Positions 1 through 64,000 of a stretch of 64,000 nucleotides of DNA are shown here, piece after piece. The notes under the pieces were generated by a model. The model worked only from the letters and a program-made list of their open reading frames with translations. It was not told the DNA's origin and searched no databases. Both the position numbers and the translations under genes were made by a program. How positions within the stretch are numbered: position 1 is the first letter of the stretch; the number at the start of each line of letters is the position of its first letter. The DNA comes from Candidatus Parcubacteria bacterium (lineage in GTDB: Bacteria; Patescibacteriota; Minisyncoccia; Phycocordibacterales; JAKAEA01): positions 1,126 through 65,125 of the forward strand of contig JAIFWI010000003.1 of the NCBI GenBank assembly GCA_019661945.1, written 5' to 3'.

Positions 1-2
1 GA

Positions 3-866
3 GGGCCAGCATTTTTTGGCGAAGACAGATTTGAAAAAGTTACAGCCACAGGGAAGCATACAATATCTGCTATTGGAGACAGCAGCTCGGAAAAAAAGAA
101 AGTTTTAAAAATACCTGTAAAGCTTCCACGTTCAGGGTATGGAGATGCTTTGTATATTGAATATCGAACACCAATTGGGCTTGATAAGCCTGCAGCAGGG
201 TATGATATCGGGCGGGTAGCTTGGATAACTAAGGCATACCAAGGTCTGGGTTTTAAAGTGAGGCGGGATTTTCTGACGACCTTACCAGGTGACAAAGAAG
301 AAATAACAGATAGAGACGACCCCAATGTTCCAAATGCTCCATCAGCTGTATTTATCAAGTCTCTTGATGTATCAGATGTGTTTCTTGATAGCGTAAATGA
401 TATCAGAATAAAGCGTGTGCCCACTGATCCCCCTAATGAAAAAGAGGCGACATTTTGTGTGACATTTAAAGCAAGCGAAAACAAAGAAGACTGTCCAGAT
501 CCATCACCGAGTCCGTATTATAGTCCTACTCCCACTCCGTATGTTTATCCACCACCAGTAACAAAACCTCCTGTCTGGCCTGAGCCGCCGCCAATAACCA
601 AACCACCACAGCAACCCAATCCACCACCAGTTACCCAACCGCCAGGGGGATCGTATCCTACTCCTAGACCAAGTCCAACATATGCTCCTTCGCCAAGCTC
701 AGTATCTACACCTGCTGCCTCACCAACATCACAGCCTTCACCATCTCCGAGCTCAAGTGGAAGTCCACAATCAACATCTGCTGCCATACCCAAGAGTCAA
801 ATTGGCAATACATTGCCAGCCGCCCAATCCTTTTTTGAGCGTCTCTTACATTTATTCGGATTCTAA
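3..866 (+). CDS. C-terminal part of a secreted/surface protein with a Pro/Ser/Thr-rich low-complexity tail (5' end lies outside the window)
   Basis: The reading frame is open from nt 3 with no stop before the listed TTG at 150. The C-terminus carries PPPVTKPP/PPPITKPP/PPPVTQPP repeats and a run of S/P/T. It is coding-like and AT-rich. Confidence 0.55.
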   Translation, partial: GPAFFGEDRFEKVTATGKHTISAIGDSSSEKKKVLKIPVKLPRSGYGDALYIEYRTPIGLDKPAAGYDIGRVAWITKAYQGLGFKVRRDFLTTLPGDKEEITDRDDPNVPNAPSAVFIKSLDVSDVFLDSVNDIRIKRVPTDPPNEKEATFCVTFKASENKEDCPDPSPSPYYSPTPTPYVYPPPVTKPPVWPEPPPITKPPQQPNPPPVTQPPGGSYPTPRPSPTYAPSPSSVSTPAASPTSQPSPSPSSSGSPQSTSAAIPKSQIGNTLPAAQSFFERLLHLFGF

Positions 867-875
867 CTTTCAGTA

Positions 876-2095
876 ATGAAAAAGACACATTGGTATATTT
901 TCATACTTTTACTTCTGAGTGTCGGCACACATTTTTCATATTTTGGTTATCCAGAACAGGTGGTGTTTGATGAAGTGTACTTTGGTAGATTTGTGAGATT
1001 GTATCAACATGGTCAATATTATTTTGACCAGCACCCACCGCTTGGAAAATTAATTATTGCCAGGCACCAAAATCACCGAGCCATTTGAAAAAATAAGCGA
1101 GCCTGCCTCGAGCCGCAGTCTTTCTGTCATGAGATTTCTACCAATGCTCGCCGGCACACTTTTACCCCTTATTATTTTCGGTATTTGTCGTTACCTCAAA
1201 TTCGGAAACACAGCCTCACTTCTAGCTGGGTTAATGGTTATTTTCGAAAACTCATTGCTTGTGCAATCGCGTTTCATTTTGATTGATCCATTTCTGCTTT
1301 TATTTGGTTTCAGTAGTTTATTGACATACCTGGCCTATCGAGAAAAAAGGAATTGGAAATTGTTTTTGCTGGCAGCTATTTGCGCTGCACTTACTATAAA
1401 TATAAAGTGGACAGGCTTAACATTTCCATTTCTTATAGTTCTGATGGAATTGTATCGAGTCTGGAAAAATAAAAGTGAATGGAAGGGATTTATTAAGCGC
1501 GGCCTTATATTTACCTGCATAACTGCTGTTATCTATATTGGATCATTTGCTATTCACTTTGCGCTTTTGTCGAATCCTGGCCCAGGCGATGCGTTTATGA
1601 AGTCATCGTTTCAGTCTGAGCCTTTTTTTCAAAAATTTACTGAACTTAATACTGAAATGTTTCAGGCGAATAGGAGACTCACTGCCGAGCATAGTTATGG
1701 CAGTAAATGGTATACCTGGCCGGTAATGTACCGCGGCGTTTATTATTGGCAGCATTCTACAGAAAATGAAGAAGCTCGGATTTATTTTCTTGGCAATCCA
1801 ATACAGAGGTGTTTTACTTTTCATTATCGTTGGCTATGGTGTAAATTTCCTGCCGTTTATTCTTATCGGTCGGGTAATGTTTTTGTATCATTATATGGTT
1901 GCTCTCATTTTTGCCATTATAGCGTTAGCATTCATGATCGATCAGATTTCCCACACCAAATTCAAAAGGATTGCAGCCGGTGGTTTGATTATTATCTGTG
2001 CTCTATCATTTCTCTATTTTGCCCCCTTAAGCTATGGTTTATCACTGAAGAAGGGCCAATTGGATCATAAATTTTGGATCTCGACCTGGGAGTAG
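876..2095 (+). pseudogene. PMT-family (GT39-like) dolichyl/polyprenyl-phosphate-mannose protein O-mannosyltransferase homolog, broken by two +1 frameshifts
   Basis: Three consecutive ORFs in frames 0, +1 and +2 (876-1088, 1057-2070, 1766-2095) together give the PMT signature. It runs from the N-terminal DEVYFGRF...FDQHPPLGKL motif through MRF..LAGTLLPL to the C-terminal NFLPFILIGRVMFLYHY. The frame switches fall near 1058 and 1800. Confidence 0.65.
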
Positions 2096-2098
2096 GGG

Positions 2099-2127
2099 TT
2101 GACTTCGTGTATTTATTATGCTATTAT
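2099..2127 (+). promoter_or_regulatory. sigma70-like promoter (TTGACT-17-TATTAT) for a small GC-rich two-ORF module
   Basis: The -35 element is TTGACT at 2099-2104 and the -10 element is TATTAT at 2122-2127, with a 17-nt spacer. Confidence 0.35.
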
Positions 2128-2172
2128 ACATGAGGATCGCCGATACTCGTGCTCGTGAAAGGAGTACACCGA

Positions 2173-2268
2173 ATGAGCAAGAAGCTCTATGTTAGGTTCG
2201 ATCGTTGGAGTCTGGGACTCGTCATTGGACTCGTTGCCGCTCTGGTAGCGTGTTACCTCGCATCCTGA
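2173..2268 (+). CDS. 31-aa hydrophobic peptide (MSKKLYVRFDRWSLGLVIGLVAALVACYLAS)
   Basis: A Shine-Dalgarno site AAAGGAG lies 6 nt upstream of the ATG. The peptide has one predicted TM helix. The ORF is GC-rich compared with its flanks. It is too short to appear in the ORF track. Confidence 0.25.
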   Translation: MSKKLYVRFDRWSLGLVIGLVAALVACYLAS

Positions 2269-2280
2269 CACCGAGGACCA

Positions 2281-2439
2281 ATGACGAGATCAGAGACGGA
2301 AGACTTTCGTCACGACAAAGTCAATGAGATGAGAGCAAAAATCGCAGCCGGGACGGCCGAAATGCCGTTCAAGCTCGATCAAGCTCTCAATCGGCTTACT
2401 GCCGAACTCATGGATGAGTCCGAAGAAGAGCTCGGGTGA
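2281..2439 (+). CDS. 52-aa acidic protein with a weak resemblance to the FlgM anti-sigma C-terminal motif (KIAAGT...KLDQALNRL)
   Basis: A Shine-Dalgarno site GAGGA precedes the ATG. The gene is GC-rich. A hairpin (AAGCCG...CGGCTT) plus a T-run follows the stop codon. Confidence 0.3.
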   Translation: MTRSETEDFRHDKVNEMRAKIAAGTAEMPFKLDQALNRLTAELMDESEEELG

Positions 2440-2500
2440 TAGTTCAAACGAAGCCGTGTTCCTGGAGGACCGCGGCTTTCATTTTGCTATAATGTAGAGC

Positions 2501-4195
2501 ATGAATCGTAAAAATATTGCAGTCTGGGTAAGTCTTGCCGCTCTTATCATTGTTCACCTGATTCTTCTTTCAAAAACATTTTATATTGACCCGGATGGCA
2601 GCATTCGTACAGCAGGCGCCGGGTATGGCGATATCCCATACCATTTAACTGAGATTACTAAATTTGCATTCTCTCCTTTTGATTTAAATGAGCCTATTTT
2701 TTACGGCACGAAACTACATTATCCATTTGTTATAAATTTAATCAGCGGTCTATTGTTGGGGCTGACTGGTTTATGGACGTTTTCAGTTATGGCTCCTGCA
2801 TATCTTTGTGCCATTGCCAGTGTCTTTTTGATATTTTTTATCTTCAAAAGATGTTTTAACCATCGTGGTTGGGCTATAGCTGCCATAATGATGTTTTATC
2901 TAGGAGGAGGGATGTCGGGAACAACATATATCATAGAAAACACATTTTATAAAAAAGATCCACCGAGAAGCTCAGAGACGATTCTTCTCGGTGCAAAATA
3001 TCCCGAACAAAACATTACTTATGGAGCACCACTTGTTCAGTTTTTCCTTCATCAGCGGACATTTATTATAGGTTTTTTTGCTTTTCTTTGTACGGTAAGT
3101 CTTTTCATTTTAACGTTCGAAAGAAAGCGTTGGAAATATGCTATTGCTGGAGGTGTTGCTCTTGGAATCATGCCACTTATTCATACCCATAGTTTCGTGG
3201 CAGCCTCATGTTTACTTGGATGTATTTTGCTGTATGCCATTCTAAAAAGAAATACCCTTGCCCTCAAGCAGTTTGGTTTACTTCTGGGTATTGCCGTCGT
3301 TATTGCATTACCCCAGATGGTGTATCTTTTAGGACAGAAGTCATTTTCAGAAGAAAATACCTTCAGTCTTTTCCGGCTTGGTTGGATGATATTGCCGGCA
3401 TTTGGCTCAGTTCAATTTCCTTCCGGTGTAGAACCAACGGCATTTTCTGTGGAATTTCTGAAGTTTCTATGGATGAATTTCGGTTTTTTTATACCGTTGT
3501 TTATCGCTGCTGTAATTTTAATTATCAAGCAGTATAAACAAAAAGATGCGGCAGGTGGCTATATTGTGCTATCTCTTTTTGCATCAGGCATTCTTTTTTT
3601 TGCAGCAAATATAATTCGTTTTCAGCCATGGGATTACGACAATAATAAGATTATGGCCTATGCAGTTTTTTTTGCCATACCGCCAATAATCTATACATGT
3701 AGATATTGGATAGATAAAAAGAAAATAATTGGAATCCCTATTACAATTATCTCAATTGCTATAATTGTAAGTGCCGGGATTATTGACATCACTCCGCGTC
3801 TTACAACACCATATCAAAAATTACTAGTTATTTTTAATACGTCAGATAGGGATGTGGCCGAATACATCATTGCTGCTGTTCCCGAACAGGATCTGATATT
3901 AACAGGCGACTATCATCTCAATCCTGTTGTTTCGCTTGCCGGCCGGCCGGTATTGGTAGGCTATCCTGGCTGGATTTGGACTCATGGTATAGCATATGGT
4001 GAACGGCTCGATGAAATTAAAAAATTCTATCATTCACCCAACGATAATCTCAATTTTTTGGAGAAATATCCAATTCGATATGTTATGCAGACAAATCAAA
4101 CACGGAATGATTATAAAGCCGATGTTGATTTTTTTGAGAGGACATATGAGAAGGTATATAACTCCGGTCAATACACGCTCTATAAGATTAAATAG
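2501..4195 (+). CDS. 564-aa polytopic integral membrane protein, possibly a GT-C-fold glycosyltransferase; function uncertain
   Basis: It is a long ORF with many hydrophobic segments and it sits next to the PMT pseudogene. No firm family-level motif was recognised. Confidence 0.7.
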   Translation: MNRKNIAVWVSLAALIIVHLILLSKTFYIDPDGSIRTAGAGYGDIPYHLTEITKFAFSPFDLNEPIFYGTKLHYPFVINLISGLLLGLTGLWTFSVMAPAYLCAIASVFLIFFIFKRCFNHRGWAIAAIMMFYLGGGMSGTTYIIENTFYKKDPPRSSETILLGAKYPEQNITYGAPLVQFFLHQRTFIIGFFAFLCTVSLFILTFERKRWKYAIAGGVALGIMPLIHTHSFVAASCLLGCILLYAILKRNTLALKQFGLLLGIAVVIALPQMVYLLGQKSFSEENTFSLFRLGWMILPAFGSVQFPSGVEPTAFSVEFLKFLWMNFGFFIPLFIAAVILIIKQYKQKDAAGGYIVLSLFASGILFFAANIIRFQPWDYDNNKIMAYAVFFAIPPIIYTCRYWIDKKKIIGIPITIISIAIIVSAGIIDITPRLTTPYQKLLVIFNTSDRDVAEYIIAAVPEQDLILTGDYHLNPVVSLAGRPVLVGYPGWIWTHGIAYGERLDEIKKFYHSPNDNLNFLEKYPIRYVMQTNQTRNDYKADVDFFERTYEKVYNSGQYTLYKIK

Positions 4196-4253
4196 CCTTG
4201 TTTAAATGCTGATTTTCTGGTATGTTTTCAATACATTTTATAGGATACATTAT

Positions 4254-4321
4254 GCGAGTATAGCTCAGGGAGCGGGGCAGGAGTTGCGGATCTCCTCCTG
4301 CCCCTAATAATGACGAGGTCC
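4254..4321 (+). pseudogene. truncated tRNA-Ile copy with an embedded perfect hairpin
   Basis: The copy contains the tRNA 5' half (GCGAGTATAGCTCAGG) and a partial 3' part of the anticodon arm (ATAATGACGAGGTCC). Between them sits a perfect 10-bp inverted repeat, GGGGCAGGAG..CTCCTGCCCC (4274-4304). There is no T-arm or 3' acceptor strand. The intact tRNA follows immediately. Confidence 0.6.
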
Positions 4322-4329
4322 GCACATAC

Positions 4330-4403
4330 GCGAGTATAGCTCAGGTGGTTAGAGCGCGTCACTGATAATGACGAGGTCCCAGGTTCGAGTCCTGGTACTC
4401 GCA
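4330..4403 (+). tRNA. tRNA-Ile (anticodon GAT)
   Basis: Manual cloverleaf: acceptor GCGAGTA/TACTCGC, D-arm GCTC-AGGTGGTTA-GAGC, anticodon stem CGTCA/TGACG with loop CTGATAA, and T-arm CCAGG-TTCGAGT-CCTGG. The discriminator is A and no CCA is encoded. Confidence 0.85.
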
Positions 4404-4557
4404 CCGTTGACATAATGGCCTCAAGTTGTATTATTACCTCGGAGTGTGACCGATAGTCTTTCAAGGAGGTGACCTATCACCCAATAGTCTGAGTCCGTCC
4501 AGAAAGATCGGAGCGTCCGGTCTTGCGATAAAGGAGTACGCATCTCTCGAGGATCTC

Positions 4558-4890
4558 ATGTCTAGCAGGAAGCATCTTTCCGAGGCCTCAGTGTTGTTTT
4601 CGTCGGGGACCTTTCTCAACCCGGACGTCAGGCGATGCCAGGCGCGTAACGAACCTCCGCCCAAGCGGAAGAACGTCTCGCCGGAACTCCGAAACTTCGT
4701 CAACCTCTCCGGGGATCTCGAAGGGTTGTACGGCGATGCCTCAGGGCTGCTCGGGGTCGCCTCCGGTTGCATCGGTGACTGCACCGGCAAGCGGGGCGAC
4801 GTAACTCACTACGGCGGCAGAATCGAAAACATGCCGCCGGATCGAATCGCTCGTGTCGTCTCATCAAGGGCGATGCGACAGGCAAGCTAG
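4558..4890 (+). CDS. hypothetical 110-aa protein in a GC-rich (~60%) island
   Basis: A Shine-Dalgarno site GAGGA lies 5 nt upstream of the ATG. GC3 is strongly elevated in this frame. A strong hairpin terminator follows on the same strand. The antisense ORFs share the wobble position and are less well supported. Confidence 0.35.
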   Translation: MSSRKHLSEASVLFSSGTFLNPDVRRCQARNEPPPKRKNVSPELRNFVNLSGDLEGLYGDASGLLGVASGCIGDCTGKRGDVTHYGGRIENMPPDRIARVVSSRAMRQAS

Positions 4891-4920
4891 GGGCCACATA
4901 CAAGGAGTGCTCTTCAGAAC

Positions 4921-4955
4921 GAAGCGCCGACACCACCGTCGGCGCTTCTCTCATT
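4921..4955 (+). terminator. rho-independent-type terminator hairpin (GAAGCGCCGAC-ACCACC-GTCGGCGCTTC)
   Basis: The stem is a perfect 11 bp, followed by a pyrimidine/T-rich tail. It lies at the 3' edge of the GC-rich island. Confidence 0.5.
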
Positions 4956-5025
4956 GTCATATTTGCTTTAGAGAAAAAAATCAGTATGATGGTTAAACAT
5001 ATTACTCAATAAATTAGTTATAAAC

Positions 5026-6456
5026 GTGGTTAATAAGAAAACAAAGATAGTAGCAACGATTGGTCCGGCAACACAGTCAGAAGAAAAACTGACAGAACTT
5101 TTACATGCAGGATTTAATGTCATGCGTATGAATTTTTCGCATGGTGATTTTGCCGAGCATCAGGTGAAGGTTGATAATTTGAAAAAAGCTATTAAAAAAA
5201 CCGGTATTCCAGCAGCCATCATGCAGGACTTGGCTGGACCAAAAATCCGTATTGGTGATTTTAAAAATGGTTCAATTACCTTAAAGGAAGGTCAAACATT
5301 TACCATTACTACTGATGAAGTTGAGGGGGATGAAACGCGTGTATCTGTTAATTACAAACCGCTTCCAAAAGAAGTAAAAGTGGGCGGCTTCATTATGGTC
5401 CATGATGGCCGTAAAAAATTAGAGATTACTCAGATTAACGGTAATGATGTTGTTACTAAAGTTCTTATAGGTGGCGAGATTAAAGGCCGCCGTGGTGTGA
5501 ATCTTCCTGGAGCATATCTTTCTATTTCATCACTGACTGAGAAAGATAAAAAGGATATTGAGTTTGGCATTAAAAATAATGTGGACTTTTTTGCTTTTTC
5601 ATTTGTGCGCCGACCGTCTGATGTTAAAGAATTGCGAGACATTTTAAATAAACAAAAATCAGAGGCCCTTATTATTGCAAAAATTGAAGATCAGGAAGCC
5701 ATTGAAAATATTGATAAGCTTATTGCCCTGGTTGATGGGGTCATGATTGGGCGAGGAGATTTAGCTATTGAAATTGGCGCTGAAAATATGCCTTTGGTTC
5801 AAAAAATGATTACAGCAAAATGTAATGCTGCTGGTAAGCCCGTCATCACCGCTACTCAAATTCTTGAATCAATGATAAAAAATCCGGTGCCAACTCGAGC
5901 TGAGGTTTCAGACATTGCCAATGCTATCTTTGAAGGCACTGACGCTATTATGCTTTCAGAAGAGACAACACTCGGTGATTTTCCTGTTAAAGCAGTTGAG
6001 ACCATGAGTCTTGTTTCAAAGACTGTTGAAATGGGAGACTTGTATCAGCAACATATTCTGGATATGCAGAAATTGAAGCATGAGCTTATCAGTGAGCGAG
6101 TGGCTGATGCGGTCACGAATGAAGTCGTAGACATTGCAAATGCGGTTAAAGCCAAGGCTATTGTTGCTTTCACCGATTCAGGATTTACGGCTCGAATGAT
6201 TTCTCGTTACAAACCTCTCCAGCCATTAATTGCTTTTACACCAAACGAAAAAACACACAATCAATTATTGTTAAGTTTTGGCGTTACTCCAATTCTCATT
6301 GATAAAACTACTATGCTTAACGATGTTATGAAGCACGCAAAAGATTACTGTTTGAAAAATAACATTGGCAAGAAGGGCGATAAAATAGTCCTGGCCCTTG
6401 GCATGCCTTTCGGCAAGAAAGTAGATACCAATATGCTCTTGGTGGAGACAATCTAG
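5026..6456 (+). CDS. pyk: pyruvate kinase
   Basis: The N-terminus KKTKIVATIGPA...MRMNFSHG and the motifs MVARGDLGIE-like (MIGRGDLAIEIG) match Pyk over 476 aa. The start codon is GTG. Confidence 0.9.
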   Translation: MVNKKTKIVATIGPATQSEEKLTELLHAGFNVMRMNFSHGDFAEHQVKVDNLKKAIKKTGIPAAIMQDLAGPKIRIGDFKNGSITLKEGQTFTITTDEVEGDETRVSVNYKPLPKEVKVGGFIMVHDGRKKLEITQINGNDVVTKVLIGGEIKGRRGVNLPGAYLSISSLTEKDKKDIEFGIKNNVDFFAFSFVRRPSDVKELRDILNKQKSEALIIAKIEDQEAIENIDKLIALVDGVMIGRGDLAIEIGAENMPLVQKMITAKCNAAGKPVITATQILESMIKNPVPTRAEVSDIANAIFEGTDAIMLSEETTLGDFPVKAVETMSLVSKTVEMGDLYQQHILDMQKLKHELISERVADAVTNEVVDIANAVKAKAIVAFTDSGFTARMISRYKPLQPLIAFTPNEKTHNQLLLSFGVTPILIDKTTMLNDVMKHAKDYCLKNNIGKKGDKIVLALGMPFGKKVDTNMLLVETI

Positions 6457-6523
6457 TTAAATAAGATCTTTACATTTTAGCAAATTGTGTTAATTTTGCT
6501 ACGGACCTAACAGGAGAACCACT

Positions 6524-7036
6524 ATGCCTCAAGAAGTTCTTAGTTCCAAGGAACACACAGATCTGGTTGAACACATTGTGGAGTATCTGAAAGAGAAGGG
6601 CAAATTCGATCCTGAGAAGCGGATGCGGATTACTGCAGAGGTTATAGGTACCACCGTAGAAGAGGTTAAAGTTCTCTCCTTGAGTTTAAAAAGGAAAGGA
6701 CCAGCTGGTGCACTAACCGAGAAGACGGATGAACCGATGAATGATGAGCGATGGGAAGAGATCCTTTCTGCTGGGTTACCAAAAGGCTGGAAAACAGAGT
6801 TGGTAAAAGAACTGCGAGCTCGCAACAATTCTGTATGGGAGAAAGATCTGCCCGAAAGATGTAAGGATGTCTATTATCCTCTTGGTGGAGGAGTTAAAAG
6901 TACCTTTGTAGCATACGGCAACTTTTATGGCTCCATGAAACATTGTGGACTGAGAGAGAAGTACAGGCTCATTCAACAGTGGGATCGTGCTCGAAGAGAT
7001 AGTTTGATAAAGATGGTTGTGTTGAAACCAAAGTAA
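6524..7036 (+). CDS. hypothetical protein (170 aa), moderately GC-enriched
   Basis: A Shine-Dalgarno site AGGAGA lies 6 nt upstream. A terminator follows. No domain was recognised. Confidence 0.6.
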   Translation: MPQEVLSSKEHTDLVEHIVEYLKEKGKFDPEKRMRITAEVIGTTVEEVKVLSLSLKRKGPAGALTEKTDEPMNDERWEEILSAGLPKGWKTELVKELRARNNSVWEKDLPERCKDVYYPLGGGVKSTFVAYGNFYGSMKHCGLREKYRLIQQWDRARRDSLIKMVVLKPK

Positions 7037-7066
7037 GGCAGCAACGGCTGGCCTTTTTTCTTTTTA
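7037..7066 (+). terminator. intrinsic terminator (AGGCAGC-AACG-GCTGGCCT followed by TTTTTTCTTTTT)
   Basis: Stem-loop with one bulge, followed by a T-tract. Confidence 0.55.
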
Positions 7067-7071
7067 AAATT

Positions 7072-7104
7072 CTTTACTCTTATATAAAATAGCCTATAGT
7101 AAAG
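7072..7104 (+). promoter_or_regulatory. promoter-like element (TTTACT-16/17-TATAGT), copy 1 of a 33-nt direct repeat; drives tRNA-Leu
   Basis: CTTTACTCTTATATAAAATAGCCTATAGTAAAG. The tRNA begins 9 nt after the -10 box. The sequence is 31/33 identical to 9746-9778. Confidence 0.5.
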
Positions 7105-7108
7105 GCAC

Positions 7109-7190
7109 GGGCACGTGGCGGAACTGGCATACGCGTACGTCTCAGAAGCGTATCCCGCAAGGGTTGAGGGTTCGACTCCCTCCGTGCCCA
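7109..7190 (+). tRNA. tRNA-Leu (anticodon CAG), type II with long variable arm
   Basis: Manual cloverleaf: acceptor GGGCACG/CGTGCCC, 3-bp D-stem with GG in the loop, anticodon stem TACGT/GCGTA with loop CTCAGAA, variable arm CCC-GCAA-GGG, and T-arm GAGGG-TTCGACT-CCCTC. Length is 82 nt without CCA. Confidence 0.8.
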
Positions 7191-7240
7191 CTCGAGAAGG
7201 CACAATTGAGATATGGTTCATTCTAGGCTAGAATATAGTA

Positions 7241-7894
7241 ATGGAAGGAATGAAAAATTGGGATATATCCCCTGAAGAACCTAAAAAACCAGAAGGTAAG
7301 CTCAAGAAATGGGCTATGGCCACAGCCATCGGCCTTTCGACATTAGCAGGTACTGCAAAAGAGGCTGATGCGGTTGAGAGACCTTCTAAAAATACTGACG
7401 CCAAACAAGTAGAGAAGAAGGAAGAAAAAGAATCTGTCCAGAAGAAAGTTGAAAAGATAAACAAACGGCTCAATGAATTGAGACATGGTATGCCTGAAGA
7501 ATTTAAAGAAAAATACGATATCACGGCATTTCATCGCTTATCTGATAGTAAAGGTCAAACAGAATTTTACATAAAATATAAGGATGAATATTACGCAATT
7601 TCTGATAGTCAGGCAGAAGAAATTTTAACTCGGTACGAAGTTGGAACTAGAGCAATTCAGTTTTATCTTGATGGTATAAAAGATATAGATAAAGAGATGA
7701 CCGAGTATTCAAAAAAGCAGGGCATAGAGGACCATATTAGAAAATCACGAAATGAAGCATTCGAAAGTGATAAGGAGAGATTTAATGTTCAAGCCGAGCA
7801 AGCACGAGAAAAGAGAAATAAGGAAGTTGAAGAAAAAACTGAAACTGATTTGAAGATAGCTACAAAAGTGAAAGGAGATCCATTATTTAAATAA
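7241..7894 (+). CDS. hypothetical protein (217 aa) with N-terminal hydrophobic/signal-like segment and K/E-rich region
   Basis: Long ORF with host-like AT-rich codon usage. No domain was recognised. Confidence 0.6.
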   Translation: MEGMKNWDISPEEPKKPEGKLKKWAMATAIGLSTLAGTAKEADAVERPSKNTDAKQVEKKEEKESVQKKVEKINKRLNELRHGMPEEFKEKYDITAFHRLSDSKGQTEFYIKYKDEYYAISDSQAEEILTRYEVGTRAIQFYLDGIKDIDKEMTEYSKKQGIEDHIRKSRNEAFESDKERFNVQAEQAREKRNKEVEEKTETDLKIATKVKGDPLFK

Positions 7895-7897
7895 AAC

Positions 7898-9103
7898 ATG
7901 AGCGAAGAAATACCTCAGTCACAACCATCGGAGCAGGCAATAGAAACTGGCGAGTCAAAGATCGAAAGAATGCGTCGAATGAGAGATGAAATTCTCGAAA
8001 AAGTTCGGACTACAGTTAGGGAGCGTTTCGAAAAGGAGCATTTTCATAACCCCGAGCATCCAATGAATGTCGATATAGCTTCAAGTGAAGTGTTTGCTGT
8101 ATTTAAAAAACACGATGGTCATAGAGTGACTGAGGAGGCAGATATTATCAGAAAAATTATTACCGAGAGTCATGATTTGGTGGTGCGCTATGTCCTCGAT
8201 GTTAAGACAGGAACTCGAATTCGCCAGCGAGGTACTCGATTTGGTGAGATACCGGCTAAAGCTAAAACTCTTGATCAAACGGATGACCAGGGAAATGAAC
8301 AGGCAAGTATCAAGGAGCTCATTGAGATCATTAAGGAAGTTGATCCAACAGGCGAAATATTTACTCCGGAAATATATCAAATCATTACTGAAGGTATTAA
8401 TGCGACATATCCTGAAGGCAGAAAAGATGGTAAGTTAGACGAGCTTAGTGAAGAAGAACTTAAAAAGATTACTGATCCAGAGACAGGACAACCGTTGGAC
8501 TTCAGTAAATTCAGAGATGCAGAAGGTAAGTTTTTGAATTATAACCTCGAACAGCCGTATCTAAAAGGTGCACAGTATCTTTCAACTGTTGCAACGGCGA
8601 TTGGAGATTTAAGTTATGTTGGCCGAGTATCTTTTGAAAAGTTTAAAAAGTTTGGTGATGCTGAATATCGTGAAACTCGAGAAAAGACAACATATGAACT
8701 TACGGAAAAAGATAAAGATTTACCTATAGAGAAAAGAATACAAGCGCTCAGTCCTGAACGAAAAGCGGAAATTGCAAAAGATATGATCTATGAATGGGTT
8801 AAGTTACAGCCTGGATTTGCTATCAGCCAAAAGATTCGCTTTAAAGACATTGTTGTTAATGAAAATGACCATACTGTTATTGATGATGTGGTGGAAGATG
8901 CAGAAAAAAGCAAGAAAATTAAAGATGAATTAGATAGCATTTATAATGAATTTGATCCAAATATTATCGGGGCGACTAAGCGTTTTGAAAGGCTTGAGGC
9001 AGCTTACTCCTCGCTCATTCAAGTTGAAAGTTTTGTAAAAAATCCTGACGAAAGTAATAAGCTCTTTATCGATCTTGCCCGCGATATGGGGTATAGTTTT
9101 TAG
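7898..9103 (+). CDS. hypothetical acidic protein (401 aa)
   Basis: Long ORF starting 4 nt after the previous stop, suggesting an operon. No domain was recognised. Confidence 0.65.
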   Translation: MSEEIPQSQPSEQAIETGESKIERMRRMRDEILEKVRTTVRERFEKEHFHNPEHPMNVDIASSEVFAVFKKHDGHRVTEEADIIRKIITESHDLVVRYVLDVKTGTRIRQRGTRFGEIPAKAKTLDQTDDQGNEQASIKELIEIIKEVDPTGEIFTPEIYQIITEGINATYPEGRKDGKLDELSEEELKKITDPETGQPLDFSKFRDAEGKFLNYNLEQPYLKGAQYLSTVATAIGDLSYVGRVSFEKFKKFGDAEYRETREKTTYELTEKDKDLPIEKRIQALSPERKAEIAKDMIYEWVKLQPGFAISQKIRFKDIVVNENDHTVIDDVVEDAEKSKKIKDELDSIYNEFDPNIIGATKRFERLEAAYSSLIQVESFVKNPDESNKLFIDLARDMGYSF

Positions 9104-9174
9104 CTCAGCATATTGACTTTTTAATAAAAAGATGTTAGTATAGAAAAAGTTTAACAAAGAAGGGAGGCCAGACA

Positions 9175-9678
9175 ATGGCCCAAGAAACGACGACCCCACC
9201 GGTACCGGTGGCAGCAGCGCCAAAGCAGGGAGCCGCGGTGCTCCTGCGCTACGGCAACGACATGCTCCTGATGCTCCGGGACGATAAGCCCGGGCTTCCG
9301 AGCGCTCTTCAGTGGTCGGTCTTCGCCGGCGGCATCGAAGAGGGCGAGACGGCCGAGATAACCATCGGTCGCGAGCTCCGCGAAGAGCTCGGCGGTCAGG
9401 TCCAGGTTGAGAGGCTCGGCAAGACGCCGGCCAATACCTGGTTCACTGCTTCGATCACTGGCCAGCATGCGGCTAACCTCAAGCGAGGAGAGGGCTGTGG
9501 TCACGGCTTCTTCTCATTCGATGCCCTTGTCTGGATGAGCAAGATCGACGGTAAATTGGGACTCGGCGGCGCGATCAAGAAGTTCATGGAGCGCGCGCCT
9601 GAGGAAATCCGGATATTCCTCCAAAGTGGCCGGAATCCCAACCTCTCGGTACTCACCGGCATCATCGTCGAGCCGTAG
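9175..9678 (+). CDS. NUDIX hydrolase (GC-rich, ~63% GC)
   Basis: The Nudix box GGIEEGETAEITIGRELREELG matches GX5EX7REUXEEXGU. A Shine-Dalgarno site GGGAGG lies 6 nt upstream. Composition is strongly atypical for this genome. Confidence 0.8.
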   Translation: MAQETTTPPVPVAAAPKQGAAVLLRYGNDMLLMLRDDKPGLPSALQWSVFAGGIEEGETAEITIGRELREELGGQVQVERLGKTPANTWFTASITGQHAANLKRGEGCGHGFFSFDALVWMSKIDGKLGLGGAIKKFMERAPEEIRIFLQSGRNPNLSVLTGIIVEP

Positions 9679-9715
9679 CGCCTGAAGTACCTTCCGTTCC
9701 TGCGACACATGTCGC

Positions 9716-9741
9716 GCAGCGTCCCACACCCGGGACGCTGC
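9716..9741 (+). terminator. intrinsic terminator (GCAGCGTCCC-ACACCC-GGGACGCTGC, then TTTACTTTACT)
   Basis: Perfect 10-bp GC-rich stem downstream of the NUDIX gene. Confidence 0.6.
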
Positions 9742-9745
9742 TTTA

Positions 9746-9778
9746 CTTTACTCTTATACAAAATGGCCTATAGTAAAG
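9746..9778 (+). promoter_or_regulatory. promoter-like element, copy 2 of the 33-nt direct repeat (TTTACT-17-TATAGT); near-leaderless start of pgeF-like gene
   Basis: CTTTACTCTTATACAAAATGGCCTATAGTAAAG. The ATG at 9783 lies 9 nt after the -10 box and has no Shine-Dalgarno site. Confidence 0.5.
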
Positions 9779-9782
9779 CCAT

Positions 9783-10577
9783 ATGCTTTTTAAGCCGTAT
9801 AAACACTTTTTACTTACCGACAGACTTCAGGTCTATATTTACGGTAAGCCCCATAATTGGAGTATGCATAATCAGAAATCATGGAAAAATGTAGCAATGC
9901 TTGCTGATACATTAAACGTGACAAAGATATATTCGCCATTTCCCGAAGAATTCAATACCCGAATTTGTCAGCAAGAAGATTTCATTGAATATGATCCCGG
10001 TATTTCAAAAACAGTTAAAATATTTCGAACACCAAAAGGTAATCCAGCAGAAGGTGCCCTTATTCCTCAAGGAGCTGCCTTTTGGACAACATCAGCTGAT
10101 TGTCCCATGATTTTAATATACGATGACAAGCAAGCGGTTGCCACACATAGCGGGCGTGATTCACTCGTTACCTATGATCCATATCAGAGTAAGATTCGAC
10201 CAAATGAAAGTGTGATTGACGGGATGATTAAGTTATTTCCGGAGTCAAAACATTCTCAACTCAAAGTATTTTTTGTTAATCGAATTGCACCAGAACATTT
10301 TGCAAATCCAATTAATGATCCCAAAAATGGAGAGCGCAATAAAAAAATTATTAATGCTGTAATTAAAAAATGGGGCAAAGAATGTATAGTCGGTAATCTA
10401 AATGAAGGACATATTTCATTAGCAACACTCATTCTTAAGCAATGCGAATTCTATGGTATCCTAAGCAAGAATATCATAGATGGTGGACTCGATACGTTTT
10501 CCGACTCACATCTTTGGAGTCACCGTCAAGGCAATATGGAGCGTAATAGAATTCTTGTAATACATCACGTAAAGTAA
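9783..10577 (+). CDS. pgeF: YfiH/PgeF-family (DUF152, laccase-domain) protein, peptidoglycan editing factor-like
   Basis: Motifs SADCPMIL, ATHSGRDSL and SHRQG...NRIL resemble the ADC..., HAGWRG and SYRR boxes. It lies immediately upstream of murD-murC. Confidence 0.55.
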   Translation: MLFKPYKHFLLTDRLQVYIYGKPHNWSMHNQKSWKNVAMLADTLNVTKIYSPFPEEFNTRICQQEDFIEYDPGISKTVKIFRTPKGNPAEGALIPQGAAFWTTSADCPMILIYDDKQAVATHSGRDSLVTYDPYQSKIRPNESVIDGMIKLFPESKHSQLKVFFVNRIAPEHFANPINDPKNGERNKKIINAVIKKWGKECIVGNLNEGHISLATLILKQCEFYGILSKNIIDGGLDTFSDSHLWSHRQGNMERNRILVIHHVK

Positions 10578-10585
10578 TACAAATC

Positions 10586-11923
10586 ATGTATACATTAGGA
10601 TATTTTAAGGGTAAAAAGATTACGGTCATGGGACTTGGCCTCCTTGGACGTGGGGTGGGGGATATTAAGTTTCTGGCTGAAGAGGGTGCAGAGCTTATTG
10701 TCACTGATTTAAAGTCTCAAAAAGAATTACAGGCCAGTGTAGATGCCCTTAAAGATTTCCCTAAGATTACGTATGTTCTTGGCGAACATCGGCTGGAAGA
10801 TTTTAGAAATAGGGATTTTATTCTAAAAGCTGCAGGTGTGGCACTGGATTCACCTTTTATTGAAGAAGCGCAAAAAAATAATGTGCCAATTGAAATGAGT
10901 ACATCTCTTTTTGCGAAATTGAGTCCTGCTACAATTGTTGGTATTACCGGAACGCGGGGAAAATCTACAGTGACGCATTTGTTGTATGAAATCCTTCGAC
11001 AGGCTCAGGACAAAAACACCCAGGTGTTTTTGGGTGGAAATATTAGAGGAGTTTCTACCCTACAATTTTTACCCCAAGCAAAAAAAGGAGACATTGCTGT
11101 CCTTGAGTTAGATTCATGGCAATTGCAGGGTTTCGGAGAATCAAAACTTAGTCCGCATATTTCGATTTTTACCACGTTTCTGCCGGATCATCTCAACTAT
11201 TACCGGGGCGATATACATAAGTATTTTCAAGATAAGGCTCATATTTTTGCGTTTCATACCGAAAATGATTATTTGATATTAGGTAAGGACGTAGAAGAGA
11301 CTGTAAAACAACAGTATAAAGAGGAAATAAAAAGCAAGATAATAATTGCTGATCCAGAAAAAGTTCAAGGCTGGAATATTGCCATGCCCGGAGAACATAA
11401 TGCCTATAATGTTTCGGTAGTTCTTGAGGCGGCCAAAGTTTTGGGTGTCCCGGAAGATGTGGTTAAGAAAGTAGCGGCAGAATTTAAAGGCGTGCCCGGC
11501 CGTCTTGAACTCATTCGAGAATTTAATGGTATTAAAATATACAACGACACTACAGCGACGACACCTGACGCTACTCTGGCGGGACTCAAGGCTCTTGGAA
11601 GCCTGGCTTCCAAACACACTATTCTTATTATCGGTGGCGCTGATAAAAATTTAGATATGTCAAAACTTGTTACGGCCATTCCTGAGTATTGTAAAACAGT
11701 AATTTTGTTATCAGGCACGGGAACAGAAAGAATAAAAAATACAATTGCCGGAGTGACAAAAGTTGAAACTAAAAATCTAGCTGAGGCAGTAGCCAAAGCC
11801 CTTGAACACGCTTCATCAGGCGATGCTATCCTCATGAGCCCTGCCTTTGCCTCCTTTGGCATGTTTATAAATGAATTTGATCGGGGAGAGCAGTTTAACG
11901 AAATTGTGAAAAATCTAGAATAA
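10586..11923 (+). CDS. murD: UDP-N-acetylmuramoyl-L-alanine--D-glutamate ligase
   Basis: N-terminus GKKITVMGLGLLGRG, the Mur ligase P-loop GITGTRGKST, and overall MurD architecture over 445 aa. Confidence 0.9.
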   Translation: MYTLGYFKGKKITVMGLGLLGRGVGDIKFLAEEGAELIVTDLKSQKELQASVDALKDFPKITYVLGEHRLEDFRNRDFILKAAGVALDSPFIEEAQKNNVPIEMSTSLFAKLSPATIVGITGTRGKSTVTHLLYEILRQAQDKNTQVFLGGNIRGVSTLQFLPQAKKGDIAVLELDSWQLQGFGESKLSPHISIFTTFLPDHLNYYRGDIHKYFQDKAHIFAFHTENDYLILGKDVEETVKQQYKEEIKSKIIIADPEKVQGWNIAMPGEHNAYNVSVVLEAAKVLGVPEDVVKKVAAEFKGVPGRLELIREFNGIKIYNDTTATTPDATLAGLKALGSLASKHTILIIGGADKNLDMSKLVTAIPEYCKTVILLSGTGTERIKNTIAGVTKVETKNLAEAVAKALEHASSGDAILMSPAFASFGMFINEFDRGEQFNEIVKNLE

Positions 11924-11940
11924 CCATATACTAAAGGCAT

Positions 11941-12129
11941 ATGGCCTTAGATTATACTTTTATGGATGCTCCACAGTGGGAGCCGAGTATTAAGAAAATT
12001 CTTTGGGCAGTTCTTATTCTTTTGGTTATGACCTCGAGCGTTATTGTCGCTCTATTTGCGATCAAAGTGCCTCAATATCAGGCCCAAGTTGATCAAACAG
12101 CGTATGAATATAGATCTTCAAAAAATTAA
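11941..12129 (+). CDS. small single-pass membrane protein (62 aa)
   Basis: A promoter-like TTGTGA-17-TATACT lies just upstream. The protein has one TM helix. It overlaps the murC start by 26 nt. Confidence 0.4.
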   Translation: MALDYTFMDAPQWEPSIKKILWAVLILLVMTSSVIVALFAIKVPQYQAQVDQTAYEYRSSKN

Positions 12130-13402
12130 AAAAGTTCATTTTATTGGTATTGGTGGAGTTGGCATTTCTGCTCTCGCCCGATTAATGCTCCACCAAGGAA
12201 AAAATATTTCGGGTACAAATGACAGTACCAGTCCTGAAACACTTGATGGTCTAAGAAAAAAAGGAGTTTTAATTTCTCTGGATCAAGAACCGAAAAAATT
12301 ACCCAAGGCAGATATGTATGTATATAGTGATGCCTGGCTGACCAATAATCCTGGAATTTTAGAAGCAGCCAAAGTAACCGGTATGCCGGTCATTTCATAT
12401 GCTGAAGCTCTTGGTCTTGTAGCCAATGATTACTACGTCATTGCAGTATCGGGTGCGCATGGTAAAACAACCACAACAGCCATGCTGGCCAAAGTACTCA
12501 TTGACGCTGGCTTTGATCCAACCGTGATTGTCGGCAGTATGCTGAAAGATGTGAAGTCTAACTTTATCGGAGGTAAAAGCAACTATTTTATAGTTGAAGC
12601 TGATGAGTATCGTCGGCATTTTATGTATCTCAAACCATCTATTCTTATCATTACCAATATCGATGATGATCACCTCGATTATTATAAAGATATTAACGAC
12701 ATAAAATCGGCGTTCATAGAATTAGTAGAAAAGATTAGTCCAGATGGATATGTAGTATGTGATTTGGAGCAGCCGCATATTGCTGACATTGTCGCAAAAG
12801 CCAAATGTAAAATAGTTGATTATGAATTATTTGGTGATCAGAATTTAACATTAAAAGTTCCAGGCGAACATAATTTAAATAATGCCGCGGCAAGTTTAGC
12901 TGTGGCTGATATTTTGGAGATTAATCGAAAAAAAGCTGAAAAGTCGCTTCAAGATTTCGGCGGCACTTGGCGGCGTTTCGAATATAAGGGTAAAACAACA
13001 TGGGGTGCGGAGGTTTACGACGACTATGGTCATCATCCAACAGAGGTAAAAGCAACACTCAAGGGTACACGCGAGGTATTTCCCCATAAAAAGATTACTG
13101 TTATTTTTCAGCCGCATCTTTATAGTCGGACTAAACAACATCTACGTGAATTCGGTAAAGCTTTTGGTGATGTGGATAGTGTTGTACTTACCCCAATTTT
13201 TGCTGCCCGAGAGTCGCATGATTCATCTATTTCTTCAGATATGCTCGCCAAAGAAATAAACGAAAATCATGTTTCAGCCGTGTCCTTTCCTAGCATTGAA
13301 GCTGTAGAAAACCATATTCGCAGTAATACGAGCAAAGATGAAGTAATTATTACCATGGGCGCGGGGGATGTGTATAAACTAGCCGAGAGACTTGTGATAT
13401 AG
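12104..13402 (+). CDS. murC: UDP-N-acetylmuramate--L-alanine ligase
   Basis: MNIDLQKIKKVHFIGIGGVGISALA matches the MurC N-terminus. The chosen start is the internal ATG at 12104, not the upstream in-frame ATG at 12044. The Mur ligase motif GAHGKTTTT is present. Confidence 0.88.
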   Translation: MNIDLQKIKKVHFIGIGGVGISALARLMLHQGKNISGTNDSTSPETLDGLRKKGVLISLDQEPKKLPKADMYVYSDAWLTNNPGILEAAKVTGMPVISYAEALGLVANDYYVIAVSGAHGKTTTTAMLAKVLIDAGFDPTVIVGSMLKDVKSNFIGGKSNYFIVEADEYRRHFMYLKPSILIITNIDDDHLDYYKDINDIKSAFIELVEKISPDGYVVCDLEQPHIADIVAKAKCKIVDYELFGDQNLTLKVPGEHNLNNAAASLAVADILEINRKKAEKSLQDFGGTWRRFEYKGKTTWGAEVYDDYGHHPTEVKATLKGTREVFPHKKITVIFQPHLYSRTKQHLREFGKAFGDVDSVVLTPIFAARESHDSSISSDMLAKEINENHVSAVSFPSIEAVENHIRSNTSKDEVIITMGAGDVYKLAERLVI

Positions 13403-13409
13403 TAGAGAC

Positions 13410-13613
13410 ATGTCTTTTAACAAAATCCATTTTATTCTTGGATTCTTACTGATTATCCTGCCGTTTATCGGTATTCCTTCAATAGGAGAGACATCATTTC
13501 TTATCGTTATTGGGGCAGTACTTGTCATTTTAGCAATACTAGAGCGTATAATGCCCAGGCATCGTATATCAGAACCACGCGACGAAGCGCGGGGGTATGT
13601 AGAAAATAAGTAG
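13410..13613 (+). CDS. small hydrophobic membrane protein (67 aa)
   Basis: Two predicted TM segments, tightly packed between murC and the next gene. Confidence 0.4.
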   Translation: MSFNKIHFILGFLLIILPFIGIPSIGETSFLIVIGAVLVILAILERIMPRHRISEPRDEARGYVENK

Positions 13614-13614
13614 T

Positions 13615-14847
13615 ATGAAGCTCGAGCAGAAAGCATTAATCGGATTGAGCATTTTATTGGTCGCAACCTGCTTGAGTGTGTATGGTCTTATACCTTTTCT
13701 TGGGCATGATACCTATGTTCCTGATATTCAGGCTAAAGAGCAAAATATTCTTGCTTCGGTTTCAACGAGCACGCCTATTCCTCAGGTGCGGCATATGCCT
13801 GTACCTGCCCAAGTTAAATCACTCTATATGACAAGCTGTGTTGCTGGCACAAAGCAATTTAGAGCAGATCTTGTCGCTATCCTTGATACAACCGAACTTA
13901 ATTCGATCGTTATTGATATAAAAGATTTTACCGGCTTTTTATCATTCCGGCCCGAGGATCCAGCTCTTAAGGGTTTTTTGTCATCGCGCTGTTATGCTCC
14001 AGACATGAAAGAGTTTATTGCCTTGCTTCACGAGAAGGGTGTCTATGTTATCGGAAGAATTACGGTGTTTCAAGATCCGGCTTTCGTAAAACAATATCCT
14101 GAATTTGCTGTCCGACGAGCAAGTGACGGTGGTATCTGGGCTGATCGAAAAGGTATTAACTATCTCGATCCCGGAGCTAAAGGTGTCTGGGACCATATCG
14201 TCGCTATTTCAAAAGAATCCTATGCTATTGGTTTTGATGAATTAAATTTTGATTACATTCGTTTTCCTTCCGACGGTAATATGAGCGATATTGCTTTTCC
14301 TCATAGCCTTGGCCGTTCAAAGCAGGAGGTTTTAGAAGGTTTTTTCTCGTATTTAAATAGCCAGCTGAAACCTATTGGAGTAATGATGTCAGCTGATCTT
14401 TTTGGAATGACGGCTACAAATTATGATGATTTAAATATTGGCCAAGTCCTTGAACGCGCTTTACCGTATTTTGATTTCGTAGCGCCGATGGTTTACCCTT
14501 CACATTATCCGCCAAATTTTAATGGCTGGCCAAATCCAAATCTCGTACCATATGAGATTATAAAATATTCAATGGATAGAGCTGTAGCTCGAACAATTGC
14601 TACCACTACTCGTATTAAAACTTTTGGTTCCACACCAATTGCTTCTACATCACCACAACTCTATTCGAAGCCTGCTTTCAGTCAGTATAAATTGCGCACT
14701 TGGATTCAGGATTTTGACTATGGTGGCAATTATGACATACCTGAGGTTAAAGCTCAGATCCAGGCGACTTACGACGCAGGACTTAACTCTTGGATGCTGT
14801 GGGCACCTTCAAATCGCTATACACTCGGTGCACTTAACAAAGAATAG
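13615..14847 (+). CDS. putative glycoside-hydrolase-like TIM-barrel protein (GHL/DUF4015-type) with N-terminal signal/TM
   Basis: 410 aa with an N-terminal hydrophobic segment. The motif GFDELNFDYIRFP is typical of putative glycosyl-hydrolase-like families. Assignment is tentative. Confidence 0.5.
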   Translation: MKLEQKALIGLSILLVATCLSVYGLIPFLGHDTYVPDIQAKEQNILASVSTSTPIPQVRHMPVPAQVKSLYMTSCVAGTKQFRADLVAILDTTELNSIVIDIKDFTGFLSFRPEDPALKGFLSSRCYAPDMKEFIALLHEKGVYVIGRITVFQDPAFVKQYPEFAVRRASDGGIWADRKGINYLDPGAKGVWDHIVAISKESYAIGFDELNFDYIRFPSDGNMSDIAFPHSLGRSKQEVLEGFFSYLNSQLKPIGVMMSADLFGMTATNYDDLNIGQVLERALPYFDFVAPMVYPSHYPPNFNGWPNPNLVPYEIIKYSMDRAVARTIATTTRIKTFGSTPIASTSPQLYSKPAFSQYKLRTWIQDFDYGGNYDIPEVKAQIQATYDAGLNSWMLWAPSNRYTLGALNKE

Positions 14848-14903
14848 CTCATCGGTTACAATATAATCTGATCCTGTTCCGCGGGTTCAACCACGGAGGA
14901 GTC

Positions 14904-15116
14904 ATGGTCAACATGAATGCTATAGTGGACTTTGGTGAATCTTTGCCAGAGGAATTCCGACGAAAGGTTTTTTCTGGCCGAACTACAGACGAAATCAAGG
15001 AAAATGTAGTGAAGCATGTCGATAACCTGAAGCAGAAGGGAATCGATCTCAAGTTGCCTTACGATGATCAGGTAACCTATATTGCACACAGTCCTGCAAA
15101 AGTTAGCGCCGTCTGA
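14904..15116 (+). CDS. hypothetical 70-aa protein, moderately GC-enriched
   Basis: A strong Shine-Dalgarno site GGAGGAG lies 5 nt upstream. An intrinsic terminator overlaps the stop codon. Confidence 0.5.
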   Translation: MVNMNAIVDFGESLPEEFRRKVFSGRTTDEIKENVVKHVDNLKQKGIDLKLPYDDQVTYIAHSPAKVSAV

Positions 15117-15145
15117 ATGATAAAGACGGGCTTTTTTCTTTGATT
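15108..15145 (+). terminator. intrinsic terminator (CCGTCT-loop-AGACGG, then TTTTTTCTTTGATTTTTTT)
   Basis: Hairpin followed by a long T-tract. Confidence 0.6.
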
Positions 15146-15166
15146 TTTTTGAGAAAATGCTATAAT
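15139..15166 (+). promoter_or_regulatory. sigma70-like promoter (TTTGAT-16-TGcTATAAT) upstream of the glycan locus
   Basis: The -10 element TATAAT has an extended TG. The next ATG is at 15188 with no Shine-Dalgarno site. Confidence 0.45.
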
Positions 15167-15187
15167 TACCTGTGAATTCACTCCTCT

Positions 15188-16912
15188 ATGGCAGCACAAA
15201 ACGATCCAATTACATATTTTGCTGAAACTGACTCACGAAATAAACGGGTGCCTTTTGGTATTAAAGCCAGCGACCGAACTCGACATGTGTATGTTATTGG
15301 AAAAACAGGTATGGGAAAATCGACCTTGCTCGAAAATATGGCTGTTCAGGATATTAAAAATGGCGAGGGTCTAGCCTTTATTGATCCTCACGGCAAGACT
15401 GCGGATCTTTTGCTCGAGTATGTACCGCAGGAGCGTATTAAAGATGTCATTTATTTTGCGCCGTTTGATCTTGAGCATCCTATTTCTTTTAATGTTATGG
15501 AAGATGTTGGGTATGAACGCCGACACTTGGTAGCATCGGGTCTCATGAGCGCCTTCAAAAAGATTTGGGTTGACGCTTGGTCAGCTCGTATGGAATATAT
15601 TTTGAATAATATTCTTTTGGCTTTACTTGAATATCCCGACTCAACCCTTATTGGTGTGAATCGCATGCTCAGTGACAAAGATTACAGAAATAAGGTGGTA
15701 GAAAATATTTCTGATCCCTCGGTTAAAGCTTTTTGGACGGATGAATTTGCAAAATATGGAGATCGCTATATGCAGGAAGCTGGTGCCGCAATTCAGAACA
15801 AAATCGGTCAGTTCGTTTCTAATCCCTTGGTCCGAAATATCATCGGCCAGCCGAAATCTACCTTCGACATTCGAAAAATAATGGATGAGAAAAAGATTCT
15901 CATCATAAACCTTTCAAAAGGCCGGGTAGGTGAAGCTAATGCCAATCTGTTGGGTAGCATGCTTATTACCAAGATTTATCTCGGCGCATTATCACGTGCA
16001 GATGTATCCGAAACAGTCTTGAAAAAACAGCTGCCTAATTTCTATCTGTATGTTGATGAATTCCAATCATTTGCCAATGAATCATTTGCCGATATTCTTT
16101 CTGAAGCTCGAAAATATAAACTAAACTTAACCATTGCCCATCAGTATATTGAACAGATGAGTGAAGAAGTCCGGTTCGCGGTTTTCGGCAACGTCGGCAC
16201 AATGGTTGTCTTTCGAGTCGGTGCCTATGATGCTGAATTTCTGGAGAAAGAATTTTTCCCGACCTTCACTAAAGAAGATTTAGTCAGTCTTGGTTTTGTA
16301 CAGACATACTTGAAGCTGATGATTGATGGTGTGACCTCGCCTCCATTTTCGGCCACAACCTTGCCGCCGATTGAAAAGCCGCTCATCTCATTTAAAGAAG
16401 ATATTATTAAAAACTCCCGAGAGGTATACACTCGTCCGCAGATGGAGGTGCAAGATGAAATTAAAAAATGGCATGAGCCCATTAGAATTGAAGGCCGAGA
16501 TGATAAAAGGAGAATTAGCCAGCCGTCGCCAAGGAATACCGAGCAGAGAAATCCTGAACCGATGCGTCCGATGGTAAGTTCAATGCCGAAGCCTACTGTA
16601 CCTAAGCGTGAAGCCCAGGAAATGGATTTGCGTAAAGCAATTGCTGAAAGTTATAAAAAAAATGTTCCAGAAAGAAAGGATCTGACAACCCAACCTAAAA
16701 AAGATAAGGGACCAACACCGCAAAATATGAGTGCCTTGCGATCTGTTTTGGCGCAGGTGATTAAGGAGGAAAAGCCAAAAGAACCTACTCCCCAAGTCCC
16801 AAAACCTTCAGTACAGCGGGAATCTCGTCCAGAGCCCAAACAAGAAGCCAAAGCAAAACCCAATGAAGTACCGGAGGAAGTGTTGAGGAAGATATTGGAA
16901 ATTGAACAATGA
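15188..16912 (+). CDS. TraG/TraD/VirD4-family (type IV coupling-protein-like) P-loop ATPase, cytoplasmic, with Pro/Lys-rich C-terminal tail
   Basis: Walker A VIGKTGMGKST, FIDPHGK, a YLYVDEFQSF Walker B-like motif, and an R..Y.....AHQ...Q TraG-D_C-like motif. There is no TM segment. The last ~150 aa are low complexity. Confidence 0.5.
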   Translation: MAAQNDPITYFAETDSRNKRVPFGIKASDRTRHVYVIGKTGMGKSTLLENMAVQDIKNGEGLAFIDPHGKTADLLLEYVPQERIKDVIYFAPFDLEHPISFNVMEDVGYERRHLVASGLMSAFKKIWVDAWSARMEYILNNILLALLEYPDSTLIGVNRMLSDKDYRNKVVENISDPSVKAFWTDEFAKYGDRYMQEAGAAIQNKIGQFVSNPLVRNIIGQPKSTFDIRKIMDEKKILIINLSKGRVGEANANLLGSMLITKIYLGALSRADVSETVLKKQLPNFYLYVDEFQSFANESFADILSEARKYKLNLTIAHQYIEQMSEEVRFAVFGNVGTMVVFRVGAYDAEFLEKEFFPTFTKEDLVSLGFVQTYLKLMIDGVTSPPFSATTLPPIEKPLISFKEDIIKNSREVYTRPQMEVQDEIKKWHEPIRIEGRDDKRRISQPSPRNTEQRNPEPMRPMVSSMPKPTVPKREAQEMDLRKAIAESYKKNVPERKDLTTQPKKDKGPTPQNMSALRSVLAQVIKEEKPKEPTPQVPKPSVQRESRPEPKQEAKAKPNEVPEEVLRKILEIEQ

Positions 16913-18066
16913 AACGAATTTTAATTTTCTCCGTGGCCTATCATCCTTTTGTAGCAGGAGCGGAGGTTGCTGTCAAAGAAATTACCGACCGGCTTTCGCA
17001 TAAAGCTTCAGCTGGCGCAGTCGAACTTGAGTTTGACATGATTACCCTTAATCTCGATGGGAAACAAAAGTCTGAGGAGAAAATAGGTAATGTCATGGTT
17101 TACAGAATAGGCGGGAAGGGAAGAATTCATAAACTCCTTTTCCCTTTTACTGCATATTTCAAAGCTTCTAAATTGCATAAAAAGCTCACGTATGATGCGA
17201 TTTGGAGTATCATGGCTAGTTTTAGTGGTTTTGCTGCAGTCTTTTTTAAGATGAGTAATCCTAAAGTTTTTTTTATCTTAACTCTTCAAGAAGGTGATCC
17301 CATTTCCTATATTAAGAGACAAGTCTGGTTCGTATATCCATTATTTAGGCGAATATTTTGGAAGGCAGATCTTGTTCAAGCCATTTCAAACTATTTAGCA
17401 GATTTTGCTCGGAGTATGGGAACTCAGGCAAGGGTTGAGGTTATTCCCAATGGAGTTGATCTCAAGATATTTTTAATGAAAAACGATCATATTGAGGTAA
17501 AAAGTATTCGACAGGAGCTTGGTATTCAACCAGATGATAAAGTTCTCATAACCACTTCTCGATTGGAAGTAAAAAATGGAGTGAGAGATATTATTGAGAG
17601 TTTGAAATTTCTTCCTACGAACGTCAAATTAATTATTGTTGGCATTGGAACACTTGAGAGAAAATTAAAAGCCCAAGTAAAAACACTTGGTATTCAAGAC
17701 CGAGTAGTATTTCTTGGATTTAAAAATAATTCAGACTTGCCTAAATATCTTCATGCTGCTGATGTGTTTATCCGCCCATCACTTTCTGAGGGAATGGGTA
17801 TCTCCTTTATTGAAGCTATGGCTGCTGGCGTGCCGGTGGTAGCTACACCTGTCGGTGGTATTCCTGATTTTCTCAAAGATTGGCAAACCGGACTTTTCTG
17901 CGCGGTTGATGATCCGGAAAGCATTGCCGATCGTGTCAATATATTTCTTAAAGACTCAAAAGCTCGAACCGAAATCGTCCGCATTGCCCATACCCTCGTC
18001 ACTCAAAAATACGATTGGAGCCGCATTGCCGATGAGATGCGTAATAAAGTATTCTCCAAGATATAG
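16909..18066 (+). CDS. glycosyltransferase, GT4 family (GT-B fold)
   Basis: C-terminal EGMGISFIEAMAAGVPVVATPVGG matches the GT4 E-x7-E region. Confidence 0.8.
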   Translation: MKRILIFSVAYHPFVAGAEVAVKEITDRLSHKASAGAVELEFDMITLNLDGKQKSEEKIGNVMVYRIGGKGRIHKLLFPFTAYFKASKLHKKLTYDAIWSIMASFSGFAAVFFKMSNPKVFFILTLQEGDPISYIKRQVWFVYPLFRRIFWKADLVQAISNYLADFARSMGTQARVEVIPNGVDLKIFLMKNDHIEVKSIRQELGIQPDDKVLITTSRLEVKNGVRDIIESLKFLPTNVKLIIVGIGTLERKLKAQVKTLGIQDRVVFLGFKNNSDLPKYLHAADVFIRPSLSEGMGISFIEAMAAGVPVVATPVGGIPDFLKDWQTGLFCAVDDPESIADRVNIFLKDSKARTEIVRIAHTLVTQKYDWSRIADEMRNKVFSKI

Positions 18067-18087
18067 ATGATGTATAATTAAATTACT

Positions 18088-18447
18088 ATGAAAATTTCAA
18101 TCGCATTTATTGGTGCATTACTTGGATTACTCATTGGTATTTTAGTCAATGTTTTTGTACTTCTTCCTCTCATCGCATTTGGTGTTTTACCTTTTTCACA
18201 AATTTTCGAAAATGGAAATGCAATAATTGGTGGATTTATTGGTGTCGTGGCAGTTTTTATAGTGCTTGGTTTTTTTATCGGTTCGAGAATTGATAAAAGG
18301 AGAAGTGGAAATCAATCGGGTACTTCTTTAGTAACAGAAAGTAGTGGTTCCCATTTGGTCCGGATAATCATTACACTTATAATTATCGCTGCGCTTATGT
18401 ACCTTGTTCTTATGTGGTCTGTGGGCAATTCATCCATATATAGGTAA
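18088..18447 (+). CDS. hypothetical membrane protein (119 aa)
   Basis: Several hydrophobic helices. It lies within the GT operon. Confidence 0.45.
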   Translation: MKISIAFIGALLGLLIGILVNVFVLLPLIAFGVLPFSQIFENGNAIIGGFIGVVAVFIVLGFFIGSRIDKRRSGNQSGTSLVTESSGSHLVRIIITLIIIAALMYLVLMWSVGNSSIYR

Positions 18448-18498
18448 TTGGTAAAAAAGGTTCTTTATTATTCCTCCAACCTACGATATGCTTAGCAC

Positions 18499-19644
18499 AT
18501 GAGAATTCTCATAGCTACCGGCATATTCAAGCCCGAACCTGGTGGGCCGGCGACGTATTCGGCTGAGTTGGCCAAGCGGCTCCATACCTCAGGGCACAAT
18601 GTTGCTCTGATTACCTATTCCAATATTGCCTGGCATGAGCTCGATATGGGCTATCAGTTCCATATTACCCGAATTGTTCGAAGCGGCGGCAAATTACGAA
18701 ATTATTTCAACTATTTTCGGGAAGTTTATCGTCAGATGAAAGATAAAGATGTCATTTATACACTCGATTGGTTTTCAGCAGGATTGCCAGTGATGATTGC
18801 AGCTTGGCTCGGCAAGAAAAAATATATTGTCAGAGTTGGCGGCGGTTATATTTGGGAAAAATATTTAGCGCAGGGCAGACCGCCAATTACTCTGACAGAA
18901 TTCTACGAAAGAAAAAAGTATCGAAGATATTGGATTATGTTTGTGCTTATCCGGATGGTCTTACATCGCGCTGCTCATGTCGTTTTCAACTCCGATGAAC
19001 AGCGTGAGCTTTATGAGAAGTATTATAAACTTCCTCCATCAAAGACATCTACGATTTTCAATCCGGTGCCAGAAAGTAAATTAGGCACATTAGTCAAAAC
19101 ATATAAAAACGATTATACAAACCGCGATAAAGAAATTGTGTTTGTCGGCCGATTCATTAAAATGAAAAATGTCGAATCGGCCGTTAAGGCATTTGCCAAA
19201 CTGACTGATCCAACGTTCAAACTTGTGCTCATCGGCGAAGGTCCAACTGAACCGATTCTAAGAAACCTTGTCAGGGAATTGAGGCTTGAAGATCGGGTGG
19301 AATTTATACCGACCATGGCTCAAAAAGATCTGTATCGCAGAATTGCCAATTGCTCGTACTTTATTTTGCCAAGTTGGACTGATATTTCACCAAATCAAAT
19401 TTACGAATGTATGGCTTTCGGTATTCCATTTCTTTTGACCCAAGAAAATTATTTGAGCATCAATAAGTATAATTTCTTAAAGATAGATCCGAAATCTGTT
19501 GATGATATTGCTGAGAAAATGAACCGGCTGCTCGATCCAAAACAATACGCTGCTTTTGTCGAGTCTCTGTCGCATATATCAGTGACCAATTCCTGGAGCC
19601 ATGTTGTCCTTGAACATTTAAAACTTTTCCATGAATATTCTTAG
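18499..19644 (+). CDS. glycosyltransferase, GT4 family
   Basis: The N-terminus has a GGP-type motif (KPEPGGPATY). The C-terminal domain is GT-B-like. Confidence 0.75.
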   Translation: MRILIATGIFKPEPGGPATYSAELAKRLHTSGHNVALITYSNIAWHELDMGYQFHITRIVRSGGKLRNYFNYFREVYRQMKDKDVIYTLDWFSAGLPVMIAAWLGKKKYIVRVGGGYIWEKYLAQGRPPITLTEFYERKKYRRYWIMFVLIRMVLHRAAHVVFNSDEQRELYEKYYKLPPSKTSTIFNPVPESKLGTLVKTYKNDYTNRDKEIVFVGRFIKMKNVESAVKAFAKLTDPTFKLVLIGEGPTEPILRNLVRELRLEDRVEFIPTMAQKDLYRRIANCSYFILPSWTDISPNQIYECMAFGIPFLLTQENYLSINKYNFLKIDPKSVDDIAEKMNRLLDPKQYAAFVESLSHISVTNSWSHVVLEHLKLFHEYS

Positions 19645-20776
19645 CATTGGCACTGATCGAAAATTATTTGTAGATGGAAGCGCTGTCCGGGAACGCACAG
19701 CGGAGTACGGCAGGCTTTTTGATGAATTGCACATTATCGTTTTTGCTAAACGCTCACTGCATCTCGAGCCTTTTTTGATTGCACCAAATATCTGGGTGTA
19801 TCCGACTAATTCTAGTTCAAGATTTTTATACATGCGTGATGCCCGAAGAATTGCGAAGCATATAGCAGCAGAGCGGAAATATACCCAAGCAAACACTGTC
19901 ATAACCGTTCAGGATCCATTTGAAACAGGCAAGGTTGGGCTTTATTTGAAAAAGACATTGGGCTTGTCGCTTCAGGTTCAAATTCATACCGATCTCTACA
20001 GCTCCTATTTTAAGAAAGGGGCACTCTTAAATCGTTTACGTCTCTACTGGGCACAAAAGATTTTGCCTCAGGCTGACGAAATTCGAGTTGTCTCTAAGCG
20101 CATTAAGGAATCATTGCTAAAGCGAGGTATAGCTCCGGATAAAATTGATGTGCTGCCTATTTACACAGCTGTGCCTGTTTCCCAAGCTCAATCTGATGCT
20201 CCCTCAAAATATCCTCAGTTTAATTTTAGAATACTGATGGTTGGTCGATTAACTCAAGAAAAGAATATTGCTTTTGCGTTAGCTGTGTTTAAGGATCTTC
20301 TTAAGAAATATCCTAAAGCAGGTCTCATTATCGTCGGCGAAGGTCCTGAAAAACAGACATTAATGTATCTGGCTCAAAAGCTCAATATAGCTTCATCAGT
20401 TGTCTTCGAGCCATGGCAGCAAGATCTTTCTTCTTTTTATAATTCATCTGAGATTTTCCTACATACCTCACTATATGAAGGATATGGCTTGGTATTAATT
20501 GAGGCCGGACTTGCCGGCATGCCAATCGTTACTTCAGATGTCGGTATCGCTGATGAAATATTAAAAGACGGTATTAATGCTCTGATATATCCTGTTAATG
20601 ATAAGAACAGCTGTCTTCGAAAAATTATGAGGATTCTTGAGAATAACCACATTCGTCATCAATTTAAAATGCGTCTTAGCGAAGATTTACCCAAGGTACT
20701 TCTTAGAGATAAAGAGCAGTATGTGAAGCACTACAGTCAGCTTTTAGAAAAAGCCCATAAGCAGTATCATCAATAA
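19631..20776 (+). CDS. glycosyltransferase, GT4 family
   Basis: EGYGLVLIEAGLAGMPIVTSDVG GT4 motif. It overlaps its neighbours by a few nt, indicating an operon. Confidence 0.8.
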   Translation: MNILSIGTDRKLFVDGSAVRERTAEYGRLFDELHIIVFAKRSLHLEPFLIAPNIWVYPTNSSSRFLYMRDARRIAKHIAAERKYTQANTVITVQDPFETGKVGLYLKKTLGLSLQVQIHTDLYSSYFKKGALLNRLRLYWAQKILPQADEIRVVSKRIKESLLKRGIAPDKIDVLPIYTAVPVSQAQSDAPSKYPQFNFRILMVGRLTQEKNIAFALAVFKDLLKKYPKAGLIIVGEGPEKQTLMYLAQKLNIASSVVFEPWQQDLSSFYNSSEIFLHTSLYEGYGLVLIEAGLAGMPIVTSDVGIADEILKDGINALIYPVNDKNSCLRKIMRILENNHIRHQFKMRLSEDLPKVLLRDKEQYVKHYSQLLEKAHKQYHQ

Positions 20777-20777
20777 T

Positions 20778-21818
20778 ATGCATGTATTAGTTATTACTCA
20801 GAAAGTTGATAGAAATGACTCAAACCTAGGATTTTTTCACCGTTGGCTTGAAGAATTCTCACGACAGGCTGATATGGTCACTGTCATCTGTCTCGAAGAA
20901 GGCCAGCATGAATTTAGTCATCGGGTACGAGTACTTTCATTAGGCAAAGAGCATGGCCAATCACGGTTCAAATATCTTTGGCGATTCTACCGATATATCT
21001 GGAAAGAAAGAAAAATGTATGATGCCGTGTTTGTTCACATGAATCCCGAATATATTGTATTGGGTGGACTATTGTGGAGAATGATGGGTAAGAAAATCGT
21101 ATTATGGTACACACATAAAAGCGTCGACCTTAAACTTAGAATTGCAGAGAAACTTTCCAATAAAATATTTTCTTCATCGAAAGAAAGTTTTCGGATCGCA
21201 AGCCCAAAGGTTTCATTTTTAGGCCATGGCATTACTACGCATGATTTCCCATTTAAAGCAAAAACTCCACATGATGTATGTACTATCCTTCACGTTGGTA
21301 GAATTAGTCACATTAAAAACTGTGAAATACTTATTGAGGCAGCACACATACTTACAAAGTCTCTTAACAAAAAAATAAAAGTCATCTTTATTGGTGAGCC
21401 TATAAAAACTGAGGACAAGATCTACAAGGAAAATCTGCTGAAGCTTATTGAAAAGTATAATCTTAATGATATTGTTCACTTTGCTGGCTCTGTGCCAAAT
21501 AGAGATATTAAAAATCACTATTACAAGGCTGATGTTACAGTCAATCTTTCACCGACAGGGGGTATGGATAAGGCTGTCCTTGAATCGTGGGCAACAGGTA
21601 CACCGGTGGTGCTCTTTAATGAAGCTTTTAATACATTTCTCGGCACCTACAAAAAGGATGTACTGTGTCACTATCAGGATTCTGCAGATGTAGCTCAAAA
21701 AATAACACACATCGCTCTACATCCTAATTCTGGGATGGTACATGAATTGAGTAAAAAGGTCGCACAAGAATTCTCACTTGAAAAACTTATTACGACCCTA
21801 TGTCAGGCGCTTCAATAA
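20778..21818 (+). CDS. glycosyltransferase, GT4-like
   Basis: GT-B architecture. GGMDKAVLESWATGTPVV resembles the GT4 C-terminal motif. Confidence 0.7.
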   Translation: MHVLVITQKVDRNDSNLGFFHRWLEEFSRQADMVTVICLEEGQHEFSHRVRVLSLGKEHGQSRFKYLWRFYRYIWKERKMYDAVFVHMNPEYIVLGGLLWRMMGKKIVLWYTHKSVDLKLRIAEKLSNKIFSSSKESFRIASPKVSFLGHGITTHDFPFKAKTPHDVCTILHVGRISHIKNCEILIEAAHILTKSLNKKIKVIFIGEPIKTEDKIYKENLLKLIEKYNLNDIVHFAGSVPNRDIKNHYYKADVTVNLSPTGGMDKAVLESWATGTPVVLFNEAFNTFLGTYKKDVLCHYQDSADVAQKITHIALHPNSGMVHELSKKVAQEFSLEKLITTLCQALQ

Positions 21819-22879
21819 AAACCATTTGCTTTTTTGGTATTTATGACAAAGACTATTCTCGAAATCGAGTTTTAGCCCGAGGTTTTGGTGAAAATGGTAT
21901 TGAGGTTATTCATTGTTCCGTAAATCCACGCGAAGTTCGAGGCATAAGAAAATATTGGAAATTGTTCAGGGAAGCCAGAAACATTAAAAGGAGATCATGT
22001 GATGCAATCTTAGTAGCATATCCAGGGCATACCGTTGTCTGGCTAGCAAGAATTATTTTCCCGCGCCAGCTCATTATTTTTGATGCATTTTTGTCTCTGT
22101 ATGATTCAAATGTATTTGATCGACAGGTGTATAAGCCATGGAGCCTCCGAGCGCGCAGAGATTATTTCTTAGATTGGTATAGTGTTCGATTGGCACATCA
22201 TGTACTTCTTGATACCCATGAGCATATCGCATATTTCATCGCGCATTATGGAGGCAATTCAGGTAAATATATTCGTGTTCCAATCGGAGCCGATGAAACC
22301 GTTTTTTACCCGCGGCAGCGCAGATCGCCCCAAGTAGGTCTGACCGTGCATTTTCACGGAAATTTTATTCCACTTCAGGGTGTAAAATATATAATCGAAG
22401 CCGCTCAGTTTTTGGAGGATGAGCATGTTATCTTTTCGCTTATTGGCTCCGGTCAGGATTTCAAAGAAATTCAAAAGATAATTCACGAAAAGCAGCTTGA
22501 GCGTACAGTTATCCTTCATGGTAAAAAATCACTTGAGGAGATACCCCAATTTATTTCGAATGCTGATATTTGTCTCGGTATTTTCGGAAATACTGAGAAA
22601 ACCCAGAGAGTTATACCTAATAAGGTTTATGAATATATGGCTATGGAAAAGCCTATTATTACCGCAGATACTGCCTCGATTCGAGAGCTTTTAACAGACG
22701 GGAAGAATGTGGTATTGTGTAAGGCAGCTGATCCTGAAGACTTGGCCCGTAAAATCATACTGCTCAAGGGGAATACTCTTCTTGCTCATACGATCGCAAC
22801 CGCAAGTCATCATTTGTTTAAGACATATCTGACATCAGCCGAAATTACTAAATCATTACTTCAGGAACTTCGTATATGA
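21800..22879 (+). CDS. glycosyltransferase, GT-B fold (GT4/GT1-like)
   Basis: C-terminal nucleotide-sugar-binding-like region (EKPIITADTASIRELL). The family assignment is weaker. Confidence 0.6.
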   Translation: MSGASIKTICFFGIYDKDYSRNRVLARGFGENGIEVIHCSVNPREVRGIRKYWKLFREARNIKRRSCDAILVAYPGHTVVWLARIIFPRQLIIFDAFLSLYDSNVFDRQVYKPWSLRARRDYFLDWYSVRLAHHVLLDTHEHIAYFIAHYGGNSGKYIRVPIGADETVFYPRQRRSPQVGLTVHFHGNFIPLQGVKYIIEAAQFLEDEHVIFSLIGSGQDFKEIQKIIHEKQLERTVILHGKKSLEEIPQFISNADICLGIFGNTEKTQRVIPNKVYEYMAMEKPIITADTASIRELLTDGKNVVLCKAADPEDLARKIILLKGNTLLAHTIATASHHLFKTYLTSAEITKSLLQELRI

Positions 22880-23874
22880 AAAAGCATACTATTCTGGTCA
22901 CTGGCGGAGCTGGTTTTATCGGTTCGCATGTAGTAGATGAACTTATAAAAAGCGGGCATCGTGTTGTTGTTCTCGATGATCTTTCGGGAGGATACAAGGA
23001 AAATGTTAATCTTAAAGCTCAATTTGTGAAAGGCCGTATTACCGATAATCGACTTATTAATAAGCTATTCAAGAAACATTCTTTTGAATACGTTTTTCAT
23101 ATAGCGGCATATGCTGCAGAGGGATTAAGTCACTTTATTCGAAAGTTTAATTATGAAAATAACCTCATCGGCAGTATAAACATCATTAACGCATCGATAA
23201 ATCATAAAGTTCGATGTCTGGTATTTACATCATCAATTGCAGTCTATGGAGCAAATCAGTTACCGATGCATGAAGATATGACACCAACTCCAGAAGATCC
23301 CTATGGAATTGCAAAACTGACGGTTGAACAGGATCTTAAGGCAGCCCATGAAATGTTCGGTCTTAATTCTATAGTATTTCGTCCCCACAATGTCTATGGT
23401 GAACGCCAAAACATTGCTGACCGGTATAGAAATGTCTTGGGTATTTTTATGAATCAAATAAGACATCGTAAGCCACTCAGCATATTTGGTGATGGTAAGC
23501 AGCAAAGAGCTTTCACTCATATTGCCGATTTGGCACCAGTTATTGCAGAATCAATTTTCAAACCTAAAGCCTTCAATCAAGTATTTAACATTGGCGCCGA
23601 CAAGCCCCATACAATTAATGAGCTTATTACTATTATTGGCAAAGCGTTTGGAATAGCTTCACCTAAGGTAAAATATTTTCCTGCCCGAAATGAGGTGAGA
23701 CAAGCATATGCTGATCACTCAAAAGCAAAAAAAATTCTTGGATATAAAGATGCAATCAGTTTAGAAGATGGAGTAACCCGTATGGCTGCATGGGTTAGGC
23801 AACAAGGTGTACCCATGAGCAAAAAATTCAAAAATATAGAGATTCAAGAAAATCTTCCTTCAGCTTGGAAATAA
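22876..23874 (+). CDS. NAD-dependent epimerase/dehydratase (extended SDR; UDP-sugar 4-epimerase-like)
   Basis: TGGAGFIGSH Rossmann motif, with a catalytic YxxxK-like region further along. Confidence 0.8.
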   Translation: MKKHTILVTGGAGFIGSHVVDELIKSGHRVVVLDDLSGGYKENVNLKAQFVKGRITDNRLINKLFKKHSFEYVFHIAAYAAEGLSHFIRKFNYENNLIGSINIINASINHKVRCLVFTSSIAVYGANQLPMHEDMTPTPEDPYGIAKLTVEQDLKAAHEMFGLNSIVFRPHNVYGERQNIADRYRNVLGIFMNQIRHRKPLSIFGDGKQQRAFTHIADLAPVIAESIFKPKAFNQVFNIGADKPHTINELITIIGKAFGIASPKVKYFPARNEVRQAYADHSKAKKILGYKDAISLEDGVTRMAAWVRQQGVPMSKKFKNIEIQENLPSAWK

Positions 23875-23875
23875 T

Positions 23876-24556
23876 ATGTTTTACTTTTCAAATTCAGGTA
23901 AGCGTGGATTTACCAATATTACCGCTGTTGATTATGATGCATATTGGAAAGAACGAGGTTTCAAAATAAATGAAAAGCTTAAGGAGCGGGAAGTCATCAT
24001 TCTAAATGAAATTCCGGCACATGCAAAAGTCTTAGATATTGGTTGCGGCAACTCTCTCTTGCCTGTAAGGCTCAAAGAAAAAGGATGTGATGTAACTGTT
24101 GCAGATATTTCGACAGTAGTTCTTAATGAATATAAAAAGATAGGGTTCAAGACATTACATATCCATCTTGAAGATACGGCTCATCTCCAATTTGCTTCAC
24201 CATTTGATTACATTATTATGAGTGAAGTTCTTGAGCACACTCGAAATCCTGAAGAGATCTTAACTGCTTTGAGACCCTATACTCGAACATTCGTCCTGAC
24301 TATTCCAAATAGTGCATTTTATCGATACCGATTTCACCTCATGTTTACCGGCACATTTATTCGTCAGTGGGTTCATCATCCTGGAGAGCATTTGAGATAT
24401 TGGTCGCATACTGATTTTCTAGCATGGCTCAATGCTTTTAATTTTAACGTTAAAAAAGCTGTCGCTTCCAATGGTTTTGATAGTATGGGTATCCCTTTTT
24501 ATACCTATTTCCCAAATCTTTTTGGGCACCAAATATGTTACTTTGTAGAAACATAA
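23876..24556 (+). CDS. class I SAM-dependent methyltransferase
   Basis: VLDIGCGNS motif I. Confidence 0.7.
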   Translation: MFYFSNSGKRGFTNITAVDYDAYWKERGFKINEKLKEREVIILNEIPAHAKVLDIGCGNSLLPVRLKEKGCDVTVADISTVVLNEYKKIGFKTLHIHLEDTAHLQFASPFDYIIMSEVLEHTRNPEEILTALRPYTRTFVLTIPNSAFYRYRFHLMFTGTFIRQWVHHPGEHLRYWSHTDFLAWLNAFNFNVKKAVASNGFDSMGIPFYTYFPNLFGHQICYFVET

Positions 24557-24565
24557 AAATCCGCT

Positions 24566-25690
24566 ATGAATATTTCCTACATTGCACATATTAGACTTCC
24601 AACGGAGAAGGCTCATGGTATTCAAACTATGAATACTTGTTATAGTTTGGGAACTAAAGGTGCTCATGTCGAATTGGCTATTCCTACTCGACGGAATACG
24701 ATTGATGAAGATCCCTTTACGTATTATGGTCTTAAAAAGAATTTCAAAATCAGGAGACTTTTTTCACCTGATTTGATCCGTTTAGGCATGTGGGGCTATC
24801 GCTTACAGCATGCCTTGTTTATTTTTTCTGCGATAGTATATGGGTTAAGAACTCGATCTGATATATATTATTCACGCGATGAAGTTATCCTCTTATTTCT
24901 CCGGTTTACCGGTAAACGTGTTGTCTGGGAAACCCATGAAGGGCGGTATACATTCCTTAGCCGAATTATTCTTAAGTACATAACGGGTGTGGTGTGTATT
25001 AGTAAGGGTTTACAGCAGTTTTATCAAGAAAAAGGAGTACCTGCCTCGAAGATATGTGTCGCCCATGACGCTGTCGATATAGCTAAATTTAATCTTTCGA
25101 TACGACAGCAGGAAGCTCGTGAGAAAGTTAATCTGCCAACTTATAAGAAAATAGTCACCTATACCGGGAGTCTCTATCTATACAAATGGAAGGGAGTAAA
25201 TGTATTACTTGATGCTGCAAAAAAATTGAATGATGATTATATCACCGTCTTGGTTGGAGGTAGTAAAAAAGAGATTGCCGCAATTAAAGAAAAATATCCT
25301 AGCAATACTATCATCTGTACTGGTCATCGGCCGCATAATGATATTCCATACTATCTTAAAGCTTCTGATGTCTTAGTTATTCCAAATCAGAAAGGTGATA
25401 TTATATCTGAACGTTTTACGTCCCCAATGAAATTGTTTGAATATATGGCCAGTGGCGTACCTATCGTTGCTTCACAGCTGCCTTCTCTCGAGGAAATTCT
25501 CTCATCGCATAATTCGGTATTAGTTCAATCTGATAATGTCCAAGCCTTGGCCGATGCTATCAAGCATATAACAACGGATCCCTTATTTGCGGAGGATATT
25601 CAAAGACAGGCGCTTCGAGATGTACACCAATATACCTGGGATCATCGAGCTGATGTTATATATTCTTTTCTGAAAACATGTATTTCATAA
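24566..25690 (+). CDS. glycosyltransferase, GT4 family
   Basis: GT-B architecture. The C-terminal motif EYMASGVPIVAS is GT4-like. Confidence 0.75.
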   Translation: MNISYIAHIRLPTEKAHGIQTMNTCYSLGTKGAHVELAIPTRRNTIDEDPFTYYGLKKNFKIRRLFSPDLIRLGMWGYRLQHALFIFSAIVYGLRTRSDIYYSRDEVILLFLRFTGKRVVWETHEGRYTFLSRIILKYITGVVCISKGLQQFYQEKGVPASKICVAHDAVDIAKFNLSIRQQEAREKVNLPTYKKIVTYTGSLYLYKWKGVNVLLDAAKKLNDDYITVLVGGSKKEIAAIKEKYPSNTIICTGHRPHNDIPYYLKASDVLVIPNQKGDIISERFTSPMKLFEYMASGVPIVASQLPSLEEILSSHNSVLVQSDNVQALADAIKHITTDPLFAEDIQRQALRDVHQYTWDHRADVIYSFLKTCIS

Positions 25691-26472
25691 AAAAATTGTA
25701 TTCCGATATAGTGTTTGCATTGCTCTATGGAGCGACATTTTTCTCTAAAGTAAAAATAGTAGCAGCCTCATTTCTATTTCCATTTAAAAGAATATTTAAA
25801 CTCACTAAGCCCAAAGCAATTCTGGTTACCCTGAAGGTCCTCGGAAAAGTCTTTCACTTTTACATTACAGATAGTTCTGATCTTGCTGTCTTAAAAGAAG
25901 TCTTTCTTTACAAAGAATATGTAGTTCCAGAAAAAGATCAACCTCACATTATTTTTGATATAGGAAGTCATGTCGGCGTAGCTGCATTATATTTCCATCT
26001 CATCTACCCTCAAGCAAAAATATTTGCCTTTGAACCTGATCCACAAACGTTTCGTAAGTTAGAGCAGAATACTAAACAGTTTCCGGAAATTCAGCCATTC
26101 AACATGGCTTTGAGTAACAAGGAGGGAATAAGTAAGTTCTTCATCTATCCCGGTAGTACTATTTCATCATCACTTATAAAAAGACAAGATAATCAAAAAA
26201 GTATTATGGTGCCGATTAGAACTTTAGAATCTGTCATGAAGCAAAACACGGTATCATCCATTGATCTTATAAAGTTTGACGTTGAAGGTTCTGAGTATGA
26301 ACTGCTTAGGGATTTTATTGGAAAATATAAGCCCAAAATGCTTATCGGTGAGGTACATCTGGACCTCATGTCTGTACCCGAGCAGAGATTTATTGATATG
26401 TTTAACGGATATACTATTATAAAGAAACCGATTAATAAGTATCGATACATTATTAATGTAACTCAATCATGA
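25678..26472 (+). CDS. FkbM-family methyltransferase
   Basis: IIFDIGSHVGVAALYF...FAFEPDPQTF is typical of FkbM-type SAM methyltransferases. Confidence 0.7.
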   Translation: MYFIKKLYSDIVFALLYGATFFSKVKIVAASFLFPFKRIFKLTKPKAILVTLKVLGKVFHFYITDSSDLAVLKEVFLYKEYVVPEKDQPHIIFDIGSHVGVAALYFHLIYPQAKIFAFEPDPQTFRKLEQNTKQFPEIQPFNMALSNKEGISKFFIYPGSTISSSLIKRQDNQKSIMVPIRTLESVMKQNTVSSIDLIKFDVEGSEYELLRDFIGKYKPKMLIGEVHLDLMSVPEQRFIDMFNGYTIIKKPINKYRYIINVTQS

Positions 26473-27197
26473 ATATTAAAGATACTAATTTTTTCAATAA
26501 AGAAAGCTTGATATATTCAGAAAAAAGATATCCGGCCATTGCTAAGAGCTACACCCAATTTTTCTTTAAGGAACGTCTGAGGCTTACCCTTAGTATTTTG
26601 AAAAGGATAACAATAGAAAAAAAAGATCTTTCTCTTTTAGAGATTGGTTGCGCCGACGGTGTTGTTTTAAAAGAAATACAGGCTACACTTCCTGGCACAT
26701 TCTCTAGTTCGATTGGTATCGACATTTCACCTGAAATGATTAGAACTGCAGAGGAGAAATACGGCAGTACAGGCATTGTGTTTAAGGACAGGGCAATATA
26801 TTCGGATACTACCAGGAAAGATTGTATTATTGAAATTGGGGTTATTAATTATGCCTCATTGAATGAAGAGCTTGATTACATATTTTCACATCTTGATAAT
26901 AACGGTATTGCCATAATTTCTTTAGCCGGCACCGGTTCGTTGTGGGATAGAAGAAGAAAGACTGCCGCAGGATTTAAGACATTCCTATCATACCAAGAGT
27001 ATGAAAAGGCTATTACGCAGAAATTTACTATAGTCCAGAGCCTTCCTGTTGGTTTGCCCATACCGCTTATCTGGAAAGCTCCGTTTGTAGGACGTATTAT
27101 CGAGTCTAGTGTAGAAAAAATAGCACGGCCACTTGTACCCAGCCTTTTTCACGAAAAGATTTACATTCTTAAACTCGCACCCAAGAATCAGGAATAA
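26469..27197 (+). CDS. class I SAM-dependent methyltransferase
   Basis: LLEIGCADGVV motif I. Confidence 0.65.
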   Translation: MNIKDTNFFNKESLIYSEKRYPAIAKSYTQFFFKERLRLTLSILKRITIEKKDLSLLEIGCADGVVLKEIQATLPGTFSSSIGIDISPEMIRTAEEKYGSTGIVFKDRAIYSDTTRKDCIIEIGVINYASLNEELDYIFSHLDNNGIAIISLAGTGSLWDRRRKTAAGFKTFLSYQEYEKAITQKFTIVQSLPVGLPIPLIWKAPFVGRIIESSVEKIARPLVPSLFHEKIYILKLAPKNQE

Positions 27198-28074
27198 GAT
27201 CTTTAGTGTTAATATCTGCGCCGAACCATCTTTGAGGGGCGATAACTATTTTTTGCTTATTTTGATTAAGCCAGGCTCCCCACCATGAAAAAGAACTATT
27301 TGCTACGATATTGTGTTTGCACATGCTCATGAGGAGGAGTTCTTCAGGACCAGGAATATTATTTTTTGATACATAGGTTACATTCCCAGGAATAGCGAGT
27401 TCCGATTCCACCCAAGCAATATCGTCTGAAAAAACAAAAAAATGAGGGGTGCTGATGTGGGAGCATATATATGTAATAGCTTTTTGGTAATATTCAGGTG
27501 AACAGGTACCATGTTTCTGGTTGGTATTCGAATTGCTGACATAATCTCCGCGCCGGACATGAATTGAAATTGCCTGCGTTTTACGTATGATTTCTTGTAC
27601 AAGCTTAGCAGGAGCCGAAAATTCATGTTTGAGACTGAATTCATTCCTGATAATTTCTTCGATTGACTGGAAATATTTTTCGCTCTGCCATATTCCTGAA
27701 ATATAGCTGTTATCACGTATCGCCTCAGTCATTTCTTTCTGGAAAGTGAAAGATGGCTCAAGAATAATTTTCCTTAGATTGAGAGGTTTGTGTGCATCGA
27801 TTATTCTATATATCCTCCGCAAAGAGATCTGTAAAAAGCTTTTATCATACATTTTATTGAAACCAAGATTCTTTTTATCTTGAGTTGAAGCTTCTGCTAG
27901 AGATATCTTGAATTTGTGTAACTCAAAAGTGCGTTTAGCTTCACCAGACCCAATATTAGTGTAATAGTCGGTATCAAGCCTAACTTCAAGGCCGGTTTTC
28001 TCTTTAATTGCTCGGGCAAAGGCATATTGAAACATTTGGTTGCCTAGTCCGCCTGAAATTCTGACAATGATCAT
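27169..28074 (-). CDS. alpha-1,2-fucosyltransferase, GT11 family
   Basis: GT11 hallmarks are present: GGLGNQMFQYA, IHVRRGDY and SSFSWWGAWLN. Confidence 0.85.
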   Translation of the reverse strand: MIIVRISGGLGNQMFQYAFARAIKEKTGLEVRLDTDYYTNIGSGEAKRTFELHKFKISLAEASTQDKKNLGFNKMYDKSFLQISLRRIYRIIDAHKPLNLRKIILEPSFTFQKEMTEAIRDNSYISGIWQSEKYFQSIEEIIRNEFSLKHEFSAPAKLVQEIIRKTQAISIHVRRGDYVSNSNTNQKHGTCSPEYYQKAITYICSHISTPHFFVFSDDIAWVESELAIPGNVTYVSKNNIPGPEELLLMSMCKHNIVANSSFSWWGAWLNQNKQKIVIAPQRWFGADINTKDLIPDSWVRV

Positions 28075-28075
28075 A

Positions 28076-30763
28076 TTATTTGAAGTATGTACTATATTTC
28101 TCTTTGTTTTCTAAGATATATTTAGGCAGATCGCTTTCATCAGTCCAAAATGTAAATGTTTTTCTGCCGATAAAGTCCTGATTGTTCATGATTTTGTTCT
28201 CAATATCTGATTTTATGTCTGTTGTATTATATTCCTGATGACCATATGATTCGAGCTTTTTTCTTATTTGATCTGCTCCGCCCATATTCGTGAAATGCCA
28301 TCCGCCGTTTTGTAAGTATATGTATTTGGTTTTACGTGCAGTTCTGAGGTGATTGAGGCAGGCATCTTTAATATTTTTATACTGAGTAACCAATGTTCCT
28401 GCCCAAGGTTCATTTGAGCGATTATTAAAGTAGTAGGCATATACTTTTTGACGTAACTTAAATATATCATTTTTACTGTAATCTATGAGCAGCTGTGGGT
28501 TCCATATTTCATCAACATCACCCACGAAGCATATGTCATTTTCGTTTAAACCAACCAAAGCTTTTTTAATGGACTCTTTTTGGTAAAACTCTTTGAACCA
28601 ATGAATTGCCCCCTTTGCTATGTTATTACTCGTCAGTGAATCGTTGATGATTTGTTTATCTAAAGCACTCATGTTGGGATTGTGCTTCAATCTGTCTCTC
28701 AATTCGTCTTGATTTTTGGGCACATCACGAGTGACATGGTGAATGATTTTATGCTGCCACTTTTTAAATCGATCTTTATTTTCTTCAAAATACAGTGGCT
28801 TAGGCTTTCCAGAAAATGTTTCCGTTGCTTCTACGATTACGAAATAATCTACATAGGGGTCAAGGATTTGCATTCGAAGTTCAAGTAAATCAAATTCATT
28901 TAAAAATGTAACAACATCATATATCTTAATGTTTTTTCTATACTGAGCCATTTCCTGCGGAGATAGCCAAGATTTTTTTGCCTTATATTCATTGATATAT
29001 TCCCGAGCTGTCTTTATTTTTTTCTTAAAGAAATAAGATATATGTGAAAATTTCCTGGCTTTCTTTAAGGCAGTGCGTATTAATGGTTTCATCGATGGTG
29101 GAATTCTTTTCCGAATAGAGACCGGAACTTTTTCCTTAAATAAGGTAATGGCATCAGGCGGCTTAATCATGGTCATATCTGGATCAATCGGGCGTAGCAT
29201 AGTGGCTGATGGTTCAAAACTTGAAGCCCATATGGTATGAAGTGCTCTTTCGACAATATATGCTTCACCCGGAAAAAAGACATAGGAAACAATTACTCTT
29301 AAATTCTCATAAAAAACCTTAGGAAATTTGAGAATATGGGCTTTAGGTACGATATACATTGCTCCCGGAGCAAATCGGGTATATCTAGGCAAAATTGGGT
29401 GTCTAAAGCAGAATTCAAGAAAATCATTATAGCTGTCAAAATATTTTAAAGGATGACCGGGAGCTTTGAGGTATAAACTATTATTGATTTCACAAAAACC
29501 GCCATCGGCAGAGAAGAAACCTTTGGGCCATTGTGGATTATGCATCTTAATATCTTCAAGTGACGTAAAGTACTCATTATTCATTACTCTCTCAAAATAC
29601 TCTCGTCGGACGTGCCGTGGAAACATATTGCCTTTGCCGAAAATAGTCGTCTCTGGCAAGGCATCATAATTATCTATAATAAATGTCAGATAGTCGCTGA
29701 TATTATGCCCGGTGTGTTTGCTTCGTATTACCTTGCTTATATCAATAGTTTTTGGGTATTCACTTTTCTCGCTTTGATCATAAATTACATAGGTATCGGT
29801 GAGGTCTGGAATCCAGCGTATATCATTATTGTAATGTGAGACAACAAGAAAATTCTTATGGATCCTGGGAAAAAAGTATTCCTTATGAGTGTTAATGTAC
29901 TCATCAAGTTCTTTTCGGCATGATTCTGCATTTTGCAAGCTTCCGTTTCTATCCTGATACATCCAGCCTGAAATGATATTATAGCTGCAGCCCCAATAGC
30001 CGTCTGAGGTATTGTACTGAGACCAATATTTAGGCGCAATACAATATCGCAGATCTTTATTAAGCCAAGCAGGCAGGCAGGCAAAGCTCGAATTCGAAAG
30101 AATGAGATATTTAGCATTTTTAACGATAACGTAATCTTTTGAAATACTGAAGTGAAAAACGTCATAATTGGGAAAAAACTTCTTAGCAGTTGCCACATCA
30201 TCGGTAATAACCACAAATGTTAAGTTTTTATTTACCTTGAGTGTGTTTTTAATAGCATCGTCCCAATATTTCTGGGGAAGGAACACTCTTTTATTTTGAA
30301 CGTACTCATTACCGCGAAAATTAATGACACAGATGTTTTCATCTGCGTAGTCATAACATTCATGCTCTTCTTTTACTTTGAGCCATTCTCGGATTTCGCC
30401 TTTTCGGTGCAGGATATACTGTTCATCCTGCATGACCCCGTCTATTTGAGTATTATCCGGAATATCGACAAGATGCTTGTCGAACGTTCGAATATCAACC
30501 CCATTTTCGGGATGAACAATTTTCCGCTCAACATAGTAGTTTTTTATACCTTCTGGCAAGGAAGTCGGTGGTCCACCCTCGGGACCTTTTCCGCCGATAA
30601 CTACTCTACCAAAATCGAGATTGAAAAAATCAGCTCCTTTAAATTTCTCAGGAGATTTGATGCCAAATTCATAACCTTTGTCCTTAGCAATAACCCGTGT
30701 GGTGACGTAACACCACAGCTGATTTCCAAGCCCCTGGCCATTGTATAGTTCCGTAACGATCAT
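28076..30763 (-). CDS. multidomain glycosyltransferase: N-terminal GT11-like domain, uncharacterised middle domain, and C-terminal GT17-like (bisecting-GlcNAc-transferase-like) domain
   Basis: N-terminal GT11 motifs: GQGLGNQLWCYV, NFRGNEY and NSSFACLPAWLN. C-terminal GT17 motifs: NEFDLLELRMQILDPYVDYFVIVEATETFSGKPKPLYF, GDVDEIW and GGWHF. The protein is 895 aa. Confidence 0.75.
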   Translation of the reverse strand: MIVTELYNGQGLGNQLWCYVTTRVIAKDKGYEFGIKSPEKFKGADFFNLDFGRVVIGGKGPEGGPPTSLPEGIKNYYVERKIVHPENGVDIRTFDKHLVDIPDNTQIDGVMQDEQYILHRKGEIREWLKVKEEHECYDYADENICVINFRGNEYVQNKRVFLPQKYWDDAIKNTLKVNKNLTFVVITDDVATAKKFFPNYDVFHFSISKDYVIVKNAKYLILSNSSFACLPAWLNKDLRYCIAPKYWSQYNTSDGYWGCSYNIISGWMYQDRNGSLQNAESCRKELDEYINTHKEYFFPRIHKNFLVVSHYNNDIRWIPDLTDTYVIYDQSEKSEYPKTIDISKVIRSKHTGHNISDYLTFIIDNYDALPETTIFGKGNMFPRHVRREYFERVMNNEYFTSLEDIKMHNPQWPKGFFSADGGFCEINNSLYLKAPGHPLKYFDSYNDFLEFCFRHPILPRYTRFAPGAMYIVPKAHILKFPKVFYENLRVIVSYVFFPGEAYIVERALHTIWASSFEPSATMLRPIDPDMTMIKPPDAITLFKEKVPVSIRKRIPPSMKPLIRTALKKARKFSHISYFFKKKIKTAREYINEYKAKKSWLSPQEMAQYRKNIKIYDVVTFLNEFDLLELRMQILDPYVDYFVIVEATETFSGKPKPLYFEENKDRFKKWQHKIIHHVTRDVPKNQDELRDRLKHNPNMSALDKQIINDSLTSNNIAKGAIHWFKEFYQKESIKKALVGLNENDICFVGDVDEIWNPQLLIDYSKNDIFKLRQKVYAYYFNNRSNEPWAGTLVTQYKNIKDACLNHLRTARKTKYIYLQNGGWHFTNMGGADQIRKKLESYGHQEYNTTDIKSDIENKIMNNQDFIGRKTFTFWTDESDLPKYILENKEKYSTYFK

Positions 30764-32166
30764 ATCCTTCCAAGCAATTTCTTAATTCGAAATTTCAGCA
30801 TAAAGAACCGAGGCATGACTTTTTTATTGTCGTGAAAACCAAAGGGTTCTAGGTCGGAATCCTCTAGACTTTTTTCACAACTAAATTTTGCTGCCACGGA
30901 TACCGGCGCAAATTTTATACCAGCATCTTCCAACTGCTTTCGATAATAGACACACATAATCCCGTCCTCATTGTAGAAACCGGTGCCATTGTCAGTAAAG
31001 GGCAGATTCATATCATGAAGTATTCGGAGCATTCTTTTGCTTCTCAATGAGAATCCGCCGTTTCCAACCCGGACATTGACGCCTTCATTGGTAAAATGGA
31101 CATTTTTTGGCCAAGGCGCACCAATATAGTCATACTTTAAAAATTCATAATCCCATTTATGTGGTCGGAGAATATAGGCGTTATTATGGACGATGATGAT
31201 ATAGTCGCTATCAATATATTCCCATAGATGATAGGCCATAAACTTACTGTAGTCATTTTTGTTTTTTGGATCTTTGCTTTGAAGTTGACCGGGCTTACAC
31301 TGTTTAAATGTGATTTTAGGATTCAAATTCTCTGGTTTTGTGTGTGAAATGAGTACGACATCATGAAAGCGCATACCCTGCATTGAAATCTCAAGGGCTT
31401 TCATACCGCTTGTTGGATCAATGCCGGATACCGCTACGAGGGTTACATCTCTGGTTGTCTTCTCATTAAACTTTTTACCGACATAGTCGAGCTCGTGATT
31501 AACTAATTCATTCGTTATTTCTGTTTGCGAAGTTTGATGACGGCCTATTCTATTCACGACACTAATAGTATTAACAATTTTTGGTTCTCCGAATTTGTCA
31601 TAGCAGCGCTTATAGTAATCGACATCCATGTACCACTTGAGGTTTACATCAAAGAGCAAAGGATTTTGATTCTTAATGGTTAAGACCGAAGGGGAACTGA
31701 TAGTATTTCTGCCGAGGTGAATCTTTTGATTGTATTTTGGATAAAACGGTCTAAAGAATTTCCAGCCGTTTTTAGTATGAATACAGGCAGTGACGAGCCA
31801 GGTATCTTTATTAAGATCAAAGTTTTTAGCAATAACCGCTAGAGCATCCTTGCCATATAGAAAATCGTCGAGACAAAGAAGTTTGAGAATTTTTCCTGTA
31901 CCATGTTTGATAACATTATTAAAGTTTCGGCACATTCCAATGATCGGATCATTGTTTTTATGATACTCAATACTGAGTTTATCTTTATAGGCATTGCAGA
32001 CATCCCTGATGGCACTGTCTTTGGAATAATCAGATATAACTACATTAAAGTCTGTAAACGTCTGCTTGAGCAGAATATCAAAATTATACTTCAAAAACTT
32101 CGCTCCTAATCCGTGCATCTCATATGTCGGAATACACACGCTTATCAATGGATTTTTTTTACTCAT
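30760..32166 (-). CDS. GT2-family glycosyltransferase fused to a C-terminal uncharacterised domain (possibly DUF5672-like)
   Basis: ISVCIPTYE... D.S GT-A motifs are present at the N-terminus. The C-terminal ~200 aa carry a GNGGFSLRS motif. Confidence 0.7.
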   Translation of the reverse strand: MSKKNPLISVCIPTYEMHGLGAKFLKYNFDILLKQTFTDFNVVISDYSKDSAIRDVCNAYKDKLSIEYHKNNDPIIGMCRNFNNVIKHGTGKILKLLCLDDFLYGKDALAVIAKNFDLNKDTWLVTACIHTKNGWKFFRPFYPKYNQKIHLGRNTISSPSVLTIKNQNPLLFDVNLKWYMDVDYYKRCYDKFGEPKIVNTISVVNRIGRHQTSQTEITNELVNHELDYVGKKFNEKTTRDVTLVAVSGIDPTSGMKALEISMQGMRFHDVVLISHTKPENLNPKITFKQCKPGQLQSKDPKNKNDYSKFMAYHLWEYIDSDYIIIVHNNAYILRPHKWDYEFLKYDYIGAPWPKNVHFTNEGVNVRVGNGGFSLRSKRMLRILHDMNLPFTDNGTGFYNEDGIMCVYYRKQLEDAGIKFAPVSVAAKFSCEKSLEDSDLEPFGFHDNKKVMPRFFMLKFRIKKLLGRI

Positions 32167-33043
32167 ATAATTTTTTGATACCTTCTTTTATTGAGACTAA
32201 TGGTTTCCATCCCGGAATTTTCTGGCCCTTACTCCACGGTATCATAACTTCTCGCGGTCGGTAGTCTTTCTTGCTCCAATTAATGTTGAGTTTAAATCCG
32301 GTAGTCTGTTCGAACAGTTCAGCCAGTTTCTTTAATGACATCCGCTCATTCGATGTGATGGCAAATGATTTTCCTTTAAGCTTTTTCTCACTGTCTTTAT
32401 TCAGAAGTTCGATCATTGTGGCGTATCCCTCGATAACATTATCAACAAAACTCATATCAAGGATTTGTTCACCAGGTGACATATCAAGTGGCTCCTTGGA
32501 TTTGCTTATCTTAAGCCAGAGATTAAATATCTTTGATCGGGTATCATTTGGTCCGAAAGTATCACTGAGCTTAATAGTTACAAAATTAAGCGCTGAAGTT
32601 TCAGTATAATACTTTGCAATATCCTCAAATGCTTGTTTCGTTGCGGCATAGAGGTTAACCGGTGAATACTCCGCATCATTATAGTGCTGCCAGAATGTGC
32701 CGGTATTTATAAACCAAGGAATTGAACTTTTAACCGAGGCTTCGAGTACAGCCGTAGAAAAATAGACATTAGAATCAATCAAGTTCTTAATATCTTCAGA
32801 TTTGTGCTGGGCCAGAAAGAGGGAAGCTAAATGGATAACCCCGTCAAAATGTTCTGTCTGCATATGTGAAATCAAATCAGTGACACTGTCGTTAAAGACA
32901 TGGAGCGTAACGTTTTCTTTTTTTAAAGTATCTGTGTTAGTGCTTGGCCGGACTAGGACATGTACAGAGTGATTGTCTGTAACTAATCTTTTAATCAGAT
33001 GACTGCCAATGAATCCGGTTGCACCTGTGACTAATAGTTTCAT
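32159..33043 (-). CDS. NAD(P)-dependent sugar epimerase/reductase (SDR), candidate CDP-dideoxyhexose reductase/synthase
   Basis: LVTGATGFIGSH Rossmann motif. It is co-operonic with the rfbF/rfbG/RmlC-like genes. Confidence 0.7.
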   Translation of the reverse strand: MKLLVTGATGFIGSHLIKRLVTDNHSVHVLVRPSTNTDTLKKENVTLHVFNDSVTDLISHMQTEHFDGVIHLASLFLAQHKSEDIKNLIDSNVYFSTAVLEASVKSSIPWFINTGTFWQHYNDAEYSPVNLYAATKQAFEDIAKYYTETSALNFVTIKLSDTFGPNDTRSKIFNLWLKISKSKEPLDMSPGEQILDMSFVDNVIEGYATMIELLNKDSEKKLKGKSFAITSNERMSLKKLAELFEQTTGFKLNINWSKKDYRPREVMIPWSKGQKIPGWKPLVSIKEGIKKLYE

Positions 33044-33046
33044 ACG

Positions 33047-33595
33047 TTAGGCTTTATAAATAAAAGGGGATTTAAATTCAGCCAAGCTTGGAAATTCCTG
33101 GTCACGTTTTGAAACTATAGGGTGGGCTACAGGCCAGTTAAAACCAAAAGAATCAAATCTAATACCACCTTCATGTTCGGCGCTGCGCATGGTCGACTGT
33201 AAATATGTTGTGCATGAATTATCCTTGAGAGCTAGAAATCCGTGGGCAAATCCAGAAGGAATGTAAATCATCCGGTGATTTTCACTTGATAATTCAACCG
33301 TCTCATACTGTCCATATGTTGGTGATCCTGTACGTAGATCAACAACAGCATCGAGAATTGCGCCAGAGGGCACATATACGAGCTTGGCATGATCTTGGTT
33401 TGGAATTTGAAAATGCATGCCGCGGATGACATTCTTTTTAGAAATGGAAAAAAAGCTTTCTTCAAATATCGAAACAAGGCCATGTTCCACAAACGTATTT
33501 TTGTGGAAAGGTTTTGTGAGCAGGCCGCGTTCGTCGCTGAAGACATCAGGTTCAATAATATATAAGTCTTTTAATTTTGTTGGTATGATCTTCAT
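33047..33595 (-). CDS. RmlC-like cupin sugar-nucleotide 3,5-epimerase
   Basis: dTDP-4-dehydrorhamnose 3,5-epimerase family motifs are present, including RGLHFQ-like (RGMHFQ) and YIPSGFAHGF. The protein is 182 aa. Confidence 0.8.
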   Translation of the reverse strand: MKIIPTKLKDLYIIEPDVFSDERGLLTKPFHKNTFVEHGLVSIFEESFFSISKKNVIRGMHFQIPNQDHAKLVYVPSGAILDAVVDLRTGSPTYGQYETVELSSENHRMIYIPSGFAHGFLALKDNSCTTYLQSTMRSAEHEGGIRFDSFGFNWPVAHPIVSKRDQEFPSLAEFKSPFIYKA

Positions 33596-34692
33596 TGTGT
33601 AGCCCAGGCAACACGTGCCCGTTTTGCGTTATTAATATACTCCTCAAGATCCTGTTCAGTTACCAGTTCTTTTTGAACATAAAATTTATTATACCAAGTC
33701 ACCGTTCTCTCGAAGGTCTTGTGGCTGTTCCAAATACTTTTCCATTTAAGTTTTGTGCGGGCTTTCTTTGAATCAAGCATCAGAAAGCGGTCCTCATGAA
33801 ACGCGTGAGGATCTTCCTTTATTTCATACATAAAAGAATCCCAATGTGTTTTTGCATGTTCAATAACTTTGTATACGGGAATGGCATGTTCATTTGTTGG
33901 CCCAAAGTTCCAGTTATCAGCAAATTCTTTATGACCCTGCAGTAATTTTGAACCAATATGTAAATACCCGCTCAATGCTTCAAGGACATGCTGCCATGGC
34001 CGAGTTGCTCGGGGAAATCGAATGGTAACAGTACGGCCTTTACTAGCTGCCTTCATAAGATCCGGAATCAATCGGTCAGCAGCCCAATCACCACCGCCGA
34101 TGACATTACCAGCACGAACATTGGCGATAAGCGTAGTATGCTTTTTACCGTAGTCATCCGGATTAAAATAAGAATGTCTGAAAGCATGAGAGACAAGTTC
34201 AGCGGCACCCTTTGATGCACTATATGGATCATTGCCGCCCATTGGATCAGTCTCAATATAGCTTTGAGCTTTCCCAGTATTGCGGTAACACTTATCGCTT
34301 GTAATATTAACAATAGCTTTGATATTTCCAACCTTGCGAGCGCTTTCGAGAATATTTACAACTCCCATAATATTTGTTTCAAACGTGTTCACCGGGTCAA
34401 CATATGACAAGCGGACAATAGGCTGGGCGGCCATGTGAAAGATGATATCGGGCTTATATTTTTTTATTGTAGACAGGAGTTTCTTTTTATCGAGGACATC
34501 ACCGGTAATAGATTTGATTGGGAGTTTGAGAAGTTCAAAATGGCTTGGTGTTGTTGGAGTATTTTTTGAATATCCAATTACTTCCGCACCAAGTTTTGTG
34601 AGCCATAACGCCAGCCATGAACCTTTAAATCCAGTGTGGCCGGTAATCAAAATTTTCTTTCCTTTATATACGTTGTTGAATAATCCTTTCAT
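33592..34692 (-). CDS. rfbG: CDP-glucose 4,6-dehydratase
   Basis: ILITGHTGFKGSW..L and overall RfbG/DdhB-like SDR features over 366 aa. Confidence 0.8.
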   Translation of the reverse strand: MKGLFNNVYKGKKILITGHTGFKGSWLALWLTKLGAEVIGYSKNTPTTPSHFELLKLPIKSITGDVLDKKKLLSTIKKYKPDIIFHMAAQPIVRLSYVDPVNTFETNIMGVVNILESARKVGNIKAIVNITSDKCYRNTGKAQSYIETDPMGGNDPYSASKGAAELVSHAFRHSYFNPDDYGKKHTTLIANVRAGNVIGGGDWAADRLIPDLMKAASKGRTVTIRFPRATRPWQHVLEALSGYLHIGSKLLQGHKEFADNWNFGPTNEHAIPVYKVIEHAKTHWDSFMYEIKEDPHAFHEDRFLMLDSKKARTKLKWKSIWNSHKTFERTVTWYNKFYVQKELVTEQDLEEYINNAKRARVAWATQ

Positions 34693-34707
34693 GCAGTAAG
34701 ATACATA

Positions 34708-35484
34708 TTATTTCCAAGTTTTCCAAAACGCTTTGCCTTCATTCCATAATTTATTGAGATATTTGAGATCTCGTTCTGTATCGACACATTCCCAATTTTT
34801 TAAGTGCTTATATACCATGATTTCTCCGGCGGCGGCCGCTTTCTCGAAAACATCATATTCCAAGTCGCAACTTTCGTCATCAGTTGCATACTGCAACAAC
34901 TTTTTATTGAAGACAAAGAAGCCACCATTGATGAGCCCGGTGGTTGTCTGAGGTTTTTCTTTGAATGAAACCACTCGAGAATCTTTTTCAATAATTTCTC
35001 CGAAACGTGATGAAGGACGCACTCCAGTAATGGTCAGCATTTTGCCATGTCCCTTATGAAATTTAATGAGATCCTTAATGTCTATATCAGCAATACCATC
35101 ACCGTAGGTTAGGAGATTGATGTCATCATCAAGGTATTTTTCTATTTTTTTAAGCCGTCCGCCTTTTAGGGTATTGAGGCCAGTATCAACAAGCGATACT
35201 TTCCAATCCATTTCATCATGATCATTAAGAATTTTTGTCTTCTTTGTGCCAAGGTCAATCGTATAATCTGAAGCATGAACATGGTAATTATGGAAGTAGT
35301 TTTTTATGACTTCTTGCTTGTATCCGAGACATATAATGAAGTCTTTGAAATTGTAGTGTGAGTATATCTTCATGATATGCCAAAGAATCGGCTTATCGCC
35401 AATTCGGACCATGGGTTTAGGTATTTCTCCGGTTATGCTTCCGAGGCGCGTTCCATAGCCGCCAGCCAAGATAATCACTTTCAT
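34708..35484 (-). CDS. rfbF: glucose-1-phosphate cytidylyltransferase
   Basis: The N-terminus MKVIILAGGYGTRL..EIPKPMV matches RfbF/DdhA. A TTGCAA-16-TAGTAT promoter lies just upstream and there is no Shine-Dalgarno site. Confidence 0.85.
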   Translation of the reverse strand: MKVIILAGGYGTRLGSITGEIPKPMVRIGDKPILWHIMKIYSHYNFKDFIICLGYKQEVIKNYFHNYHVHASDYTIDLGTKKTKILNDHDEMDWKVSLVDTGLNTLKGGRLKKIEKYLDDDINLLTYGDGIADIDIKDLIKFHKGHGKMLTITGVRPSSRFGEIIEKDSRVVSFKEKPQTTTGLINGGFFVFNKKLLQYATDDESCDLEYDVFEKAAAAGEIMVYKHLKNWECVDTERDLKYLNKLWNEGKAFWKTWK

Positions 35485-35549
35485 AATAGGCCAATACTAC
35501 GATATTTGTAGCGGTTTGCAAAGAGTAGACTGTTCTTCATATAAAATAA

Positions 35550-35575
35550 AAACCCCGGCCTTTCGGTCGGGGATT
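35550..35575 (-). terminator. bidirectional intrinsic terminator (CCCCGGCC-TTTC-GGTCGGGG, flanked by A- and T-runs)
   Basis: The stem is 8 bp. On the minus strand it is followed by TTTTTATTTT. It sits just downstream of the DUF218 gene stop. Confidence 0.65.
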
Positions 35576-35577
35576 TT

Positions 35578-36240
35578 TTACAAATTATCGCGTTGGTGGT
35601 AGTAGGCAATGAGCTCATCGAGTGTAGCGTGCGGCATATACCCAGTACCTGATCGGTCTTTGTATTTCTCGACCCTCTGGTACTCAGCGGCGATCTGGGT
35701 GAAGAGATTGCCAGCGATCGTCGGGCCATTCATGACCATCTTTACTGCCGGAATGCCCCAGTTCACAATCTTGGGGGTTAGGGCATAGACTTTCAGCTGG
35801 ACATTTCGTACCTCCATGACGTACACGATTTGAAGCATGCACCGCAGGAGATGCTCGGGTTGGCTCATAATTGTCAGACTATCCCATTCCTGCTCTAGGG
35901 CCAGGGTAATGAGATTATCGCACTCTGTGCCCGTATGAACTGACGGTGGAATGAACAGAATGTCGCTTTCTTCAACACTCAAGCTACGGAGCCGGTCGAG
36001 CCATGCCTCATAACCCCCATAGGCAATGCCATGCTTTTTGCATTCTGCCGCGGTCATCTTGTTCAGGACAAGGCGTTTCGTCAGTCTGCCATGGAGCATG
36101 TTTCGCCCCAGCTTCAGCTCGATGTCATTTAGTTCAGTCTTCATCACCCCATGGATGAATAAGGCATCAGTCCGTGGCTGCTGGTCGGTAAGGATAAGGA
36201 GCATCGCTTGCATCATCGAAAGGGGACTCGATTGATTCAT
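35578..36240 (-). CDS. DUF218 (YdcF/ElyC-like) domain protein, GC-enriched
   Basis: Its architecture resembles DUF218, including TIMSQPEHLLRCML. A Shine-Dalgarno site GGAGG lies 6 nt upstream. GC content is well above the neighbouring genes. Confidence 0.55.
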   Translation of the reverse strand: MNQSSPLSMMQAMLLILTDQQPRTDALFIHGVMKTELNDIELKLGRNMLHGRLTKRLVLNKMTAAECKKHGIAYGGYEAWLDRLRSLSVEESDILFIPPSVHTGTECDNLITLALEQEWDSLTIMSQPEHLLRCMLQIVYVMEVRNVQLKVYALTPKIVNWGIPAVKMVMNGPTIAGNLFTQIAAEYQRVEKYKDRSGTGYMPHATLDELIAYYHQRDNL

Positions 36241-36293
36241 GACAGACCTCCAGTATGGATTTCTGCGGAACTCTTTCCTGACTGTATAACAGA

Positions 36294-37514
36294 TTAGTAT
36301 TTTGTCAAGAATTCCTCAAATGTTGCTTTGAGATAGGTAACTTGTTCTGAATTTAATCCATGGTGGCAGGCAATGACAAAGGCATTTTCCATGACGTTTT
36401 CAGTGTTTGGAAATTTATTTTGAGCCAACCGATGTGGAATTTTATTGAAACCGGGTTGCTTAGTTACATTACCGGTAAAAACTGGTCGAGTCTGGATATT
36501 ATTCGCTTCAAGGTGTGTCACTAGTTCTAGACGTGTAAACGGTGCATCTTTGGTGATTATAAGAGGAAAGGCCAACCAATTCGTCTCAGTCTTTGGCGTC
36601 TGAACAGCCAAAGTGAAATATTTATTATATTTTGTGAAAAATGCAGTCAGATCGGCAAAGTGTTTCTTCCGAGCCTTTGCAAATTTTGGAAGTTTTTTGA
36701 GTTGTTCTAAAGCAAATGCCGAAGAAAGCTCCAGCGGTAAAAAGTTATAGCCGATTTCACTGAAGATAAATTTATTGTCATACGGAATTCCGGCGAGTCT
36801 GGTTTTAAATCGGTTCTTCATCAGTTCCGAATTTTCCTTTTCGCCAAAGAGGGAAGATTGTCTACCCCAACCGCGTAACACCACTAATCGGTCTGCCCAA
36901 GCTGGATCATTAACCATAATCATTCCACCGCCGCCAGCACCGTTAATAATGTGTGAGCCGTAAAAACTTGTAGTTGTGATGTGAGAATAAGTGCCGGTTG
37001 GTTTGCCTTTATATTTTCCGCCAAGCGTATCACATGAGTCTTCAATAAACCAAAGCTTATGCTTCTTAGCTAGGGCTGCCAATGTATCCATCTGGGGAAT
37101 GTTTCCGATGAGCGAGGGGATCATTAAGGCTTTTGTCTTTGGTGTGATTGCTTTTTCAACCTCTTCAATATTTACAAGATAGGTTGCAGGATCAATGTCA
37201 ACAAAAACTGGTACTAGGCCCTTTTGAATAATCGGAGCGACAACGGTAGCGAATGTTAAAATAGGCGTAATAACCTCACTGCCAGGAGGTAATTGCAAGA
37301 GCTCAAATGCCAGTAAATTGGCTGAAGATCCGGAGTTGACCATGACGCCATATTTTTTGCCGAACATCTTAGAAATCTTTCCTTCAAACTCTTTAGTCAG
37401 GGCTCCTAAGGCAGTATTTCCCTTTAAAATTTTTACGACTGCATTGATTTCTTCCTTTCCGTGGGCCGAATGTGCATAAGGCACTCTGAGCTTCTTTCCT
37501 GTCTGTTTTTTCAT
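36294..37514 (-). CDS. rfbH: DegT/DnrJ/EryC1/StrS-family PMP/PLP-dependent sugar 3-dehydrase (RfbH/DdhC/ColD-like); the active-site Lys is replaced by His
   Basis: DegT-family fold. In SFYGSHIINGAGGGG, the position of the Schiff-base Lys is occupied by His, as in E1/ColD dehydrases. Confidence 0.7.
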   Translation of the reverse strand: MKKQTGKKLRVPYAHSAHGKEEINAVVKILKGNTALGALTKEFEGKISKMFGKKYGVMVNSGSSANLLAFELLQLPPGSEVITPILTFATVVAPIIQKGLVPVFVDIDPATYLVNIEEVEKAITPKTKALMIPSLIGNIPQMDTLAALAKKHKLWFIEDSCDTLGGKYKGKPTGTYSHITTTSFYGSHIINGAGGGGMIMVNDPAWADRLVVLRGWGRQSSLFGEKENSELMKNRFKTRLAGIPYDNKFIFSEIGYNFLPLELSSAFALEQLKKLPKFAKARKKHFADLTAFFTKYNKYFTLAVQTPKTETNWLAFPLIITKDAPFTRLELVTHLEANNIQTRPVFTGNVTKQPGFNKIPHRLAQNKFPNTENVMENAFVIACHHGLNSEQVTYLKATFEEFLTKY

Positions 37515-37515
37515 A

Positions 37516-38796
37516 TTATTTTTGATTAAAACGGTATCTTATCACATAATCGCAAACTGTCTCGTCTGGGTTAATTTTATAATCATAATTCTGAATATCT
37601 GTTTCAACGTTAAATTCTGCAGCATTTTTAATATAATCTTGACTCGTGCCTTGGCGCAGAAAATCAATGTGGACGATATATTTACCTCGGGTTAAATTAA
37701 GGACATCAGTCTCACAAATAATTTCACCTTCAGGCTTCAATGTTTCTCCCCACGTCTTAGCTGTAACATCACTATCGAGACGAAGGACTGTCTGTTGTGA
37801 GTGTGCACTGTCTACCGTAATAACGATTCGAATATCAGTCAGAGGTTCGTTGAAATTGCTGCCGTACTTCATGGCGATTCTCAATGTATCATCACTTTTA
37901 ATCACCGCTGATCCTTTTATATTAGATACTTTAATATCAGTAAATCTAATTTCACCGACATTTCGCTTGGTATTAAGCTCGATACTTGTGGCAGACACAT
38001 TGGCCGAATCAGATTTATTATGCAGGTATTGCTCGACAACTTCCTTGGTATTTCCCATGGCTTTGATTTTTCCGCCTTCCAGTAAAATTGTCCTGGTACA
38101 AAGTTTCTGTACTGTAATTAAATTATGGCTGACAAAGAGTACCGTCCGGCCCTCATTCTTTGTGACCTGCTCCATTTTACCCAAACATTTTTTCTGAAAT
38201 TCTGCATCTCCTACGGCTAGCACTTCATCGACAATGAGAATATCAGGCTCCATGTGAGCAGCTACAGAAAAAGCCAGCCGGACATACATACCAGAAGAAT
38301 AATATTTAACCGGAGTATCAAGGAATTTTTCCACACCGGAAAATTCTACGATGGCATCAAATTTCTGAGCCATCTCTCTTCGAGTCATCCCAAGAATGGC
38401 CCCATTCAAAAATATATTTTCACGGCCTGTAAGTTCAGGGTGAAAGCCTGTGCCGACTTCAAGCAGACTACCGACTCGGCCATAAATTTTCACTTCACCA
38501 GTTGCCGGCGGTGTAATCTGTGAAAGAATTTTAAGGAGGGTTGATTTACCAGCGCCGTTTAAGCCAATGATACCAAGCATCTCACCCTTATTAACAGTAA
38601 AGTTTACGTCCTTAAGTGCCCAAAATTCTTCTTTTGTTTGGATGCCGGCTATTTCTTTGGCTCTGTTCTTAATAAAAGCGAATGGGCTTTTGAAGACATT
38701 GGTAATTACATCTCGAAGGGCGATATAACCTCCTCGCTGATGGTTTATATCATATTTCTTCCCGAGATTCTTTACTTCAATAACTGGTTTTTCCAT
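37516..38796 (-). CDS. wzt: ABC transporter ATP-binding protein Wzt-like with C-terminal extension (polysaccharide export)
   Basis: Walker A GLNGAGKSTLLK, ABC signature LSGGM-like (YSSGM) and a Walker B motif. A ~170-aa C-terminal domain is typical of Wzt. Confidence 0.8.
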   Translation of the reverse strand: MEKPVIEVKNLGKKYDINHQRGGYIALRDVITNVFKSPFAFIKNRAKEIAGIQTKEEFWALKDVNFTVNKGEMLGIIGLNGAGKSTLLKILSQITPPATGEVKIYGRVGSLLEVGTGFHPELTGRENIFLNGAILGMTRREMAQKFDAIVEFSGVEKFLDTPVKYYSSGMYVRLAFSVAAHMEPDILIVDEVLAVGDAEFQKKCLGKMEQVTKNEGRTVLFVSHNLITVQKLCTRTILLEGGKIKAMGNTKEVVEQYLHNKSDSANVSATSIELNTKRNVGEIRFTDIKVSNIKGSAVIKSDDTLRIAMKYGSNFNEPLTDIRIVITVDSAHSQQTVLRLDSDVTAKTWGETLKPEGEIICETDVLNLTRGKYIVHIDFLRQGTSQDYIKNAAEFNVETDIQNYDYKINPDETVCDYVIRYRFNQK

Positions 38797-38802
38797 ATAT
38801 GG

Positions 38803-39645
38803 TTATACAATATCAGCAAAATATCTCTCAACTTTCTTAAATACATATACTCCTATACACAACAATATGAGGCAGGCCGCAAAAGAAATGCCGATTAATC
38901 CCCAATTAATTTCGGTTGTGCCAAGAAGTGTCGCTCGGGCGCTTTGAATAACACCGGTCATGGGATTAAGGGCAAGGAGCCATGAGTATTTCTGAGCAAT
39001 ACTTGCCGGATAGATGACAGGAGTTACGAAAAGGAGCATCTGAATAAAAAATGGCAGGACATAGCGTACATCACGATATTTCACATTTATAGCAGCTAAA
39101 ACCAGTCCCAATCCAACCGAAGCCATAAATGAAATAATGAGGACAAGGGGTATAACAATAATGCTTTCAAGTTTTGGTACAAATCCATAATAGAGCATCA
39201 GGACTACTAAAATACTTGCGGCAATAAAAAAATCTACAAGTTTTGTCAAAACAGACGATAGGGGGAGAATCAGTCTAGGAAAATAGACCTTTGTAATGAT
39301 TGATTGGTTTGCGATTAAACAGTTGCTGGTGTCACCTAGGGCAGATGAAAAAAATTGCCAAAAGAGTAAGCCTGAATAGACGAAGATCGGGTAAGGCACA
39401 TTGTCTGAGGGAATGCTCGCGAGCTTACTGAAGAAAACAGTAAAAATAACCATTGTCGCCAGAGGTTGAAATATGGCCCAGGCTACTCCAACAATTGTTT
39501 GCTTGTAGCGGACCTTGAGGTCTCTCCAGGTAAAAAAGTAGAGGAGTTCTTTATATCTCCATAGTTCAGTTATATCTCTCAATGAAAAAAGTTTCTTGGG
39601 TCTGATTATTGTTAGAGTTTGGCTTTCAGTCATGGGGTGTTTCAT
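38803..39645 (-). CDS. wzm: ABC-2 type transporter permease Wzm-like
   Basis: Six-TM ABC-2 permease pattern. It is adjacent to wzt. Confidence 0.8.
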   Translation of the reverse strand: MKHPMTESQTLTIIRPKKLFSLRDITELWRYKELLYFFTWRDLKVRYKQTIVGVAWAIFQPLATMVIFTVFFSKLASIPSDNVPYPIFVYSGLLFWQFFSSALGDTSNCLIANQSIITKVYFPRLILPLSSVLTKLVDFFIAASILVVLMLYYGFVPKLESIIVIPLVLIISFMASVGLGLVLAAINVKYRDVRYVLPFFIQMLLFVTPVIYPASIAQKYSWLLALNPMTGVIQSARATLLGTTEINWGLIGISFAACLILLCIGVYVFKKVERYFADIV

Positions 39646-39669
39646 TCACAGTAGCAGGGGTGTCACAAG

Positions 39670-39697
39670 TTGTCAAAAATATGCTACTCTATATACA
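39670..39697 (+). promoter_or_regulatory. candidate promoter (TTGTCA ... TATACA) in the divergent intergenic region
   Basis: Hexamers lie upstream of the ATG at 39713. Spacer assignment is ambiguous. Confidence 0.3.
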
Positions 39698-39712
39698 TTA
39701 TTTAATATTTAT

Positions 39713-41959
39713 ATGATGAGAACTTTACAAACATATCTCAAATATATCGTACTTACCGGTATATTTATTATTCCTTTTATCCATCTGATTGTTGCTAACT
39801 CTTATTTCTTTCCTTTTATTACAGGCAAGGGATTTGCCTTCAGGATTATTGTCGAAATTATTTTTGGAGCCTGGGCAATTCTAGCCTTAACGCATCCCCA
39901 CTATCGTCCTAAAAAATCCTGGATTATGTGGAGTATACTGGCTTTTATTGCCATTATTACTTTGGCTGATATCTTCGGCGCAAATCCATATAAAAGTATC
40001 TGGTCAAATTATGAGCGAATGGAAGGTTTGATTACCCTTCTTCATCTCGGTGCCTATTTTGTTATTGCGGCGACCGTTCTCTCAACCGAGCGATTATGGA
40101 ATTGGTTCTGGAACACCTCACTCGCAGCGAGTGTCATTATCATTTTCTATAGTTTTTTCCAAATTTTTGGCTTGATCACTATTAATCAAAGTAGTACACG
40201 TCTCGACGCTACATTCGGTAATGCCACATATCTTGCCGTCTATATGCTCTTTCATGTTTTTATTACGGCGTATCTCGTTATTTCAAAGCGCTATTTCCTG
40301 TTTATGCCGCATGTTAATAAACTCAAGAGTAAACTGATTGTGGGCATACCGCTTATTCTTCTGCAGGCTATTATTCTCTACAAGACAGCCACTCGAGGAG
40401 CTATGCTTGGTCTTATTGCCGGAATCTTGTGTGCTTCAGTACTTATAGTTATCTTCGAACGGCGCCGGCCACGATTGAAAAGGGTAGCTCTTGGTTTTAT
40501 CGGTGCTGTTCTTATTGTTATCGTTGGATTTTTGGCCGTTCGCCAAACATCATTTGTTCAGAATAGTCCGGTCCTGGTCCGTTTCGCTTCTATCTCAATT
40601 AATGACAAAACAACAATTTCTCGTTTCATTTTAGCCCGGATGGCCTTTGAGGGTTTCAAAGAGCGTCCAATACTCGGTTGGGGCCAGGAAAATTTCAACT
40701 ATGTCTTTAATAAATATTATGACCCAGGTCTCTATGGTCAGGAGCAATGGTTTGATCGAACTCACAATGTTATTACTGACTGGCTTATTGCCGGGGGTGC
40801 TCTTGGTTTATTGGCATATCTCAGTTTCTACGCTTCACTATTATGGGGTATTTGGCGCAAACACCGAGGAGAAGAGTATTTCACTATTCCTGAGAAGAGT
40901 ATTTTGACCGGACTCTTGCTTGCATATTTCATTCACAATCTTTTTGTGTTCGATAATCTCATCAGTTATATTCTTTTCTTGGGAGTTGCCGCCTATGTCT
41001 ATCGTCGCAGTATTGGTGAAGTAGAAATTCGAGCAGGAGAGCGACCACAGGTAAGTAATCGTTTTATTGCTCCTGTCGCTCTTATTGCGACCATCCTTCT
41101 TATATATACTGTTAATGCCAAACCAATTAAAGCCAATACGGCACTTATTCAAGCCTTGCAGACTCATGTGCCAGTAGATCAAAACAATCAAAGTTTAGTC
41201 TATGGCGGCGATGCTACCAAGAATCTGGAATTCTTCAAGAAAGTCATTGAATATAAGACCCTGGCTACTCCCGAGGCTCGAGAACAGCTTCTAACAGCAG
41301 CTGAGCGGGTAATTACATCCCAGCAGGCTATTACTTCTCGGGATGAATTGGTCCAGTATGCTGTGGGGCAAATGCAAGAGCAGATTAAAGAGACTCCTGA
41401 TGATGCCCGCTATTATGTTCTCTTTGGATCTTTCTTTAATCGTATTGGTCAGCCTCAATTGGCAATTCAGCAATTTACTGAAGCTCAAAAGTTATCTCCG
41501 GGTAAGCAGACGATTTTGTTTGAACTTGCATCAGCGTATGCAAACATGGAGCAATATACAGAAGCAGAGAAGTTCATGAAACAGGCCTTTGATCTTGAGC
41601 CGAATTATGAGCAGGCTCGAATGCTCTATGCTGCGAGCGCAATTTATGCCAAGCATGATGCTTTAGTTACAGAGATTCTAAAACCATTACCTCGAAAAAC
41701 TGTTGTTAATAGTGATCAGCTTATTCAAGCCTATTATCGAACCGGTCAAACTAAGAAAGTGATTGATCTGCTCAAAGAGCGGGTAGCGCTTAGTCCAAAT
41801 GATATCCAGAACCATATTTCTCTGGCGGCAGGCTATCTTCTAATTGAAGATCGAAAGAATGCCGTTGCTGAGCTCAATAAAGCAGCCGAAATTCAGCCGG
41901 CTTTTCGGGCTCAGGCAGATGAGTATATAAAAGAAATCGAAGCTGGCCGAAATCCATAA
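39713..41959 (+). CDS. O-antigen ligase-like (Wzy_C/WaaL-family) polytopic membrane protein with C-terminal TPR repeats
   Basis: It has many TM helices and a ligase-like periplasmic loop region. The last ~300 aa are TPR-like. The chosen start is the internal ATG at 39713, which avoids overlap with the divergent wzm. Confidence 0.7.
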   Translation: MMRTLQTYLKYIVLTGIFIIPFIHLIVANSYFFPFITGKGFAFRIIVEIIFGAWAILALTHPHYRPKKSWIMWSILAFIAIITLADIFGANPYKSIWSNYERMEGLITLLHLGAYFVIAATVLSTERLWNWFWNTSLAASVIIIFYSFFQIFGLITINQSSTRLDATFGNATYLAVYMLFHVFITAYLVISKRYFLFMPHVNKLKSKLIVGIPLILLQAIILYKTATRGAMLGLIAGILCASVLIVIFERRRPRLKRVALGFIGAVLIVIVGFLAVRQTSFVQNSPVLVRFASISINDKTTISRFILARMAFEGFKERPILGWGQENFNYVFNKYYDPGLYGQEQWFDRTHNVITDWLIAGGALGLLAYLSFYASLLWGIWRKHRGEEYFTIPEKSILTGLLLAYFIHNLFVFDNLISYILFLGVAAYVYRRSIGEVEIRAGERPQVSNRFIAPVALIATILLIYTVNAKPIKANTALIQALQTHVPVDQNNQSLVYGGDATKNLEFFKKVIEYKTLATPEAREQLLTAAERVITSQQAITSRDELVQYAVGQMQEQIKETPDDARYYVLFGSFFNRIGQPQLAIQQFTEAQKLSPGKQTILFELASAYANMEQYTEAEKFMKQAFDLEPNYEQARMLYAASAIYAKHDALVTEILKPLPRKTVVNSDQLIQAYYRTGQTKKVIDLLKERVALSPNDIQNHISLAAGYLLIEDRKNAVAELNKAAEIQPAFRAQADEYIKEIEAGRNP

Positions 41960-42078
41960 TCTTGACTCCTTACCAGAATTTGATATAATACATGAGTGAG
42001 TGCCAAAGGTGGCTCTAACAAATGTAAGCGCATTATCCGCCGTAAGGTGGATTTTGTGTTTTTGGACTTCAATACTTA

Positions 42079-42147
42079 TGGACATGACGGGAGTCGAACC
42101 CGCAAGCCTCAATTGGTAAGGTTGAGACTCCTAACCGTAGCATGCCC
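42079..42147 (-). other. tRNA-like element, atypical (9-nt anticodon loop, short D-region)
   Basis: Minus strand: acceptor GGGCATG/CATGTCC (one G-U pair), T-arm GCGGG-TTCGACT-CCCGT, anticodon-like stem CTCAA/TTGAG with loop CCTTACCAA. No canonical D-stem is present. Confidence 0.4.
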
Positions 42148-42294
42148 ATGATATGAAATTACCAATTCATACCAGTCCATAGCTTACCAACTCCAAGATA
42201 AAATTTCGCTCAAAAAAATCTAAAGAAATAATTAGTGTATACAAAAATGCCGGACACGATGCCCGGCAATCTTGAAAGTCTCAACCTTACCAAT
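42112..42294. repeat. 18-bp perfect inverted repeat pair (ATTGGTAAGGTTGAGACT at 42112-42129; AGTCTCAACCTTACCAAT at 42277-42294)
   Basis: Direct comparison. The left copy is the anticodon-arm region of the tRNA-like element. Confidence 0.7.
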
Positions 42295-42455
42295 GCATAT
42301 AGTATATACCTGAAGAAATATAGGTCAAGAAACACGATATTGAACATTTTGACTATATAATGTAGACTAGCTTCAGTTGTCTCTAGGCGTGGTTGATGGC
42401 CGCACTCACTTTTTACATTTGTTATATAGGAGCTCGCCCCATCAACCGCTCGTGG

Positions 42456-43484
42456 ATGCAACCTCAAGAACACATACTACTCAAAGATTTTACGACCTTT
42501 AGAATCGGGGGACCTGCCCGATATTTTGTTGCTGTGAAGAATACTGAAGAACTCAGAGAGGCAATTCAATTTGCCCATTCAAAACAGCTCCCGATATTTG
42601 TTTTAGGCGGAGGATCAAATGTCCTTATTTCCGATAAGGGTTTTCCCGGTCTTGTCATTAAAATAGAAATAAAGGGTATTGAATACAAAGAACGAGAAGG
42701 GGAAGACGTTGAAGTCATTGTTGGAGCGGGAGAGAACTGGGACGATGCTGTCGGGCACATAGTTTCTCGAGGATTATCTGGTCTAGAAAATCTCTCACTT
42801 ATTCCCGGCAGTGTTGGTGCCGCACCCGTTCAAAATATTGGAGCGTACGGCGCCGAAGTGAAAGATACTATTTCTTGGGTGGAAGTTTTTAATACAGAAA
42901 CATATACGCTGGAACAATGTTCAAAAGAACAATGTCAGTTTGATTATCGTGACAGCATATTTAAAAAACCAGAAGGTAAAAAGTATGTTATAACTCGGGT
43001 TGGATTTAAGCTTTCAAAAAAGCCGAATGTAAATATAACCTATAAAGATATTAGCAATTATATTTCTGAACATAAGGTGGAAGATCTTTCGATACAGAAA
43101 ATTCGTGACATTGTTATTGAAATCAGAACAAAAAAGCTGCCGAACTTAAAAGAATACGGCACTGCCGGTTCGTTCTTTAAGAATCCAGTTGTTTTAAAAG
43201 AGCAGTATGATGAACTCGTTAAAAAATATTCCGGTTTACCTGGCTTTACAGGGGCTTCTCATGGAGATGTAAAGATTCCCGCTGCCTGGATACTTGATAC
43301 TCTTTGTAATTTCAAAGGATATCGTGATGGTGATGCTGGTGTTTACAAAAATCAAGCATTAGTATTAGTAAATTTCGGCAGTGCAACGGCTGAAGATATT
43401 TCCTCTCTTTCAGAAAAAATGATTGCCTGTGTCAAAGAAAAAACATCTATTACTCTAGAAAAAGAAGTACAAATAATTTTTTAA
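42456..43484 (+). CDS. murB: UDP-N-acetylenolpyruvoylglucosamine reductase
   Basis: FTTFRIGGPA...LGGGSNVL and the MurB FAD-binding pattern. The chosen start is the internal ATG at 42456 (the frame is open from 42393). Confidence 0.85.
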   Translation: MQPQEHILLKDFTTFRIGGPARYFVAVKNTEELREAIQFAHSKQLPIFVLGGGSNVLISDKGFPGLVIKIEIKGIEYKEREGEDVEVIVGAGENWDDAVGHIVSRGLSGLENLSLIPGSVGAAPVQNIGAYGAEVKDTISWVEVFNTETYTLEQCSKEQCQFDYRDSIFKKPEGKKYVITRVGFKLSKKPNVNITYKDISNYISEHKVEDLSIQKIRDIVIEIRTKKLPNLKEYGTAGSFFKNPVVLKEQYDELVKKYSGLPGFTGASHGDVKIPAAWILDTLCNFKGYRDGDAGVYKNQALVLVNFGSATAEDISSLSEKMIACVKEKTSITLEKEVQIIF

Positions 43485-43577
43485 TGTAGTTTCAAAATAA
43501 ATTTAAAAAAGTTATCCACAAATTTTTTATAAAAATGATTGTGTTAATTTTTTTTGTGTATGATAATTATTAGTAAG

Positions 43578-43633
43578 CTCATTCGTCAATTATTAGGAGG
43601 TCGATAATTGAATGAGTGAAAGTATTTACTCAT
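43578..43633 (+). promoter_or_regulatory. structured 5' leader with two mutually exclusive hairpins around a strong SD (AGGAGG) and a micro-ORF start
   Basis: Hairpin 1: CTCATTC..CAATTAT-[tAGGAGGtcg]-ATAATTG..GAATGAG. Hairpin 2: ATGAGT-GAAAGTATTT-ACTCAT. The two share the ATGAG segment. Confidence 0.35.
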
Positions 43634-43649
43634 AAAACTTGTTACTACT

Positions 43650-43730
43650 ATGGCAAAGAAAAAGAAGGCTACAAAAAAGAAGGCAAAGAAAACAACAAAG
43701 AAGCGCAAGACTGCAAAGCGCCGAAGATAG
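43650..43730 (+). CDS. 26-aa lysine/arginine-rich micro-protein (MAKKKKATKKKAKKTTKKRKTAKRRR)
   Basis: It is the only one of three overlapping frames that stops before the downstream terminator hairpin. It has no Shine-Dalgarno site of its own. Confidence 0.3.
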   Translation: MAKKKKATKKKAKKTTKKRKTAKRRR

Positions 43731-43756
43731 TTTTCTCTCGTTTGAATCACATAAAC

Positions 43757-43800
43757 CCCGCTCGGTATCCGAAATGGTACAGGGCGGGGTTTTGTGTTAT
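43757..43800 (+). terminator. intrinsic terminator (CCCCGC...GCGGGG followed by TTTTGTGTT)
   Basis: GC stem with a T-tract, between the micro-ORF and secA. Confidence 0.5.
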
Positions 43801-43805
43801 CATAG

Positions 43806-46361
43806 GTGCCTATGTTTGGAATGGAAACCATTTTTGGAGATCAAAATTCAAAAACTATAAAAACGCTTGAGCCGATTGTCGAGAAGATTAATGCCTTAGA
43901 AAGCACTATTTCTGCTCTTACTAATGAAGGTTTACGAGATAAGACTACCGAGCTCAAGCAGAAGTTAGATCAAGGATCGACTTTTGATGATATCTTGCCT
44001 GAAGCTTTTGCTTTAGTGCGTGAGGCAGCTAAGCGGACACTTGGGCAGCGTCATTTCAATGTCCAGCTTATTGGCGGTATGATCATGCACCAAAGCGGTA
44101 TTGCCGAAATGAAAACCGGAGAAGGTAAGACCCTGGTAGCAACGTTGCCGGCCTATGTAAATGCCCTAACCGGAAAAGGTGTACACATTGTTACGGTAAA
44201 TGATTATCTCTCACGCCGTGACGCAGTTTGGATGGGACAAATATATTCATTGCTTGGATTAAGTGTTGGTGTTATTAATCACGACACATCGTTTGTGTAT
44301 GATCCGGCTCATAAGGAACTTGATGAGAAACGTGATGAGGTTGCTTCATTTAAGGTAATGTATGACTTTCTGCGTCCATCAACAAGACGTGAAGCTTATA
44401 ATGCCGATATTACCTATGGTACTAACAATGAATTCGGTTTTGATTATCTGCGCGATAATATTGAATACGATATTAATAATCTCCGCCAACGCGAATTTAA
44501 TTACGCTATTGTTGATGAAGTCGATTCAATTTTAATTGACGAAGCCCGCACGCCGCTTATTATTTCTGCTCCAACCGTTGAATCAGAAAACTTATATGTC
44601 ACTTTTGCCAAGATTGCTGACCAACTTCATGAAGGCAAAGATTATGAAGTCGATGAGAAGCTGCGAGCTATCAGCCTGACGGACGATGGTATCTCTAAAG
44701 CCGAGAAAATTCTCGGTGTCGAGAATATCTATACTGATAAAGGCATTAAATATGTTCATCATCTTGAGACTGCGGTGCGCGCCAAGGCACTTTTTAAAAA
44801 AGATAAAGAATATGTCGTTAAAGACGATGAAATTATTATCGTTGATGAGTTTACCGGTCGGATGATGCCAGGCCGACGTTGGTCTGAGGGACTTCATCAA
44901 GCTGTTGAAGCTAAGGAAAGCGTATCAATTCAGAGAGAAACCAGAACCTACGCTTCTATTACCTTCCAAAATTATTTCAGACTCTATAAAAAACTTGCAG
45001 GTATGACTGGTACAGCTTTGACCTCAAAAGAAGAATTTCGAAAGGTCTATGGACTTGAGACCGTATCAGTGCCGACAAATAAACCAATGGCCCGTCTTGA
45101 CCGAAATGATTTTATTTTTCAGACTGAAATGGGGAAATTCAAGGCCGTGGCTCGAAAAGTTAAAGAAGTCTATAAACGGGGTCAGCCAATTCTTGTTGGA
45201 ACGGTTTCAATTGAGAAAAATGAATTGCTCGGCCAATTTCTTCAAAGCGAAGGTGTGCCGCACCATATTTTAAATGCTAAAAACCATGAGAAAGAAGGTG
45301 AAATTATTGCTCAGGCCGGCCGCAAGGGCGCCGTTACTATTGCAACGAACATGGCCGGCCGAGGTGTGGATATTAAACTAGGCGGACCAGATGCGAGCGA
45401 TGCCGAGCGTGAAGAAATTAAAAAAGCCGGTGGTTTATTTGTCCTAGGTACTGAGCGTCATGAGGCACGCAGAATCGATAATCAGCTTCGAGGCCGTTCG
45501 GGACGACAAGGAGATCCGGGTGAAACTCAGTTTTTTGTCTCTATGGAAGATTCATTGATGCGGGTTTTCGCCTCAGATATGATGAAGGGACTTATGGGAC
45601 GCTTGGGAGTTAAAGAAGATGAGCCAATTGAAAATAGAATTATTACCCGAGCGCTCGAATCGGCCCAGACAAAAATTGAAGGATTTCACTTCGATTCTCG
45701 CAAGCATACCCTTGAATACGATGATGTTTTAAATACTCAACGAAAGAGCGTGTATGAACGCCGTCGAAAAGTATTGCTTGGAGAGGGTGAGGCTCTCAAG
45801 CAAATTTTAGAAGAAACACTTACCCTAGAACATGCAGATGAAGAAACAAAAAAGCTTATTGAGGAACGTAAAAAGGTTCTGGGGGAAGCTGAATTTTATA
45901 AAGTTGTACGTCGTTTGCTTTTGCAGACAATAGATACGCACTGGATTGATCATCTTGAACTTATGGAATATGCTCGATCTTCGGTAAATCTTCGAGCTTA
46001 CGGTCAGCGCGATCCCCTTGTGGAGTATAAAAAAGAAGGTTTGAGATTATTTAAAGAAATGCAGGAGAGTATTAATGCTCAGGTATTTTCATTGCTGCCC
46101 ACTATCGGCGCTGGAATGTTTCAAGAAGAAGAGCAGAAGCTCAAAAATGTGCAGCGCCAGGCCGAACTCCTCGGTGGCTCTGAAACAAGTACTGATGCCG
46201 GCGGCGCATCCGGAGTCCAATCTGCTGTAATGGTTTCAAGTGATGGCGAAAAAGTCGGCCGAAATGATAGAATTATCGTAACAAAAGGCAGTGAAGAAAA
46301 AGAAATTAAATTTAAAAAACTCGATCAGCATCTTAAAGACGGCTGGGTGGTAAAGAAATAA
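43806..46361 (+). CDS. secA: preprotein translocase ATPase SecA
   Basis: IFGD...KTL N-terminus, DEAD-like motifs (GEGKTLVATLP, VDEVDSIL) and overall 851-aa SecA architecture. The start is ambiguous among GTG 43806, ATG 43812 and ATG 43821. Confidence 0.9.
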   Translation: MPMFGMETIFGDQNSKTIKTLEPIVEKINALESTISALTNEGLRDKTTELKQKLDQGSTFDDILPEAFALVREAAKRTLGQRHFNVQLIGGMIMHQSGIAEMKTGEGKTLVATLPAYVNALTGKGVHIVTVNDYLSRRDAVWMGQIYSLLGLSVGVINHDTSFVYDPAHKELDEKRDEVASFKVMYDFLRPSTRREAYNADITYGTNNEFGFDYLRDNIEYDINNLRQREFNYAIVDEVDSILIDEARTPLIISAPTVESENLYVTFAKIADQLHEGKDYEVDEKLRAISLTDDGISKAEKILGVENIYTDKGIKYVHHLETAVRAKALFKKDKEYVVKDDEIIIVDEFTGRMMPGRRWSEGLHQAVEAKESVSIQRETRTYASITFQNYFRLYKKLAGMTGTALTSKEEFRKVYGLETVSVPTNKPMARLDRNDFIFQTEMGKFKAVARKVKEVYKRGQPILVGTVSIEKNELLGQFLQSEGVPHHILNAKNHEKEGEIIAQAGRKGAVTIATNMAGRGVDIKLGGPDASDAEREEIKKAGGLFVLGTERHEARRIDNQLRGRSGRQGDPGETQFFVSMEDSLMRVFASDMMKGLMGRLGVKEDEPIENRIITRALESAQTKIEGFHFDSRKHTLEYDDVLNTQRKSVYERRRKVLLGEGEALKQILEETLTLEHADEETKKLIEERKKVLGEAEFYKVVRRLLLQTIDTHWIDHLELMEYARSSVNLRAYGQRDPLVEYKKEGLRLFKEMQESINAQVFSLLPTIGAGMFQEEEQKLKNVQRQAELLGGSETSTDAGGASGVQSAVMVSSDGEKVGRNDRIIVTKGSEEKEIKFKKLDQHLKDGWVVKK

Positions 46362-46366
46362 CTGCC

Positions 46367-46993
46367 ATGAAACATCTAACAGACCTTTTTCATCTCTTGG
46401 AAGTAACCCGGAAGCAACCCCAGTATGGTTATGCTTTGTGGGGCGGAGATATGAGACTTGGTAATCTTGCAGAACATCACTATTTAGTTACTATAATTGC
46501 TTGGCAGCTAGCTTCTGCAGTAAATACAAAAGGTGCGAAAATAGATATTCAGAAAGTCTTGGAATTTTGCCTTATTCATGACCTCGGTGAATTATTTGGA
46601 GGAGATGTAGGAATGCTTTATGCTCGTGCAAATCCTAAGGCTCGTGAATATGCTAAAAAATTTGAAGCTGAAAATCATATATATATCGGAAAGTTTTTTG
46701 GTAATCAACGTAGGCATTTTTTAGAATTATCAGAGGAAATATTAAATGCTGACTCGGATGAATCTCGAATTGCAAAGATTGCAGATTATTTAGAAATCAC
46801 TCACTATAAATTTTTCATGGAGAAATTTACTCAAACGGACATTGATTTAGTAGCTAAAAAGCTTCCAAATATGATTGACGGTATGAAGGATATTCTTGCT
46901 AAGAGAGAATTAAATAAATTTGTCAAGGAATGGCAGAAATCTATGAGCTCTTCAAAATCATATCGAGATACTATCAGTAAGATAATTAGGTAA
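46367..46993 (+). CDS. HD-domain phosphohydrolase (YfbR-like 5'-deoxynucleotidase family)
   Basis: H...HDLGE HD motif over 208 aa. Confidence 0.65.
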   Translation: MKHLTDLFHLLEVTRKQPQYGYALWGGDMRLGNLAEHHYLVTIIAWQLASAVNTKGAKIDIQKVLEFCLIHDLGELFGGDVGMLYARANPKAREYAKKFEAENHIYIGKFFGNQRRHFLELSEEILNADSDESRIAKIADYLEITHYKFFMEKFTQTDIDLVAKKLPNMIDGMKDILAKRELNKFVKEWQKSMSSSKSYRDTISKIIR

Positions 46994-47105
46994 TTGCTCA
47001 TTTTAGCTTCAAATAATAGGGCGAGCTATCTAAGTTGCCTTTTAGACAGTTTTATATAGTATAGGACTAGATTTATAGGGGGATAGTTCTTAACGGAGGA
47101 TCGCT

Positions 47106-47948
47106 ATGATCATGTCAGTTGATTTGGCTGCGGCAGGGCTGATCAATATCAGCTACCCGCTTCAAATTCGAGACAAGGTTGAACAGACTGTTCAGTCATG
47201 GAAATGGTTCTGCGAGCTTCACTCGGACATCAAAAAGAGTTTCGCCTACGAGAACGAGGGTAATCTCGATGGAGCCGGTTATGAGCTCAAACTCGATAAG
47301 GGCTCGACGAAGGATCTCAAGGAGGACTTCCACTACAATGAAAAGTCCTTTGACCGCCTCAGGCGTACAGCTAATGATTCGAAGGAACCACATGCCTTCT
47401 CCTTTATCTTTGATGCCAAGGATTTGGTCCAGGCTCTTACCTCGTTTGTTAGTGATTTTGCAGATGGTCTTGAGGGACTTCTTGATTTGCGGGGGTTTCG
47501 CCAAGAAGTGATTGATAGCCGGCCAAACTGGATTCTGCGCTCTCTGCATTACTTCGGTGATCGGCAGCCGGGAGAAATGTTGGCTACGCCGCATGCAGAC
47601 AAAAGCGGCTTCACGCTTCATCTCTTTGAGAGCCACCTGGGTCTCGAGTATCTGGACATGGCTACTCGTGCATGGAGAGAAATGCCCATGGCCGAAGGTC
47701 AGACGGTGATCATCAGCAATCAGCAGCTCCAGTATAAAACACAGGGGCGGTTGAAGGGCTTATGTCATCGAGTGATAGCGACCGAAGAGACCGCCAAGGT
47801 CGGGCGCTATTCCATGGTGTTATTTGTGCCTCTTCTGCAGACGCCGAAGTTTGACACAAGGGGCAAAGGTCGCCAGCAGGATTTGCCGCCCGGCTGGAAC
47901 TACGACATTAGCCATGAGGAATTTTCACAGTACTTTGAACCGCTGTAG
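47106..47948 (+). CDS. 2-oxoglutarate/Fe(II)-dependent dioxygenase superfamily protein, GC-rich
   Basis: HxD (TPHADKSG) and distal His (LCHRV) motifs of the 2OG-FeII_Oxy fold. A Shine-Dalgarno site GGAGG is present. GC is ~55%. Confidence 0.6.
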   Translation: MIMSVDLAAAGLINISYPLQIRDKVEQTVQSWKWFCELHSDIKKSFAYENEGNLDGAGYELKLDKGSTKDLKEDFHYNEKSFDRLRRTANDSKEPHAFSFIFDAKDLVQALTSFVSDFADGLEGLLDLRGFRQEVIDSRPNWILRSLHYFGDRQPGEMLATPHADKSGFTLHLFESHLGLEYLDMATRAWREMPMAEGQTVIISNQQLQYKTQGRLKGLCHRVIATEETAKVGRYSMVLFVPLLQTPKFDTRGKGRQQDLPPGWNYDISHEEFSQYFEPL

Positions 47949-47989
47949 CGCCTGACGTCCGTCTAGCGCTTTTTTTATAAGTATATCAC

Positions 47990-48870
47990 ATAGACACTTA
48001 GTGTCCAAATTTAACTCTATTTTATTATTTATTTATAAAGTTTTTAAGTTCAATTATCTATAATTCGTTGGACACTTAGTGTCTCAACTTATGAGAAATA
48101 TCGAACTTTCAGTCGGCAGTTACTATCATTTATTTAACCGAGGTGTGGATAAAAGATTAGTCTTTCTCGATCAAGATGATATCGGCCGGTTCCTTTTAAG
48201 TATGAACCTATTTAATTCGACTATTCCTCTAGGTAGTATCTACCAAAGTAATTTAGTGAAAAAGAAGGAAGAACGTGGACACTTAGTGTCCAAACCAGTA
48301 GAAAGGCTGGTTGAGTTTATATGTTATTGTCTAAATCCTAATCATTATCATTTCCTCATTCAACAGCTTGCTGATAAGGGAATAGAGAAATTCATGCACA
48401 AGCTCGGAAATGGATATACAAAATATTTCAATCATAAATACAAACGCACAGGCTCTCTATTCGGAGGAAATTATAAATCAGTTTTAATAAAGTCAAATGA
48501 ACAACTTTTACATACAAGTGCATACATAAATCTGAACAATAGGATTAGTGAAAAGGGAAGTATATTTGATCTATCTAAATCAAGCTGGGGCGAGTATATC
48601 TCTAATCAAGACGGAATATGCAATAAAGATATAATCCTTGAACAGTTCACTGATAGTCAGGTCTATAAGTCTTTTGCTGAGAGTTCCTATATAGATATTC
48701 AAGAAAGAAAAATACTAAGAAAAGAGCTTGAAATATGGGGAGTGGACACTTAGTGTCTATAAGCTATACTAAAGTTGTAACAAATCCCAATCCTATCCAG
48801 TTATAACAGGTGTAAAGGTCGGCAAAATGAACTAGTGGACCGGGATGGGTAGGGAAAACCCATCCTGTAA
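47990..48870 (+). mobile_element. RAYT/IS200-like element: HuH-Y1 transposase gene with four REP-like palindromes and a terminal hairpin
   Basis: The GGACACTTAGTGTCC-type palindrome occurs at 47993-48005, 48071-48083, 48278-48290 and 48744-48756. A strong hairpin lies at 48841-48867. Confidence 0.6.
48091..48753 (+). CDS. REP-associated tyrosine transposase / IS200-family TnpA-like (Y1 HuH)
   Basis: YYHLFNRGV N-terminal motif, HuH motif PNHYHFLI, and a Tyr-bearing GGNYKSVLI...YINLN region. One palindrome copy lies inside the ORF and one overlaps the stop. Confidence 0.7.
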   Translation: MRNIELSVGSYYHLFNRGVDKRLVFLDQDDIGRFLLSMNLFNSTIPLGSIYQSNLVKKKEERGHLVSKPVERLVEFICYCLNPNHYHFLIQQLADKGIEKFMHKLGNGYTKYFNHKYKRTGSLFGGNYKSVLIKSNEQLLHTSAYINLNNRISEKGSIFDLSKSSWGEYISNQDGICNKDIILEQFTDSQVYKSFAESSYIDIQERKILRKELEIWGVDT

Positions 48871-48878
48871 CCATATCA

Positions 48879-49436
48879 ATGGAAACCCATAAAGAAAAAA
48901 GTGATAGCGAATTATTGGCCCTGTCGGTCAATCACCCATCTGCCTTTGGCATTTTGGTTGACCGCTATCAGAAGGAATTCCTACGTAAAGTAACATTCAT
49001 TTTAAAAAATAAGGAAGAAGCCGAAGACATAGTCCAGGATGCTTTTGTAAAAATCTACACGCACGCTTCGAAATTTAAGGTTCAGGAAGGAGCCACCTTT
49101 AAATCCTGGGGCTACAAAATTCTTTTAAATACCTGTTATACCTACTGCAAGAAGAAGAAACGTGAACAGCAGTTTCGAGAATATATTGAAATCGATGCGG
49201 ATCTCGTGTTTTCAGAAAATGAATTTGAGAAAAAATTTGATCTTGATCAGACCTTATCAATTATTTCAAAAATCCCTGTGGCTTTAGCTCGAATGCTGAC
49301 CCTGACCTTGCTTGAGGGAAAAACGTACGAAGATATTGCTGAAATAGAAAATCTTACACCAGGCGCAGTCCGGACCAGAATGCATCGAGCTAAACGAGAA
49401 TTTGAAAAAATTCAACAAGAATATGCAAAGCCATGA
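48879..49436 (+). CDS. ECF-type sigma-70 family RNA polymerase sigma factor
   Basis: Region 2 (DIVQDAFVKIY...) and region 4 (LTPGAVRTRMHRAKREF) signatures. Confidence 0.8.
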   Translation: METHKEKSDSELLALSVNHPSAFGILVDRYQKEFLRKVTFILKNKEEAEDIVQDAFVKIYTHASKFKVQEGATFKSWGYKILLNTCYTYCKKKKREQQFREYIEIDADLVFSENEFEKKFDLDQTLSIISKIPVALARMLTLTLLEGKTYEDIAEIENLTPGAVRTRMHRAKREFEKIQQEYAKP

Positions 49437-49749
49437 ATTAAAGCAAAATATTATGCGCCGAGTATATACAGTCTATCTATTAAAGACTGTTGCTCAGCCG
49501 CTCCTCTTTGAACTAGCGCTCATTGCGGCTTTTATTGGTGTAGCAGCTTTCTTTATATCACTCAAGAGTGTTTTAGTGAATGTGTACTCGATCCATGATA
49601 TTGAAGCTGTTGGGCAGTTTCTTTTTTCAGCATTTATTGAGACTCAGATTGTGGTCAAAACTATTGTCGTCGGTGTCTTTATGACGCTCGTCGTGTTTAT
49701 CTACGATTCGGTCAGACGTATCCGTCGGGCCTGGGCTTATCGAACATAA
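49423..49749 (+). CDS. putative membrane anti-sigma factor (two TM helices)
   Basis: It overlaps the sigma gene by 14 nt and has hydrophobic helices. Assignment is positional. Confidence 0.45.
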   Translation: MQSHELKQNIMRRVYTVYLLKTVAQPLLFELALIAAFIGVAAFFISLKSVLVNVYSIHDIEAVGQFLFSAFIETQIVVKTIVVGVFMTLVVFIYDSVRRIRRAWAYRT

Positions 49750-49762
49750 GACAAAACAAAAA

Positions 49763-49790
49763 AACCGAGATGACTCGGTTTTTTTGTTTG
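49763..49790. terminator. bidirectional intrinsic terminator (AACCGAG-ATGA-CTCGGTT with flanking A- and T-runs)
   Basis: It lies between convergent genes. Confidence 0.6.
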
Positions 49791-49794
49791 AGAA

Positions 49795-50031
49795 TTACAT
49801 GCTGATACGGCGAGCTTGTCCGCCCATTTTGCCGATACGAGCCATGTGATCACGATTTTGGCTGACTTTCTGTCCGCCTTTTCGTCCGGCTTCGCGAGCT
49901 TCTTCAGGAGTAAATTCATGGGCAGTACCTCTTTCGTGTGCTGCTTTTCCACCCCGTGAAGCAATCTCTTTCTGCCGCAATGGATCCATGCTTGCAAATC
50001 CTCTGTCTTCGGTTGCGTAATATATTGCCAT
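49795..50031 (-). CDS. KGG-repeat stress-induced protein (general stress protein YciG/GsiB-like)
   Basis: Repeated ...RGGKA.../...KGGQ.../...MGGQ... motifs. An alternative start at 49989 has a better Shine-Dalgarno site. Confidence 0.6.
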   Translation of the reverse strand: MAIYYATEDRGFASMDPLRQKEIASRGGKAAHERGTAHEFTPEEAREAGRKGGQKVSQNRDHMARIGKMGGQARRISM

Positions 50032-50130
50032 ATTTCTAAAAATTATCTACTGGAGTCCCATATTCATGAGACCTCTTACTAGAGGACGTATGAAAGCCCC
50101 AACACTTTCTTGTGCTATAGTACCAGTGTT

Positions 50131-51210
50131 ATGACGGATGTCGAGACCCAGTTTTATACTCGGACAAGAGATGCCTGGGATATCATGCTCCAGGATATTG
50201 ATCATGCTCAAAAGACTATTGATATCGAGCAATATATTTTTACCATAGATGTTATTGGAGAGCGATTTCTCGAGCTCTTACAGGAAAAAGCCCGTCAGGG
50301 AATACAAATACGACTTATGCTTGATATGGTTGGAAGCCTTGGATTTTATCGCTCACCTATGCCTGAATTATTGCGAAAAAACGGCATACAGGTACGATTT
50401 TTTAATCCAATTAGTTTGTGGCGAATAGCAACTCTTACTTTTACCTCAAACTTTTTTAGGGATCATCGAAAGATTATGGTTATTGACGGAAAAATTGGTC
50501 ACATTGGTGGTGTCGGTATTCAGGATGACATGGTCAATTGGCGCGATACCCACGTTCGGACAACTGGGCTTCTTGTTCAAGATATTGCTTCTAGTTTTGA
50601 AACAGTCTGGAAACAAAAAGGAAAAAATATGATGGGGAGTTTTAAACGTACGAAACAATTTGTAAAAAATTTCAATCTCCTGACCAATTCGCCTCGCCCT
50701 AGACAACGATACCTCTATCAAGCCCTTATCCTAAATATCCGTAATGCTAAGAAATACATCTATTTAACCACACCTTATTTTATTCCTGATATCAGACTCT
50801 TCCGGGTGTTACGTTTGGCTGCAAAGCGGGGTGTTGATGTCCAACTTCTTGTACCCGAAGTTGCTGATCATATTTTTATTAATCATGCTCGGGAGTCATA
50901 TTTTACGTTGGCTCTTAAAGCGGGAATTCGTATTTATGTATATAAAGGCTTAATGATGCACGCTAAAACTGGGGTTATTGATGATGAGTGGGCAACAGCA
51001 GGAAGTTTTAATTTAGATAACCTTAGTTTGTCTTTTAATTACGAAGCTAACATTTCGACGAGCGATAAACAATTCATTCAAGACGTTAAGACGCACTTTC
51101 TTGAAGATGTTCAGTCGTCCAGAGAAATAATCTTGGAGACATGGATCAGACGGCCATTGGGTAAAAAGATCCTTGAACTCCTGACCTGGCCGTTCCATGG
51201 GATTATGTGA
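50131..51210 (+). CDS. phospholipase D-family protein (cardiolipin synthase-like, two HKD motifs, no TM)
   Basis: HRKIMVIDG and MMHAKTGVIDD HKD motifs. The chosen start is the internal ATG at 50131. Confidence 0.75.
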   Translation: MTDVETQFYTRTRDAWDIMLQDIDHAQKTIDIEQYIFTIDVIGERFLELLQEKARQGIQIRLMLDMVGSLGFYRSPMPELLRKNGIQVRFFNPISLWRIATLTFTSNFFRDHRKIMVIDGKIGHIGGVGIQDDMVNWRDTHVRTTGLLVQDIASSFETVWKQKGKNMMGSFKRTKQFVKNFNLLTNSPRPRQRYLYQALILNIRNAKKYIYLTTPYFIPDIRLFRVLRLAAKRGVDVQLLVPEVADHIFINHARESYFTLALKAGIRIYVYKGLMMHAKTGVIDDEWATAGSFNLDNLSLSFNYEANISTSDKQFIQDVKTHFLEDVQSSREIILETWIRRPLGKKILELLTWPFHGIM

Positions 51211-51233
51211 TAGACTGCTCTTTGTCACATTAA

Positions 51234-53147
<1,914 letters not shown>

Positions 53148-53224
53148 GGGTTCTCCTTGTGTACGGTGCCGATGTAACACTATAAATTTTCCCAGAAAGA
53201 GTCAATATGCTACATTGAAAATAT

Positions 53225-54757
53225 ATGCACAAAGGTAAACAAGTCGTTCTTATAATCCTTGATGGTTGGGGATATCGCGAAGAGGTGACACATAATGCTA
53301 TTGCTCAGGCAAAGACGCCACATTTTAAAAGAATTTGGGATGAGTATCCACATACATTGCTTGAGGCTTCTGGCTTAGCTGTGGGTTTGCCAGAAGGTCA
53401 GATGGGAAATTCTGAAATTGGGCATACTACTATTGGTGCCGGGAAAGTCATTGATACAGATTTGGTGCGGATCGGTAAAGCAATTCGAGCTAATGAATTT
53501 ATTTCTAATCCAGCTTTCAAAAAACTCTTCGATCATGTTAAAAAACATAATTCGACGCTTCATATAAAAGGACTGCTCGGAAAAGGTGGAGTTCATGCTC
53601 ACTCTGATCACTTGCACGCATTCTTGCGTGCTGCAAAAGAAGCTGGAATTGAAAAAGTAGCCATTCATGCATTTACCGATGGTCGTGATACTCCGCCCCA
53701 AAGCGCTGCAGGATTTTTAGAAGAGTTAGAAAAAGTTATAGAAGATATGGGTATTGGTTTTATTGCAACGGCTACTGGCCGATTTTATGCCATGGATCGT
53801 GATAATAATTGGGATAGGGTAAAAAAAGCTGAAGATGCAGTGTTTGAAGGAAAAGGCAGAAATATTGAAAAGCCCCTCGATGGTACTCGGAGTAAACCAT
53901 CTCAGGTGATTGCTGAACTTTATAAAGAGGGGATTATTGATGAACATATAGAGCCGACAGTATTTCTTGATGATAATGGTAAAAGCTACAAAGTAGAAAA
54001 AAATGATGGAGTATTTTTTTTTAATTTTAGATCTGATCGAGCTCGTCAGCTTTCCAGAAAAATTGTTGAGAAAAAGGACAGTCACAATATTTGTTTTGTG
54101 ACACTTACGGAATATGATCCGGCTTTACGAGCTGATGTGGCTTTCACGCCAATCTCAATTGAAACTACTCTGGCGGCTGAAATTGCTCACGCTGGACTTA
54201 CTCAGGCTCATATTGCCGAGACAGAAAAATTTCCTCATGCCACCTATTTTTTAAATGGAGGAAAACAAAATCCGCATTCAGGGGAAGTTCATATTATGTT
54301 AGACAGCCGCAAAGATGTACAGACTCATGATCTAGCACCCAAGATGCGGGCTGAAGCTATTGCCGATAAGGCTGTAGAAGAGATTAACAAAGGTACGAAT
54401 TTTATTTTTATAAACTTCGCCAATCCAGATATGGTTGGTCATACCGCTAATGTCCCGGCCATTATTGAAGCAGTTCAGGAAGTTGATACTCAACTTGGCA
54501 AAGTCATATCTGCTCTAGAAAAAAATAGGGGAATAGCTTTTGTTACCGCTGATCACGGCAATGCTGAGGTGAATATTGATTCAAAAACAGGCGAAAAACA
54601 TACTGCGCACACCATTAATCTTGTTCCGGCTATTGTTACAAAAAAAGATATTGAACTTCGAATTAACGGCGGCTTAGCTGATATTGCCCCAACCATTCTT
54701 AATCTGTTAGATATTTCACAGCCTGTTTCTATGACCGGAAAAAATCTCATTGCATAA
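53225..54757 (+). CDS. gpmI: 2,3-bisphosphoglycerate-independent phosphoglycerate mutase
   Basis: VVLIILDGWGY N-terminus and overall 510-aa iPGM architecture. Confidence 0.9.
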   Translation: MHKGKQVVLIILDGWGYREEVTHNAIAQAKTPHFKRIWDEYPHTLLEASGLAVGLPEGQMGNSEIGHTTIGAGKVIDTDLVRIGKAIRANEFISNPAFKKLFDHVKKHNSTLHIKGLLGKGGVHAHSDHLHAFLRAAKEAGIEKVAIHAFTDGRDTPPQSAAGFLEELEKVIEDMGIGFIATATGRFYAMDRDNNWDRVKKAEDAVFEGKGRNIEKPLDGTRSKPSQVIAELYKEGIIDEHIEPTVFLDDNGKSYKVEKNDGVFFFNFRSDRARQLSRKIVEKKDSHNICFVTLTEYDPALRADVAFTPISIETTLAAEIAHAGLTQAHIAETEKFPHATYFLNGGKQNPHSGEVHIMLDSRKDVQTHDLAPKMRAEAIADKAVEEINKGTNFIFINFANPDMVGHTANVPAIIEAVQEVDTQLGKVISALEKNRGIAFVTADHGNAEVNIDSKTGEKHTAHTINLVPAIVTKKDIELRINGGLADIAPTILNLLDISQPVSMTGKNLIA

Positions 54758-54799
54758 AGTTTATGCTATAGTACAGGTATTATACGTTAATTAACTACT

Positions 54800-55225
54800 A
54801 TGCTTACATATTCAGTAAGTGTTTGGGGAGTGATTATTGCCGCTTTTGTAGCCATGGTCATTGGTATGATCTGGTACTCGCCATTTGCCTTTGGTAAAAA
54901 ATGGATGGCTTTAGTTGGCATGACGCCGGATATGATGGCAGGAGCAAAATCTGGAGCGCGCACGGCTTATAGTATAAGTGCAGTTGTATCGCTCATAATG
55001 ATGTACGTATTGGGCCTCTTTATTTCCAACATGTTCACACCAACTCTAGGTGAAGCGATAAGAGTTGGATTTTTAGCCTGGCTTGGTTTCGCGGCGACAA
55101 GCATGTCTGCAGAATATCTGTATTCAGTAAAACAAAAGCCATGGTCGCTCTATGTCATTAATGCCGGTTATCAGCTTGCTATCATGTTGGCAGGCTCTAT
55201 TATTCTGTATTTTTTTATGAGTTAA
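54800..55225 (+). CDS. small polytopic membrane protein (DUF1761-like)
   Basis: Four hydrophobic helices over 141 aa. Confidence 0.5.
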   Translation: MLTYSVSVWGVIIAAFVAMVIGMIWYSPFAFGKKWMALVGMTPDMMAGAKSGARTAYSISAVVSLIMMYVLGLFISNMFTPTLGEAIRVGFLAWLGFAATSMSAEYLYSVKQKPWSLYVINAGYQLAIMLAGSIILYFFMS

Positions 55226-55244
55226 ACATGTTGGTGAGTTTCGT

Positions 55245-56534
55245 ATGAAATGGCCGCTTCCATATCCTGAAGTATATTGGTATACATTAAAATCACCGAA
55301 AGTAATGAAGCTCGACGAAGATCTTGTTTTTGATGTGGTTATTATCGGTGGTGGCATGGCCGGGCTTATGTGTGCTCAGCGAATTAAGCGTTACAATAAA
55401 AATGTCCGAGTGGCGATCATTGAGTCATCAGTCTGCGGTGGTGGCGCCAGTGGTAAAAGCTCAGGTTTCATTACTCCAGATTCAGAACTAGAACTAACCG
55501 ATCTTGTCGAAGCTCACGGAGAAGTGGAAGGTAAACGAATATGGGAATTTGCCAAAAGTGGTGTGGAATCAATTCGAAAGACTATTGAACAGCGAAGTCT
55601 TAACTGTGATTATTCAGTCCAGGACTCGCTCTACATTGCTAACACCTTTGAGGATTATAAAGATATAGCTAAAGAATGGGCAATACAGAAAAAGCTAGGC
55701 TATGATGCATGGCTCTATCGACGAGAGACATTAGGTAGGGTTATTGGGTCAGCTGATTATCAGGGCGCAGTACGTTCGAAAGGCACTTTCGGTATTATTA
55801 GTTTCTTGTATTGCCAAGAGCTTAAAGAGTCGCTCATCCGTGACGGTATCCCGATTTATGAACACACACCAGTGCTCGAATTATCTGCGCCCTATATTCG
55901 AACCAATGACTATACAATTGAAGCTGAAAAAATTATTATTTGTACCGATAGATTCTTGCCGAAATTTCATATGGCTAAAGATGAGGTCTATCATGCCCAG
56001 ACATTTTTAGCAGTCTCAGCTCCACTGCCACGCGAAACAATTCAACGAATATTTCCCGGCGGACCGATGATGGTTTGGGATAGTGATCTTATTTATCAAT
56101 ACTATCGTATGGTCGAAGGCAATCGTCTCCTTATTGGCGCCTCGAGTCTTATATATACCTACGCCCGCCAAAAGAAAACGCTGTCGAAAAAGATTGTAAA
56201 AAAAATGTACAGCTATCTTGAAAAGAAATTTCCTGATATTCCCCTGAAGCTCGATTATTTCTGGCCGGGACTGATTGGTGTTTCAAAAGATTTCCTGCCG
56301 ATTATAGGTATGGATCCTGTCATGAAAAATGTCTACTTTACCGGTGCTGGTGCGGGTCTTCCGTGGGCGGCTGCTCTTGGAGAATATACCGCTGATAAAA
56401 TTTTTAACGGCCGAAGTGATTTTGATAAGGTTTTTAGTTATAAAAGGAAGTTTCCTATTGGCCATTCAGCCCAGGTTGTTTTATCAAAACCATTGTCATT
56501 TGCTCTCAGTCATGGTATAAAGAAGTATATTTAA
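55245..56534 (+). CDS. FAD-dependent oxidoreductase (DAO family)
   Basis: VVIIGGGMAGL dinucleotide-binding motif. Confidence 0.7.
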   Translation: MKWPLPYPEVYWYTLKSPKVMKLDEDLVFDVVIIGGGMAGLMCAQRIKRYNKNVRVAIIESSVCGGGASGKSSGFITPDSELELTDLVEAHGEVEGKRIWEFAKSGVESIRKTIEQRSLNCDYSVQDSLYIANTFEDYKDIAKEWAIQKKLGYDAWLYRRETLGRVIGSADYQGAVRSKGTFGIISFLYCQELKESLIRDGIPIYEHTPVLELSAPYIRTNDYTIEAEKIIICTDRFLPKFHMAKDEVYHAQTFLAVSAPLPRETIQRIFPGGPMMVWDSDLIYQYYRMVEGNRLLIGASSLIYTYARQKKTLSKKIVKKMYSYLEKKFPDIPLKLDYFWPGLIGVSKDFLPIIGMDPVMKNVYFTGAGAGLPWAAALGEYTADKIFNGRSDFDKVFSYKRKFPIGHSAQVVLSKPLSFALSHGIKKYI

Positions 56535-56538
56535 CTCC

Positions 56539-57567
56539 ATGGACACCTCTCATAACCACAAACTCCAGCACTATTTCTTCGCTATGCTGCTTCTGGCAGT
56601 TGGGGTGATTATGTTTCTTATTTTCAAGCCATTTATTGCTCCATTGGTATTGGGTATTTCATTTGCAGTAGTCTTTCAACCTCTCTATAACAACATTCTC
56701 ACTCGATATCCTGAAAAAAGAGGCTTAGCTGCATTGCTGACCATTCTGATTGTTATTTTACTTGTGGTTATACCACTTATTTTTATTGGCAGTCTTTTAT
56801 TTACTGAGGCTCGTGATTTATATGTCAGCTTAACCTCATCAAGTGGTAGCGTCGGAGCATTTACAACAGTCTTCCAAAATATAGAAGGTTATCTTCAGGG
56901 TTTTTTGCCGGAGATATCGATTAATGTTGCGGAATATTTGCAAAACGGTCTGCAATGGATTTTAGGAAATCTCGGTTCATTTTTCTCAGGATTTCTGACT
57001 GTCTCGCTTGATCTCTTTATTATGCTTGTTGCTCTCTTTTACTTACTTCGTGATGGTGAAAAGTTTAAAAGACATTATATTGCCTTGAGTCCTCTGAGTA
57101 ATACGTATGATGAACGAATTTTTGAAAAACTTAATCAAGCCATCAATTCAGTCATAAAAGGCTCACTTGTTATTGCTGCGGTTCAAGGATTACTTGCAGG
57201 TTTGGGAATGTGGATTTTCGGTATTCCCAACCCTATTATCTGGGGTGTAACTGCTATGATCGCCAGTCTCATTCCTGGAATCGGTACAGCTTTGGTTATC
57301 GGTCCGGCAGTTCTGTATCTTTTCTTTGTAGACCATGTTGGTATGGCTATTGGTTTAATCATTTGGGGTGTGGCCATTGTCGGTTTGGTTGATAATATGT
57401 TGGCGCCTAATCTTATTAATCGCGGCATAAAAATTCATCCACTGCTTATCCTTATTTCGGTTCTTGGCGGTATCCTCTTCTTTGGACCAATTGGATTTCT
57501 TCTGGGTCCACTTGTGCTTGCACTTTTCTTTGCTCTATTAGATATTTATCCTTTAATCCTGAAATAA
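56539..57567 (+). CDS. AI-2E family transporter (PerM/YhhT-like, UPF0118)
   Basis: Eight-TM pattern and length typical of the family. Confidence 0.65.
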   Translation: MDTSHNHKLQHYFFAMLLLAVGVIMFLIFKPFIAPLVLGISFAVVFQPLYNNILTRYPEKRGLAALLTILIVILLVVIPLIFIGSLLFTEARDLYVSLTSSSGSVGAFTTVFQNIEGYLQGFLPEISINVAEYLQNGLQWILGNLGSFFSGFLTVSLDLFIMLVALFYLLRDGEKFKRHYIALSPLSNTYDERIFEKLNQAINSVIKGSLVIAAVQGLLAGLGMWIFGIPNPIIWGVTAMIASLIPGIGTALVIGPAVLYLFFVDHVGMAIGLIIWGVAIVGLVDNMLAPNLINRGIKIHPLLILISVLGGILFFGPIGFLLGPLVLALFFALLDIYPLILK

Positions 57568-57573
57568 ACCAGA

Positions 57574-58545
57574 ATGGCATTTATAGATGAATTACGTTTC
57601 CGAGCTGTAGCCGGAAGGGGAGGTAATGGTGTTGTCCGATGGCGCCACGAAAAAGGCAAGGAGTTTTCTGGTGCCTCGGGTGGTAATGGCGGCAAAGGCG
57701 GCGACATATTTGTTCAGGCTGTTCGCGATATTCAACTTCTGGCAAAGTATAAACATAAGAAAGGATTTTTCGCAGGCCATGGTGATCCTGGTCAGCGTGA
57801 TAGCAAGCATGGCAAGAACGGTGAAGATACTATTATAGATCTGCCTATTGGTTCAATTATTACCAATCTTGATACAGGCAAAAAATACAATTTAATTAAA
57901 GAAGGCGAGAAAATCCAAGTGCTTAAAGGCGGTCGCGGAGGCCTCGGCAATGAACATTTTAAAGCTTCGACCAATACGACACCATATCAATCAACCCCTG
58001 GGGTCGAAGGTGAGCAGGCACATTTTTATATTGAACTTGAACTGGTGGCAGATGCCGGCCTTATCGGTCTACCAAATGCAGGTAAATCGAGTCTCCTAAA
58101 TGAATTAACAAATGCCAAATCAAAAGTGGCCAATTATGAATTTACCACACTTGATCCAGCTCTCGGAAATATGGAGGGTTTTATTGTCGCAGACATTCCC
58201 GGACTTATCGAAGGCGCTTCATCTGGAAAAGGTTTGGGTCACAAATTCTTGCGTCATGTGCGCAGAACTAAATTATTGCTTCACTGCATTTCACTTGAAC
58301 AAGAAGATTTGAAATCAGTCTACAAAGCCATTCGGGCAGAACTTAAAGCTTTCGATCCTGAGTTAACCAAAAAACAAGAAGTCATTATTTTAACAAAAAC
58401 AGATACAGCTTCAGTCAAAAAAATAGAAAAAGAAGTGAAGACATTTAAAAAACTTCAGGAGCATGTCTTTACCGTTACTATTTTAGATGACAAATCTGTT
58501 AAAGATCTGAAGGATAATTTAATTAAAATTTTAAGAAAAGTCTAA
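57574..58545 (+). CDS. obg: GTPase Obg (short form lacking C-terminal domain)
   Basis: N-terminal Gly-rich Obg fold and GTPase motifs GLPNAGKSSL, DIPG and TKTD. Confidence 0.88.
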   Translation: MAFIDELRFRAVAGRGGNGVVRWRHEKGKEFSGASGGNGGKGGDIFVQAVRDIQLLAKYKHKKGFFAGHGDPGQRDSKHGKNGEDTIIDLPIGSIITNLDTGKKYNLIKEGEKIQVLKGGRGGLGNEHFKASTNTTPYQSTPGVEGEQAHFYIELELVADAGLIGLPNAGKSSLLNELTNAKSKVANYEFTTLDPALGNMEGFIVADIPGLIEGASSGKGLGHKFLRHVRRTKLLLHCISLEQEDLKSVYKAIRAELKAFDPELTKKQEVIILTKTDTASVKKIEKEVKTFKKLQEHVFTVTILDDKSVKDLKDNLIKILRKV

Positions 58546-58567
58546 GAAATATGCTAGGATAGCCTTT

Positions 58568-60025
58568 ATGAAGGAATACTATACAACCATAGGCCTTGAA
58601 ATACATGCTGAATTGAAGACCAAGACCAAGATGTTTTGCAATTCCAAGAATGATCCGGATGAAAAACAGCCGAATGTGAATGTCTGTCCGATTTGTATGG
58701 GTCATCCGGGGACTTTGCCGGTTATTAATAAAGAAGCAGTTAAGCATGTCTTGAAAATGGGTGTAGCTTTGAATGGACAACTGGCAGATTTTACGGAATT
58801 CGATCGTAAGAATTATTTCTATCCAGATATTCCAAAAAGTTATCAGCTTTCGCAATATAAATATCCGCTAGTCTCCGGTGGGGAATTACATGGTATTAAA
58901 ATTACTCGTGTACATCTCGAAGAAGATACGGGCACCTCACAGCATGAAGGTGATCATAGTTTGGTCAATTATAATCGTGCGGGAGTGCCGCTTATGGAAC
59001 TTGTCACTGAGCCGGTGATTCATACCGCTGAAGATGCCGTTAACTTTGCTAAAGAATTACAACTCTTACTCCGCTACATTGGTGCAGGTGAAGCCAACAT
59101 GGAAAAAGGTGAAATGCGAGTTGAAGCGAATATTTCTGTCAGCGATGATCCGAAAAAATTTGGCACAAAGGTTGAAGTCAAAAATTTAAACTCTTTTCGG
59201 GCAGTCGAGCGGGCAATTGCTTATGAAGTCGAACGTCATACAGAGGCCTTAGAAAAGGGCGAGAAAATAGTTCAAGAAACTCGCGGTTGGAATGAAACAA
59301 AAGAGCAGACCTATTCCCAGCGTACTAAAGAAGACTCACACGACTACCGCTATTTTCCTGATCCAGATTTACCAAAGCTTTATATTAGTGAGATTCCGGA
59401 ATTTGAGAAAGATGTTTTAGAAAAAGAATTAGGAGAACTGCCGTGGGCTAAGCGAGAGCGGTACAAAAAAGAGTTTGAACTCAGAGATGAAGATGTTGAG
59501 ATTTATATTCAATCTCCAGAATGGGGACATTATTTTGAAGCTGTACTCCGAAATTTAGGAATTGAGTTCCTAAATCAATTTGGGAACTCAATTCCCAAGG
59601 ATAGGCAAATGGCTAAACTAGCTTCAAATTATATTAGTTCTGATTTATTGGGACTTGTAAAAAAAGAACCAGAATTTTGGCAGAAAAAGCCGATTGATGA
59701 TAAGCATTTTGCGGAATTAATAAAAATGCTTGGAGAAAATAAAGTTTCTTCACGCGGAGCAAAAGATATTTTAGCTTTGATGTATAAAGAGGGAGGAGAA
59801 CCGGCAAAAATTGCTCAAGAAAAAGGATTGTTACAAAAAAGTGACGAAGGGGAACTTAAAACTATTATCGAAAAAATTATTGCTGATAATCCAAAGGTTG
59901 TGGCGGATTATAAAGCAGGTAAAGAAGCTTCTCTTCAATTTCTCATCGGCCAAGGTATGAAAGCTACTAAGGGTTCAGCTAATCCTGAAGTTCTCAAGAA
60001 TTTATTCAAATCTACTTTAGGATAA
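58568..60025 (+). CDS. gatB: aspartyl/glutamyl-tRNA(Asn/Gln) amidotransferase subunit B
   Basis: YTTIGLEIHAEL N-terminus and the full GatB layout (485 aa). Confidence 0.9.
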   Translation: MKEYYTTIGLEIHAELKTKTKMFCNSKNDPDEKQPNVNVCPICMGHPGTLPVINKEAVKHVLKMGVALNGQLADFTEFDRKNYFYPDIPKSYQLSQYKYPLVSGGELHGIKITRVHLEEDTGTSQHEGDHSLVNYNRAGVPLMELVTEPVIHTAEDAVNFAKELQLLLRYIGAGEANMEKGEMRVEANISVSDDPKKFGTKVEVKNLNSFRAVERAIAYEVERHTEALEKGEKIVQETRGWNETKEQTYSQRTKEDSHDYRYFPDPDLPKLYISEIPEFEKDVLEKELGELPWAKRERYKKEFELRDEDVEIYIQSPEWGHYFEAVLRNLGIEFLNQFGNSIPKDRQMAKLASNYISSDLLGLVKKEPEFWQKKPIDDKHFAELIKMLGENKVSSRGAKDILALMYKEGGEPAKIAQEKGLLQKSDEGELKTIIEKIIADNPKVVADYKAGKEASLQFLIGQGMKATKGSANPEVLKNLFKSTLG

Positions 60026-60123
60026 TTCAACCAAACGAAAACCCCCATTGACTGCTGAACAAAAATCAATGGTGATTTTCGTTCCCCAGTTGGGGGTTGG
60101 GTCAGCTTACGCTGATGGTTGTA

Positions 60124-60705
60124 CTACTTGCAGAACATCAGAGCGATGATTTGGCGCCGCAAGATGACCTTCTCCATCATGCTGATGAACTCCTCGGGTT
60201 TGAGGTGAATGCCGTAGGTCGCGAATAGCACCTCGGGCTCCATCGTTATGGAGATCTTGGGGTCGAAGAACTCCGACGCCGAGATGCCGGACATCTCCAT
60301 GACGACGTTCGTCAATTGGCGGTTGATGTTGATCTCGACACTGCGGTCTCGATCCCATCCGGGGAAGGCCGCGGCCAGTTTGTCTTTGGCCCTGTCCCAT
60401 TTCTCCTCCATGCCGTCGTTGAAGCCGAGGCTGTAGTTCCCACCGACGGCGTCGCGGATTTTGTCGAAGAACACTTGGAGCGTCCCGCGGCACTCGCTGA
60501 TGGAGGGGACATGGAGTTCGTGCAGCTCGAGGCCGATCGCCTGTAGCTCTTGGACGTGTCGCACAATGGGGACAATGCGCCTGAACAGCTCCTCATTGTG
60601 TGCGAGGATCGCCCAGAAGTCCTTGTCAGCGCCTGCCTTCCGACCAGTGATGACCGCTTCCCAAACGACGCCCATGTCCTTGCCGAAATCGGATGATGAT
60701 GCCAT
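60124..60705 (-). CDS. hypothetical protein, GC-rich (~57%)
   Basis: A Shine-Dalgarno site AGGAGG lies 7 nt upstream of the ATG at 60705. No domain was recognised. Confidence 0.5.
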   Translation of the reverse strand: MASSSDFGKDMGVVWEAVITGRKAGADKDFWAILAHNEELFRRIVPIVRHVQELQAIGLELHELHVPSISECRGTLQVFFDKIRDAVGGNYSLGFNDGMEEKWDRAKDKLAAAFPGWDRDRSVEININRQLTNVVMEMSGISASEFFDPKISITMEPEVLFATYGIHLKPEEFISMMEKVILRRQIIALMFCK

Positions 60706-60817
60706 GAGGCACCTCCTTGAGTTGTGACACACCCCGTTGAGCAACACGCTCGTCAGGACGCACCATGGTTATCTATTTCAATTATATCACATATATCATA
60801 TAAGTCAAACGTGGTGA

Positions 60818-60846
60818 TTGCCTTGGGATTTATGTTGTGCTATAAT
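60818..60846 (+). promoter_or_regulatory. strong sigma70-like promoter for rnpB (TTGCCT-17-TATAAT)
   Basis: Perfect -10 element TATAAT at 60841-60846. The -35 element TTGCCT is at 60818-60823. Confidence 0.55.
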
Positions 60847-60852
60847 AGCAAC

Positions 60853-61302
60853 ACTTGCATTGGATAATTGCATTCGTTCTCGGAAGGGGACGATATGAGG
60901 AAAGTCCGAACACCGCCAATTTTGTCTGCCGTAGGCAGCTACAAAATTGAGCGTTCCGCGAAGCTTTAGCGGAGTGGAACAGGCCCCACTTCGTCAAAGA
61001 CTACGCGGGGCTCTCGATTTTGTAACCACCTGCGGTGGACAAAATCGGAGCAAGGTAGTGGGTAACGCCCATCACCACCTATATGTGGGTGGTCGAGTTG
61101 CGAACAGAAACGACCCGGTTTAGTCCGGCTGAAACGGCTAAATACTTACCCCGGTGCAAGGCCGAGCCCCGCGGAGTTCGAAAGAACGAAGTGGGGAGTG
61201 CTGCTTGAGCTTGTTGGTAACAACAGGCCTAGATAAATAATTATCTCGAGTCCAGCGCAAGCTGGACGAAGATACAGAATTCGGCTTATAGATGCAAGAC
61301 AT
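60853..61302 (+). ncRNA. rnpB: RNase P RNA (bacterial type A-like)
   Basis: Conserved blocks: GAGGAAAGTCCGAACAC (CR-I/P4 5' strand), GGGTAACGCCC, GCTGCTTGAGC (CR-V-like) and GATACAGAATTCGGCTTAT (P4 3' strand). A P3 hairpin with a GGAA loop is present. The ends are approximate. Confidence 0.75.
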
Positions 61303-61308
61303 ATCATA

Positions 61309-61333
61309 AACCGCGCCCTAAAGGCGCGGTTTA
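61309..61333 (+). terminator. intrinsic terminator after rnpB (ACCGCGCC-CTAAA-GGCGCGGT then TTTAT)
   Basis: 8-bp GC stem. Confidence 0.5.
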
Positions 61334-61414
61334 TGCGTGTGTATAAAAATTTATTGCTGAATTACTTCTCATCATCTATAATGAACTTTACATAAAAGCT
61401 TTATTATTTTTTCT

Positions 61415-63856
61415 ATGGAACCAGAACATACATCATTTAGTTCACCTGTGCGAGGAGATGAGTTGACTGCCGACAAGGTGGTAAAATGGAGTATCCTAGC
61501 GGTTGTATTGCTTATCCCACTCTTTTTCATTCCGACATCAATAGCCTCATTTCAATTTGCTAAAGTTCTATTACTCTATGCCGGTATCATTATTGCTTTC
61601 TGTGCCTGTATCATTGCTCGTCTTAAAGACGGTGTTCTTCGAGTAATGCCACACTATCTTTTTGCAGCACTTGCGGCTATTCCAGTTACTATGGCAATTT
61701 CTGCCGTGCTCTCTCGCTCAAAAGTCTCTTCTATCATCGGCCAAGGTTTTGAAGTGGGCACTCTAGCTTTTATGACTGCCTGTGCTGCCTTGGCATTTTT
61801 TGTGTCATATTTCTTTGCCACAAAGCGAACAGCAGTATACGCGTATCTGGCCTTCCTTATTCCTGTACCAATTGTTGCTTTGTATCAGCTCATTCGACTT
61901 TTTGCCGGAGGTAGTGCCTTGTCGTTCGGAGTCCTCACAAATCCAACATCAACCCTTATCGGTGGCTGGAATGATCTTGGAATTTATTTTGGTGTAGTGG
62001 CTCTCTTCTGTTTCATTAGTCTTGAATTGTTAAGTCTTGATCGACCATTAAAAATTGCCTTTGGTGTTGTGCTCGGCGTCTCATTGTTCTTTTTGAGTAT
62101 CGTTAACTTTACTATTGTCTGGTATATCTTGGCTGGGTTTGCTCTGATTTTCTTTGTCTACAATTTCTCATTTAATAAATCGCGGGCATATGAAGAGTTT
62201 TCGTCAGGGGATACCACTACGCGTCGGACAGTACCAGTTATTTCACTTGTCGTACTTCTTATATCTGTCATTTTCATTCTCCTTCGAGGCAATTTGTATA
62301 CCGCTACCGCTGATCTCTTTAATACTCCCGTACTTCAGCGGCTTGTTGTTTCAAATGTTGAAGTTAGGCCATCGTGGTCAAGTACCTATGATATAGCTAA
62401 GAATTCACTTCGACAGGATCCCATTTTTGGTGTTGGTCCGAATCGTTTTGTGAATGAATGGCTTGAGTCAAAACCACAACCAGTCAACAGCACAATTTTC
62501 TGGGGTACTGATTTCAATTACGGTATTGGTCTTATTCCAACATTCATCATTACGACCGGACTTTTGGGAACCTTAGCTTGGCTCGTATTCTTTGCCCTAT
62601 TCTTGTATATGGGTTTCAGAGCGCTTTTCACCAAAATGCAGGATCCATTTTCTAGCTATCTGACAGTGTCATCATTTATTCTAGCTTTGTATTTATGGGT
62701 CTTTACGGTTTTGTATGTGCCGTCAGCGCCGCTTTTGGTACTGACCTTCTTCTTTACTGGTATGTTTATGGCATCTCTTGTTGAAAATAAGCTTGTGCCA
62801 ATGCGCAGTATAAGTTTCCTCCGAGATCCACGAATGAGTTTTGCTTCGGTCCTTGTCTTTATCGTGCTTCTCCTTGGAATGTTAGTCACGAGTTATGCTA
62901 TTGGCCGACGATTTATTGCTTCGCTTTATTTCAATCGGGCTTTAGCTGAGGCTAATGTCAGCGGCAATCTTGAACGATCCGAGAGCTTCTTGCTTCGATC
63001 GGTACAATTGAGCAATCAGGATCAGTTTTATCGAACACTTTCAGAATTGAGCCTCATTCGCATTAATCAGCTTCTGTCTCAACAAAATATTTCTCAAACA
63101 GTTCTTGAAAATCAATTCCGAGCACTTTTGGCTACAGCCCAGAATGCTGCACAAGCGGCTGTTAATCTTGATGTTACAAATTATCAAAATTGGTTAGCTC
63201 TAGGGCGAGCATATGAATCAGTCGTACCGTTTAAAGTGCCGGGTGCTTATGAGAAAGCTTTAGAGTCATACAATGAAGCTCGTAAACTGAATCCACGCAG
63301 TCCGGCAATACCACTTGTCATGGCCCGTCTTGATGTTGCGAATAATAATATTCCAAAAGCCAAAGAACATATCGGAGAAGCCTTGCAGCTCAAGAATGAT
63401 TACACTGATGCAATTTTCTTCCTTTCACAAATTCAGGTTAATGAGGGTGATATAAAAAGTGCTATTCAATCAGTTGAAGCAGCGGCATTCTTGAATCCAA
63501 ATAACCCAGGAGTATATTTCCAGCTTGGACTACTACGATATCAAGATAAAAATTACACTGCTGCCGCTTCGGCATTTGAGCAGGCTGTTGTACTCGTCCC
63601 AGACTATGCTAACGCAAAATATTTTCTTGGACTTTCCTATGACAATATGAATCGAACTCAAGATGCGATTAAACAATTTGAAGAACTGAAGGCATCAAAT
63701 CCAGATAATGCCGAAGTAAATTTAATTCTGACCAATCTTAAAGCTGGCCGTGATGCATTTGCTAATGTTCGGCCGCCTCTTGATAACAAGCCCGAAAGCC
63801 GATCAAATCCGCCACTCAAGGAAACTAAGCCAGAATCAGAAACTGATGATCGGTAG
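61415..63856 (+). CDS. O-antigen ligase-like polytopic membrane protein with C-terminal TPR repeats (paralog of 39713-41959)
   Basis: Many TM helices. The C-terminal ~300 aa are TPR-like. Length is 813 aa. Confidence 0.7.
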   Translation: MEPEHTSFSSPVRGDELTADKVVKWSILAVVLLIPLFFIPTSIASFQFAKVLLLYAGIIIAFCACIIARLKDGVLRVMPHYLFAALAAIPVTMAISAVLSRSKVSSIIGQGFEVGTLAFMTACAALAFFVSYFFATKRTAVYAYLAFLIPVPIVALYQLIRLFAGGSALSFGVLTNPTSTLIGGWNDLGIYFGVVALFCFISLELLSLDRPLKIAFGVVLGVSLFFLSIVNFTIVWYILAGFALIFFVYNFSFNKSRAYEEFSSGDTTTRRTVPVISLVVLLISVIFILLRGNLYTATADLFNTPVLQRLVVSNVEVRPSWSSTYDIAKNSLRQDPIFGVGPNRFVNEWLESKPQPVNSTIFWGTDFNYGIGLIPTFIITTGLLGTLAWLVFFALFLYMGFRALFTKMQDPFSSYLTVSSFILALYLWVFTVLYVPSAPLLVLTFFFTGMFMASLVENKLVPMRSISFLRDPRMSFASVLVFIVLLLGMLVTSYAIGRRFIASLYFNRALAEANVSGNLERSESFLLRSVQLSNQDQFYRTLSELSLIRINQLLSQQNISQTVLENQFRALLATAQNAAQAAVNLDVTNYQNWLALGRAYESVVPFKVPGAYEKALESYNEARKLNPRSPAIPLVMARLDVANNNIPKAKEHIGEALQLKNDYTDAIFFLSQIQVNEGDIKSAIQSVEAAAFLNPNNPGVYFQLGLLRYQDKNYTAAASAFEQAVVLVPDYANAKYFLGLSYDNMNRTQDAIKQFEELKASNPDNAEVNLILTNLKAGRDAFANVRPPLDNKPESRSNPPLKETKPESETDDR

Positions 63857-63859
63857 TTC

Positions 63860-64000
63860 ATGGTTACGAAAGTCTTAAAGTTTATAAGTAGAGAAATAGG
63901 CGGCCTTCACGAGGCTGCCTATCTTCTTGGTTTTTTTGCTATTCTATCGCAGATTTTGGCACTGGTTCGAGATCGGCTTTTTGCCTATACCTTCGGCGCC
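63860..64000 (+). CDS. murJ: lipid II flippase MurJ/MviN, N-terminal fragment (continues beyond window)
   Basis: The ...ILSQILALVRDRLFAYTFGA segment matches the MurJ N-terminal signature. The full 47-aa fragment is MVTKVLKFISREIGGLHEAAYLLGFFAILSQILALVRDRLFAYTFGA. Confidence 0.55.
   Translation, partial: MVTKVLKFISREIGGLHEAAYLLGFFAILSQILALVRDRLFAYTFGA

What the first reader, a model, noticed from the sequence alone, without database searches (positions are those of the whole stretch)
2098..60750. Scattered GC-rich single-gene islets, each with a canonical Shine-Dalgarno site and its own hairpin terminator, in an otherwise SD-poor low-GC genome
At least seven short segments are far more GC-rich than their flanks: 2098-2490, 4440-4955, 9175-9745, 35578-36240, 47106-47960, 52458-53147 and 60124-60705. 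Segments 6524-7036 and 14880-15150 are weaker cases. Each carries one or two small genes with a strong SD 5-8 nt upstream (GGAGG, AAGGAG or GAGGA) and a GC-rich intrinsic terminator. The neighbouring housekeeping genes (pyk, murD, murC, eno, gpmI, obg, rfbF) have no recognisable SD and several look near-leaderless. The products are accessory-type: a NUDIX hydrolase, a 2OG-Fe(II) oxygenase, a DUF218-like protein and ORFans. Composition together with translation signals argues for repeated acquisition of single-gene cassettes from a high-GC donor. A high-GC host bacterium is one speculative source.
Basis: partly seen in the sequence, partly recalled or inferred. Interest (0 to 1): 0.7.

Follow-up and report, generated by a model that had tools for sequence, protein, structure and literature searches.

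The report
Foreign GC-rich gene cassettes in Parcubacteria
A small, low-GC candidate-phyla-radiation bacterium whose ribosomes have probably lost the usual mRNA-docking sequence carries at least ten tiny self-contained gene units of foreign composition that still bear the classical docking signal, most likely picked up one at a time from other, GC-richer ultra-small bacteria and not from a host.

Summary
Forty-five host genes have GC3 0.334±0.036 (max 0.408). The listed segments carry ORFs with GC3 0.42-0.81. Canonical Shine-Dalgarno (SD) motifs precede every islet ORF, but none was found by a motif scan plus inspection at about 48 host gene starts.

Each islet is an autonomous unit: leader with SD, one or two small ORFs, and a hairpin with a U-tract. 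Seven also have a sigma-70-type promoter. I found a tenth islet (KGG stress protein, 49795-49989). The GC-rich stretch 60852-61304 is RNase P RNA, not part of an islet.

The host is a Parcubacteria (CPR) bacterium. All ten relatives whose 16S 3' end I could read lack the anti-SD, a loss already published for a Parcubacteria subgroup.

The closest relative (enolase 88% identical) is syntenic and lacks the four islets that can be compared. In that relative eno and gpmI are 4 nt apart, where the window holds a 700-nt cassette.

The named homologues are Patescibacteria proteins. The unnamed ones lie in contigs with CPR-style signals or gene content. Islet genes combine high GC3 with low GC1/GC2, as genes of GC3-rich relatives do.

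Verdict: single-gene horizontal acquisitions ("moron-like" cassettes), probably from other Patescibacteria. A high-GC host as donor is not supported.

Unexplained: the SD persists on an ameliorated NUDIX cassette in another anti-SD-less genome.

The parts
2099..2485 (+). Islet 1: promoter, two SD-led small ORFs (31-aa membrane peptide 2173-2268; 52-aa FlgM-like 2281-2439), terminator
   Evidence: Promoter TTGACT-17-TATTAT at 2099-2127. SDs AAGGAG and GAGGA. GC3 0.56 for both ORFs. Hairpin 2450-2479 plus U-rich tail, -21.3 kcal/mol, z -3.7. FlgM match is below the Pfam cut-off (E 2.5e-4).
4407..4950 (+). Islet 2: promoter directly after tRNA-Ile, orphan perfect SD (4463-4472) with no ORF, 110-aa ORF 4558-4890, terminator. 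Possibly decaying.
   Evidence: Promoter TTGACA-16-TATTAT, 11 of 12. Frame supported by GC3 0.73 > GC1 0.58 > GC2 0.51. 11-bp GC hairpin 4921-4948, z -3.7. No Pfam, PHROG or NCBIfam hit.
6500..7065 (+). Islet 3 (weak): SD-led 170-aa ORF 6524-7036 and a weak terminator, just upstream of tRNA-Leu
   Evidence: SD ACAGGAGA. GC 0.439, GC3 0.415, just above the host maximum of 0.408. Hairpin plus U6, z -0.9. No family hit.
9113..9741 (+). Islet 4: promoter, leader with SD, NUDIX hydrolase 9175-9678, terminator
   Evidence: TTGACT-17-TAGTAT at 9113-9141 and hairpin at 9716-9741. Fold z -6.1. PF00293 E 5e-10. GC 0.619, GC3 0.756.
14834..15138 (+). Islet 5 (weak): promoter, SD-led 70-aa ORF 14904-15116, terminator
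   Evidence: TTAACA-17-TACAAT. SD ACGGAGGAG. GC3 0.465. Hairpin plus U6, z -2.3.
35543..36308 (-). Islet 6: promoter overlapping the end of the upstream gene, SD-led 220-aa remote DUF218-like ORF 35578-36240, terminator. Lies inside a minus-strand sugar-nucleotide operon.
   Evidence: TTGACA-16-TACAGT at 36308-36281 and SD CTGGAGGT, read. GC3 0.62. Hairpin plus U-tract, z -2.1. 236 homologues in the representative library; one remote homologue passes the DUF218 cut-off and one falls below it.
47090..47977 (+). Islet 7: SD-led 2OG-Fe(II) oxygenase 47106-47948 and terminator
   Evidence: SD ACGGAGGA. PF03171 E 3e-8. GC3 0.591. Hairpin plus U7, z -2.5. Lies in a 3.7-kb block absent from L001.
49758..50030 (-). 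Islet 8 (not in the finding): SD-led 64-aa KGG-repeat stress protein 49795-49989 and strong terminator
   Evidence: PF10685 E 3e-13. SD ACAGAGGA. Terminator AAAAAAACCGAGTCATCTCGGTTTTTTT. The surrounding 150-nt windows (49789-50024) are 0.496 GC. Absent from L001.
52520..53205 (-). Islet 9: promoter, SD-led 229-aa membrane/coiled-coil ORFan (53147 down to 52458), terminator. Inserted between eno and gpmI.
   Evidence: TTGACT-17-TAGTGT at 53205-53177 and SD CAAGGAGAA, read. GC3 0.55. Hairpin plus U7 at 52553-52520, z -1.7. L001 has eno TAA-AAG-ATG gpmI at this site.
60040..60808 (-). Islet 10: promoter, SD-led 193-aa ORFan 60124-60705, large terminator shared with gatB
   Evidence: TTGACT-16-TATAAT at 60808-60781 and SD CAAGGAGGTG, read. 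GC3 0.814. Hairpin z -5.3. In L001 about 25 nt separate the gatB stop from the rnpB promoter; the window has about 780 nt more.
60852..61304 (+).
   Evidence: RF00010, 75.9 bits, E 3.5e-23, below the gathering score of 100. The homologous GC-rich segment is present in L001.
4330..4405 (+). tRNA-Ile(GAT), immediately followed by islet 2 and preceded by a decayed partial copy of itself (4254-4329)
   Evidence: The partial duplicate was read and shown as repeats.
7109..7191 (+). tRNA-Leu(CAG), immediately after islet 3
7066..7107 (+). Left copy of a ~38-nt direct repeat (promoter TTTACT-16-TATAGT). The right copy is at 9742-9781. Together they bracket tRNA-Leu, two ORFs and the NUDIX cassette.
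   Evidence: blastn 33 nt at 94%. Alignment. Both copies scored as promoters.
46362..50105 (.). 3.7-kb variable block absent from L001: HD-domain protein, islet 7, IS200-like Y1 transposase, ECF sigma factor plus 115-aa ORF, islet 8
   Evidence: Synteny. Junction sequences. Pfam.

Best explanation
The window comes from a Parcubacteria (CPR/Patescibacteria) chromosome. Its own genes are low-GC and start either leaderless or without a Shine-Dalgarno site, because the lineage's 16S rRNA has lost the anti-SD. Between these genes sit at least ten small autonomous transcription units. Each has a leader with a canonical SD (up to AAGGAGGTGA), one or two small accessory ORFs with GC3 0.42-0.81, and an intrinsic terminator. 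Seven also have a sigma-70 -35/-10 promoter. The products are a NUDIX hydrolase, a 2OG-Fe(II) oxygenase, a KGG stress protein, a remote DUF218 relative, a FlgM-like peptide and several ORFans.

They are individually acquired foreign genes, comparable to phage 'morons' but located in a chromosome. They lie exactly in intergenic spacers and next to stable-RNA genes, at sites that are variable in the clade. Some arrive with or create an outward promoter for the displaced downstream gene (gpmI, rfbF-like).

The most likely donors are other Patescibacteria with GC3-richer genomes. The spread of GC3 reflects different donors and/or different degrees of amelioration.

Shown: composition, signals, cassette anatomy, absence from the nearest relative, a Patescibacteria label on the homologues that carry a source name.

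Inferred: direction of transfer, donor identity, that this genome's own 16S lacks the anti-SD, and that insertion is by illegitimate recombination after DNA uptake (no integrase, att site or shared repeat was found).
For: GC3 of islet ORFs is 0.415-0.81, against 0.334±0.036 (max 0.408) for 45 host genes.

SD at all 11 islet ORF starts; none found at about 48 host starts.

Promoters and terminators: and the sequences.

L001 (eno 88% identical, syntenic over 39.6-63.8 kb) lacks islets 7-10. In L001 eno and gpmI are 4 nt apart, and about 25 nt separate the gatB stop from the rnpB promoter.

The eno-gpmI gap holds different genes in L002 (SD-led), L004, L006 and L098, and is empty in L001, L007 and L008. 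The site of islet 5 holds a pilin gene in L008.

The 16S 3' tail is GGA(A/U)NAUUUCAA in 8 of 10 relatives and GGAUUAAUUCAAU in the other two. None has CCUCC at the tail or within 260 nt downstream. This agrees with PMC9297842.

Homologues. The 2OG family (40 hits) includes three hits named Candidatus Paceibacterota. Copies are host-like in L093 and L097 but islet-like in L092. The ORFan homologue in L089 is again a promoter / AAGGAGGTG / terminator cassette, with GC3 0.47 against 0.30, lying between prfA and rpsB.

Signature of high GC3 with low GC1/GC2. The three islet ORFs of at least 190 aa without a family-specific amino-acid bias (ORFan 60124-60705, DUF218-like, 2OG) have GC1 about 0.56 and GC2 0.34-0.36. 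L131 pyk has GC1 0.51, GC2 0.35, GC3 0.84 and is 75% identical to the window's pyk N-terminus. Genes of L088 show the same pattern.

Published survey: 83% of single-gene transfers into Patescibacteria come from other Patescibacteria (PMC12455944).
Against: A NUDIX cassette with the same architecture lies in the same pyk...murD neighbourhood of L081, which also lacks the anti-SD. There its GC3 is host-like (0.37) and its identity to the window's copy (53%) matches that of the flanking housekeeping genes (48-59%). This looks vertical. It would need either allelic replacement in the window's lineage or two insertions at one hot spot.

In L081 the SD survives although the composition is ameliorated. 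A useless relic should not survive that long.

No donor closer than 65% identity was found, so no transfer is dated or directly traced.

Only four of ten islets could be checked against a close relative.

The GC3-rich relatives that match the islet signature (L131; L088 by its SD-less genes) themselves belong to the SD-less group. They therefore do not explain where the SDs come from.

Most homologues carry no taxon label.
Confidence: 0.62

Rival explanations
1. The cassettes were captured from a classical high-GC, SD-using non-CPR bacterium, for example the epibiont's host.
For: Canonical long SDs (AAGGAGGTGA at 4463, CAAGGAGGTG at 60705) fit an organism with a normal 16S tail. High-GC islet codon usage correlates with 57-58%-GC contigs such as L090 (r 0.80). 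L090 and L091 carry a 45%-identical homologue of the ORFan next to ftsZ. The ftsZ assignment is my reading of the sequence.
Against: No homologue found carries a non-CPR label, and the named ones are Patescibacteria. GC1 about 0.56, GC2 about 0.35 and GARP/FYMINK 0.77-0.89 are those of low-GC proteomes, not high-GC bacteria. The closest NUDIX relative sits in a contig (L088) whose other genes lack an SD, as in this clade. No phage or plasmid vehicle was found.
Confidence: 0.1
2. Not recent transfer. SD-led small accessory genes are a long-standing, selectively maintained class in anti-SD-less Parcubacteria, and their high GC3 in this genome results from a gene-specific process or selection.
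For: The NUDIX unit has a conserved promoter, leader and (A/G)GGAGGCCA SD in the window and in L081, and a weaker AGGACGGTA in L088. It sits near pyk and murD in both the window and L081. GGAGGTG is conserved among ORFan homologues that are only 45-50% identical. L081 (anti-SD-less) has four SD-led small genes (2310, 4734, NUDIX at 5097, 7155) with GC3 0.29-0.37, at or below the range of its housekeeping genes. SDs of at least 6 nt are mildly enriched at ORF starts in relatives (8 of 301 against 1.06% in the control, p 0.016). Single housekeeping genes can be GC3-rich in relatives (L131 pyk 0.84; L098 eno and gpmI 0.53-0.60).
Against: Four islets are simply absent from the syntenic closest relative, with tight native junctions. 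The families are patchy and sit in different contexts in different genomes. No process is known that raises GC3 from 0.33 to 0.8 in one gene only. Outside the window, the SD-GC3 association is not significant (p 0.10).
Confidence: 0.15
3. Assembly artefact: reads from GC-richer organisms were chimerically joined into a metagenome-assembled contig.
For: The contig comes from a metagenome-assembled genome: the NCBI protein labels say 'Candidatus Parcubacteria bacterium', on an 80,003-bp contig. No read data were available to me.
Against: There are ten insertions. Each begins and ends in an intergenic spacer, carries a complete unit, and leaves the flanking genes and their promoters intact. Islet-like cassettes of related families, ORFan and 2OG, occur in independent assemblies (L089, L092).
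Confidence: 0.03

Closest known systems
Phage 'morons' (Hendrix/Juhala concept; from my own knowledge): an extra gene with its own promoter and terminator and deviant base composition, inserted between two genes of a prophage
   Same: Same anatomy. Own sigma-70 promoter in seven of ten, own factor-independent terminator, one or two ORFs, composition unlike the neighbours, inserted exactly between neighbouring genes that are adjacent in a relative.
   Different: The setting is a bacterial chromosome among housekeeping genes (eno/gpmI, gatB/rnpB, secA), not a phage. No phage genes were found, nor PHROG hits beyond generic NUDIX/2OG, nor relatives in viral contigs.
Individually transferred genes between Patescibacteria (Gios et al., mSystems 2025, PMC12455944)
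   Same: Single-gene horizontal transfer into streamlined CPR genomes, predominantly from other Patescibacteria (83% of events). The named homologues of the islet genes here are also Patescibacteria proteins.
   Different: That survey detected transfers by phylogeny among co-occurring MAGs. A term search of its text found no mention of Shine-Dalgarno. The window's density, ten units in 64 kb, is also high.
Anti-SD-lacking subgroup of Parcubacteria (Tsurumaki et al., RNA 2022, PMC9297842)
   Same: Relatives of this genome have a 16S 3' tail without CCUCC, and host genes have no SD. This matches the published loss in about half of Parcubacteria.
   Different: The passages I read state the loss and do not mention SD-led genes. 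Here a minority class of accessory cassettes in such genomes keeps canonical, sometimes 9-10-nt, SDs.
Classical genomic islands and integron cassettes
   Same: Deviant composition, accessory cargo, and some tRNA adjacency (islets 2 and 3; the L092 2OG copy lies next to what looks like a tRNA 3' end).
   Different: The units are 0.3-0.9 kb, not over 10 kb. There is no integrase. No attC-like or other sequence is shared between islets. Each unit has its own promoter, whereas integron cassettes are promoterless.

Membership tests
Phage moron | Own promoter and own intrinsic terminator around a single extra gene | tested here: met
   Consensus promoters for islets 1, 2, 4, 5 and 6, 9, 10 (read). 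Hairpin plus U-tract for all ten. No clear promoter for islets 3, 7 and 8.
Phage moron | Base composition different from the neighbours | tested here: met
   GC3 0.415-0.81 against 0.334±0.036.
Phage moron | Located in a phage or prophage genome | tested here: not met
   Neighbours are pyk, murD, eno, gpmI, gatB, secA and rnpB. No phage-specific PHROG hits, only generic NUDIX families and one unannotated family matching the 2OG protein. No viral relatives.
Horizontally acquired gene (compositional plus phyletic criteria) | Atypical composition and codon usage | tested here: met
   RSCU of the high-GC islets against host: r -0.46.
Horizontally acquired gene (compositional plus phyletic criteria) | Absent at the syntenic site of close relatives | tested here: met
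   Islets 7-10 are absent from L001. Islets 1-6 could not be tested because no close syntenic relative was found.
Horizontally acquired gene (compositional plus phyletic criteria) | Gene tree incongruent with species tree, donor identified | tested here: inconclusive
   The window's NUDIX pairs with the copy in the 53%-GC contig L088 (65%), not with the syntenic L081 copy (52%). There are too few labelled sequences to build a species-tree comparison.
Anti-SD-lacking Parcubacteria | 16S rRNA 3' end without CCUCC | not testable with these tools
   The window has no 16S gene. Ten relatives, including ones 75% (pyk) and 75-76% (eno) identical, all lack it. The trait is inferred for this genome by bracketing.
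Anti-SD-lacking Parcubacteria | Housekeeping genes without SD; leaderless starts common | tested here: met
   No SD found at about 48 host starts. TATAA is the top upstream 5-mer in the clade (59 of 308 genes). 7 of 48 host genes pass the strict leaderless test.
Integron gene cassette | attC recombination site shared by cassettes; promoterless; IntI integrase nearby | tested here: not met
   No similarity shared between islets beyond chance, apart from one promoter repeat. The cassettes have their own promoters. No integrase was seen among the window proteins I scanned against Pfam, which were not all ORFs.
NUDIX hydrolase (PF00293) | Pfam score above the gathering cut-off | tested here: met
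   39.8 bits against 21.1.
2OG-Fe(II) oxygenase (PF03171) | Pfam score above the gathering cut-off | tested here: met
   34.1 bits against 23.
DUF218 (PF02698) | Pfam score above the gathering cut-off | tested here: inconclusive
   The query and its five closest scanned homologues have no hit. Remote homologue P0130 passes (30.9 against 27.6) and P0100 is weak.
FlgM anti-sigma factor (PF04316) | Pfam or NCBIfam score above the cut-off | tested here: not met
   21.7 bits against 25. 18.1 against 40.75.

The most novel reading that the evidence does not exclude
In Parcubacteria that have lost the anti-SD, canonical SD-led cassettes are not mere relics. They would be a maintained, separately translated class of accessory genes. 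The motif is conserved among homologous cassettes in at least three genomes whose other genes lack an SD: the window, L081 and L089 (anti-SD loss was read directly from the 16S only in L081). It includes one copy whose synonymous sites are fully ameliorated. That would imply SD recognition without the 16S tail, or expression by a different translation apparatus, for instance in a partner cell.
Probability: 0.1. Interest if true: 0.85.

Novelty: new variant of a known kind. Interest (0 to 1): 0.45.

Why it matters
It gives a clean, sequence-readable marker of gene influx into CPR genomes: a canonical SD plus high GC3 in a genome that has neither. It shows that such streamlined genomes take up genes as tiny ready-to-run units at recurrent intergenic hot spots.

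It also raises a concrete, testable question about translation initiation. What happens to SD-led messages in cells whose ribosomes have no anti-SD, and why does the motif persist on at least one long-resident cassette?

If the motif proves functional, the current view that SD helices do not form in these bacteria would need revising.

Tried and rejected
1. Structured RNAs as the cause of the GC peaks. Rfam and ARAGORN find only two tRNAs. A permissive scan of islet 2 finds nothing. Only 60852-61304 is an RNA, RNase P.

2. An altered SD/anti-SD pair (UGAAAU pairing with the new 16S tail). This is not enriched upstream of 308 clade genes. The only upstream signal is the -10 box.

3. Phage, plasmid or defence origin. 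There are no PHROG hits beyond generic NUDIX/2OG, no relatives in viral contigs for three islet proteins, and only weak sub-significant PADLOC matches.

4. A common mobile-element signature. All-against-all blastn of the ten islets with flanks found no shared ends, inverted repeats or att-like sequences. The one exception is a ~38-nt promoter repeat at 7066-7107 / 9742-9781.

5. Exact look-up of the window's own contig failed, so habitat and the rest of the genome were not obtained.

6. Cluster look-up gave no taxon names for the closest homologues.

7. PDB sequence searches for the 220-aa and 193-aa proteins gave nothing below E 0.6.

8. A stricter SD measure (at least 6 contiguous nt of TAAGGAGGTGATC) missed GGGAGG-type sites and mis-set starts, so it under-counts the window. 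I use it only for the relatives.

9. pyk-based relatives in metagenomes (L098 and others) were not syntenic with the left half of the window, so islets 1-6 have no presence/absence test.

Full report
**What the window is.** Pfam confirms pyk, murD, murC, eno, gpmI, obg, gatB, secA and an rfbF-like nucleotidyl transferase. The best enolase relatives in species-representative genomes are all CPR MAGs labelled Saccharibacteria, Parcubacteria, Berkelbacteria or Nomurabacteria. The window's own NUDIX, ORFan and 2OG proteins are recorded at NCBI as 'Candidatus Parcubacteria bacterium' on an 80,003-bp contig. Overall GC is 40.5%.

- All seven main segments are GC peaks of 0.50-0.63 against a background near 0.39.
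- GC3 separates them completely. 45 host genes of at least 150 aa have GC3 0.334±0.036 (max 0.408). Islet ORFs have 0.415-0.814.
- A mechanical scan for SD cores 3-11 nt before a start codon hits the true start of every islet ORF (the KGG gene). No host start shows an SD on inspection.
- Promoter-like sites with -35 and -10 boxes are found for seven islets (sequences).
- All ten have a hairpin followed by a U-tract. Four have shuffle z-scores of -3.7 to -6.1. The KGG terminator was read from the sequence.
- Host genes frequently have a -10 box 6-9 nt before the ATG (7 of 48 by a strict rule, against 5.8% of all ATGs). TATAA is the most enriched upstream 5-mer in the clade (59 of 308 genes).

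**Corrections to the finding.**
- In 4440-4955 the perfect SD AAGGAGGTGA (4463-4472) has no ORF behind it. The probable gene is 4558-4890. Its frame is supported by GC3 0.73 > GC1 0.58 > GC2 0.51. This unit may be decaying.
- The GC-rich tract continuing to 61302 is RNase P RNA (60852-61304, 75.9 bits, below Rfam's gathering score of 100).
- A tenth islet was missed: a 64-aa KGG-repeat stress protein (49795-49989, minus strand) with SD and a strong terminator.
- The GC peak at 475-842 is a Pro/Ser/Thr-rich host protein with GC3 0.29.

**Why the genome is SD-poor.** Ten related loci contain the 16S 3' end. They include relatives at 75% pyk identity and 75-76% eno identity, and the genome that carries the syntenic NUDIX gene. 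Helix 45 is followed by GGA(A/U)NAUUUCAA in eight of them and GGAUUAAUUCAAU in two, where the canonical tail is GGAUCACCUCCUUA. None has CCUCC within 260 nt downstream. Tsurumaki et al. (PMC9297842) already reported that a subgroup of Parcubacteria lacks the anti-SD motif (detected in only 48% of Parcubacteria). The window has no 16S gene, so for this genome the trait is inferred. The lack of any SD at its host genes fits. I tested whether a new motif complementary to the altered tail (UGAAAU) replaces the SD, and it does not.

**Comparative evidence for insertion.** L001 (eno 88% identical, 36% GC) is collinear with window 39.6-63.8 kb. Its only GC-rich segment there is rnpB.
- In L001 the eno stop and the gpmI start are 4 nt apart (TAA-AAG-ATG). 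The window has about 700 nt there, carrying islet 9 on the opposite strand.
- In L001 about 25 nt separate the gatB stop from the rnpB promoter. The window has about 780 nt more, which is islet 10.
- Between secA and the next gene, L001 has 31 nt including a promoter. The window has a 3.7-kb block with an HD-domain protein, islet 7, an IS200-like transposase, an ECF sigma factor and islet 8.
- The eno-gpmI gap is a recurrent variable site. It is empty in L001, L007 and L008. It holds an SD-led 153-aa gene in L002, a GC3-rich 191-aa gene in L098, and other cargo in L004 and L006.
- The site of islet 5 holds a pilin gene in L008.
- All three stable-RNA genes in the window (tRNA-Ile, tRNA-Leu, rnpB) have an islet next to them.
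- No relative syntenic with the left half of the window was found, so islets 1-6 lack a presence/absence test.

**Where the genes come from.** Homologues are few.
- NUDIX has 8 hits, the ORFan 3, 2OG 40 (word-seeded search). The 220-aa protein has 236 hits by a full HMMER scan of cluster representatives, a more sensitive method, so that count is not comparable with the others.
- The homologues that carry a source name are Patescibacteria proteins.
- The 2OG gene is embedded in an aminoacyl-tRNA-synthetase operon with host-like GC3 in L093, and is host-like in L097. Its closest relative (54%, L092) is again an SD-led gene with GC3 0.51 among genes at 0.25-0.30.
- The ORFan homologue in L089 is a complete cassette (promoter, AAGGAGGTG, terminator; GC3 0.47 against 0.30) between prfA and rpsB. 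Another homologue lies in 58%-GC contigs next to what I read as ftsZ.
- No relative was found in viral contigs, and no phage or defence family matches.

**The composition signature.** Apart from NUDIX, whose whole family is Gly/Ala/Arg/Pro-rich, the islet proteins tested (ORFan, 2OG, DUF218-like) have host-like amino-acid make-up (GARP/FYMINK 0.77-0.89). Their GC1 is about 0.56 and GC2 about 0.35, while GC3 is 0.6-0.8. By my own expectation from general knowledge, not tested here, a classical 60-65%-GC organism would have GC1 about 0.66 and GC2 about 0.47.

This signature is seen in L131. Its pyk fragment is 75% identical to the window's and has GC1 0.51, GC2 0.35, GC3 0.84 (the output is off by one frame and re-read here). 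Its 16S lacks the anti-SD. The same signature appears in L088, which carries the closest NUDIX relative and whose other genes have no SD. In L098 the eno-gpmI block is GC3 0.53-0.60 against 0.32-0.47 elsewhere.

GC3-rich lineages or segments therefore exist within the clade and are plausible sources. This agrees with the published finding that 83% of single-gene transfers into Patescibacteria come from other Patescibacteria (PMC12455944). It argues against a high-GC host as donor.

**What does not fit.** The NUDIX unit has a homologue in L081-L087.
- It lies in the same neighbourhood (pyk, a 65-aa ORF, NUDIX, murD).
- It has the same architecture: TTGAC(A/T)-17-(-10 box), leader, (A/G)GGAGGCCA, ATGGCC.
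- Its GC3 is host-like (0.37).
- Its protein identity to the window's copy (53%) is like that of the flanking genes (48-59%).
- L081's 16S also lacks the anti-SD.

A canonical SD thus persists on a compositionally resident gene in an anti-SD-less genome. L081 has three more SD-led small genes. Either these units turn over often, including arrivals from low-GC SD-using donors and allelic replacement at hot spots, or the motif is under selection for a reason unrelated to the 16S tail. The GC3-rich relatives that match the islet signature are themselves SD-less, so they do not explain the origin of the SDs. In relatives, SDs of at least 6 nt are only mildly enriched at ORF starts (8 of 301 against 1.06%, p 0.016). 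The SD-GC3 association is not significant once the window is excluded (p 0.10).

**Mechanism, as far as it can be read.** Each islet is an autonomous transcription unit dropped into a spacer between host units. Several are antisense to the flanking operon (islets 8-10). Their terminators also serve the upstream host gene. The insert between eno and gpmI provides a -10-like box (TACATT) 8 nt before the gpmI ATG. In L001 gpmI is 4 nt from eno and so presumably co-transcribed. I found no integrase, att site, target duplication or common end sequence. The only repeat is a ~38-nt promoter duplication bracketing tRNA-Leu, two ORFs and the NUDIX unit. Insertion by illegitimate recombination after DNA uptake is my inference, not shown.

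**Comparison with what is known, and verdict.** The anatomy is that of a phage 'moron', but the setting is chromosomal and no phage is involved, so membership fails on that feature. Single-gene transfer among Patescibacteria and the loss of the anti-SD in a Parcubacteria subgroup are both published.

In the two papers I consulted I found neither of two points. First, the combination: canonical-SD, GC3-rich, promoter-to-terminator cassettes at recurrent intergenic hot spots in an anti-SD-less genome, ten of them in 64 kb. Second, the puzzle that the SD persists.

I rate this a new variant of a known kind, of moderate interest. The cassette-acquisition reading is supported. The high-GC-host source is not.

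Noticed in passing
window 60852-61304 (+): RNase P RNA, class A, scores only 75.9 bits, below Rfam's gathering score of 100 (E 3.5e-23). The default scan therefore misses it. It appears to be a divergent CPR-type rnpB.
   Followed up: partly
window 4254-4329: A decayed partial copy of tRNA-Ile lies directly upstream of the intact gene. It keeps the 5' 16 nt and 17 nt of the anticodon/variable region, with a perfect 10-bp GC hairpin in between. Relative L083 has two intact tandem tRNA-Ile genes.
   Followed up: partly
window 7066-7107 and 9742-9781: A ~38-nt direct repeat (promoter TTTACT-16-TATAGT) brackets a 2.7-kb segment containing tRNA-Leu, two host-GC ORFs without family hits, and the NUDIX cassette. 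This may be a duplication or insertion scar.
   Followed up: partly
window 4463-4472: A perfect 10-nt SD (AAGGAGGTGA) has no usable start codon or ORF downstream. It looks like the remnant of a dead cassette gene.
   Followed up: partly
window 52458-52545 (-): The islet 9 ORF has no stop before its own terminator. It reads through the terminator and overlaps the 3' end of eno by 65 nt on the opposite strand.
   Followed up: no
window 48879-49749 and 2281-2439: An ECF-type sigma factor (Sigma70_r2 plus r4_2) with an overlapping 115-aa ORF lies in the L001-absent block, convergent with the KGG stress gene. Islet 1 encodes a weak FlgM-like (anti-sigma) peptide. This may be imported regulatory wiring.
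   Followed up: no
window 47993-48009 and 48067-48083: Two copies of a small palindrome (GACAC-TTA-GTGTC) flank the AT-rich region in front of the IS200-like Y1 transposase gene (48079-48753). The arrangement resembles REP/IS200-type hairpins.
   Followed up: no
window 1057-2095: A membrane protein that I read as glycosyltransferase-like is split into two overlapping ORFs (1057-2070 and 1766-2095). This is a frameshift, a pseudogene or a sequencing error.
   Followed up: no
window 150-866: A Pro/Ser/Thr-rich low-complexity protein gives a GC peak (0.51) and a strong negative GC skew, yet has host-like GC3 (0.29). It is a compositional false positive for island detection.
   Followed up: yes
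L131 2504-3007; L098 1-3073: Housekeeping genes of relatives can themselves be GC3-rich. pyk in L131 has GC3 0.84 with unchanged GC1/GC2. The eno / 191-aa / gpmI block in L098 has GC3 0.53-0.60 against 0.32-0.47 elsewhere. This suggests large GC3 differences or exchange of core alleles within this clade.
   Followed up: partly
L081 1-50, L083 ~650-710, L099-L102, L105, L131, L009, L012: In all ten relatives the 16S rRNA ends GGA(A/U)NAUUUCAA or, in two, GGAUUAAUUCAAU, with no CCUCC within 260 nt. In several, 16S, tRNA-Ile and pyk are linked. The window has no 16S near its tRNA-Ile and pyk.
   Followed up: yes

Follow-up and report, generated by a model that had tools for sequence, protein, structure and literature searches.

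tRNA genes are classical integration sites, and integration is well documented to leave partial tRNA genes behind (van der Gulik et al. 2023, PMC9897764). A related system is tRNA-dependent lysogeny, which involves a prophage with a tyrosine integrase and a common core that measures about 10 bp (Guerrero-Bustamante & Hatfull 2024, PMC10865867). The locus described here lies in a Paceibacteria (CPR) genome, within a stretch of 64,000 nucleotides (40.5% GC) that was analysed whole and is called the window below; related loci are given as L numbers. As with the att-remnant partial tRNA genes, a tRNA-identical fragment stands tens of nucleotides from the tRNA in a locus of variable content, and in one relative, L152, stacked 3’ copies with a repeated flank add to the likeness. 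Unlike those remnants, the copy in the window comprises the 5’ and central part of the tRNA, lies upstream of it and is interrupted by a hairpin with tRNA sequence on both sides; neither an integrase nor a distal repeat was seen in the window, and the arrangement is shared across a deep divergence. The likeness to tRNA-dependent lysogeny is a disrupted tRNA near an intact tRNA of the same isotype, and in L073 the intact gene lies inside the broken one. The difference is that no prophage, integrase or core repeat was seen here, and that the ‘element’ would measure some 200 nt.

In E. coli the spacers of tRNA operons yield small RNAs, for example 3’ETS-leuZ. The present locus would be similar in that normal processing would set a stable stem-loop RNA free from a tRNA leader or trailer, but to our knowledge the known external-transcribed-spacer small RNAs are not tRNA copies. 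In CPR genomes, which are highly streamlined at about 1 Mb, one would not expect non-coding debris to last. A perfect, covarying hairpin with tRNA-identical flanks, retained between genomes whose pyruvate kinases (PK) are 56-65% identical, calls for an explanation, which could lie in a function, in a mechanism of recombination acting at tRNA genes or in a mobile element of very small size. From the comparison of loci we favour, with a probability of roughly 0.55, the explanation that the window holds two separate things, a dead, old partial duplicate of tRNA-Ile and a single-gene cassette in a recombination hot spot.

The broken copy of tRNA-Ile

The functional tRNA-Ile(GAT) lies at 4330..4405 on the + strand (ARAGORN; Rfam RF00005, 72.6 bits) and matches the tRNA-Ile genes of L146 and L155 at 100% identity. 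Upstream of it, at 4254..4321 and also on the + strand, is a tRNA-Ile pseudogene interrupted by a hairpin, partially identical to the adjacent tRNA in the same order and orientation. It begins with an exact match to tRNA positions 1-16 (4254-4269), followed by GAGCG, tRNA positions 22-26 (4270-4274), a piece missing from the initial annotation of this DNA. A perfect 10-bp stem, GGGGCAGGAG/CTCCTGCCCC (4274-4283 / 4295-4304), with an 11-nt loop (4284-4294) then stands in for tRNA positions 27-32, the 5’ strand of the anticodon stem. The copy ends with TaATAATGACGAGGTCC (4305-4321), which corresponds to tRNA positions 33-50 with one mismatch, G34>A, and it has neither a T arm nor a 3’ acceptor strand. 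The initial annotation had thus placed the partial copy, its perfect hairpin and the missing T arm correctly. In tRNA order 16/16, 5/5 and 16/17 nt are matched, with a period of 76 nt, and judged by identity, order and orientation the sequence is a tRNA pseudogene or partial tandem duplicate. The covariance search that had been proposed for it did not recover a tRNA, as 4254-4321 was neither called by ARAGORN nor matched by RF00005, even at E<=10.

Exact tRNA matches of 16 nt and 15 nt at most 80 nt from the tRNA are far beyond chance, and a k=11 scan found such nearby tRNA copies at only 8 of the 39 tRNAs examined; a tRNA-Cys ‘fragment’ in L026 from the same scan was discarded, as it sits in apparent coding sequence. 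The window has eight perfect hairpins of 10 bp or more (loop 3-15), compared with 0.9 in block shuffles, and two of the eight are the hairpin of the broken copy and the one at the end of the cassette described below. No second copy of the former was found in the window.

Several other identities for this hairpin were considered and rejected. An archaeal-type intron or split tRNA does not fit, since the anticodon stem is not restored when the hairpin is taken out, and a T arm is lacking. A small peptide encoded across the module, suggested by an ATG-led frame in L073 and L152, is contradicted by a stop in the window’s frame and by translated stems that are not conserved. A CRISPR-like or omega-RNA-like guide, consisting of the hairpin and the 17-nt tRNA match, was dismissed for want of a repeat array and of any cas, tnpB or iscB gene. 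As an intrinsic terminator the hairpin (4274-4304) was not called in a scan of 4000-5200, and its tail, UAAUAAUGACG, has no U tract.

Homologous modules stand beside tRNA-Ile in L073 (1634-1685), L152 (165-216) and L155 (4710-4760), with the hairpin at the same tRNA position as in the window; the module can be written as AGAGCG, variable hairpin, CYRATMATGACGAGGTCC. A covariance model built from three modules detected no further copies in 36 loci, and later picked up the L155 module. When the window, L073 and L152 are aligned, 10/10 stem pairs are formed in all three and 6/10 have changed on both sides. This level of covariation was attained by 0/500 shuffles, and in slid registers no more than one such pair appeared, but it rests on few independent events, since the module is represented by four sequences, drawn from three lineages. 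At the corresponding tRNA position L155 carries another hairpin, of 8 bp and with a different loop, and it has G34>A in common with the window. When the window is compared with L073, the loop is conserved at 9/11 positions and the stem at 4/10. The tRNA-like flanks are 90-100% identical at a divergence where all other intergenic DNA is unalignable, and the fragments carry the acceptor sequence of their own genome, GCGAGTA in the window and L155 and GCGCGAT in L073. In L152 a decayed T arm and 3’ acceptor strand follow on from the module, proof that it originated from a tRNA gene; this locus also has three tandem copies of the tRNA 3’ part. Decayed remnants in L146 (GGAGCGGTACAGAAGT) and L099 (GCTCAGCGAGCGGGAAGT) match GGAGCGGGGCAGGAGT of the window. 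In the window and L155 the module lies on the upstream side of the tRNA, in L073 and L152 on the downstream side, and L073 has in addition a separate 5’ fragment upstream. In-register 5’ pseudo-copies are also found in other tRNA leaders, those of tRNA-Ile in L004 and tRNA-Leu in L154. No intact module was found in L142, L147, L151, L146 or L154, where it is absent or decayed.

The slot between tRNA-Ile and pyruvate kinase

The locus has the order tRNA-Ile(GAT), variable slot of small genes, PK, tRNA-Leu(CAG), and the order of tRNA-Ile, PK and tRNA-Leu is found again in L067, L070, L073, L146, L151, L154 and L155, the last two of which belong to JGI 3300072492. PK (5026..6456, + strand; Pfam PK, 2e-119; identical to P0001) is the conserved right-hand anchor of the slot, and the other neighbours of the island described below are, by Pfam, a PMT_2-like membrane protein and NUDIX. 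The PKs of the closest relatives, L142, L147 and L151, are 82-85% identical to that of the window, compared with 65% for L155 and 56% for L073; the PKs of L152 and L073 are 87% identical to each other. Across relatives the distance from tRNA-Ile to PK is 50, 167, 449, 528, 534, 575, 620, 700, 759, 812, 851, 999 or 1089 nt, and the content differs, consisting of unrelated small ORFs. The slot of L070 is nearly empty (50 nt) and in every closer relative it is occupied by other small ORFs. In blastn comparisons between loci the tRNA and PK align, while the spacers are otherwise unalignable. Read from these comparisons, the flank of tRNA-Ile is no fresh integration scar but a hot spot of recombination, long-lived because the hairpin of the broken copy is kept in distant relatives and because small genes occupy the same slot in relatives. 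The locus is also a concrete, alignable case of small-gene exchange in episymbiotic bacteria, in a slot bounded by a tRNA gene and a housekeeping gene.

In the window the slot is filled by a GC-rich island (about 4445-4960) that is a single-gene cassette of promoter, gene and hairpin. The GC-rich segment beyond the intact tRNA was already in the initial annotation, and GC content indeed exceeds 55% at 4489-4968, with a peak of 65%. A strong sigma-70-type promoter, TTGACA-16-TATTAT (4407..4434, + strand; 11/12 consensus matches), follows directly after the tRNA, and transcription would probably start near TCGGAG (4439-4444). In L004, L146 and L151, too, tRNA-Ile is followed by a conserved TTGAC(A/T) promoter and then by TCGGA(A/G); L142, L147, L148, L154 and L155 have kept the promoter without the TCGGA(A/G) part. 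Likeness to relatives ends after TCGGAG, where the predicted 5’ untranslated region begins (4445..4557, + strand). This region has a strong Shine-Dalgarno-like AAGGAGGTGA (4463-4472) with no start codon after it, and lacks the UGG(A)-loop hairpin that relatives carry there. The cassette is closed by a perfect 11-bp hairpin, GAAGCGCCGAC-6-GTCGGCGCTTC (4921..4948, + strand; loop 6), at the end of the island as first noticed. It is a probable terminator with a weak U tail. The consensus scan of 4000-5200 left it uncalled, its tail, UCUCUCAUUGUC, falling short of a U tract, but where it stands, at the cassette end as in relatives, suggests that it probably acts as a terminator; all relatives carry a GC-rich hairpin of their own there, just 5’ of the PK promoter. 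This probable promoter, TTGCTT-16-TATGAT (4963..4990, + strand), is read from the sequence and corresponds to TTGATT...TATGATG in L142, L147, L148 and L151. Because likeness to relatives restarts there, we place the right boundary of the variable cassette at about 4960.

The gene of the cassette, orf110, encodes 110 aa (4558..4890, + strand) and shows period-3 GC in its frame (GC 60.7%, GC3 0.73). The initial annotation had described it as supported by a Shine-Dalgarno sequence; the ORF itself holds, but its Shine-Dalgarno is only modest, GAGGA 4 nt before the ATG, with a better AAGGAG 21 nt upstream. Two minus-strand ORFs, 4461-4790 and 4700-4960, were rejected as high-GC artefacts, having no Pfam family and the wrong order of GC by codon position. 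No Pfam family was found for orf110 either, and a word-indexed fast protein search gave no match; its family surfaced in an exhaustive phmmer search, with 89 matches at E<=1e-3. The best full-length match, P0226 (92 aa, 54% identical), is the product of a gene between tRNA-Ile and PK in L155, and a syntenic ORF of L154 is 39% identical over 98 aa (BLASTP, E 2e-12). The protein aligns over its full length with P0226, P0235, P0258 and P0304 (33-50% identity), with the core NLxGDLxGLxGDAxGL in common; the full family motif is NLxGDLxGLxGDAxGL...G.VTGY.G.I..M, and 12 columns are invariant among six members (alignment A4). On sequence similarity this is a family of uncharacterised small proteins, related to proteins with heptad GDxSGIxG repeats. 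Most of its small members have a C-terminal motif of four cysteines. The window protein differs from the family in that all four are replaced (GDVTHY ... DRIARVVSSRAM compared with GCVTGY ... C-x4-C-x2-C), and P0254 is also without the motif. The gene may be decaying after this loss.

The codon usage of orf110 also sets it apart, since its GC3 is much above that of the host genome, 0.73 compared with 0.33 (PK) and 0.32 in the flanking genes. This difference suggests that the gene was probably imported from a GC-richer relative. The L154 orthologue has a GC3 of 0.65, in a genome whose PK has a GC3 of 0.62. The interpretation given in the initial annotation is supported in part: the flank of tRNA-Ile is a hot spot of recombination, as seen in the variable gap between tRNA-Ile and PK, the codon usage of orf110 is foreign, and tRNA fragments are abundant at the locus. 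A remnant of an integrative element, or a tRNA-targeting insertion with cargo, is not borne out, as detailed below.

Origin of the locus and competing explanations

Under the explanation that we prefer, the simplest origin of the broken copy would be a tandem duplication running from leader position -8 to tRNA position 50. The 8-nt spacer gcACATac (4322..4329, + strand), which resembles the native leader (..cACAT) directly 5’ of tRNA-Ile in L142, L147 and L151, and the 76-nt period from copy to copy both fit such a duplication. A hairpin would then have replaced the anticodon stem’s 5’ strand. Lying in the tRNA leader, the copy would be co-transcribed with the tRNA and removed by RNase P. The probable promoter of this unit is at 4198..4226 on the + strand (-35 TTGTTT 4198-4203, 17-nt spacer, -10 TATGTT 4221-4226); a consensus scan made no call there, so we infer it from conservation, the block cTTGTTT...TGGTAT(G/C/A)(T/A)T being kept at the same place in L142, L146, L147, L148, L151 and L155. 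The copy appears old because hairpin copies at the same position flank tRNA-Ile in distant relatives. One simple tandem duplication is insufficient, given that the module lies upstream or downstream of the tRNA and that L073 has its own 5’ fragment. The distribution is also patchy, since the closest relatives, L142, L147 and L151, are without the module, and horizontal movement of a unit of tRNA plus module could lie behind it. L142, L147 and L151 have a different tRNA-Ile body and the same acceptor stem as the window.

The copy would most likely have persisted through repeated recombination or gene conversion with the neighbouring tRNA, together with maintenance of the stem-loop, either by selection on the precursor RNA or by self-correction of the palindrome. 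Gene conversion is expected to erase G34>A, and the presence of this change in both the window and L155 argues against it. Quasipalindrome correction, through intrastrand template switching, would keep a short inverted repeat perfect during drift and so mimic compensatory evolution, but leaves unaccounted for the constant position of the hairpin at tRNA 27-31 and the tRNA-identical flanks. The island gene would most likely have been imported by homologous replacement, with tRNA-Ile and PK as anchors and no integrase. If this simple reading is true, the locus is an ordinary tRNA-linked hot spot and is useful mainly as a lesson in annotation, with a pseudo-tRNA, a real gene of small size and an RNase P RNA that scores below threshold.

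Another explanation, which we regard as possible though unlikely, is that the module specifies a functional RNA, either a tRNA-Ile mimic released from the leader (window, L155) or the trailer (L073, L152), or an antisense transcript in which arms complementary to tRNA-Ile 32-50 and 13-26 flank the hairpin and whose target would be the tRNA or a tRNA-binding protein. The covariation of the full stem and a loop better conserved than the stem when the window and L073 are compared are what would be expected of such an RNA, as are flanks kept at 90-100% amid unalignable intergenic DNA and the pseudo-copies in the leaders of L004 and L154. The shared G34>A likewise indicates that the flanks are not simply overwritten by gene conversion. 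However, the module is absent or decayed in five relatives (L142, L147, L151, L146, L154), its placement relative to the tRNA varies by lineage, as does the gene that lies downstream of it, and the loop and stem length differ in L155. The stability of the leader-plus-tRNA folds is ordinary (z -1.95 and -0.86), and the MFE fold suggests a leader that would compete for the 3’ acceptor strand of the tRNA. More broadly, one could tentatively speculate that the module is a conserved functional unit of Paceibacteria, whether a leader or trailer RNA, an antisense RNA or the site that a very small self-complementing element recognises and has left as its footprint, an idea to which we give little weight. 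If true, it would explain why tRNA-Ile bodies are swapped between close relatives, why L073 has an intact tRNA nested in a split pseudo-tRNA and why small genes turn over in the adjacent slot.

The classical scar, in which an element with a tyrosine integrase entered tRNA-Ile, the copy is an att remnant and the island is leftover cargo, corresponds to what the initial annotation had proposed, and appears improbable to us. In its favour, L152 has serial 3’ copies (about 41-76; 21-76 with the hairpin), each followed by the same flank, like stacked attR remnants; the tRNA likeness of the module restarts exactly at the anticodon loop; and the island has foreign codon usage and, as in genomic islands, an atypical composition (60.7% compared with 40.5% GC). 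The anticodon loop is reportedly a crossover site, as Williams is said to have set out in 2002. Against it, the 5’ copy is only 8 nt upstream of the intact gene, which leaves no room for the body of an element, and the tRNA sequence on both sides of the hairpin means that the hairpin is no junction of tRNA and foreign DNA. The duplicated 5’ part, being upstream of the tRNA, is also on the wrong side for a classical attL/attR pair. The direct repeat of the tRNA 3’ end that would be sought at the distal edge of the island is absent there and throughout the 64 kb, where searches with GTCCTGGTACTCGCACC and GAGGTCCCAGGTTCGAG (<=3 mismatches) matched the tRNA itself only; the k=11 scan at the locus gave upstream copies only. 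Nor were recombinases seen. The island ORFs had no Pfam family, hence no integrase or recombinase among them; the other 45 ORFs of the window showed none among the matches listed, which were to housekeeping and glycosyltransferase families; and no integrase was seen in related loci. In blastn searches of phage and plasmid collections with 4200-5025 only the tRNA was matched. On reading 4900-4960 we found no integron attC core sites (RYYYAAC...GTTRRRY), and no integron integrase was seen. The island is moreover hardly insertion cargo, as genes of the orf110 family reside in the same slot of L154 and L155. The same arrangement in related genomes had been named as an observation that would tell against a scar, and this is largely what we find, with the pseudo-tRNA in L155, L073 and L152.

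A mobile element that complements its own damage, breaking tRNA-Ile and bringing a ‘type A’ copy of the gene, would make the hairpin a pair of abutting terminal inverted repeats left by an internal deletion, and we consider this quite doubtful. It draws on L073, where the intact tRNA stands between inverted repeats of about 30 nt (CATTTAAA..TTAGTTGGCGGGG / CCCCGCC..CTAA..TTTAAATG) that themselves lie inside a split pseudo-tRNA, between the fragments 1-14 and 21-49. Two types of tRNA-Ile body are patchily distributed among relatives with one acceptor stem, the module occurring with type A only; abutting inverted repeats would yield ‘covariation’ without function; and an element-borne tRNA that complements a disruption has a precedent (PMC10865867). 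No transposase or integrase, target-site duplication or second copy of the hairpin was seen in the window, however, and pattern scans of viral contigs for the hairpin module and the 3’ part of tRNA-Ile gave no match. An incoming gene is also hard to square with intact tRNAs whose acceptor stems are lineage-specific. Arms of 10 bp with an 11-nt loop are far below known element sizes, and we know of no mobile element as small as this.

That the island is a structured non-coding RNA and its ORFs are high-GC artefacts, which the initial annotation had left open, is very improbable and within the tools used is refuted by the protein homology of orf110: the GC-rich block in an AT-rich genome, the strong promoter, the terminal hairpin, several internal perfect stems, a fold z-score of -2.5 and ORFs open on both strands would suit an RNA, but the opposite strand gives the same z-score, period-3 GC (GC3 > GC1 > GC2) fits orf110, the protein has homologues that include the syntenic L154 and L155 genes while the DNA does not align, and Rfam 15, searched over the whole window at the gathering score and over 4150-5050 at E<=10, gave no RNA family beyond tRNAs. 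The scores obtained were at chance level (mir-207, 16.6 bits; sar, 16.3 bits; Atu_C9, 20 bits). The window contains two further GC islands, at 9127-9781 and 60187-60781, and a sub-threshold RNase P RNA is present elsewhere in it.

The hairpin-interrupted tRNA-Ile copy

The intact tRNA-Ile(GAT) gene (4330-4405) is preceded, across a spacer of 8 nt (gcacatac), by a partial copy of itself at 4254-4321. The copy consists of tRNA positions 1-16 (4254-4269), the sequence GAGCG corresponding to positions 22-26 (4270-4274), a perfect 10-bp stem with an 11-nt loop (4274-4283 and 4295-4304) and, finally, positions 33-50 with the single change G34>A (4305-4321). It lacks the D loop (17-21), the 5' strand of the anticodon stem, the T arm and the 3' acceptor strand, and it is recognised by no tRNA model. 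The window has about nine times as many perfect hairpins of 10 bp or more as shuffled sequence (8 versus 0.9). The initial annotation described this copy, without a T arm, together with its hairpin and a GC-rich island, and on reading 3900-5300 we found every one of these elements. The T arm is indeed missing, and both the GC-rich block (4489-4968, >55% GC throughout) and the 11-bp hairpin at its end (4921-4948) are present.

The hairpin module is also present in related genomes, whose loci are given L numbers and whose relatedness is gauged by the identity of their pyruvate kinase (PK) to that of the window. The window module reads GAGC GGGGCAGGAG ttgcggatctc CTCCTGCCCC TAATAATGACGAGGTCC. In L073 (PK 56%), where the tRNA-Ile is identical outside the acceptor stem, the module GAGC GGAGAAATGC ttgcgagtctc GCATTTCTCC TGATAATGACGAGGT lies about 35 nt downstream of the tRNA. 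L152 and L153, with PKs 87% identical to that of L073, have the L073 stem with the loop tttcgaatctc, and their module runs on into decayed remains of a T arm and of a 3' acceptor strand (TCAGG TTAAAGT CTTGG ATTGCGCACC). This continuation shows that the module is a copy of the tRNA-Ile gene from position 21 onward. In L155, which has a tRNA-Ile identical to that of the window, the tRNA leader contains TAGGTGGTTAGAGCG gttc GAAAGTCC ccc GGACTTTC ttcac CTAATCATGACGAGGTCC, followed by an extra GCGAGTATAG fragment; here too the hairpin takes the place of the 5' anticodon-stem strand, and the G34>A change of the window recurs in the copy. In L146 (PK 83%) and L099 (PK 75%) the D arm and the start of the stem survive as decayed remnants. 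L142, L147 and L151, which are the closest relatives, carry no tRNA copy, and their tRNA starts about 10 nt past the -10 box. In an alignment of three sequences (window, L073 and L152) all 10 stem pairs are formed in each, with six pairs changed on both sides, a degree of covariation approached by none of 500 column shuffles and by no slid register. The tRNA fragments of each genome carry the acceptor sequence of that genome. The shared module, the covarying stem and these own-acceptor fragments together indicate that the copy is ancestral or repeatedly regenerated and not a recent scar in this genome.

In-register, block-wise 5' pseudo-copies were also seen at L154 5909-5960, 80 nt upstream of tRNA-Leu(CAG) (GGGCACGTGGC..TGGC..ATACGC..ACGTCT), and upstream of the tRNA-Ile of L004 at about 2414-2460 (ATGCGCTTGTAG..TTGGTAGA..CACTGATAC). 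Such partial copies upstream of tRNA genes may be common throughout the clade.

Origin and upkeep of the copy

The copy in the window may have been made by a tandem duplication from the leader (-8) to tRNA position 50. This fits the window because the copy-to-gene period is 76 nt and the short leaders are alike (..ACATtat before the copy, gcACATac before the gene). Tandem duplication does not account for the split arrangement of L073, where the intact tRNA is preceded by a 5' fragment (positions 1-14) and followed by the hairpin module, nor for the stacked 3' copies of L152. At L073 1426-1690 the intact tRNA-Ile is flanked by inverted repeats of about 30 nt, which lengthen its acceptor stem, with the 5' fragment and then a 42-nt GC-rich palindrome on one side and the hairpin module on the other. 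The L073 contig opens with the 3' end of a 16S rRNA gene (1-375), so in that lineage the tRNA-Ile follows the 16S gene.

Among relatives of 82-85% PK identity there are at least two types of tRNA-Ile 'body' with the same acceptor stem, a pattern that suggests recombination or conversion inside the gene. Gene conversion with the functional gene would probably also keep the flanks of the copy tRNA-like. We conclude that in this clade the tRNA-Ile gene has long served as a substrate for recombination. The acceptor stem common to the close relatives is GCGAGTA/TACTCGC, and the D-loop, anticodon-stem and T-stem sequences differ; type A occurs in the window, L146, L155, L073 and L154, type B in L142, L147, L151, L004, L099 and L068, and type C in L148.

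The hairpin itself could be explained by selection on a stem-loop in the precursor RNA, by self-correction of the palindrome through template switching, or by the abutting inverted repeats of a tiny element. We rank the first two, within a pseudogene reading, first, a functional RNA second and the footprint of a mobile element third. In the minimum free energy fold of leader plus tRNA the 5' acceptor strand of the copy pairs with the real 3' acceptor strand, so the leader could, on this prediction, compete with the tRNA during folding.

Integration is known to leave partial tRNA genes next to tRNA genes (PMC9897764), and in mycobacteriophages a disrupted tRNA is complemented by an element-borne tRNA (PMC10865867). 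The window locus has the fragments and the hot spot in common with these cases, but neither of the features that define an integrated element, an integrase and a distal repeat, was found. No recombinase is among the Pfam matches listed for the window, the tRNA 3' half has no further copy anywhere in the 64 kb, including the distal island edge where the initial annotation had advised looking for a direct repeat, and searches of phage, plasmid and viral-contig sequences matched the tRNA alone or nothing. What is duplicated is the 5' part of the tRNA, upstream of the gene, and the two copies leave no space for an element between them. Of the proposed integration scar with cargo, the hot spot and the imported gene are supported, and the remnant of an integrative element is not. 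The conserved hairpin at a fixed tRNA position is an addition to the known cases.

The gene slot between tRNA-Ile and pyruvate kinase

A near-consensus promoter (TTGACA-16-TATTAT, 11/12 matches; 4407-4434) begins 1 base past the tRNA, and the PK gene lies at 5026-6456. The PK is identical to NCBI protein P0001 ('Candidatus Parcubacteria bacterium') and shares 68-71% identity with the PKs of Candidatus Vogelbacteria and of other Patescibacteria MAGs. The order tRNA-Ile(GAT), PK, tRNA-Leu(CAG) is found again in many relatives. Among the matches listed, the remaining 45 large ORFs of the window are housekeeping and polysaccharide-synthesis genes.

The island between tRNA-Ile and PK is, judged from its composition and homologues, a protein-coding cassette and not a structured RNA. 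Its 110-aa ORF, orf110 (4558-4890, + strand), has GC1 0.58, GC2 0.51 and GC3 0.73, with a GC peak at each third base in frame. The structured RNA that the initial annotation had left open can be rejected on this periodicity and the protein homologues, together with an empty Rfam search and a fold z-score of -2.5 that is equal on both strands. A word-indexed protein search with orf110 gave no match; exhaustive phmmer gave 89 proteins at E<=1e-3, with P0226 (92 aa, 54% identity), P0235, P0254, P0258 and P0304 among the full-length small relatives. The family shares NLxGDLxGLxGDAxGL and a G.VTGY.G.I..M block, and most members have four cysteines, all replaced in orf110. No Pfam family covers these small proteins. 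Coiled-coil or adhesin-stalk-like proteins contain the heptad GDxSGIxG motif as well, there in long repeats. L001 (511-1098, - strand) and L005 (764-1384, - strand) encode proteins of 195-206 aa made almost wholly of GD(V/I)S(N/G)(I/L)x heptads, with weak similarity to the orf110 core (tblastn E ~1e-6, small database). The orf110 leader contains a very strong Shine-Dalgarno-like AAGGAGGTGA (4463-4472) with no ATG, GTG or TTG at usable distance 3' of it, where ATC ACC CAA TAG stands instead; this motif may have been left behind by a displaced start, or it may be a structural element.

P0304 (BLASTP 39% over 98 aa, E 2e-12) and P0226 are the ORFs between tRNA-Ile and PK in L154 (PK 77%) and L155 (PK ~65%), respectively; the island gene is therefore a resident of this slot and not a stranger. 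The cassette nevertheless looks imported from its codon composition, though its family is resident: GC3 is 0.73 in orf110 versus 0.33 in the flanking PK and 0.32 in the 564-aa membrane protein, and in L154 it is 0.65 in the orthologue and 0.62 in the PK. Slot genes of other AT-rich relatives are GC3-enriched too (L147, 0.79 versus 0.35; L146, 0.55 versus 0.31). DNA alignments to relatives are confined to the tRNA and PK; similarity ends just past the promoter and TCGGAG at about 4444 and returns at the PK promoter (TTGCTT-16-TATGAT, 4963-4990). The slot measures 50 to 1089 nt, differs in length in nearly every relative and contains small ORFs that are unrelated and look disordered, each with a GC-rich hairpin of its own at the end. 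The simplest route would be homologous recombination that swapped the cassette in, anchored on PK at one end and on the conserved tRNA and promoter at the other.

In eight relatives the transcript from the promoter past tRNA-Ile opens with a hairpin (L004 ~2590-2650, L142 ~1130-1180, L146 ~3610-3650, L147 ~3480-3510, L148 ~1555-1610, L151 ~1355-1400, L154 ~2830-2870 and L155 ~4920-4960), which the window lacks. The loop is UGGA (or CGGA, UGG, AUGGAC), the stems are wholly different yet paired, and in most cases the hairpin is followed by (G)UUCC(A), whose complementarity to the loop would allow a pseudoknot. The hairpin may represent a cis-regulatory motif of the leader that has not been described before.

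Other GC-rich islands of the window

The GC content of the window is 40.5%. A second GC-rich island (9127-9781) holds a single gene for a 167-aa NUDIX hydrolase (9175-9678, + strand; Pfam NUDIX 5e-10; 62% GC, GC3 0.76). This gene has its own Shine-Dalgarno sequence AAGGGAGG, is closed by a perfect 10-bp hairpin (9716-9741) and appears, like orf110, to be a lone gene imported from a GC-rich donor. A 36-nt direct repeat (92% identity) lies in the promoter region immediately 5' of tRNA-Leu(CAG) (7072-7107; tRNA 7109-7191) and just past this island (9746-9781), directly 5' of the ATG of a PgeF/Cu-oxidase_4-like ORF (9783-10577). The repeats flank a 2.67-kb block (tRNA-Leu, orf217, orf401 and NUDIX), and relatives lack the block between tRNA-Leu and the Mur ligase genes. 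A third island (60124-60781, - strand), between gatB and the RNase P RNA gene, has a 193-aa ORF (start 60705, SD AAGGAGGTG, GC3 0.81) that matches no Pfam family. The RNase P RNA is a divergent bacterial class A molecule of 453 nt (60852-61304, + strand) containing GAGGAAAGUCCG; it was missed by the default Rfam scan because its 75.9 bits fall below the gathering score of 100, and it is followed by a perfect 13-bp terminator hairpin (61305-61335).

Follow-up and report, generated by a model that had tools for sequence, protein, structure and literature searches.

Leaderless mRNAs are common in Actinobacteria and Deinococcus-Thermus, and the lambda cI message transcribed from PRM belongs to the same class. 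Leaderless transcription of tRNAs in Nanoarchaeum equitans, an organism without RNase P, was reportedly described by Randau et al. in 2008. Both properties of this archaeon, leaderless tRNA transcription and the lack of RNase P, are also presented in PMC10100707. As to the promoters themselves, a study of 49 species found that transcription starts co-localise at a Y-R-Y motif centred 7 bp after the -10 element (PMC12641261). A full-text literature search returned no paper combining "leaderless" and "Parcubacteria".

This report deals with a pair of direct repeats from a member of the Parcubacteria (CPR), found in a contiguous stretch of 64 kb that was analysed as a whole and is called the window below. 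The pair most likely represents a promoter module of an ordinary kind that was duplicated and feeds near-leaderless transcripts, and not a set of insertion scars.

Extent and singularity of the repeat pair

The 33-mer is found on the + strand at 7072-7104 and 9746-9778, and its two copies are identical at 31 positions, the two differences being transitions. The initial annotation had reported a 33-nt repeat of this identity at these sites, and its observation was borne out. The ungapped alignment can be extended to 7072-7107 against 9746-9781, where 33 of 36 nucleotides are identical, and this pair is the top direct repeat of the window (blastn E-value of 1e-8 within the window), while 100 dinucleotide shuffles gave no match for the 33-mer pair. 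The copies are 2.67 kb apart in the same orientation, the longest exact runs that they have in common measure 13 nt, and outside the 36 nt there is no similarity whatever between their surroundings. The window holds no other copy of the 33-mer, nor any of intermediate similarity, the next-best sites having 12-13 mismatches as expected from the shuffles. Genome, metagenome and viral collections were scanned with CTTTACT-N14-CCTATAGTAAAG. The only matches came from a Clostridium, a Lachnospiraceae MAG, two metagenome contigs and one viral contig. Three of these matches were inspected and represent one common sequence, whose spacer is unrelated to that of the 36-mer.

In both copies the 33-mer begins and ends with the arms of a 7-bp inverted repeat (CTTTACT/AGTAAAG, p about 0.03), a feature that the promoter interpretation can do without. 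An RNA or DNA structure element was rejected because the 36-mer has no significant fold (z = -0.35 and -0.46). An assembly artefact was also ruled out: without an exact shared run longer than 13 nt the copies could not join contigs in a k-mer graph, and the flanking synteny on both sides is that of the relatives.

Predicted promoter architecture and transcripts

Each copy corresponds to a single predicted core promoter of the sigma-70 type, reaching from about -36 to +1, with a 5-nt purine-rich discriminator and a C-A-Y start motif (Table 1). The similarity of the copies is bounded precisely by the base preceding the -35 element and by the predicted +1 base, an A, which is the last one shared. 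The -35 hexamer matches TTGACA at 4/6 positions and the -10 hexamer matches TATAAT at 5/6, A2 and T6 being kept. The spacing, previously given as 16/17, is 16 nt in both copies and not 17, and the spacers are identical at 14 of 16 positions; neither an extended -10 nor a common UP element is present in the copies. Both copies are intergenic, lying between a terminator and the start of a downstream gene that has the same orientation. A scan with the promoter consensus is unspecific in this region, with 32 sites where about 20 would be expected over 9 kb. The C-A-Y motif is centred 7 bp past the -10 in both copies, and the Y-R-Y rule would therefore select A7107 and A9781 as +1. Promoter activity at the two copies, like these transcription starts, is predicted here from the sequence. 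The distance from the end of the -10 to the start of the product is the same in both cases, namely 8 nt, to G7109 of the tRNA-Leu at copy 1 and, at copy 2, to the ATG at 9783 of pgeF, a gene of the cell wall.

Table 1. Coordinates, in the window, of the two repeat copies and of the neighbouring features
Feature	Position	Strand	Remarks
Probable intrinsic terminator, hairpin and T-run after the p170 stop	7035..7065	+	weak stem, then TTTTTTCTTTTT
Repeat copy 1, predicted core promoter	7072..7107	+	-35 TTTACT 7073-7078, 16-nt spacer, -10 TATAGT 7095-7100, discriminator AAAGG
Copy 1 start motif CAC	7106-7108	+	predicted +1 A7107
tRNA-Leu(CAG)	7109..7191	+	ARAGORN; Rfam tRNA 53.7 bits
Promoter-like TTGAGA-17-TAGAAT	7206..7234	+	end lies 6 nt upstream of the p217 start codon ATG (7241)
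p217	7241..7894	+	charged protein; signal peptide by eye only; no family match
p401	7898..9103	+	uncharacterised family, HNxxH...HD signature
NUDIX promoter-like TTGACT-17-TAGTAT	9113..9141	+	leader after it has Shine-Dalgarno AAGGGAGG
NUDIX hydrolase gene	9175..9678	+	about 60% GC
GC-rich terminator hairpin after NUDIX	9716..9741	+	-22.1 kcal/mol, z = -6.1; strong, insulates copy 2
Repeat copy 2, predicted core promoter	9746..9781	+	-35 TTTACT 9747-9752, 16-nt spacer, -10 TATAGT 9769-9774, discriminator AAAGC
Copy 2 start motif CAT	9780-9782	+	predicted +1 A9781
pgeF-like (Cu-oxidase_4) gene	9783..10577	+	ATG 8 nt past -10, no Shine-Dalgarno
Partial module relative TTGTGA-17-TATACT-AAAGGCAT-ATG	11904..11943	+	opens the 62-aa membrane ORF
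62-aa membrane ORF	11941-12129	+	ahead of murC

The two terminators are of unequal quality. The GC-stem that the initial annotation had placed ahead of each copy is a strong hairpin at copy 2; at copy 1 the stem is weak (7035-7055, -8 kcal/mol, z = -1.15), with a good T-run after it, and insulation of this copy by the terminator is probable. The other elements named in that annotation around the repeats were recovered as well, the tRNA-Leu(CAG) behind copy 1 by both ARAGORN and Rfam, and the pgeF-like gene close behind copy 2 as an open reading frame.

A third, partial site was detected upstream of murC. Its 11925-11943 portion has in common with the copies only the part running from the -10 to the ATG, that is, the -10, the discriminator, the start motif and the ATG layout. 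The specific string TATAsTAAAG is enriched, with two further sites in the window beyond the two copies, and the generic TANNNT-AAAG is not (15 found against 17.9 expected). It had been suggested that numerous copies ahead of unrelated genes would reveal a generic promoter; this does not apply to the full motif, of which the window holds two copies, and it applies in part to its TATAsTAAAG third, which recurs at these two further sites.

The first base of the tRNA-Leu lies 8 nt past the -10, from which a leader of 0-2 nt is predicted. The other tRNA of the window, a tRNA-Ile at 4330, is without a comparably placed -10. Rfam searches of 4000-11000 and of the whole window gave nothing beyond these two tRNAs, and no RNase P RNA was found in the window. 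On the protein-coding side, the pgeF start codon is fixed at 9783 because the N-terminus is conserved, the homologues aligning from residue 1 (M-x-F/I-x-P-Y-K), and murD starts 8 nt past the pgeF stop. With its ATG so close to the -10 and no Shine-Dalgarno, the pgeF mRNA is predicted to be near-leaderless, with a leader of 2 nt. This arrangement has parallels elsewhere: 14 of the 54 genes of the window have a -10-like hexamer 5-9 nt ahead of their start, compared with 11% of all ATGs (p = 0.003), and among the relatives TATAAT is found 6 nt ahead of the pgeF ATG in L009 and TGcTAGTAT 7 nt ahead of the murD ATG in L010. Shine-Dalgarno-like motifs precede just 7 of the 54 genes, and translation free of Shine-Dalgarno sequences seems to be common in this genome.

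Related loci and the origin of the two copies

Comparison with related loci bears on both the age of the genes between the copies and the history of the motif. L004 and L009, which belong to two other lineages, carry the tRNA-Leu(CAG) between pyk and pgeF, and a NUDIX orthologue is found between pyk and murD in L010-L013, from a third lineage; in L014 a closer NUDIX homologue lies just past the 3' end of a tRNA. Since the tRNA and the NUDIX gene are kept in the relatives' slots, both ends of the block are old residents. Only for p170, p217 and p401 was no counterpart found in the relatives' copies of the slot, p217 being without a tblastn match in the related loci. The NUDIX gene is indeed GC-rich, as annotated initially (58-62% against 40% for the window), and judging from its place in the relatives it is an old resident of the slot, though of foreign-looking composition; its upstream layout, a promoter-like site followed by a leader with a Shine-Dalgarno, is the same in L010 and L014. 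The two open reading frames between tRNA and NUDIX had been described as domain-less ORFans, but one of them, p401, belongs to a family of at least 168 cluster representatives. This protein has no Pfam family and distantly resembles class-I cyclic-nucleotide phosphodiesterases; its structure is uninformative, with an AlphaFold model of pLDDT 59.8 and nothing below E = 0.1 in a Foldseek search of the PDB.

As to the motif itself, the region ahead of pgeF in L008 carries a diverged homologue, CTTTACT-16-TAAAGT, which matches the 33-mer at 22 of 33 positions, a score reached by 10 of 300 shuffles of the locus. The match is complete over CTTTACT (7/7), nearly so over the -10 (5/6), and drops to 6/16 over the spacer, the 16-nt spacing being kept. 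Divergence of this kind, in which the hexamers are retained and the spacer is not, is what a promoter would be expected to show, and the match is only modestly significant. L008 has AGTAGGG where the copies have AGTAAAG, and the inverted repeat is not kept. In L004 and L009 the motif is absent at both the tRNA and the pgeF positions, and the ancestral state is therefore read from one relative, L008.

On these grounds the two 36-nt copies probably represent one sigma-70-type core promoter, a module copied within this lineage, an account that is more likely than not and short of assured. Duplication of a promoter module had been one of two initial proposals, and it is favoured by the coincidence of the repeat with the limits of a core promoter, by the equal 8-nt distances, by the terminators upstream and by the L008 homologue. 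The terminator ahead of each copy would stop read-through from upstream; copy 1 would then start the tRNA-Leu(CAG) transcript, with a leader of 0-2 nt, and copy 2 the pgeF-murD mRNA, with its AUG 2 nt from the 5' end and its translation independent of a Shine-Dalgarno. We infer the direction of the copying, and the reason for it, as follows. The diverged version upstream of pgeF in L008 suggests that, of the two, the pgeF copy is probably the parent and the older. The tRNA copy probably arose once p170 and its terminator had cut the tRNA off from pyk transcription. The identity of the spacers would stem from a young duplication or from gene conversion, and not from promoter constraint.

A related possibility is that two old promoters were kept alike by gene conversion, in a form of concerted evolution, or that the pair is the remnant of a larger tandem duplication whose interior was replaced. 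The common orientation, the distance of 2.67 kb and the restriction of the differences to transitions would fit such a history, and the third, partial relative 2.1 kb further on suggests local exchange among the promoters of one cluster. This account is nevertheless unlikely: exact runs of 13 nt at most are short for homologous exchange in view of minimal recombination substrates, no similarity extends beyond the 36 nt, and the motif is entirely lacking at the tRNA of L004 and L009.

Alternatively, the 33-mer could combine a promoter with the operator of a dedicated regulator, selection on the site (its inverted ends or its spacer) keeping the copies alike and tRNA-Leu(CAG) and pgeF-murD being co-regulated. 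The 14/16 spacer identity, which goes beyond the contact needs of RNA polymerase, and the 7-bp terminal inverted repeat of both copies speak for it. The inverted repeat is however marginal, being reached by 3% of shuffles, and it is not kept in L008 (AGTAGGG), where the spacer has also diverged (6/16). Moreover, the centres of its half-sites are separated by 26 bp or about 2.5 helical turns, which puts them on opposite faces of the helix, and no candidate regulator gene adjoins the locus. An operator is for these reasons distinctly improbable.

Finally, the repeats might be att-site or target-duplication scars around a 2.6-kb block, mobile or acquired horizontally (tRNA-Leu, p217, p401 and NUDIX), that inserted between pyk and pgeF, a version of the second of the initial proposals; direct repeats enclosing a segment whose two ends hold a tRNA and a gene of deviant GC, with no match for p217 and p401 in the related loci, had invited this interpretation, which is barely credible now that the tRNA and the NUDIX gene are known as residents in the relatives (L004 and L009 for the former, L010-L013 and L014 for the latter), so that 7105-9745 is not absent there as a unit, that Pfam, PHROGs and NCBIfam searches of p217, p401 and NUDIX gave no integrase, recombinase or transposase, that tblastn of p401 against phages and plasmids gave no match, that the repeat is free of tRNA bases, in contrast to att sites linked to tRNAs, that its 33-36 bp far exceed the typical target duplications of transposons, which are far shorter, and that its limits follow those of a promoter and the gene starts rather than those of an insert.

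Significance and comparison with known systems

If the promoter duplication is confirmed, this locus would provide a clean natural case of a core promoter copy-pasted in its entirety, from -36 to +1, in a very small genome, in which a promoter copy restores the expression of a gene severed by an insertion and one sequence does duty for a tRNA as well as for a leaderless mRNA. The locus would also add sequence-level support for heavy leaderless or Shine-Dalgarno-free initiation in Parcubacteria, a mode of initiation that bears on gene calling and on the annotation of start codons in CPR genomes. No new kind of element is involved, and the main practical outcome is that the insertion-scar interpretation can be dropped. 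A bolder proposal, and a long shot at present, would see in the 36-mer a portable "zero-leader" cassette, spanning -36 to +1 and re-used in a reduced CPR genome to start an mRNA and a tRNA alike 2 nt or less from their functional 5' ends. The tRNA-Leu(CAG) would then need little or no 5' processing by RNase P, and the cassette would have spread locally after insertions cut genes from their promoters. If true, it would constitute a bacterial parallel to Nanoarchaeum equitans.

Among the known systems, repeats of the REP/MITE type, with their numerous genomic copies and their stable hairpins or terminal inverted repeats, differ from the present pair, which has two copies in 64 kb, no significant fold (z = -0.35 and -0.46) and an inverted repeat of p about 0.03. 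The tRNA-linked islands with att direct repeats resemble it by the direct repeats, by the tRNA at one end and by the variable cargo beside the tRNA. Unlike in such islands, the repeat is upstream of the tRNA, ending at 7107 when the tRNA starts at 7109, copy 2 contains nothing tRNA-like, there is no integrase, and in the relatives the slot has kept both the tRNA and the NUDIX gene at the far end. With the tRNAs of Nanoarchaeum equitans, the tRNA-Leu has in common a promoter that sets the predicted start at the mature 5' end or 2 nt or less from it; a single bacterial tRNA is concerned, however (tRNA-Leu and not tRNA-Ile), and a leader of 2 nt would have to be trimmed all the same. The promoters of leaderless mRNAs are matched by the -10 ending 8 nt before the pgeF ATG and by the missing Shine-Dalgarno, a layout also seen at further genes of the window and, in the relatives, at pgeF or murD. 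The differences are that the predicted pgeF leader has 2 nt (AT-AUG), its AUG not being strictly 5'-terminal, and that the host belongs to the Parcubacteria (CPR). As for sigma-70 core promoters, the 33/36 identity of the copies, spacer included, goes beyond what the consensus alone would give, and the likeness lies in the hexamers, the 16-nt spacer, the purine-rich discriminator, the position of the Y-R-Y motif (PMC12641261) and the intergenic location, after terminators and on the strand of the genes.

Anatomy of the repeated unit

Near-identity of a direct repeat ahead of tRNA-Leu(CAG) (copy 1) and ahead of a pgeF-like gene (copy 2) was confirmed. The 33-mer CTTTACTCTTATAYAAAATRGCCTATAGTAAAG lies on the + strand at 7072-7104 and 9746-9778, with 0 matches in 100 shuffles. 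Ungapped extension brings the pair to 36 nt with 33/36 identity, beyond which the flanks are unrelated. It is the best direct repeat of the 64-kb window (blastn E-value 1e-8 within the window). Inside the 33-mer the copies differ by two transitions, both in the spacer; the third difference is a G/C exchange at position 34. The count of two covers the 64 kb window, where the next-best matches carry 12-13 mismatches, equal to shuffled sequence. A scan of public collections with a 19-base motif skeleton returned unrelated hits only.

Features discussed in the text (window positions; window GC = 40%)
Feature	Position	Strand
pseudo-tRNA with abutting tRNA-Ile(GAT)	4254-4405	
tRNA-Ile(GAT)	4330-4405	
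GC-rich island	4440-4945	
110-aa ORF	4558-4890	
pyk	5026-6456	
p170	6524-7036	
hairpin + T-run	7035-7065	
copy 1	7072-7107	+
tRNA-Leu(CAG)	7109-7191	
p217	7241-7894	
p401	7898-9103	
NUDIX	9175-9678	
hairpin	9716-9741	
copy 2	9746-9781	+
pgeF-like	9783-10577	
murD	10586-11923	
62-aa ORF	11941-12129	
murC	to 13402	
palindrome cluster	47992-48758	
Y1_Tnp	48091-48753	
ECF sigma factor	48879-49436	

Both copies read C-TTTACT-16 nt-TATAGT-AAAG(G/C)-CA, and exactly 8 nt separate the end of the -10 hexamer from the first product base. This base is G7109 for the tRNA and, for the pgeF-like gene, the A of the ATG, fixed at 9783 by homologues that align from residue 1 (M-x-F/I-x-P-Y-K). In 49 bacteria, mapped transcription starts coincide with a pyrimidine-purine-pyrimidine motif whose centre lies 7-8 bp past the -10, and the dominant discriminator length is 5 bp (PMC12641261). 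CAC in copy 1 and CAT in copy 2 have their centre 7 bp past the -10, so this rule predicts +1 at A7107 and A9781, in both cases position 36, where the shared sequence ends. The unit that is repeated would thus correspond exactly to one core promoter, spanning about -36 to +1. This match and the identical 8-nt product distance support one of the two origins proposed in the initial annotation, the duplication of a promoter module. A lesser dependence of tRNA-Leu(CAG) on RNase P, an idea based on a single tRNA, is unlikely.

The GC-stem terminator claimed before each copy is found before copy 2, whose hairpin is strong and terminator-like (-22.1 kcal/mol, z = -6.1). Before copy 1 the stem is weak (-8 kcal/mol, z = -1.15) but a long T-run is present. 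Folding of the 36-mer itself is not significant (z = -0.35 and -0.46).

A probable preferred initiation module

The repeat is generic in part. TATA(G/C)TAAAG occurs four times in the window against 0.35 expected, the sites outside both copies being 11927 and 48765, and the 5' two-thirds of the repeat are private to the pair in this window. A generic promoter consensus describes the 3' third and not the full 33-mer. The site 11925-11943 reads CATATACTAAAGGCATATG, with -10, discriminator, start motif and ATG laid out as in copy 2, so the 3' third of the repeat is probably a preferred initiation module of this genome. The region 11904-12129 holds this promoter-like site, right behind the murD stop, as TTGTGA-17-TATACT-AAAGGCAT-ATG, with its own -35 (TTGTGA) and 17-nt spacer. 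It opens a 62-aa single-TM membrane ORF ahead of murC, overlapping the murC start and weakly resembling (E = 0.07) the N-terminus of a 276-aa protein located between murD and murC in the related locus L010.

The predicted leaderless style of the pgeF-like start fits this genome, judging from its gene starts. A Shine-Dalgarno-like motif precedes only 7/54 window genes, and TANNNT ends 5-9 nt before the start of 14/54 genes versus 11% of all ATGs (Fisher p = 0.003), with clear close -10-like cases at the gene starts 2501, 7241, 35484 (minus strand) and 53225. In the relative L009 the pgeF ATG stands 6 nt behind the end of TATAAT, and in the relative L010 the murD ATG stands 7 nt behind the end of TGcTAGTAT. 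The NUDIX gene is among the few window genes that combine a long leader with a textbook Shine-Dalgarno sequence.

Elsewhere in the window, four copies of the palindrome GGACACTTAGTGTCC (47992, 48070, 48277 and 48744; 0.75 expected) lie around and inside the Y1_Tnp (IS200-like/RAYT) gene, which precedes the ECF sigma factor gene. This arrangement looks like a REP/RAYT or IS200-type element.

The pyk-murD slot in relatives

The second origin initially proposed, insertion of the block between the copies, was not borne out by the pyk-to-murD slot of relatives, in which the tRNA or the NUDIX gene occurs. L009 (pgeF 53% identical to that of the window) has pyk, tRNA-Leu(CAG) 13 nt further on and read as co-transcribed with it, a 66-aa ORF, pgeF, murD and murC. 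L004 (pgeF 67%) has pyk, a 427-aa gene, tRNA-Leu(CAG), a 206-aa gene, pgeF, murA and murD. In L010-L013 (pyk 59%), pyk is followed by a 65-aa ORF, a promoter with a Shine-Dalgarno sequence, a 53%-identical NUDIX orthologue of near-normal GC (47%), a terminator and murD. L014 has a tRNA 3' end, a promoter and the closest NUDIX homologue (65% amino-acid and 71% DNA identity; 59% GC on a 53% GC contig). The tRNA and the NUDIX gene, opposite ends of the block, are therefore old residents of the slot. p170, p217 and p401 are the only genes for which the relatives' copies gave no counterpart. These residents, the absence of any integrase or recombinase, the lack of a phage or plasmid match for p401 and the zero tRNA bases in the repeat largely refute att or insertion scars flanking an inserted block.

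The window NUDIX gene (counterparts at 5097-5570 in L010 and 119-592 in L014) has a GC content of about 60%, against 40% for the genome. Its old slot and the GC-richer contig of its closest homologue suggest replacement in place by a copy from a GC-richer relative. p401, initially called an ORFan, has at least 168 cluster representatives at E <= 1e-3, with invariant H50, H54, H92, D93, R109, N133, E134, T170, D237, E256 and E259. Across the HNxxH...HD stretch, the family profile matches class-I cyclic-nucleotide phosphodiesterases (5vyd, 7d7p, PDE8A) with E of about 1e-4. As Pfam gave no matching family, p401 would represent an undescribed HD/PDE-like family.

In L004 (3749-3835), the 206-aa ORF is called from the position next to the 3' end of tRNA-Leu and shares 4 nt with the start of pgeF, so that all three (tRNA, ORF and pgeF) may lie on a single transcript. 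Ahead of pyk in the window, a 76-nt pseudo-tRNA shares with the adjoining tRNA-Ile(GAT) its first 16 nt (GCGAGTATAGCTCAGG) and AATAATGACGAGGTCC, its middle being replaced by the GC hairpin GGGGCAGGAG-TTGCGGATC-CTCCTGCCCC. In L012 and L013, tRNA-Ile is present as two intact genes, about 230 nt from each other. Right after tRNA-Ile, a second GC-rich island (57-63% versus 40%) holds a 110-aa ORF that matched no family, and the island closes with the hairpin GCGCCGACACCACCGTCGGCGC; neither Rfam nor the related loci gave a match to it.

Origin of the pair

In L008 (pgeF 68% identical), the region upstream of pgeF contains CTTTACTTGTATCTTACGTAGTATAAAGTAGGG, with 22/33 matches to the 33-mer. CTTTACT and the 16-nt spacing are intact, the -10 is TAAAGT and the spacer is only 6/16 identical. 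This score is reached by 10/300 whole-locus shuffles, and the location upstream of pgeF makes the match more convincing. The pattern is suggestive of a conserved promoter and of the pgeF copy being the older of the two. No such motif was found at the tRNA of L004 or L009. In a plausible history, p170 and its terminator would have separated the tRNA from pyk, and tRNA-Leu would have been taken over by a copy of the pgeF promoter. As a control, the 47 nt upstream of pyk (window 4958-5004; L004 840-885) are 85% identical, the proteins only about 67%; native promoters can therefore persist at that evolutionary distance. This stretch, holding TTGCTT-16-TATGAT plus leader sequence, is probably conserved as a promoter or leader element.

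Gene conversion between old promoters, or the remnant of a larger duplication, may also account for the identity and would bear on origin, not function. A dual role of the promoter as operator for a regulator is possible, with weak support: inverted ends of 7 bp such as CTTTACT/AGTAAAG are seen in 3% of shuffles, and those of the pair are not kept in L008. With exact identity between the copies limited to runs of at most 13 nt, an assembly artefact is unlikely.

Under promoter duplication, the element is of an ordinary kind, a predicted sigma-70-type promoter, and its configuration is instructive: the module is duplicated, has sharp boundaries and would initiate a tRNA and a near-leaderless cell-wall operon from equal distances.
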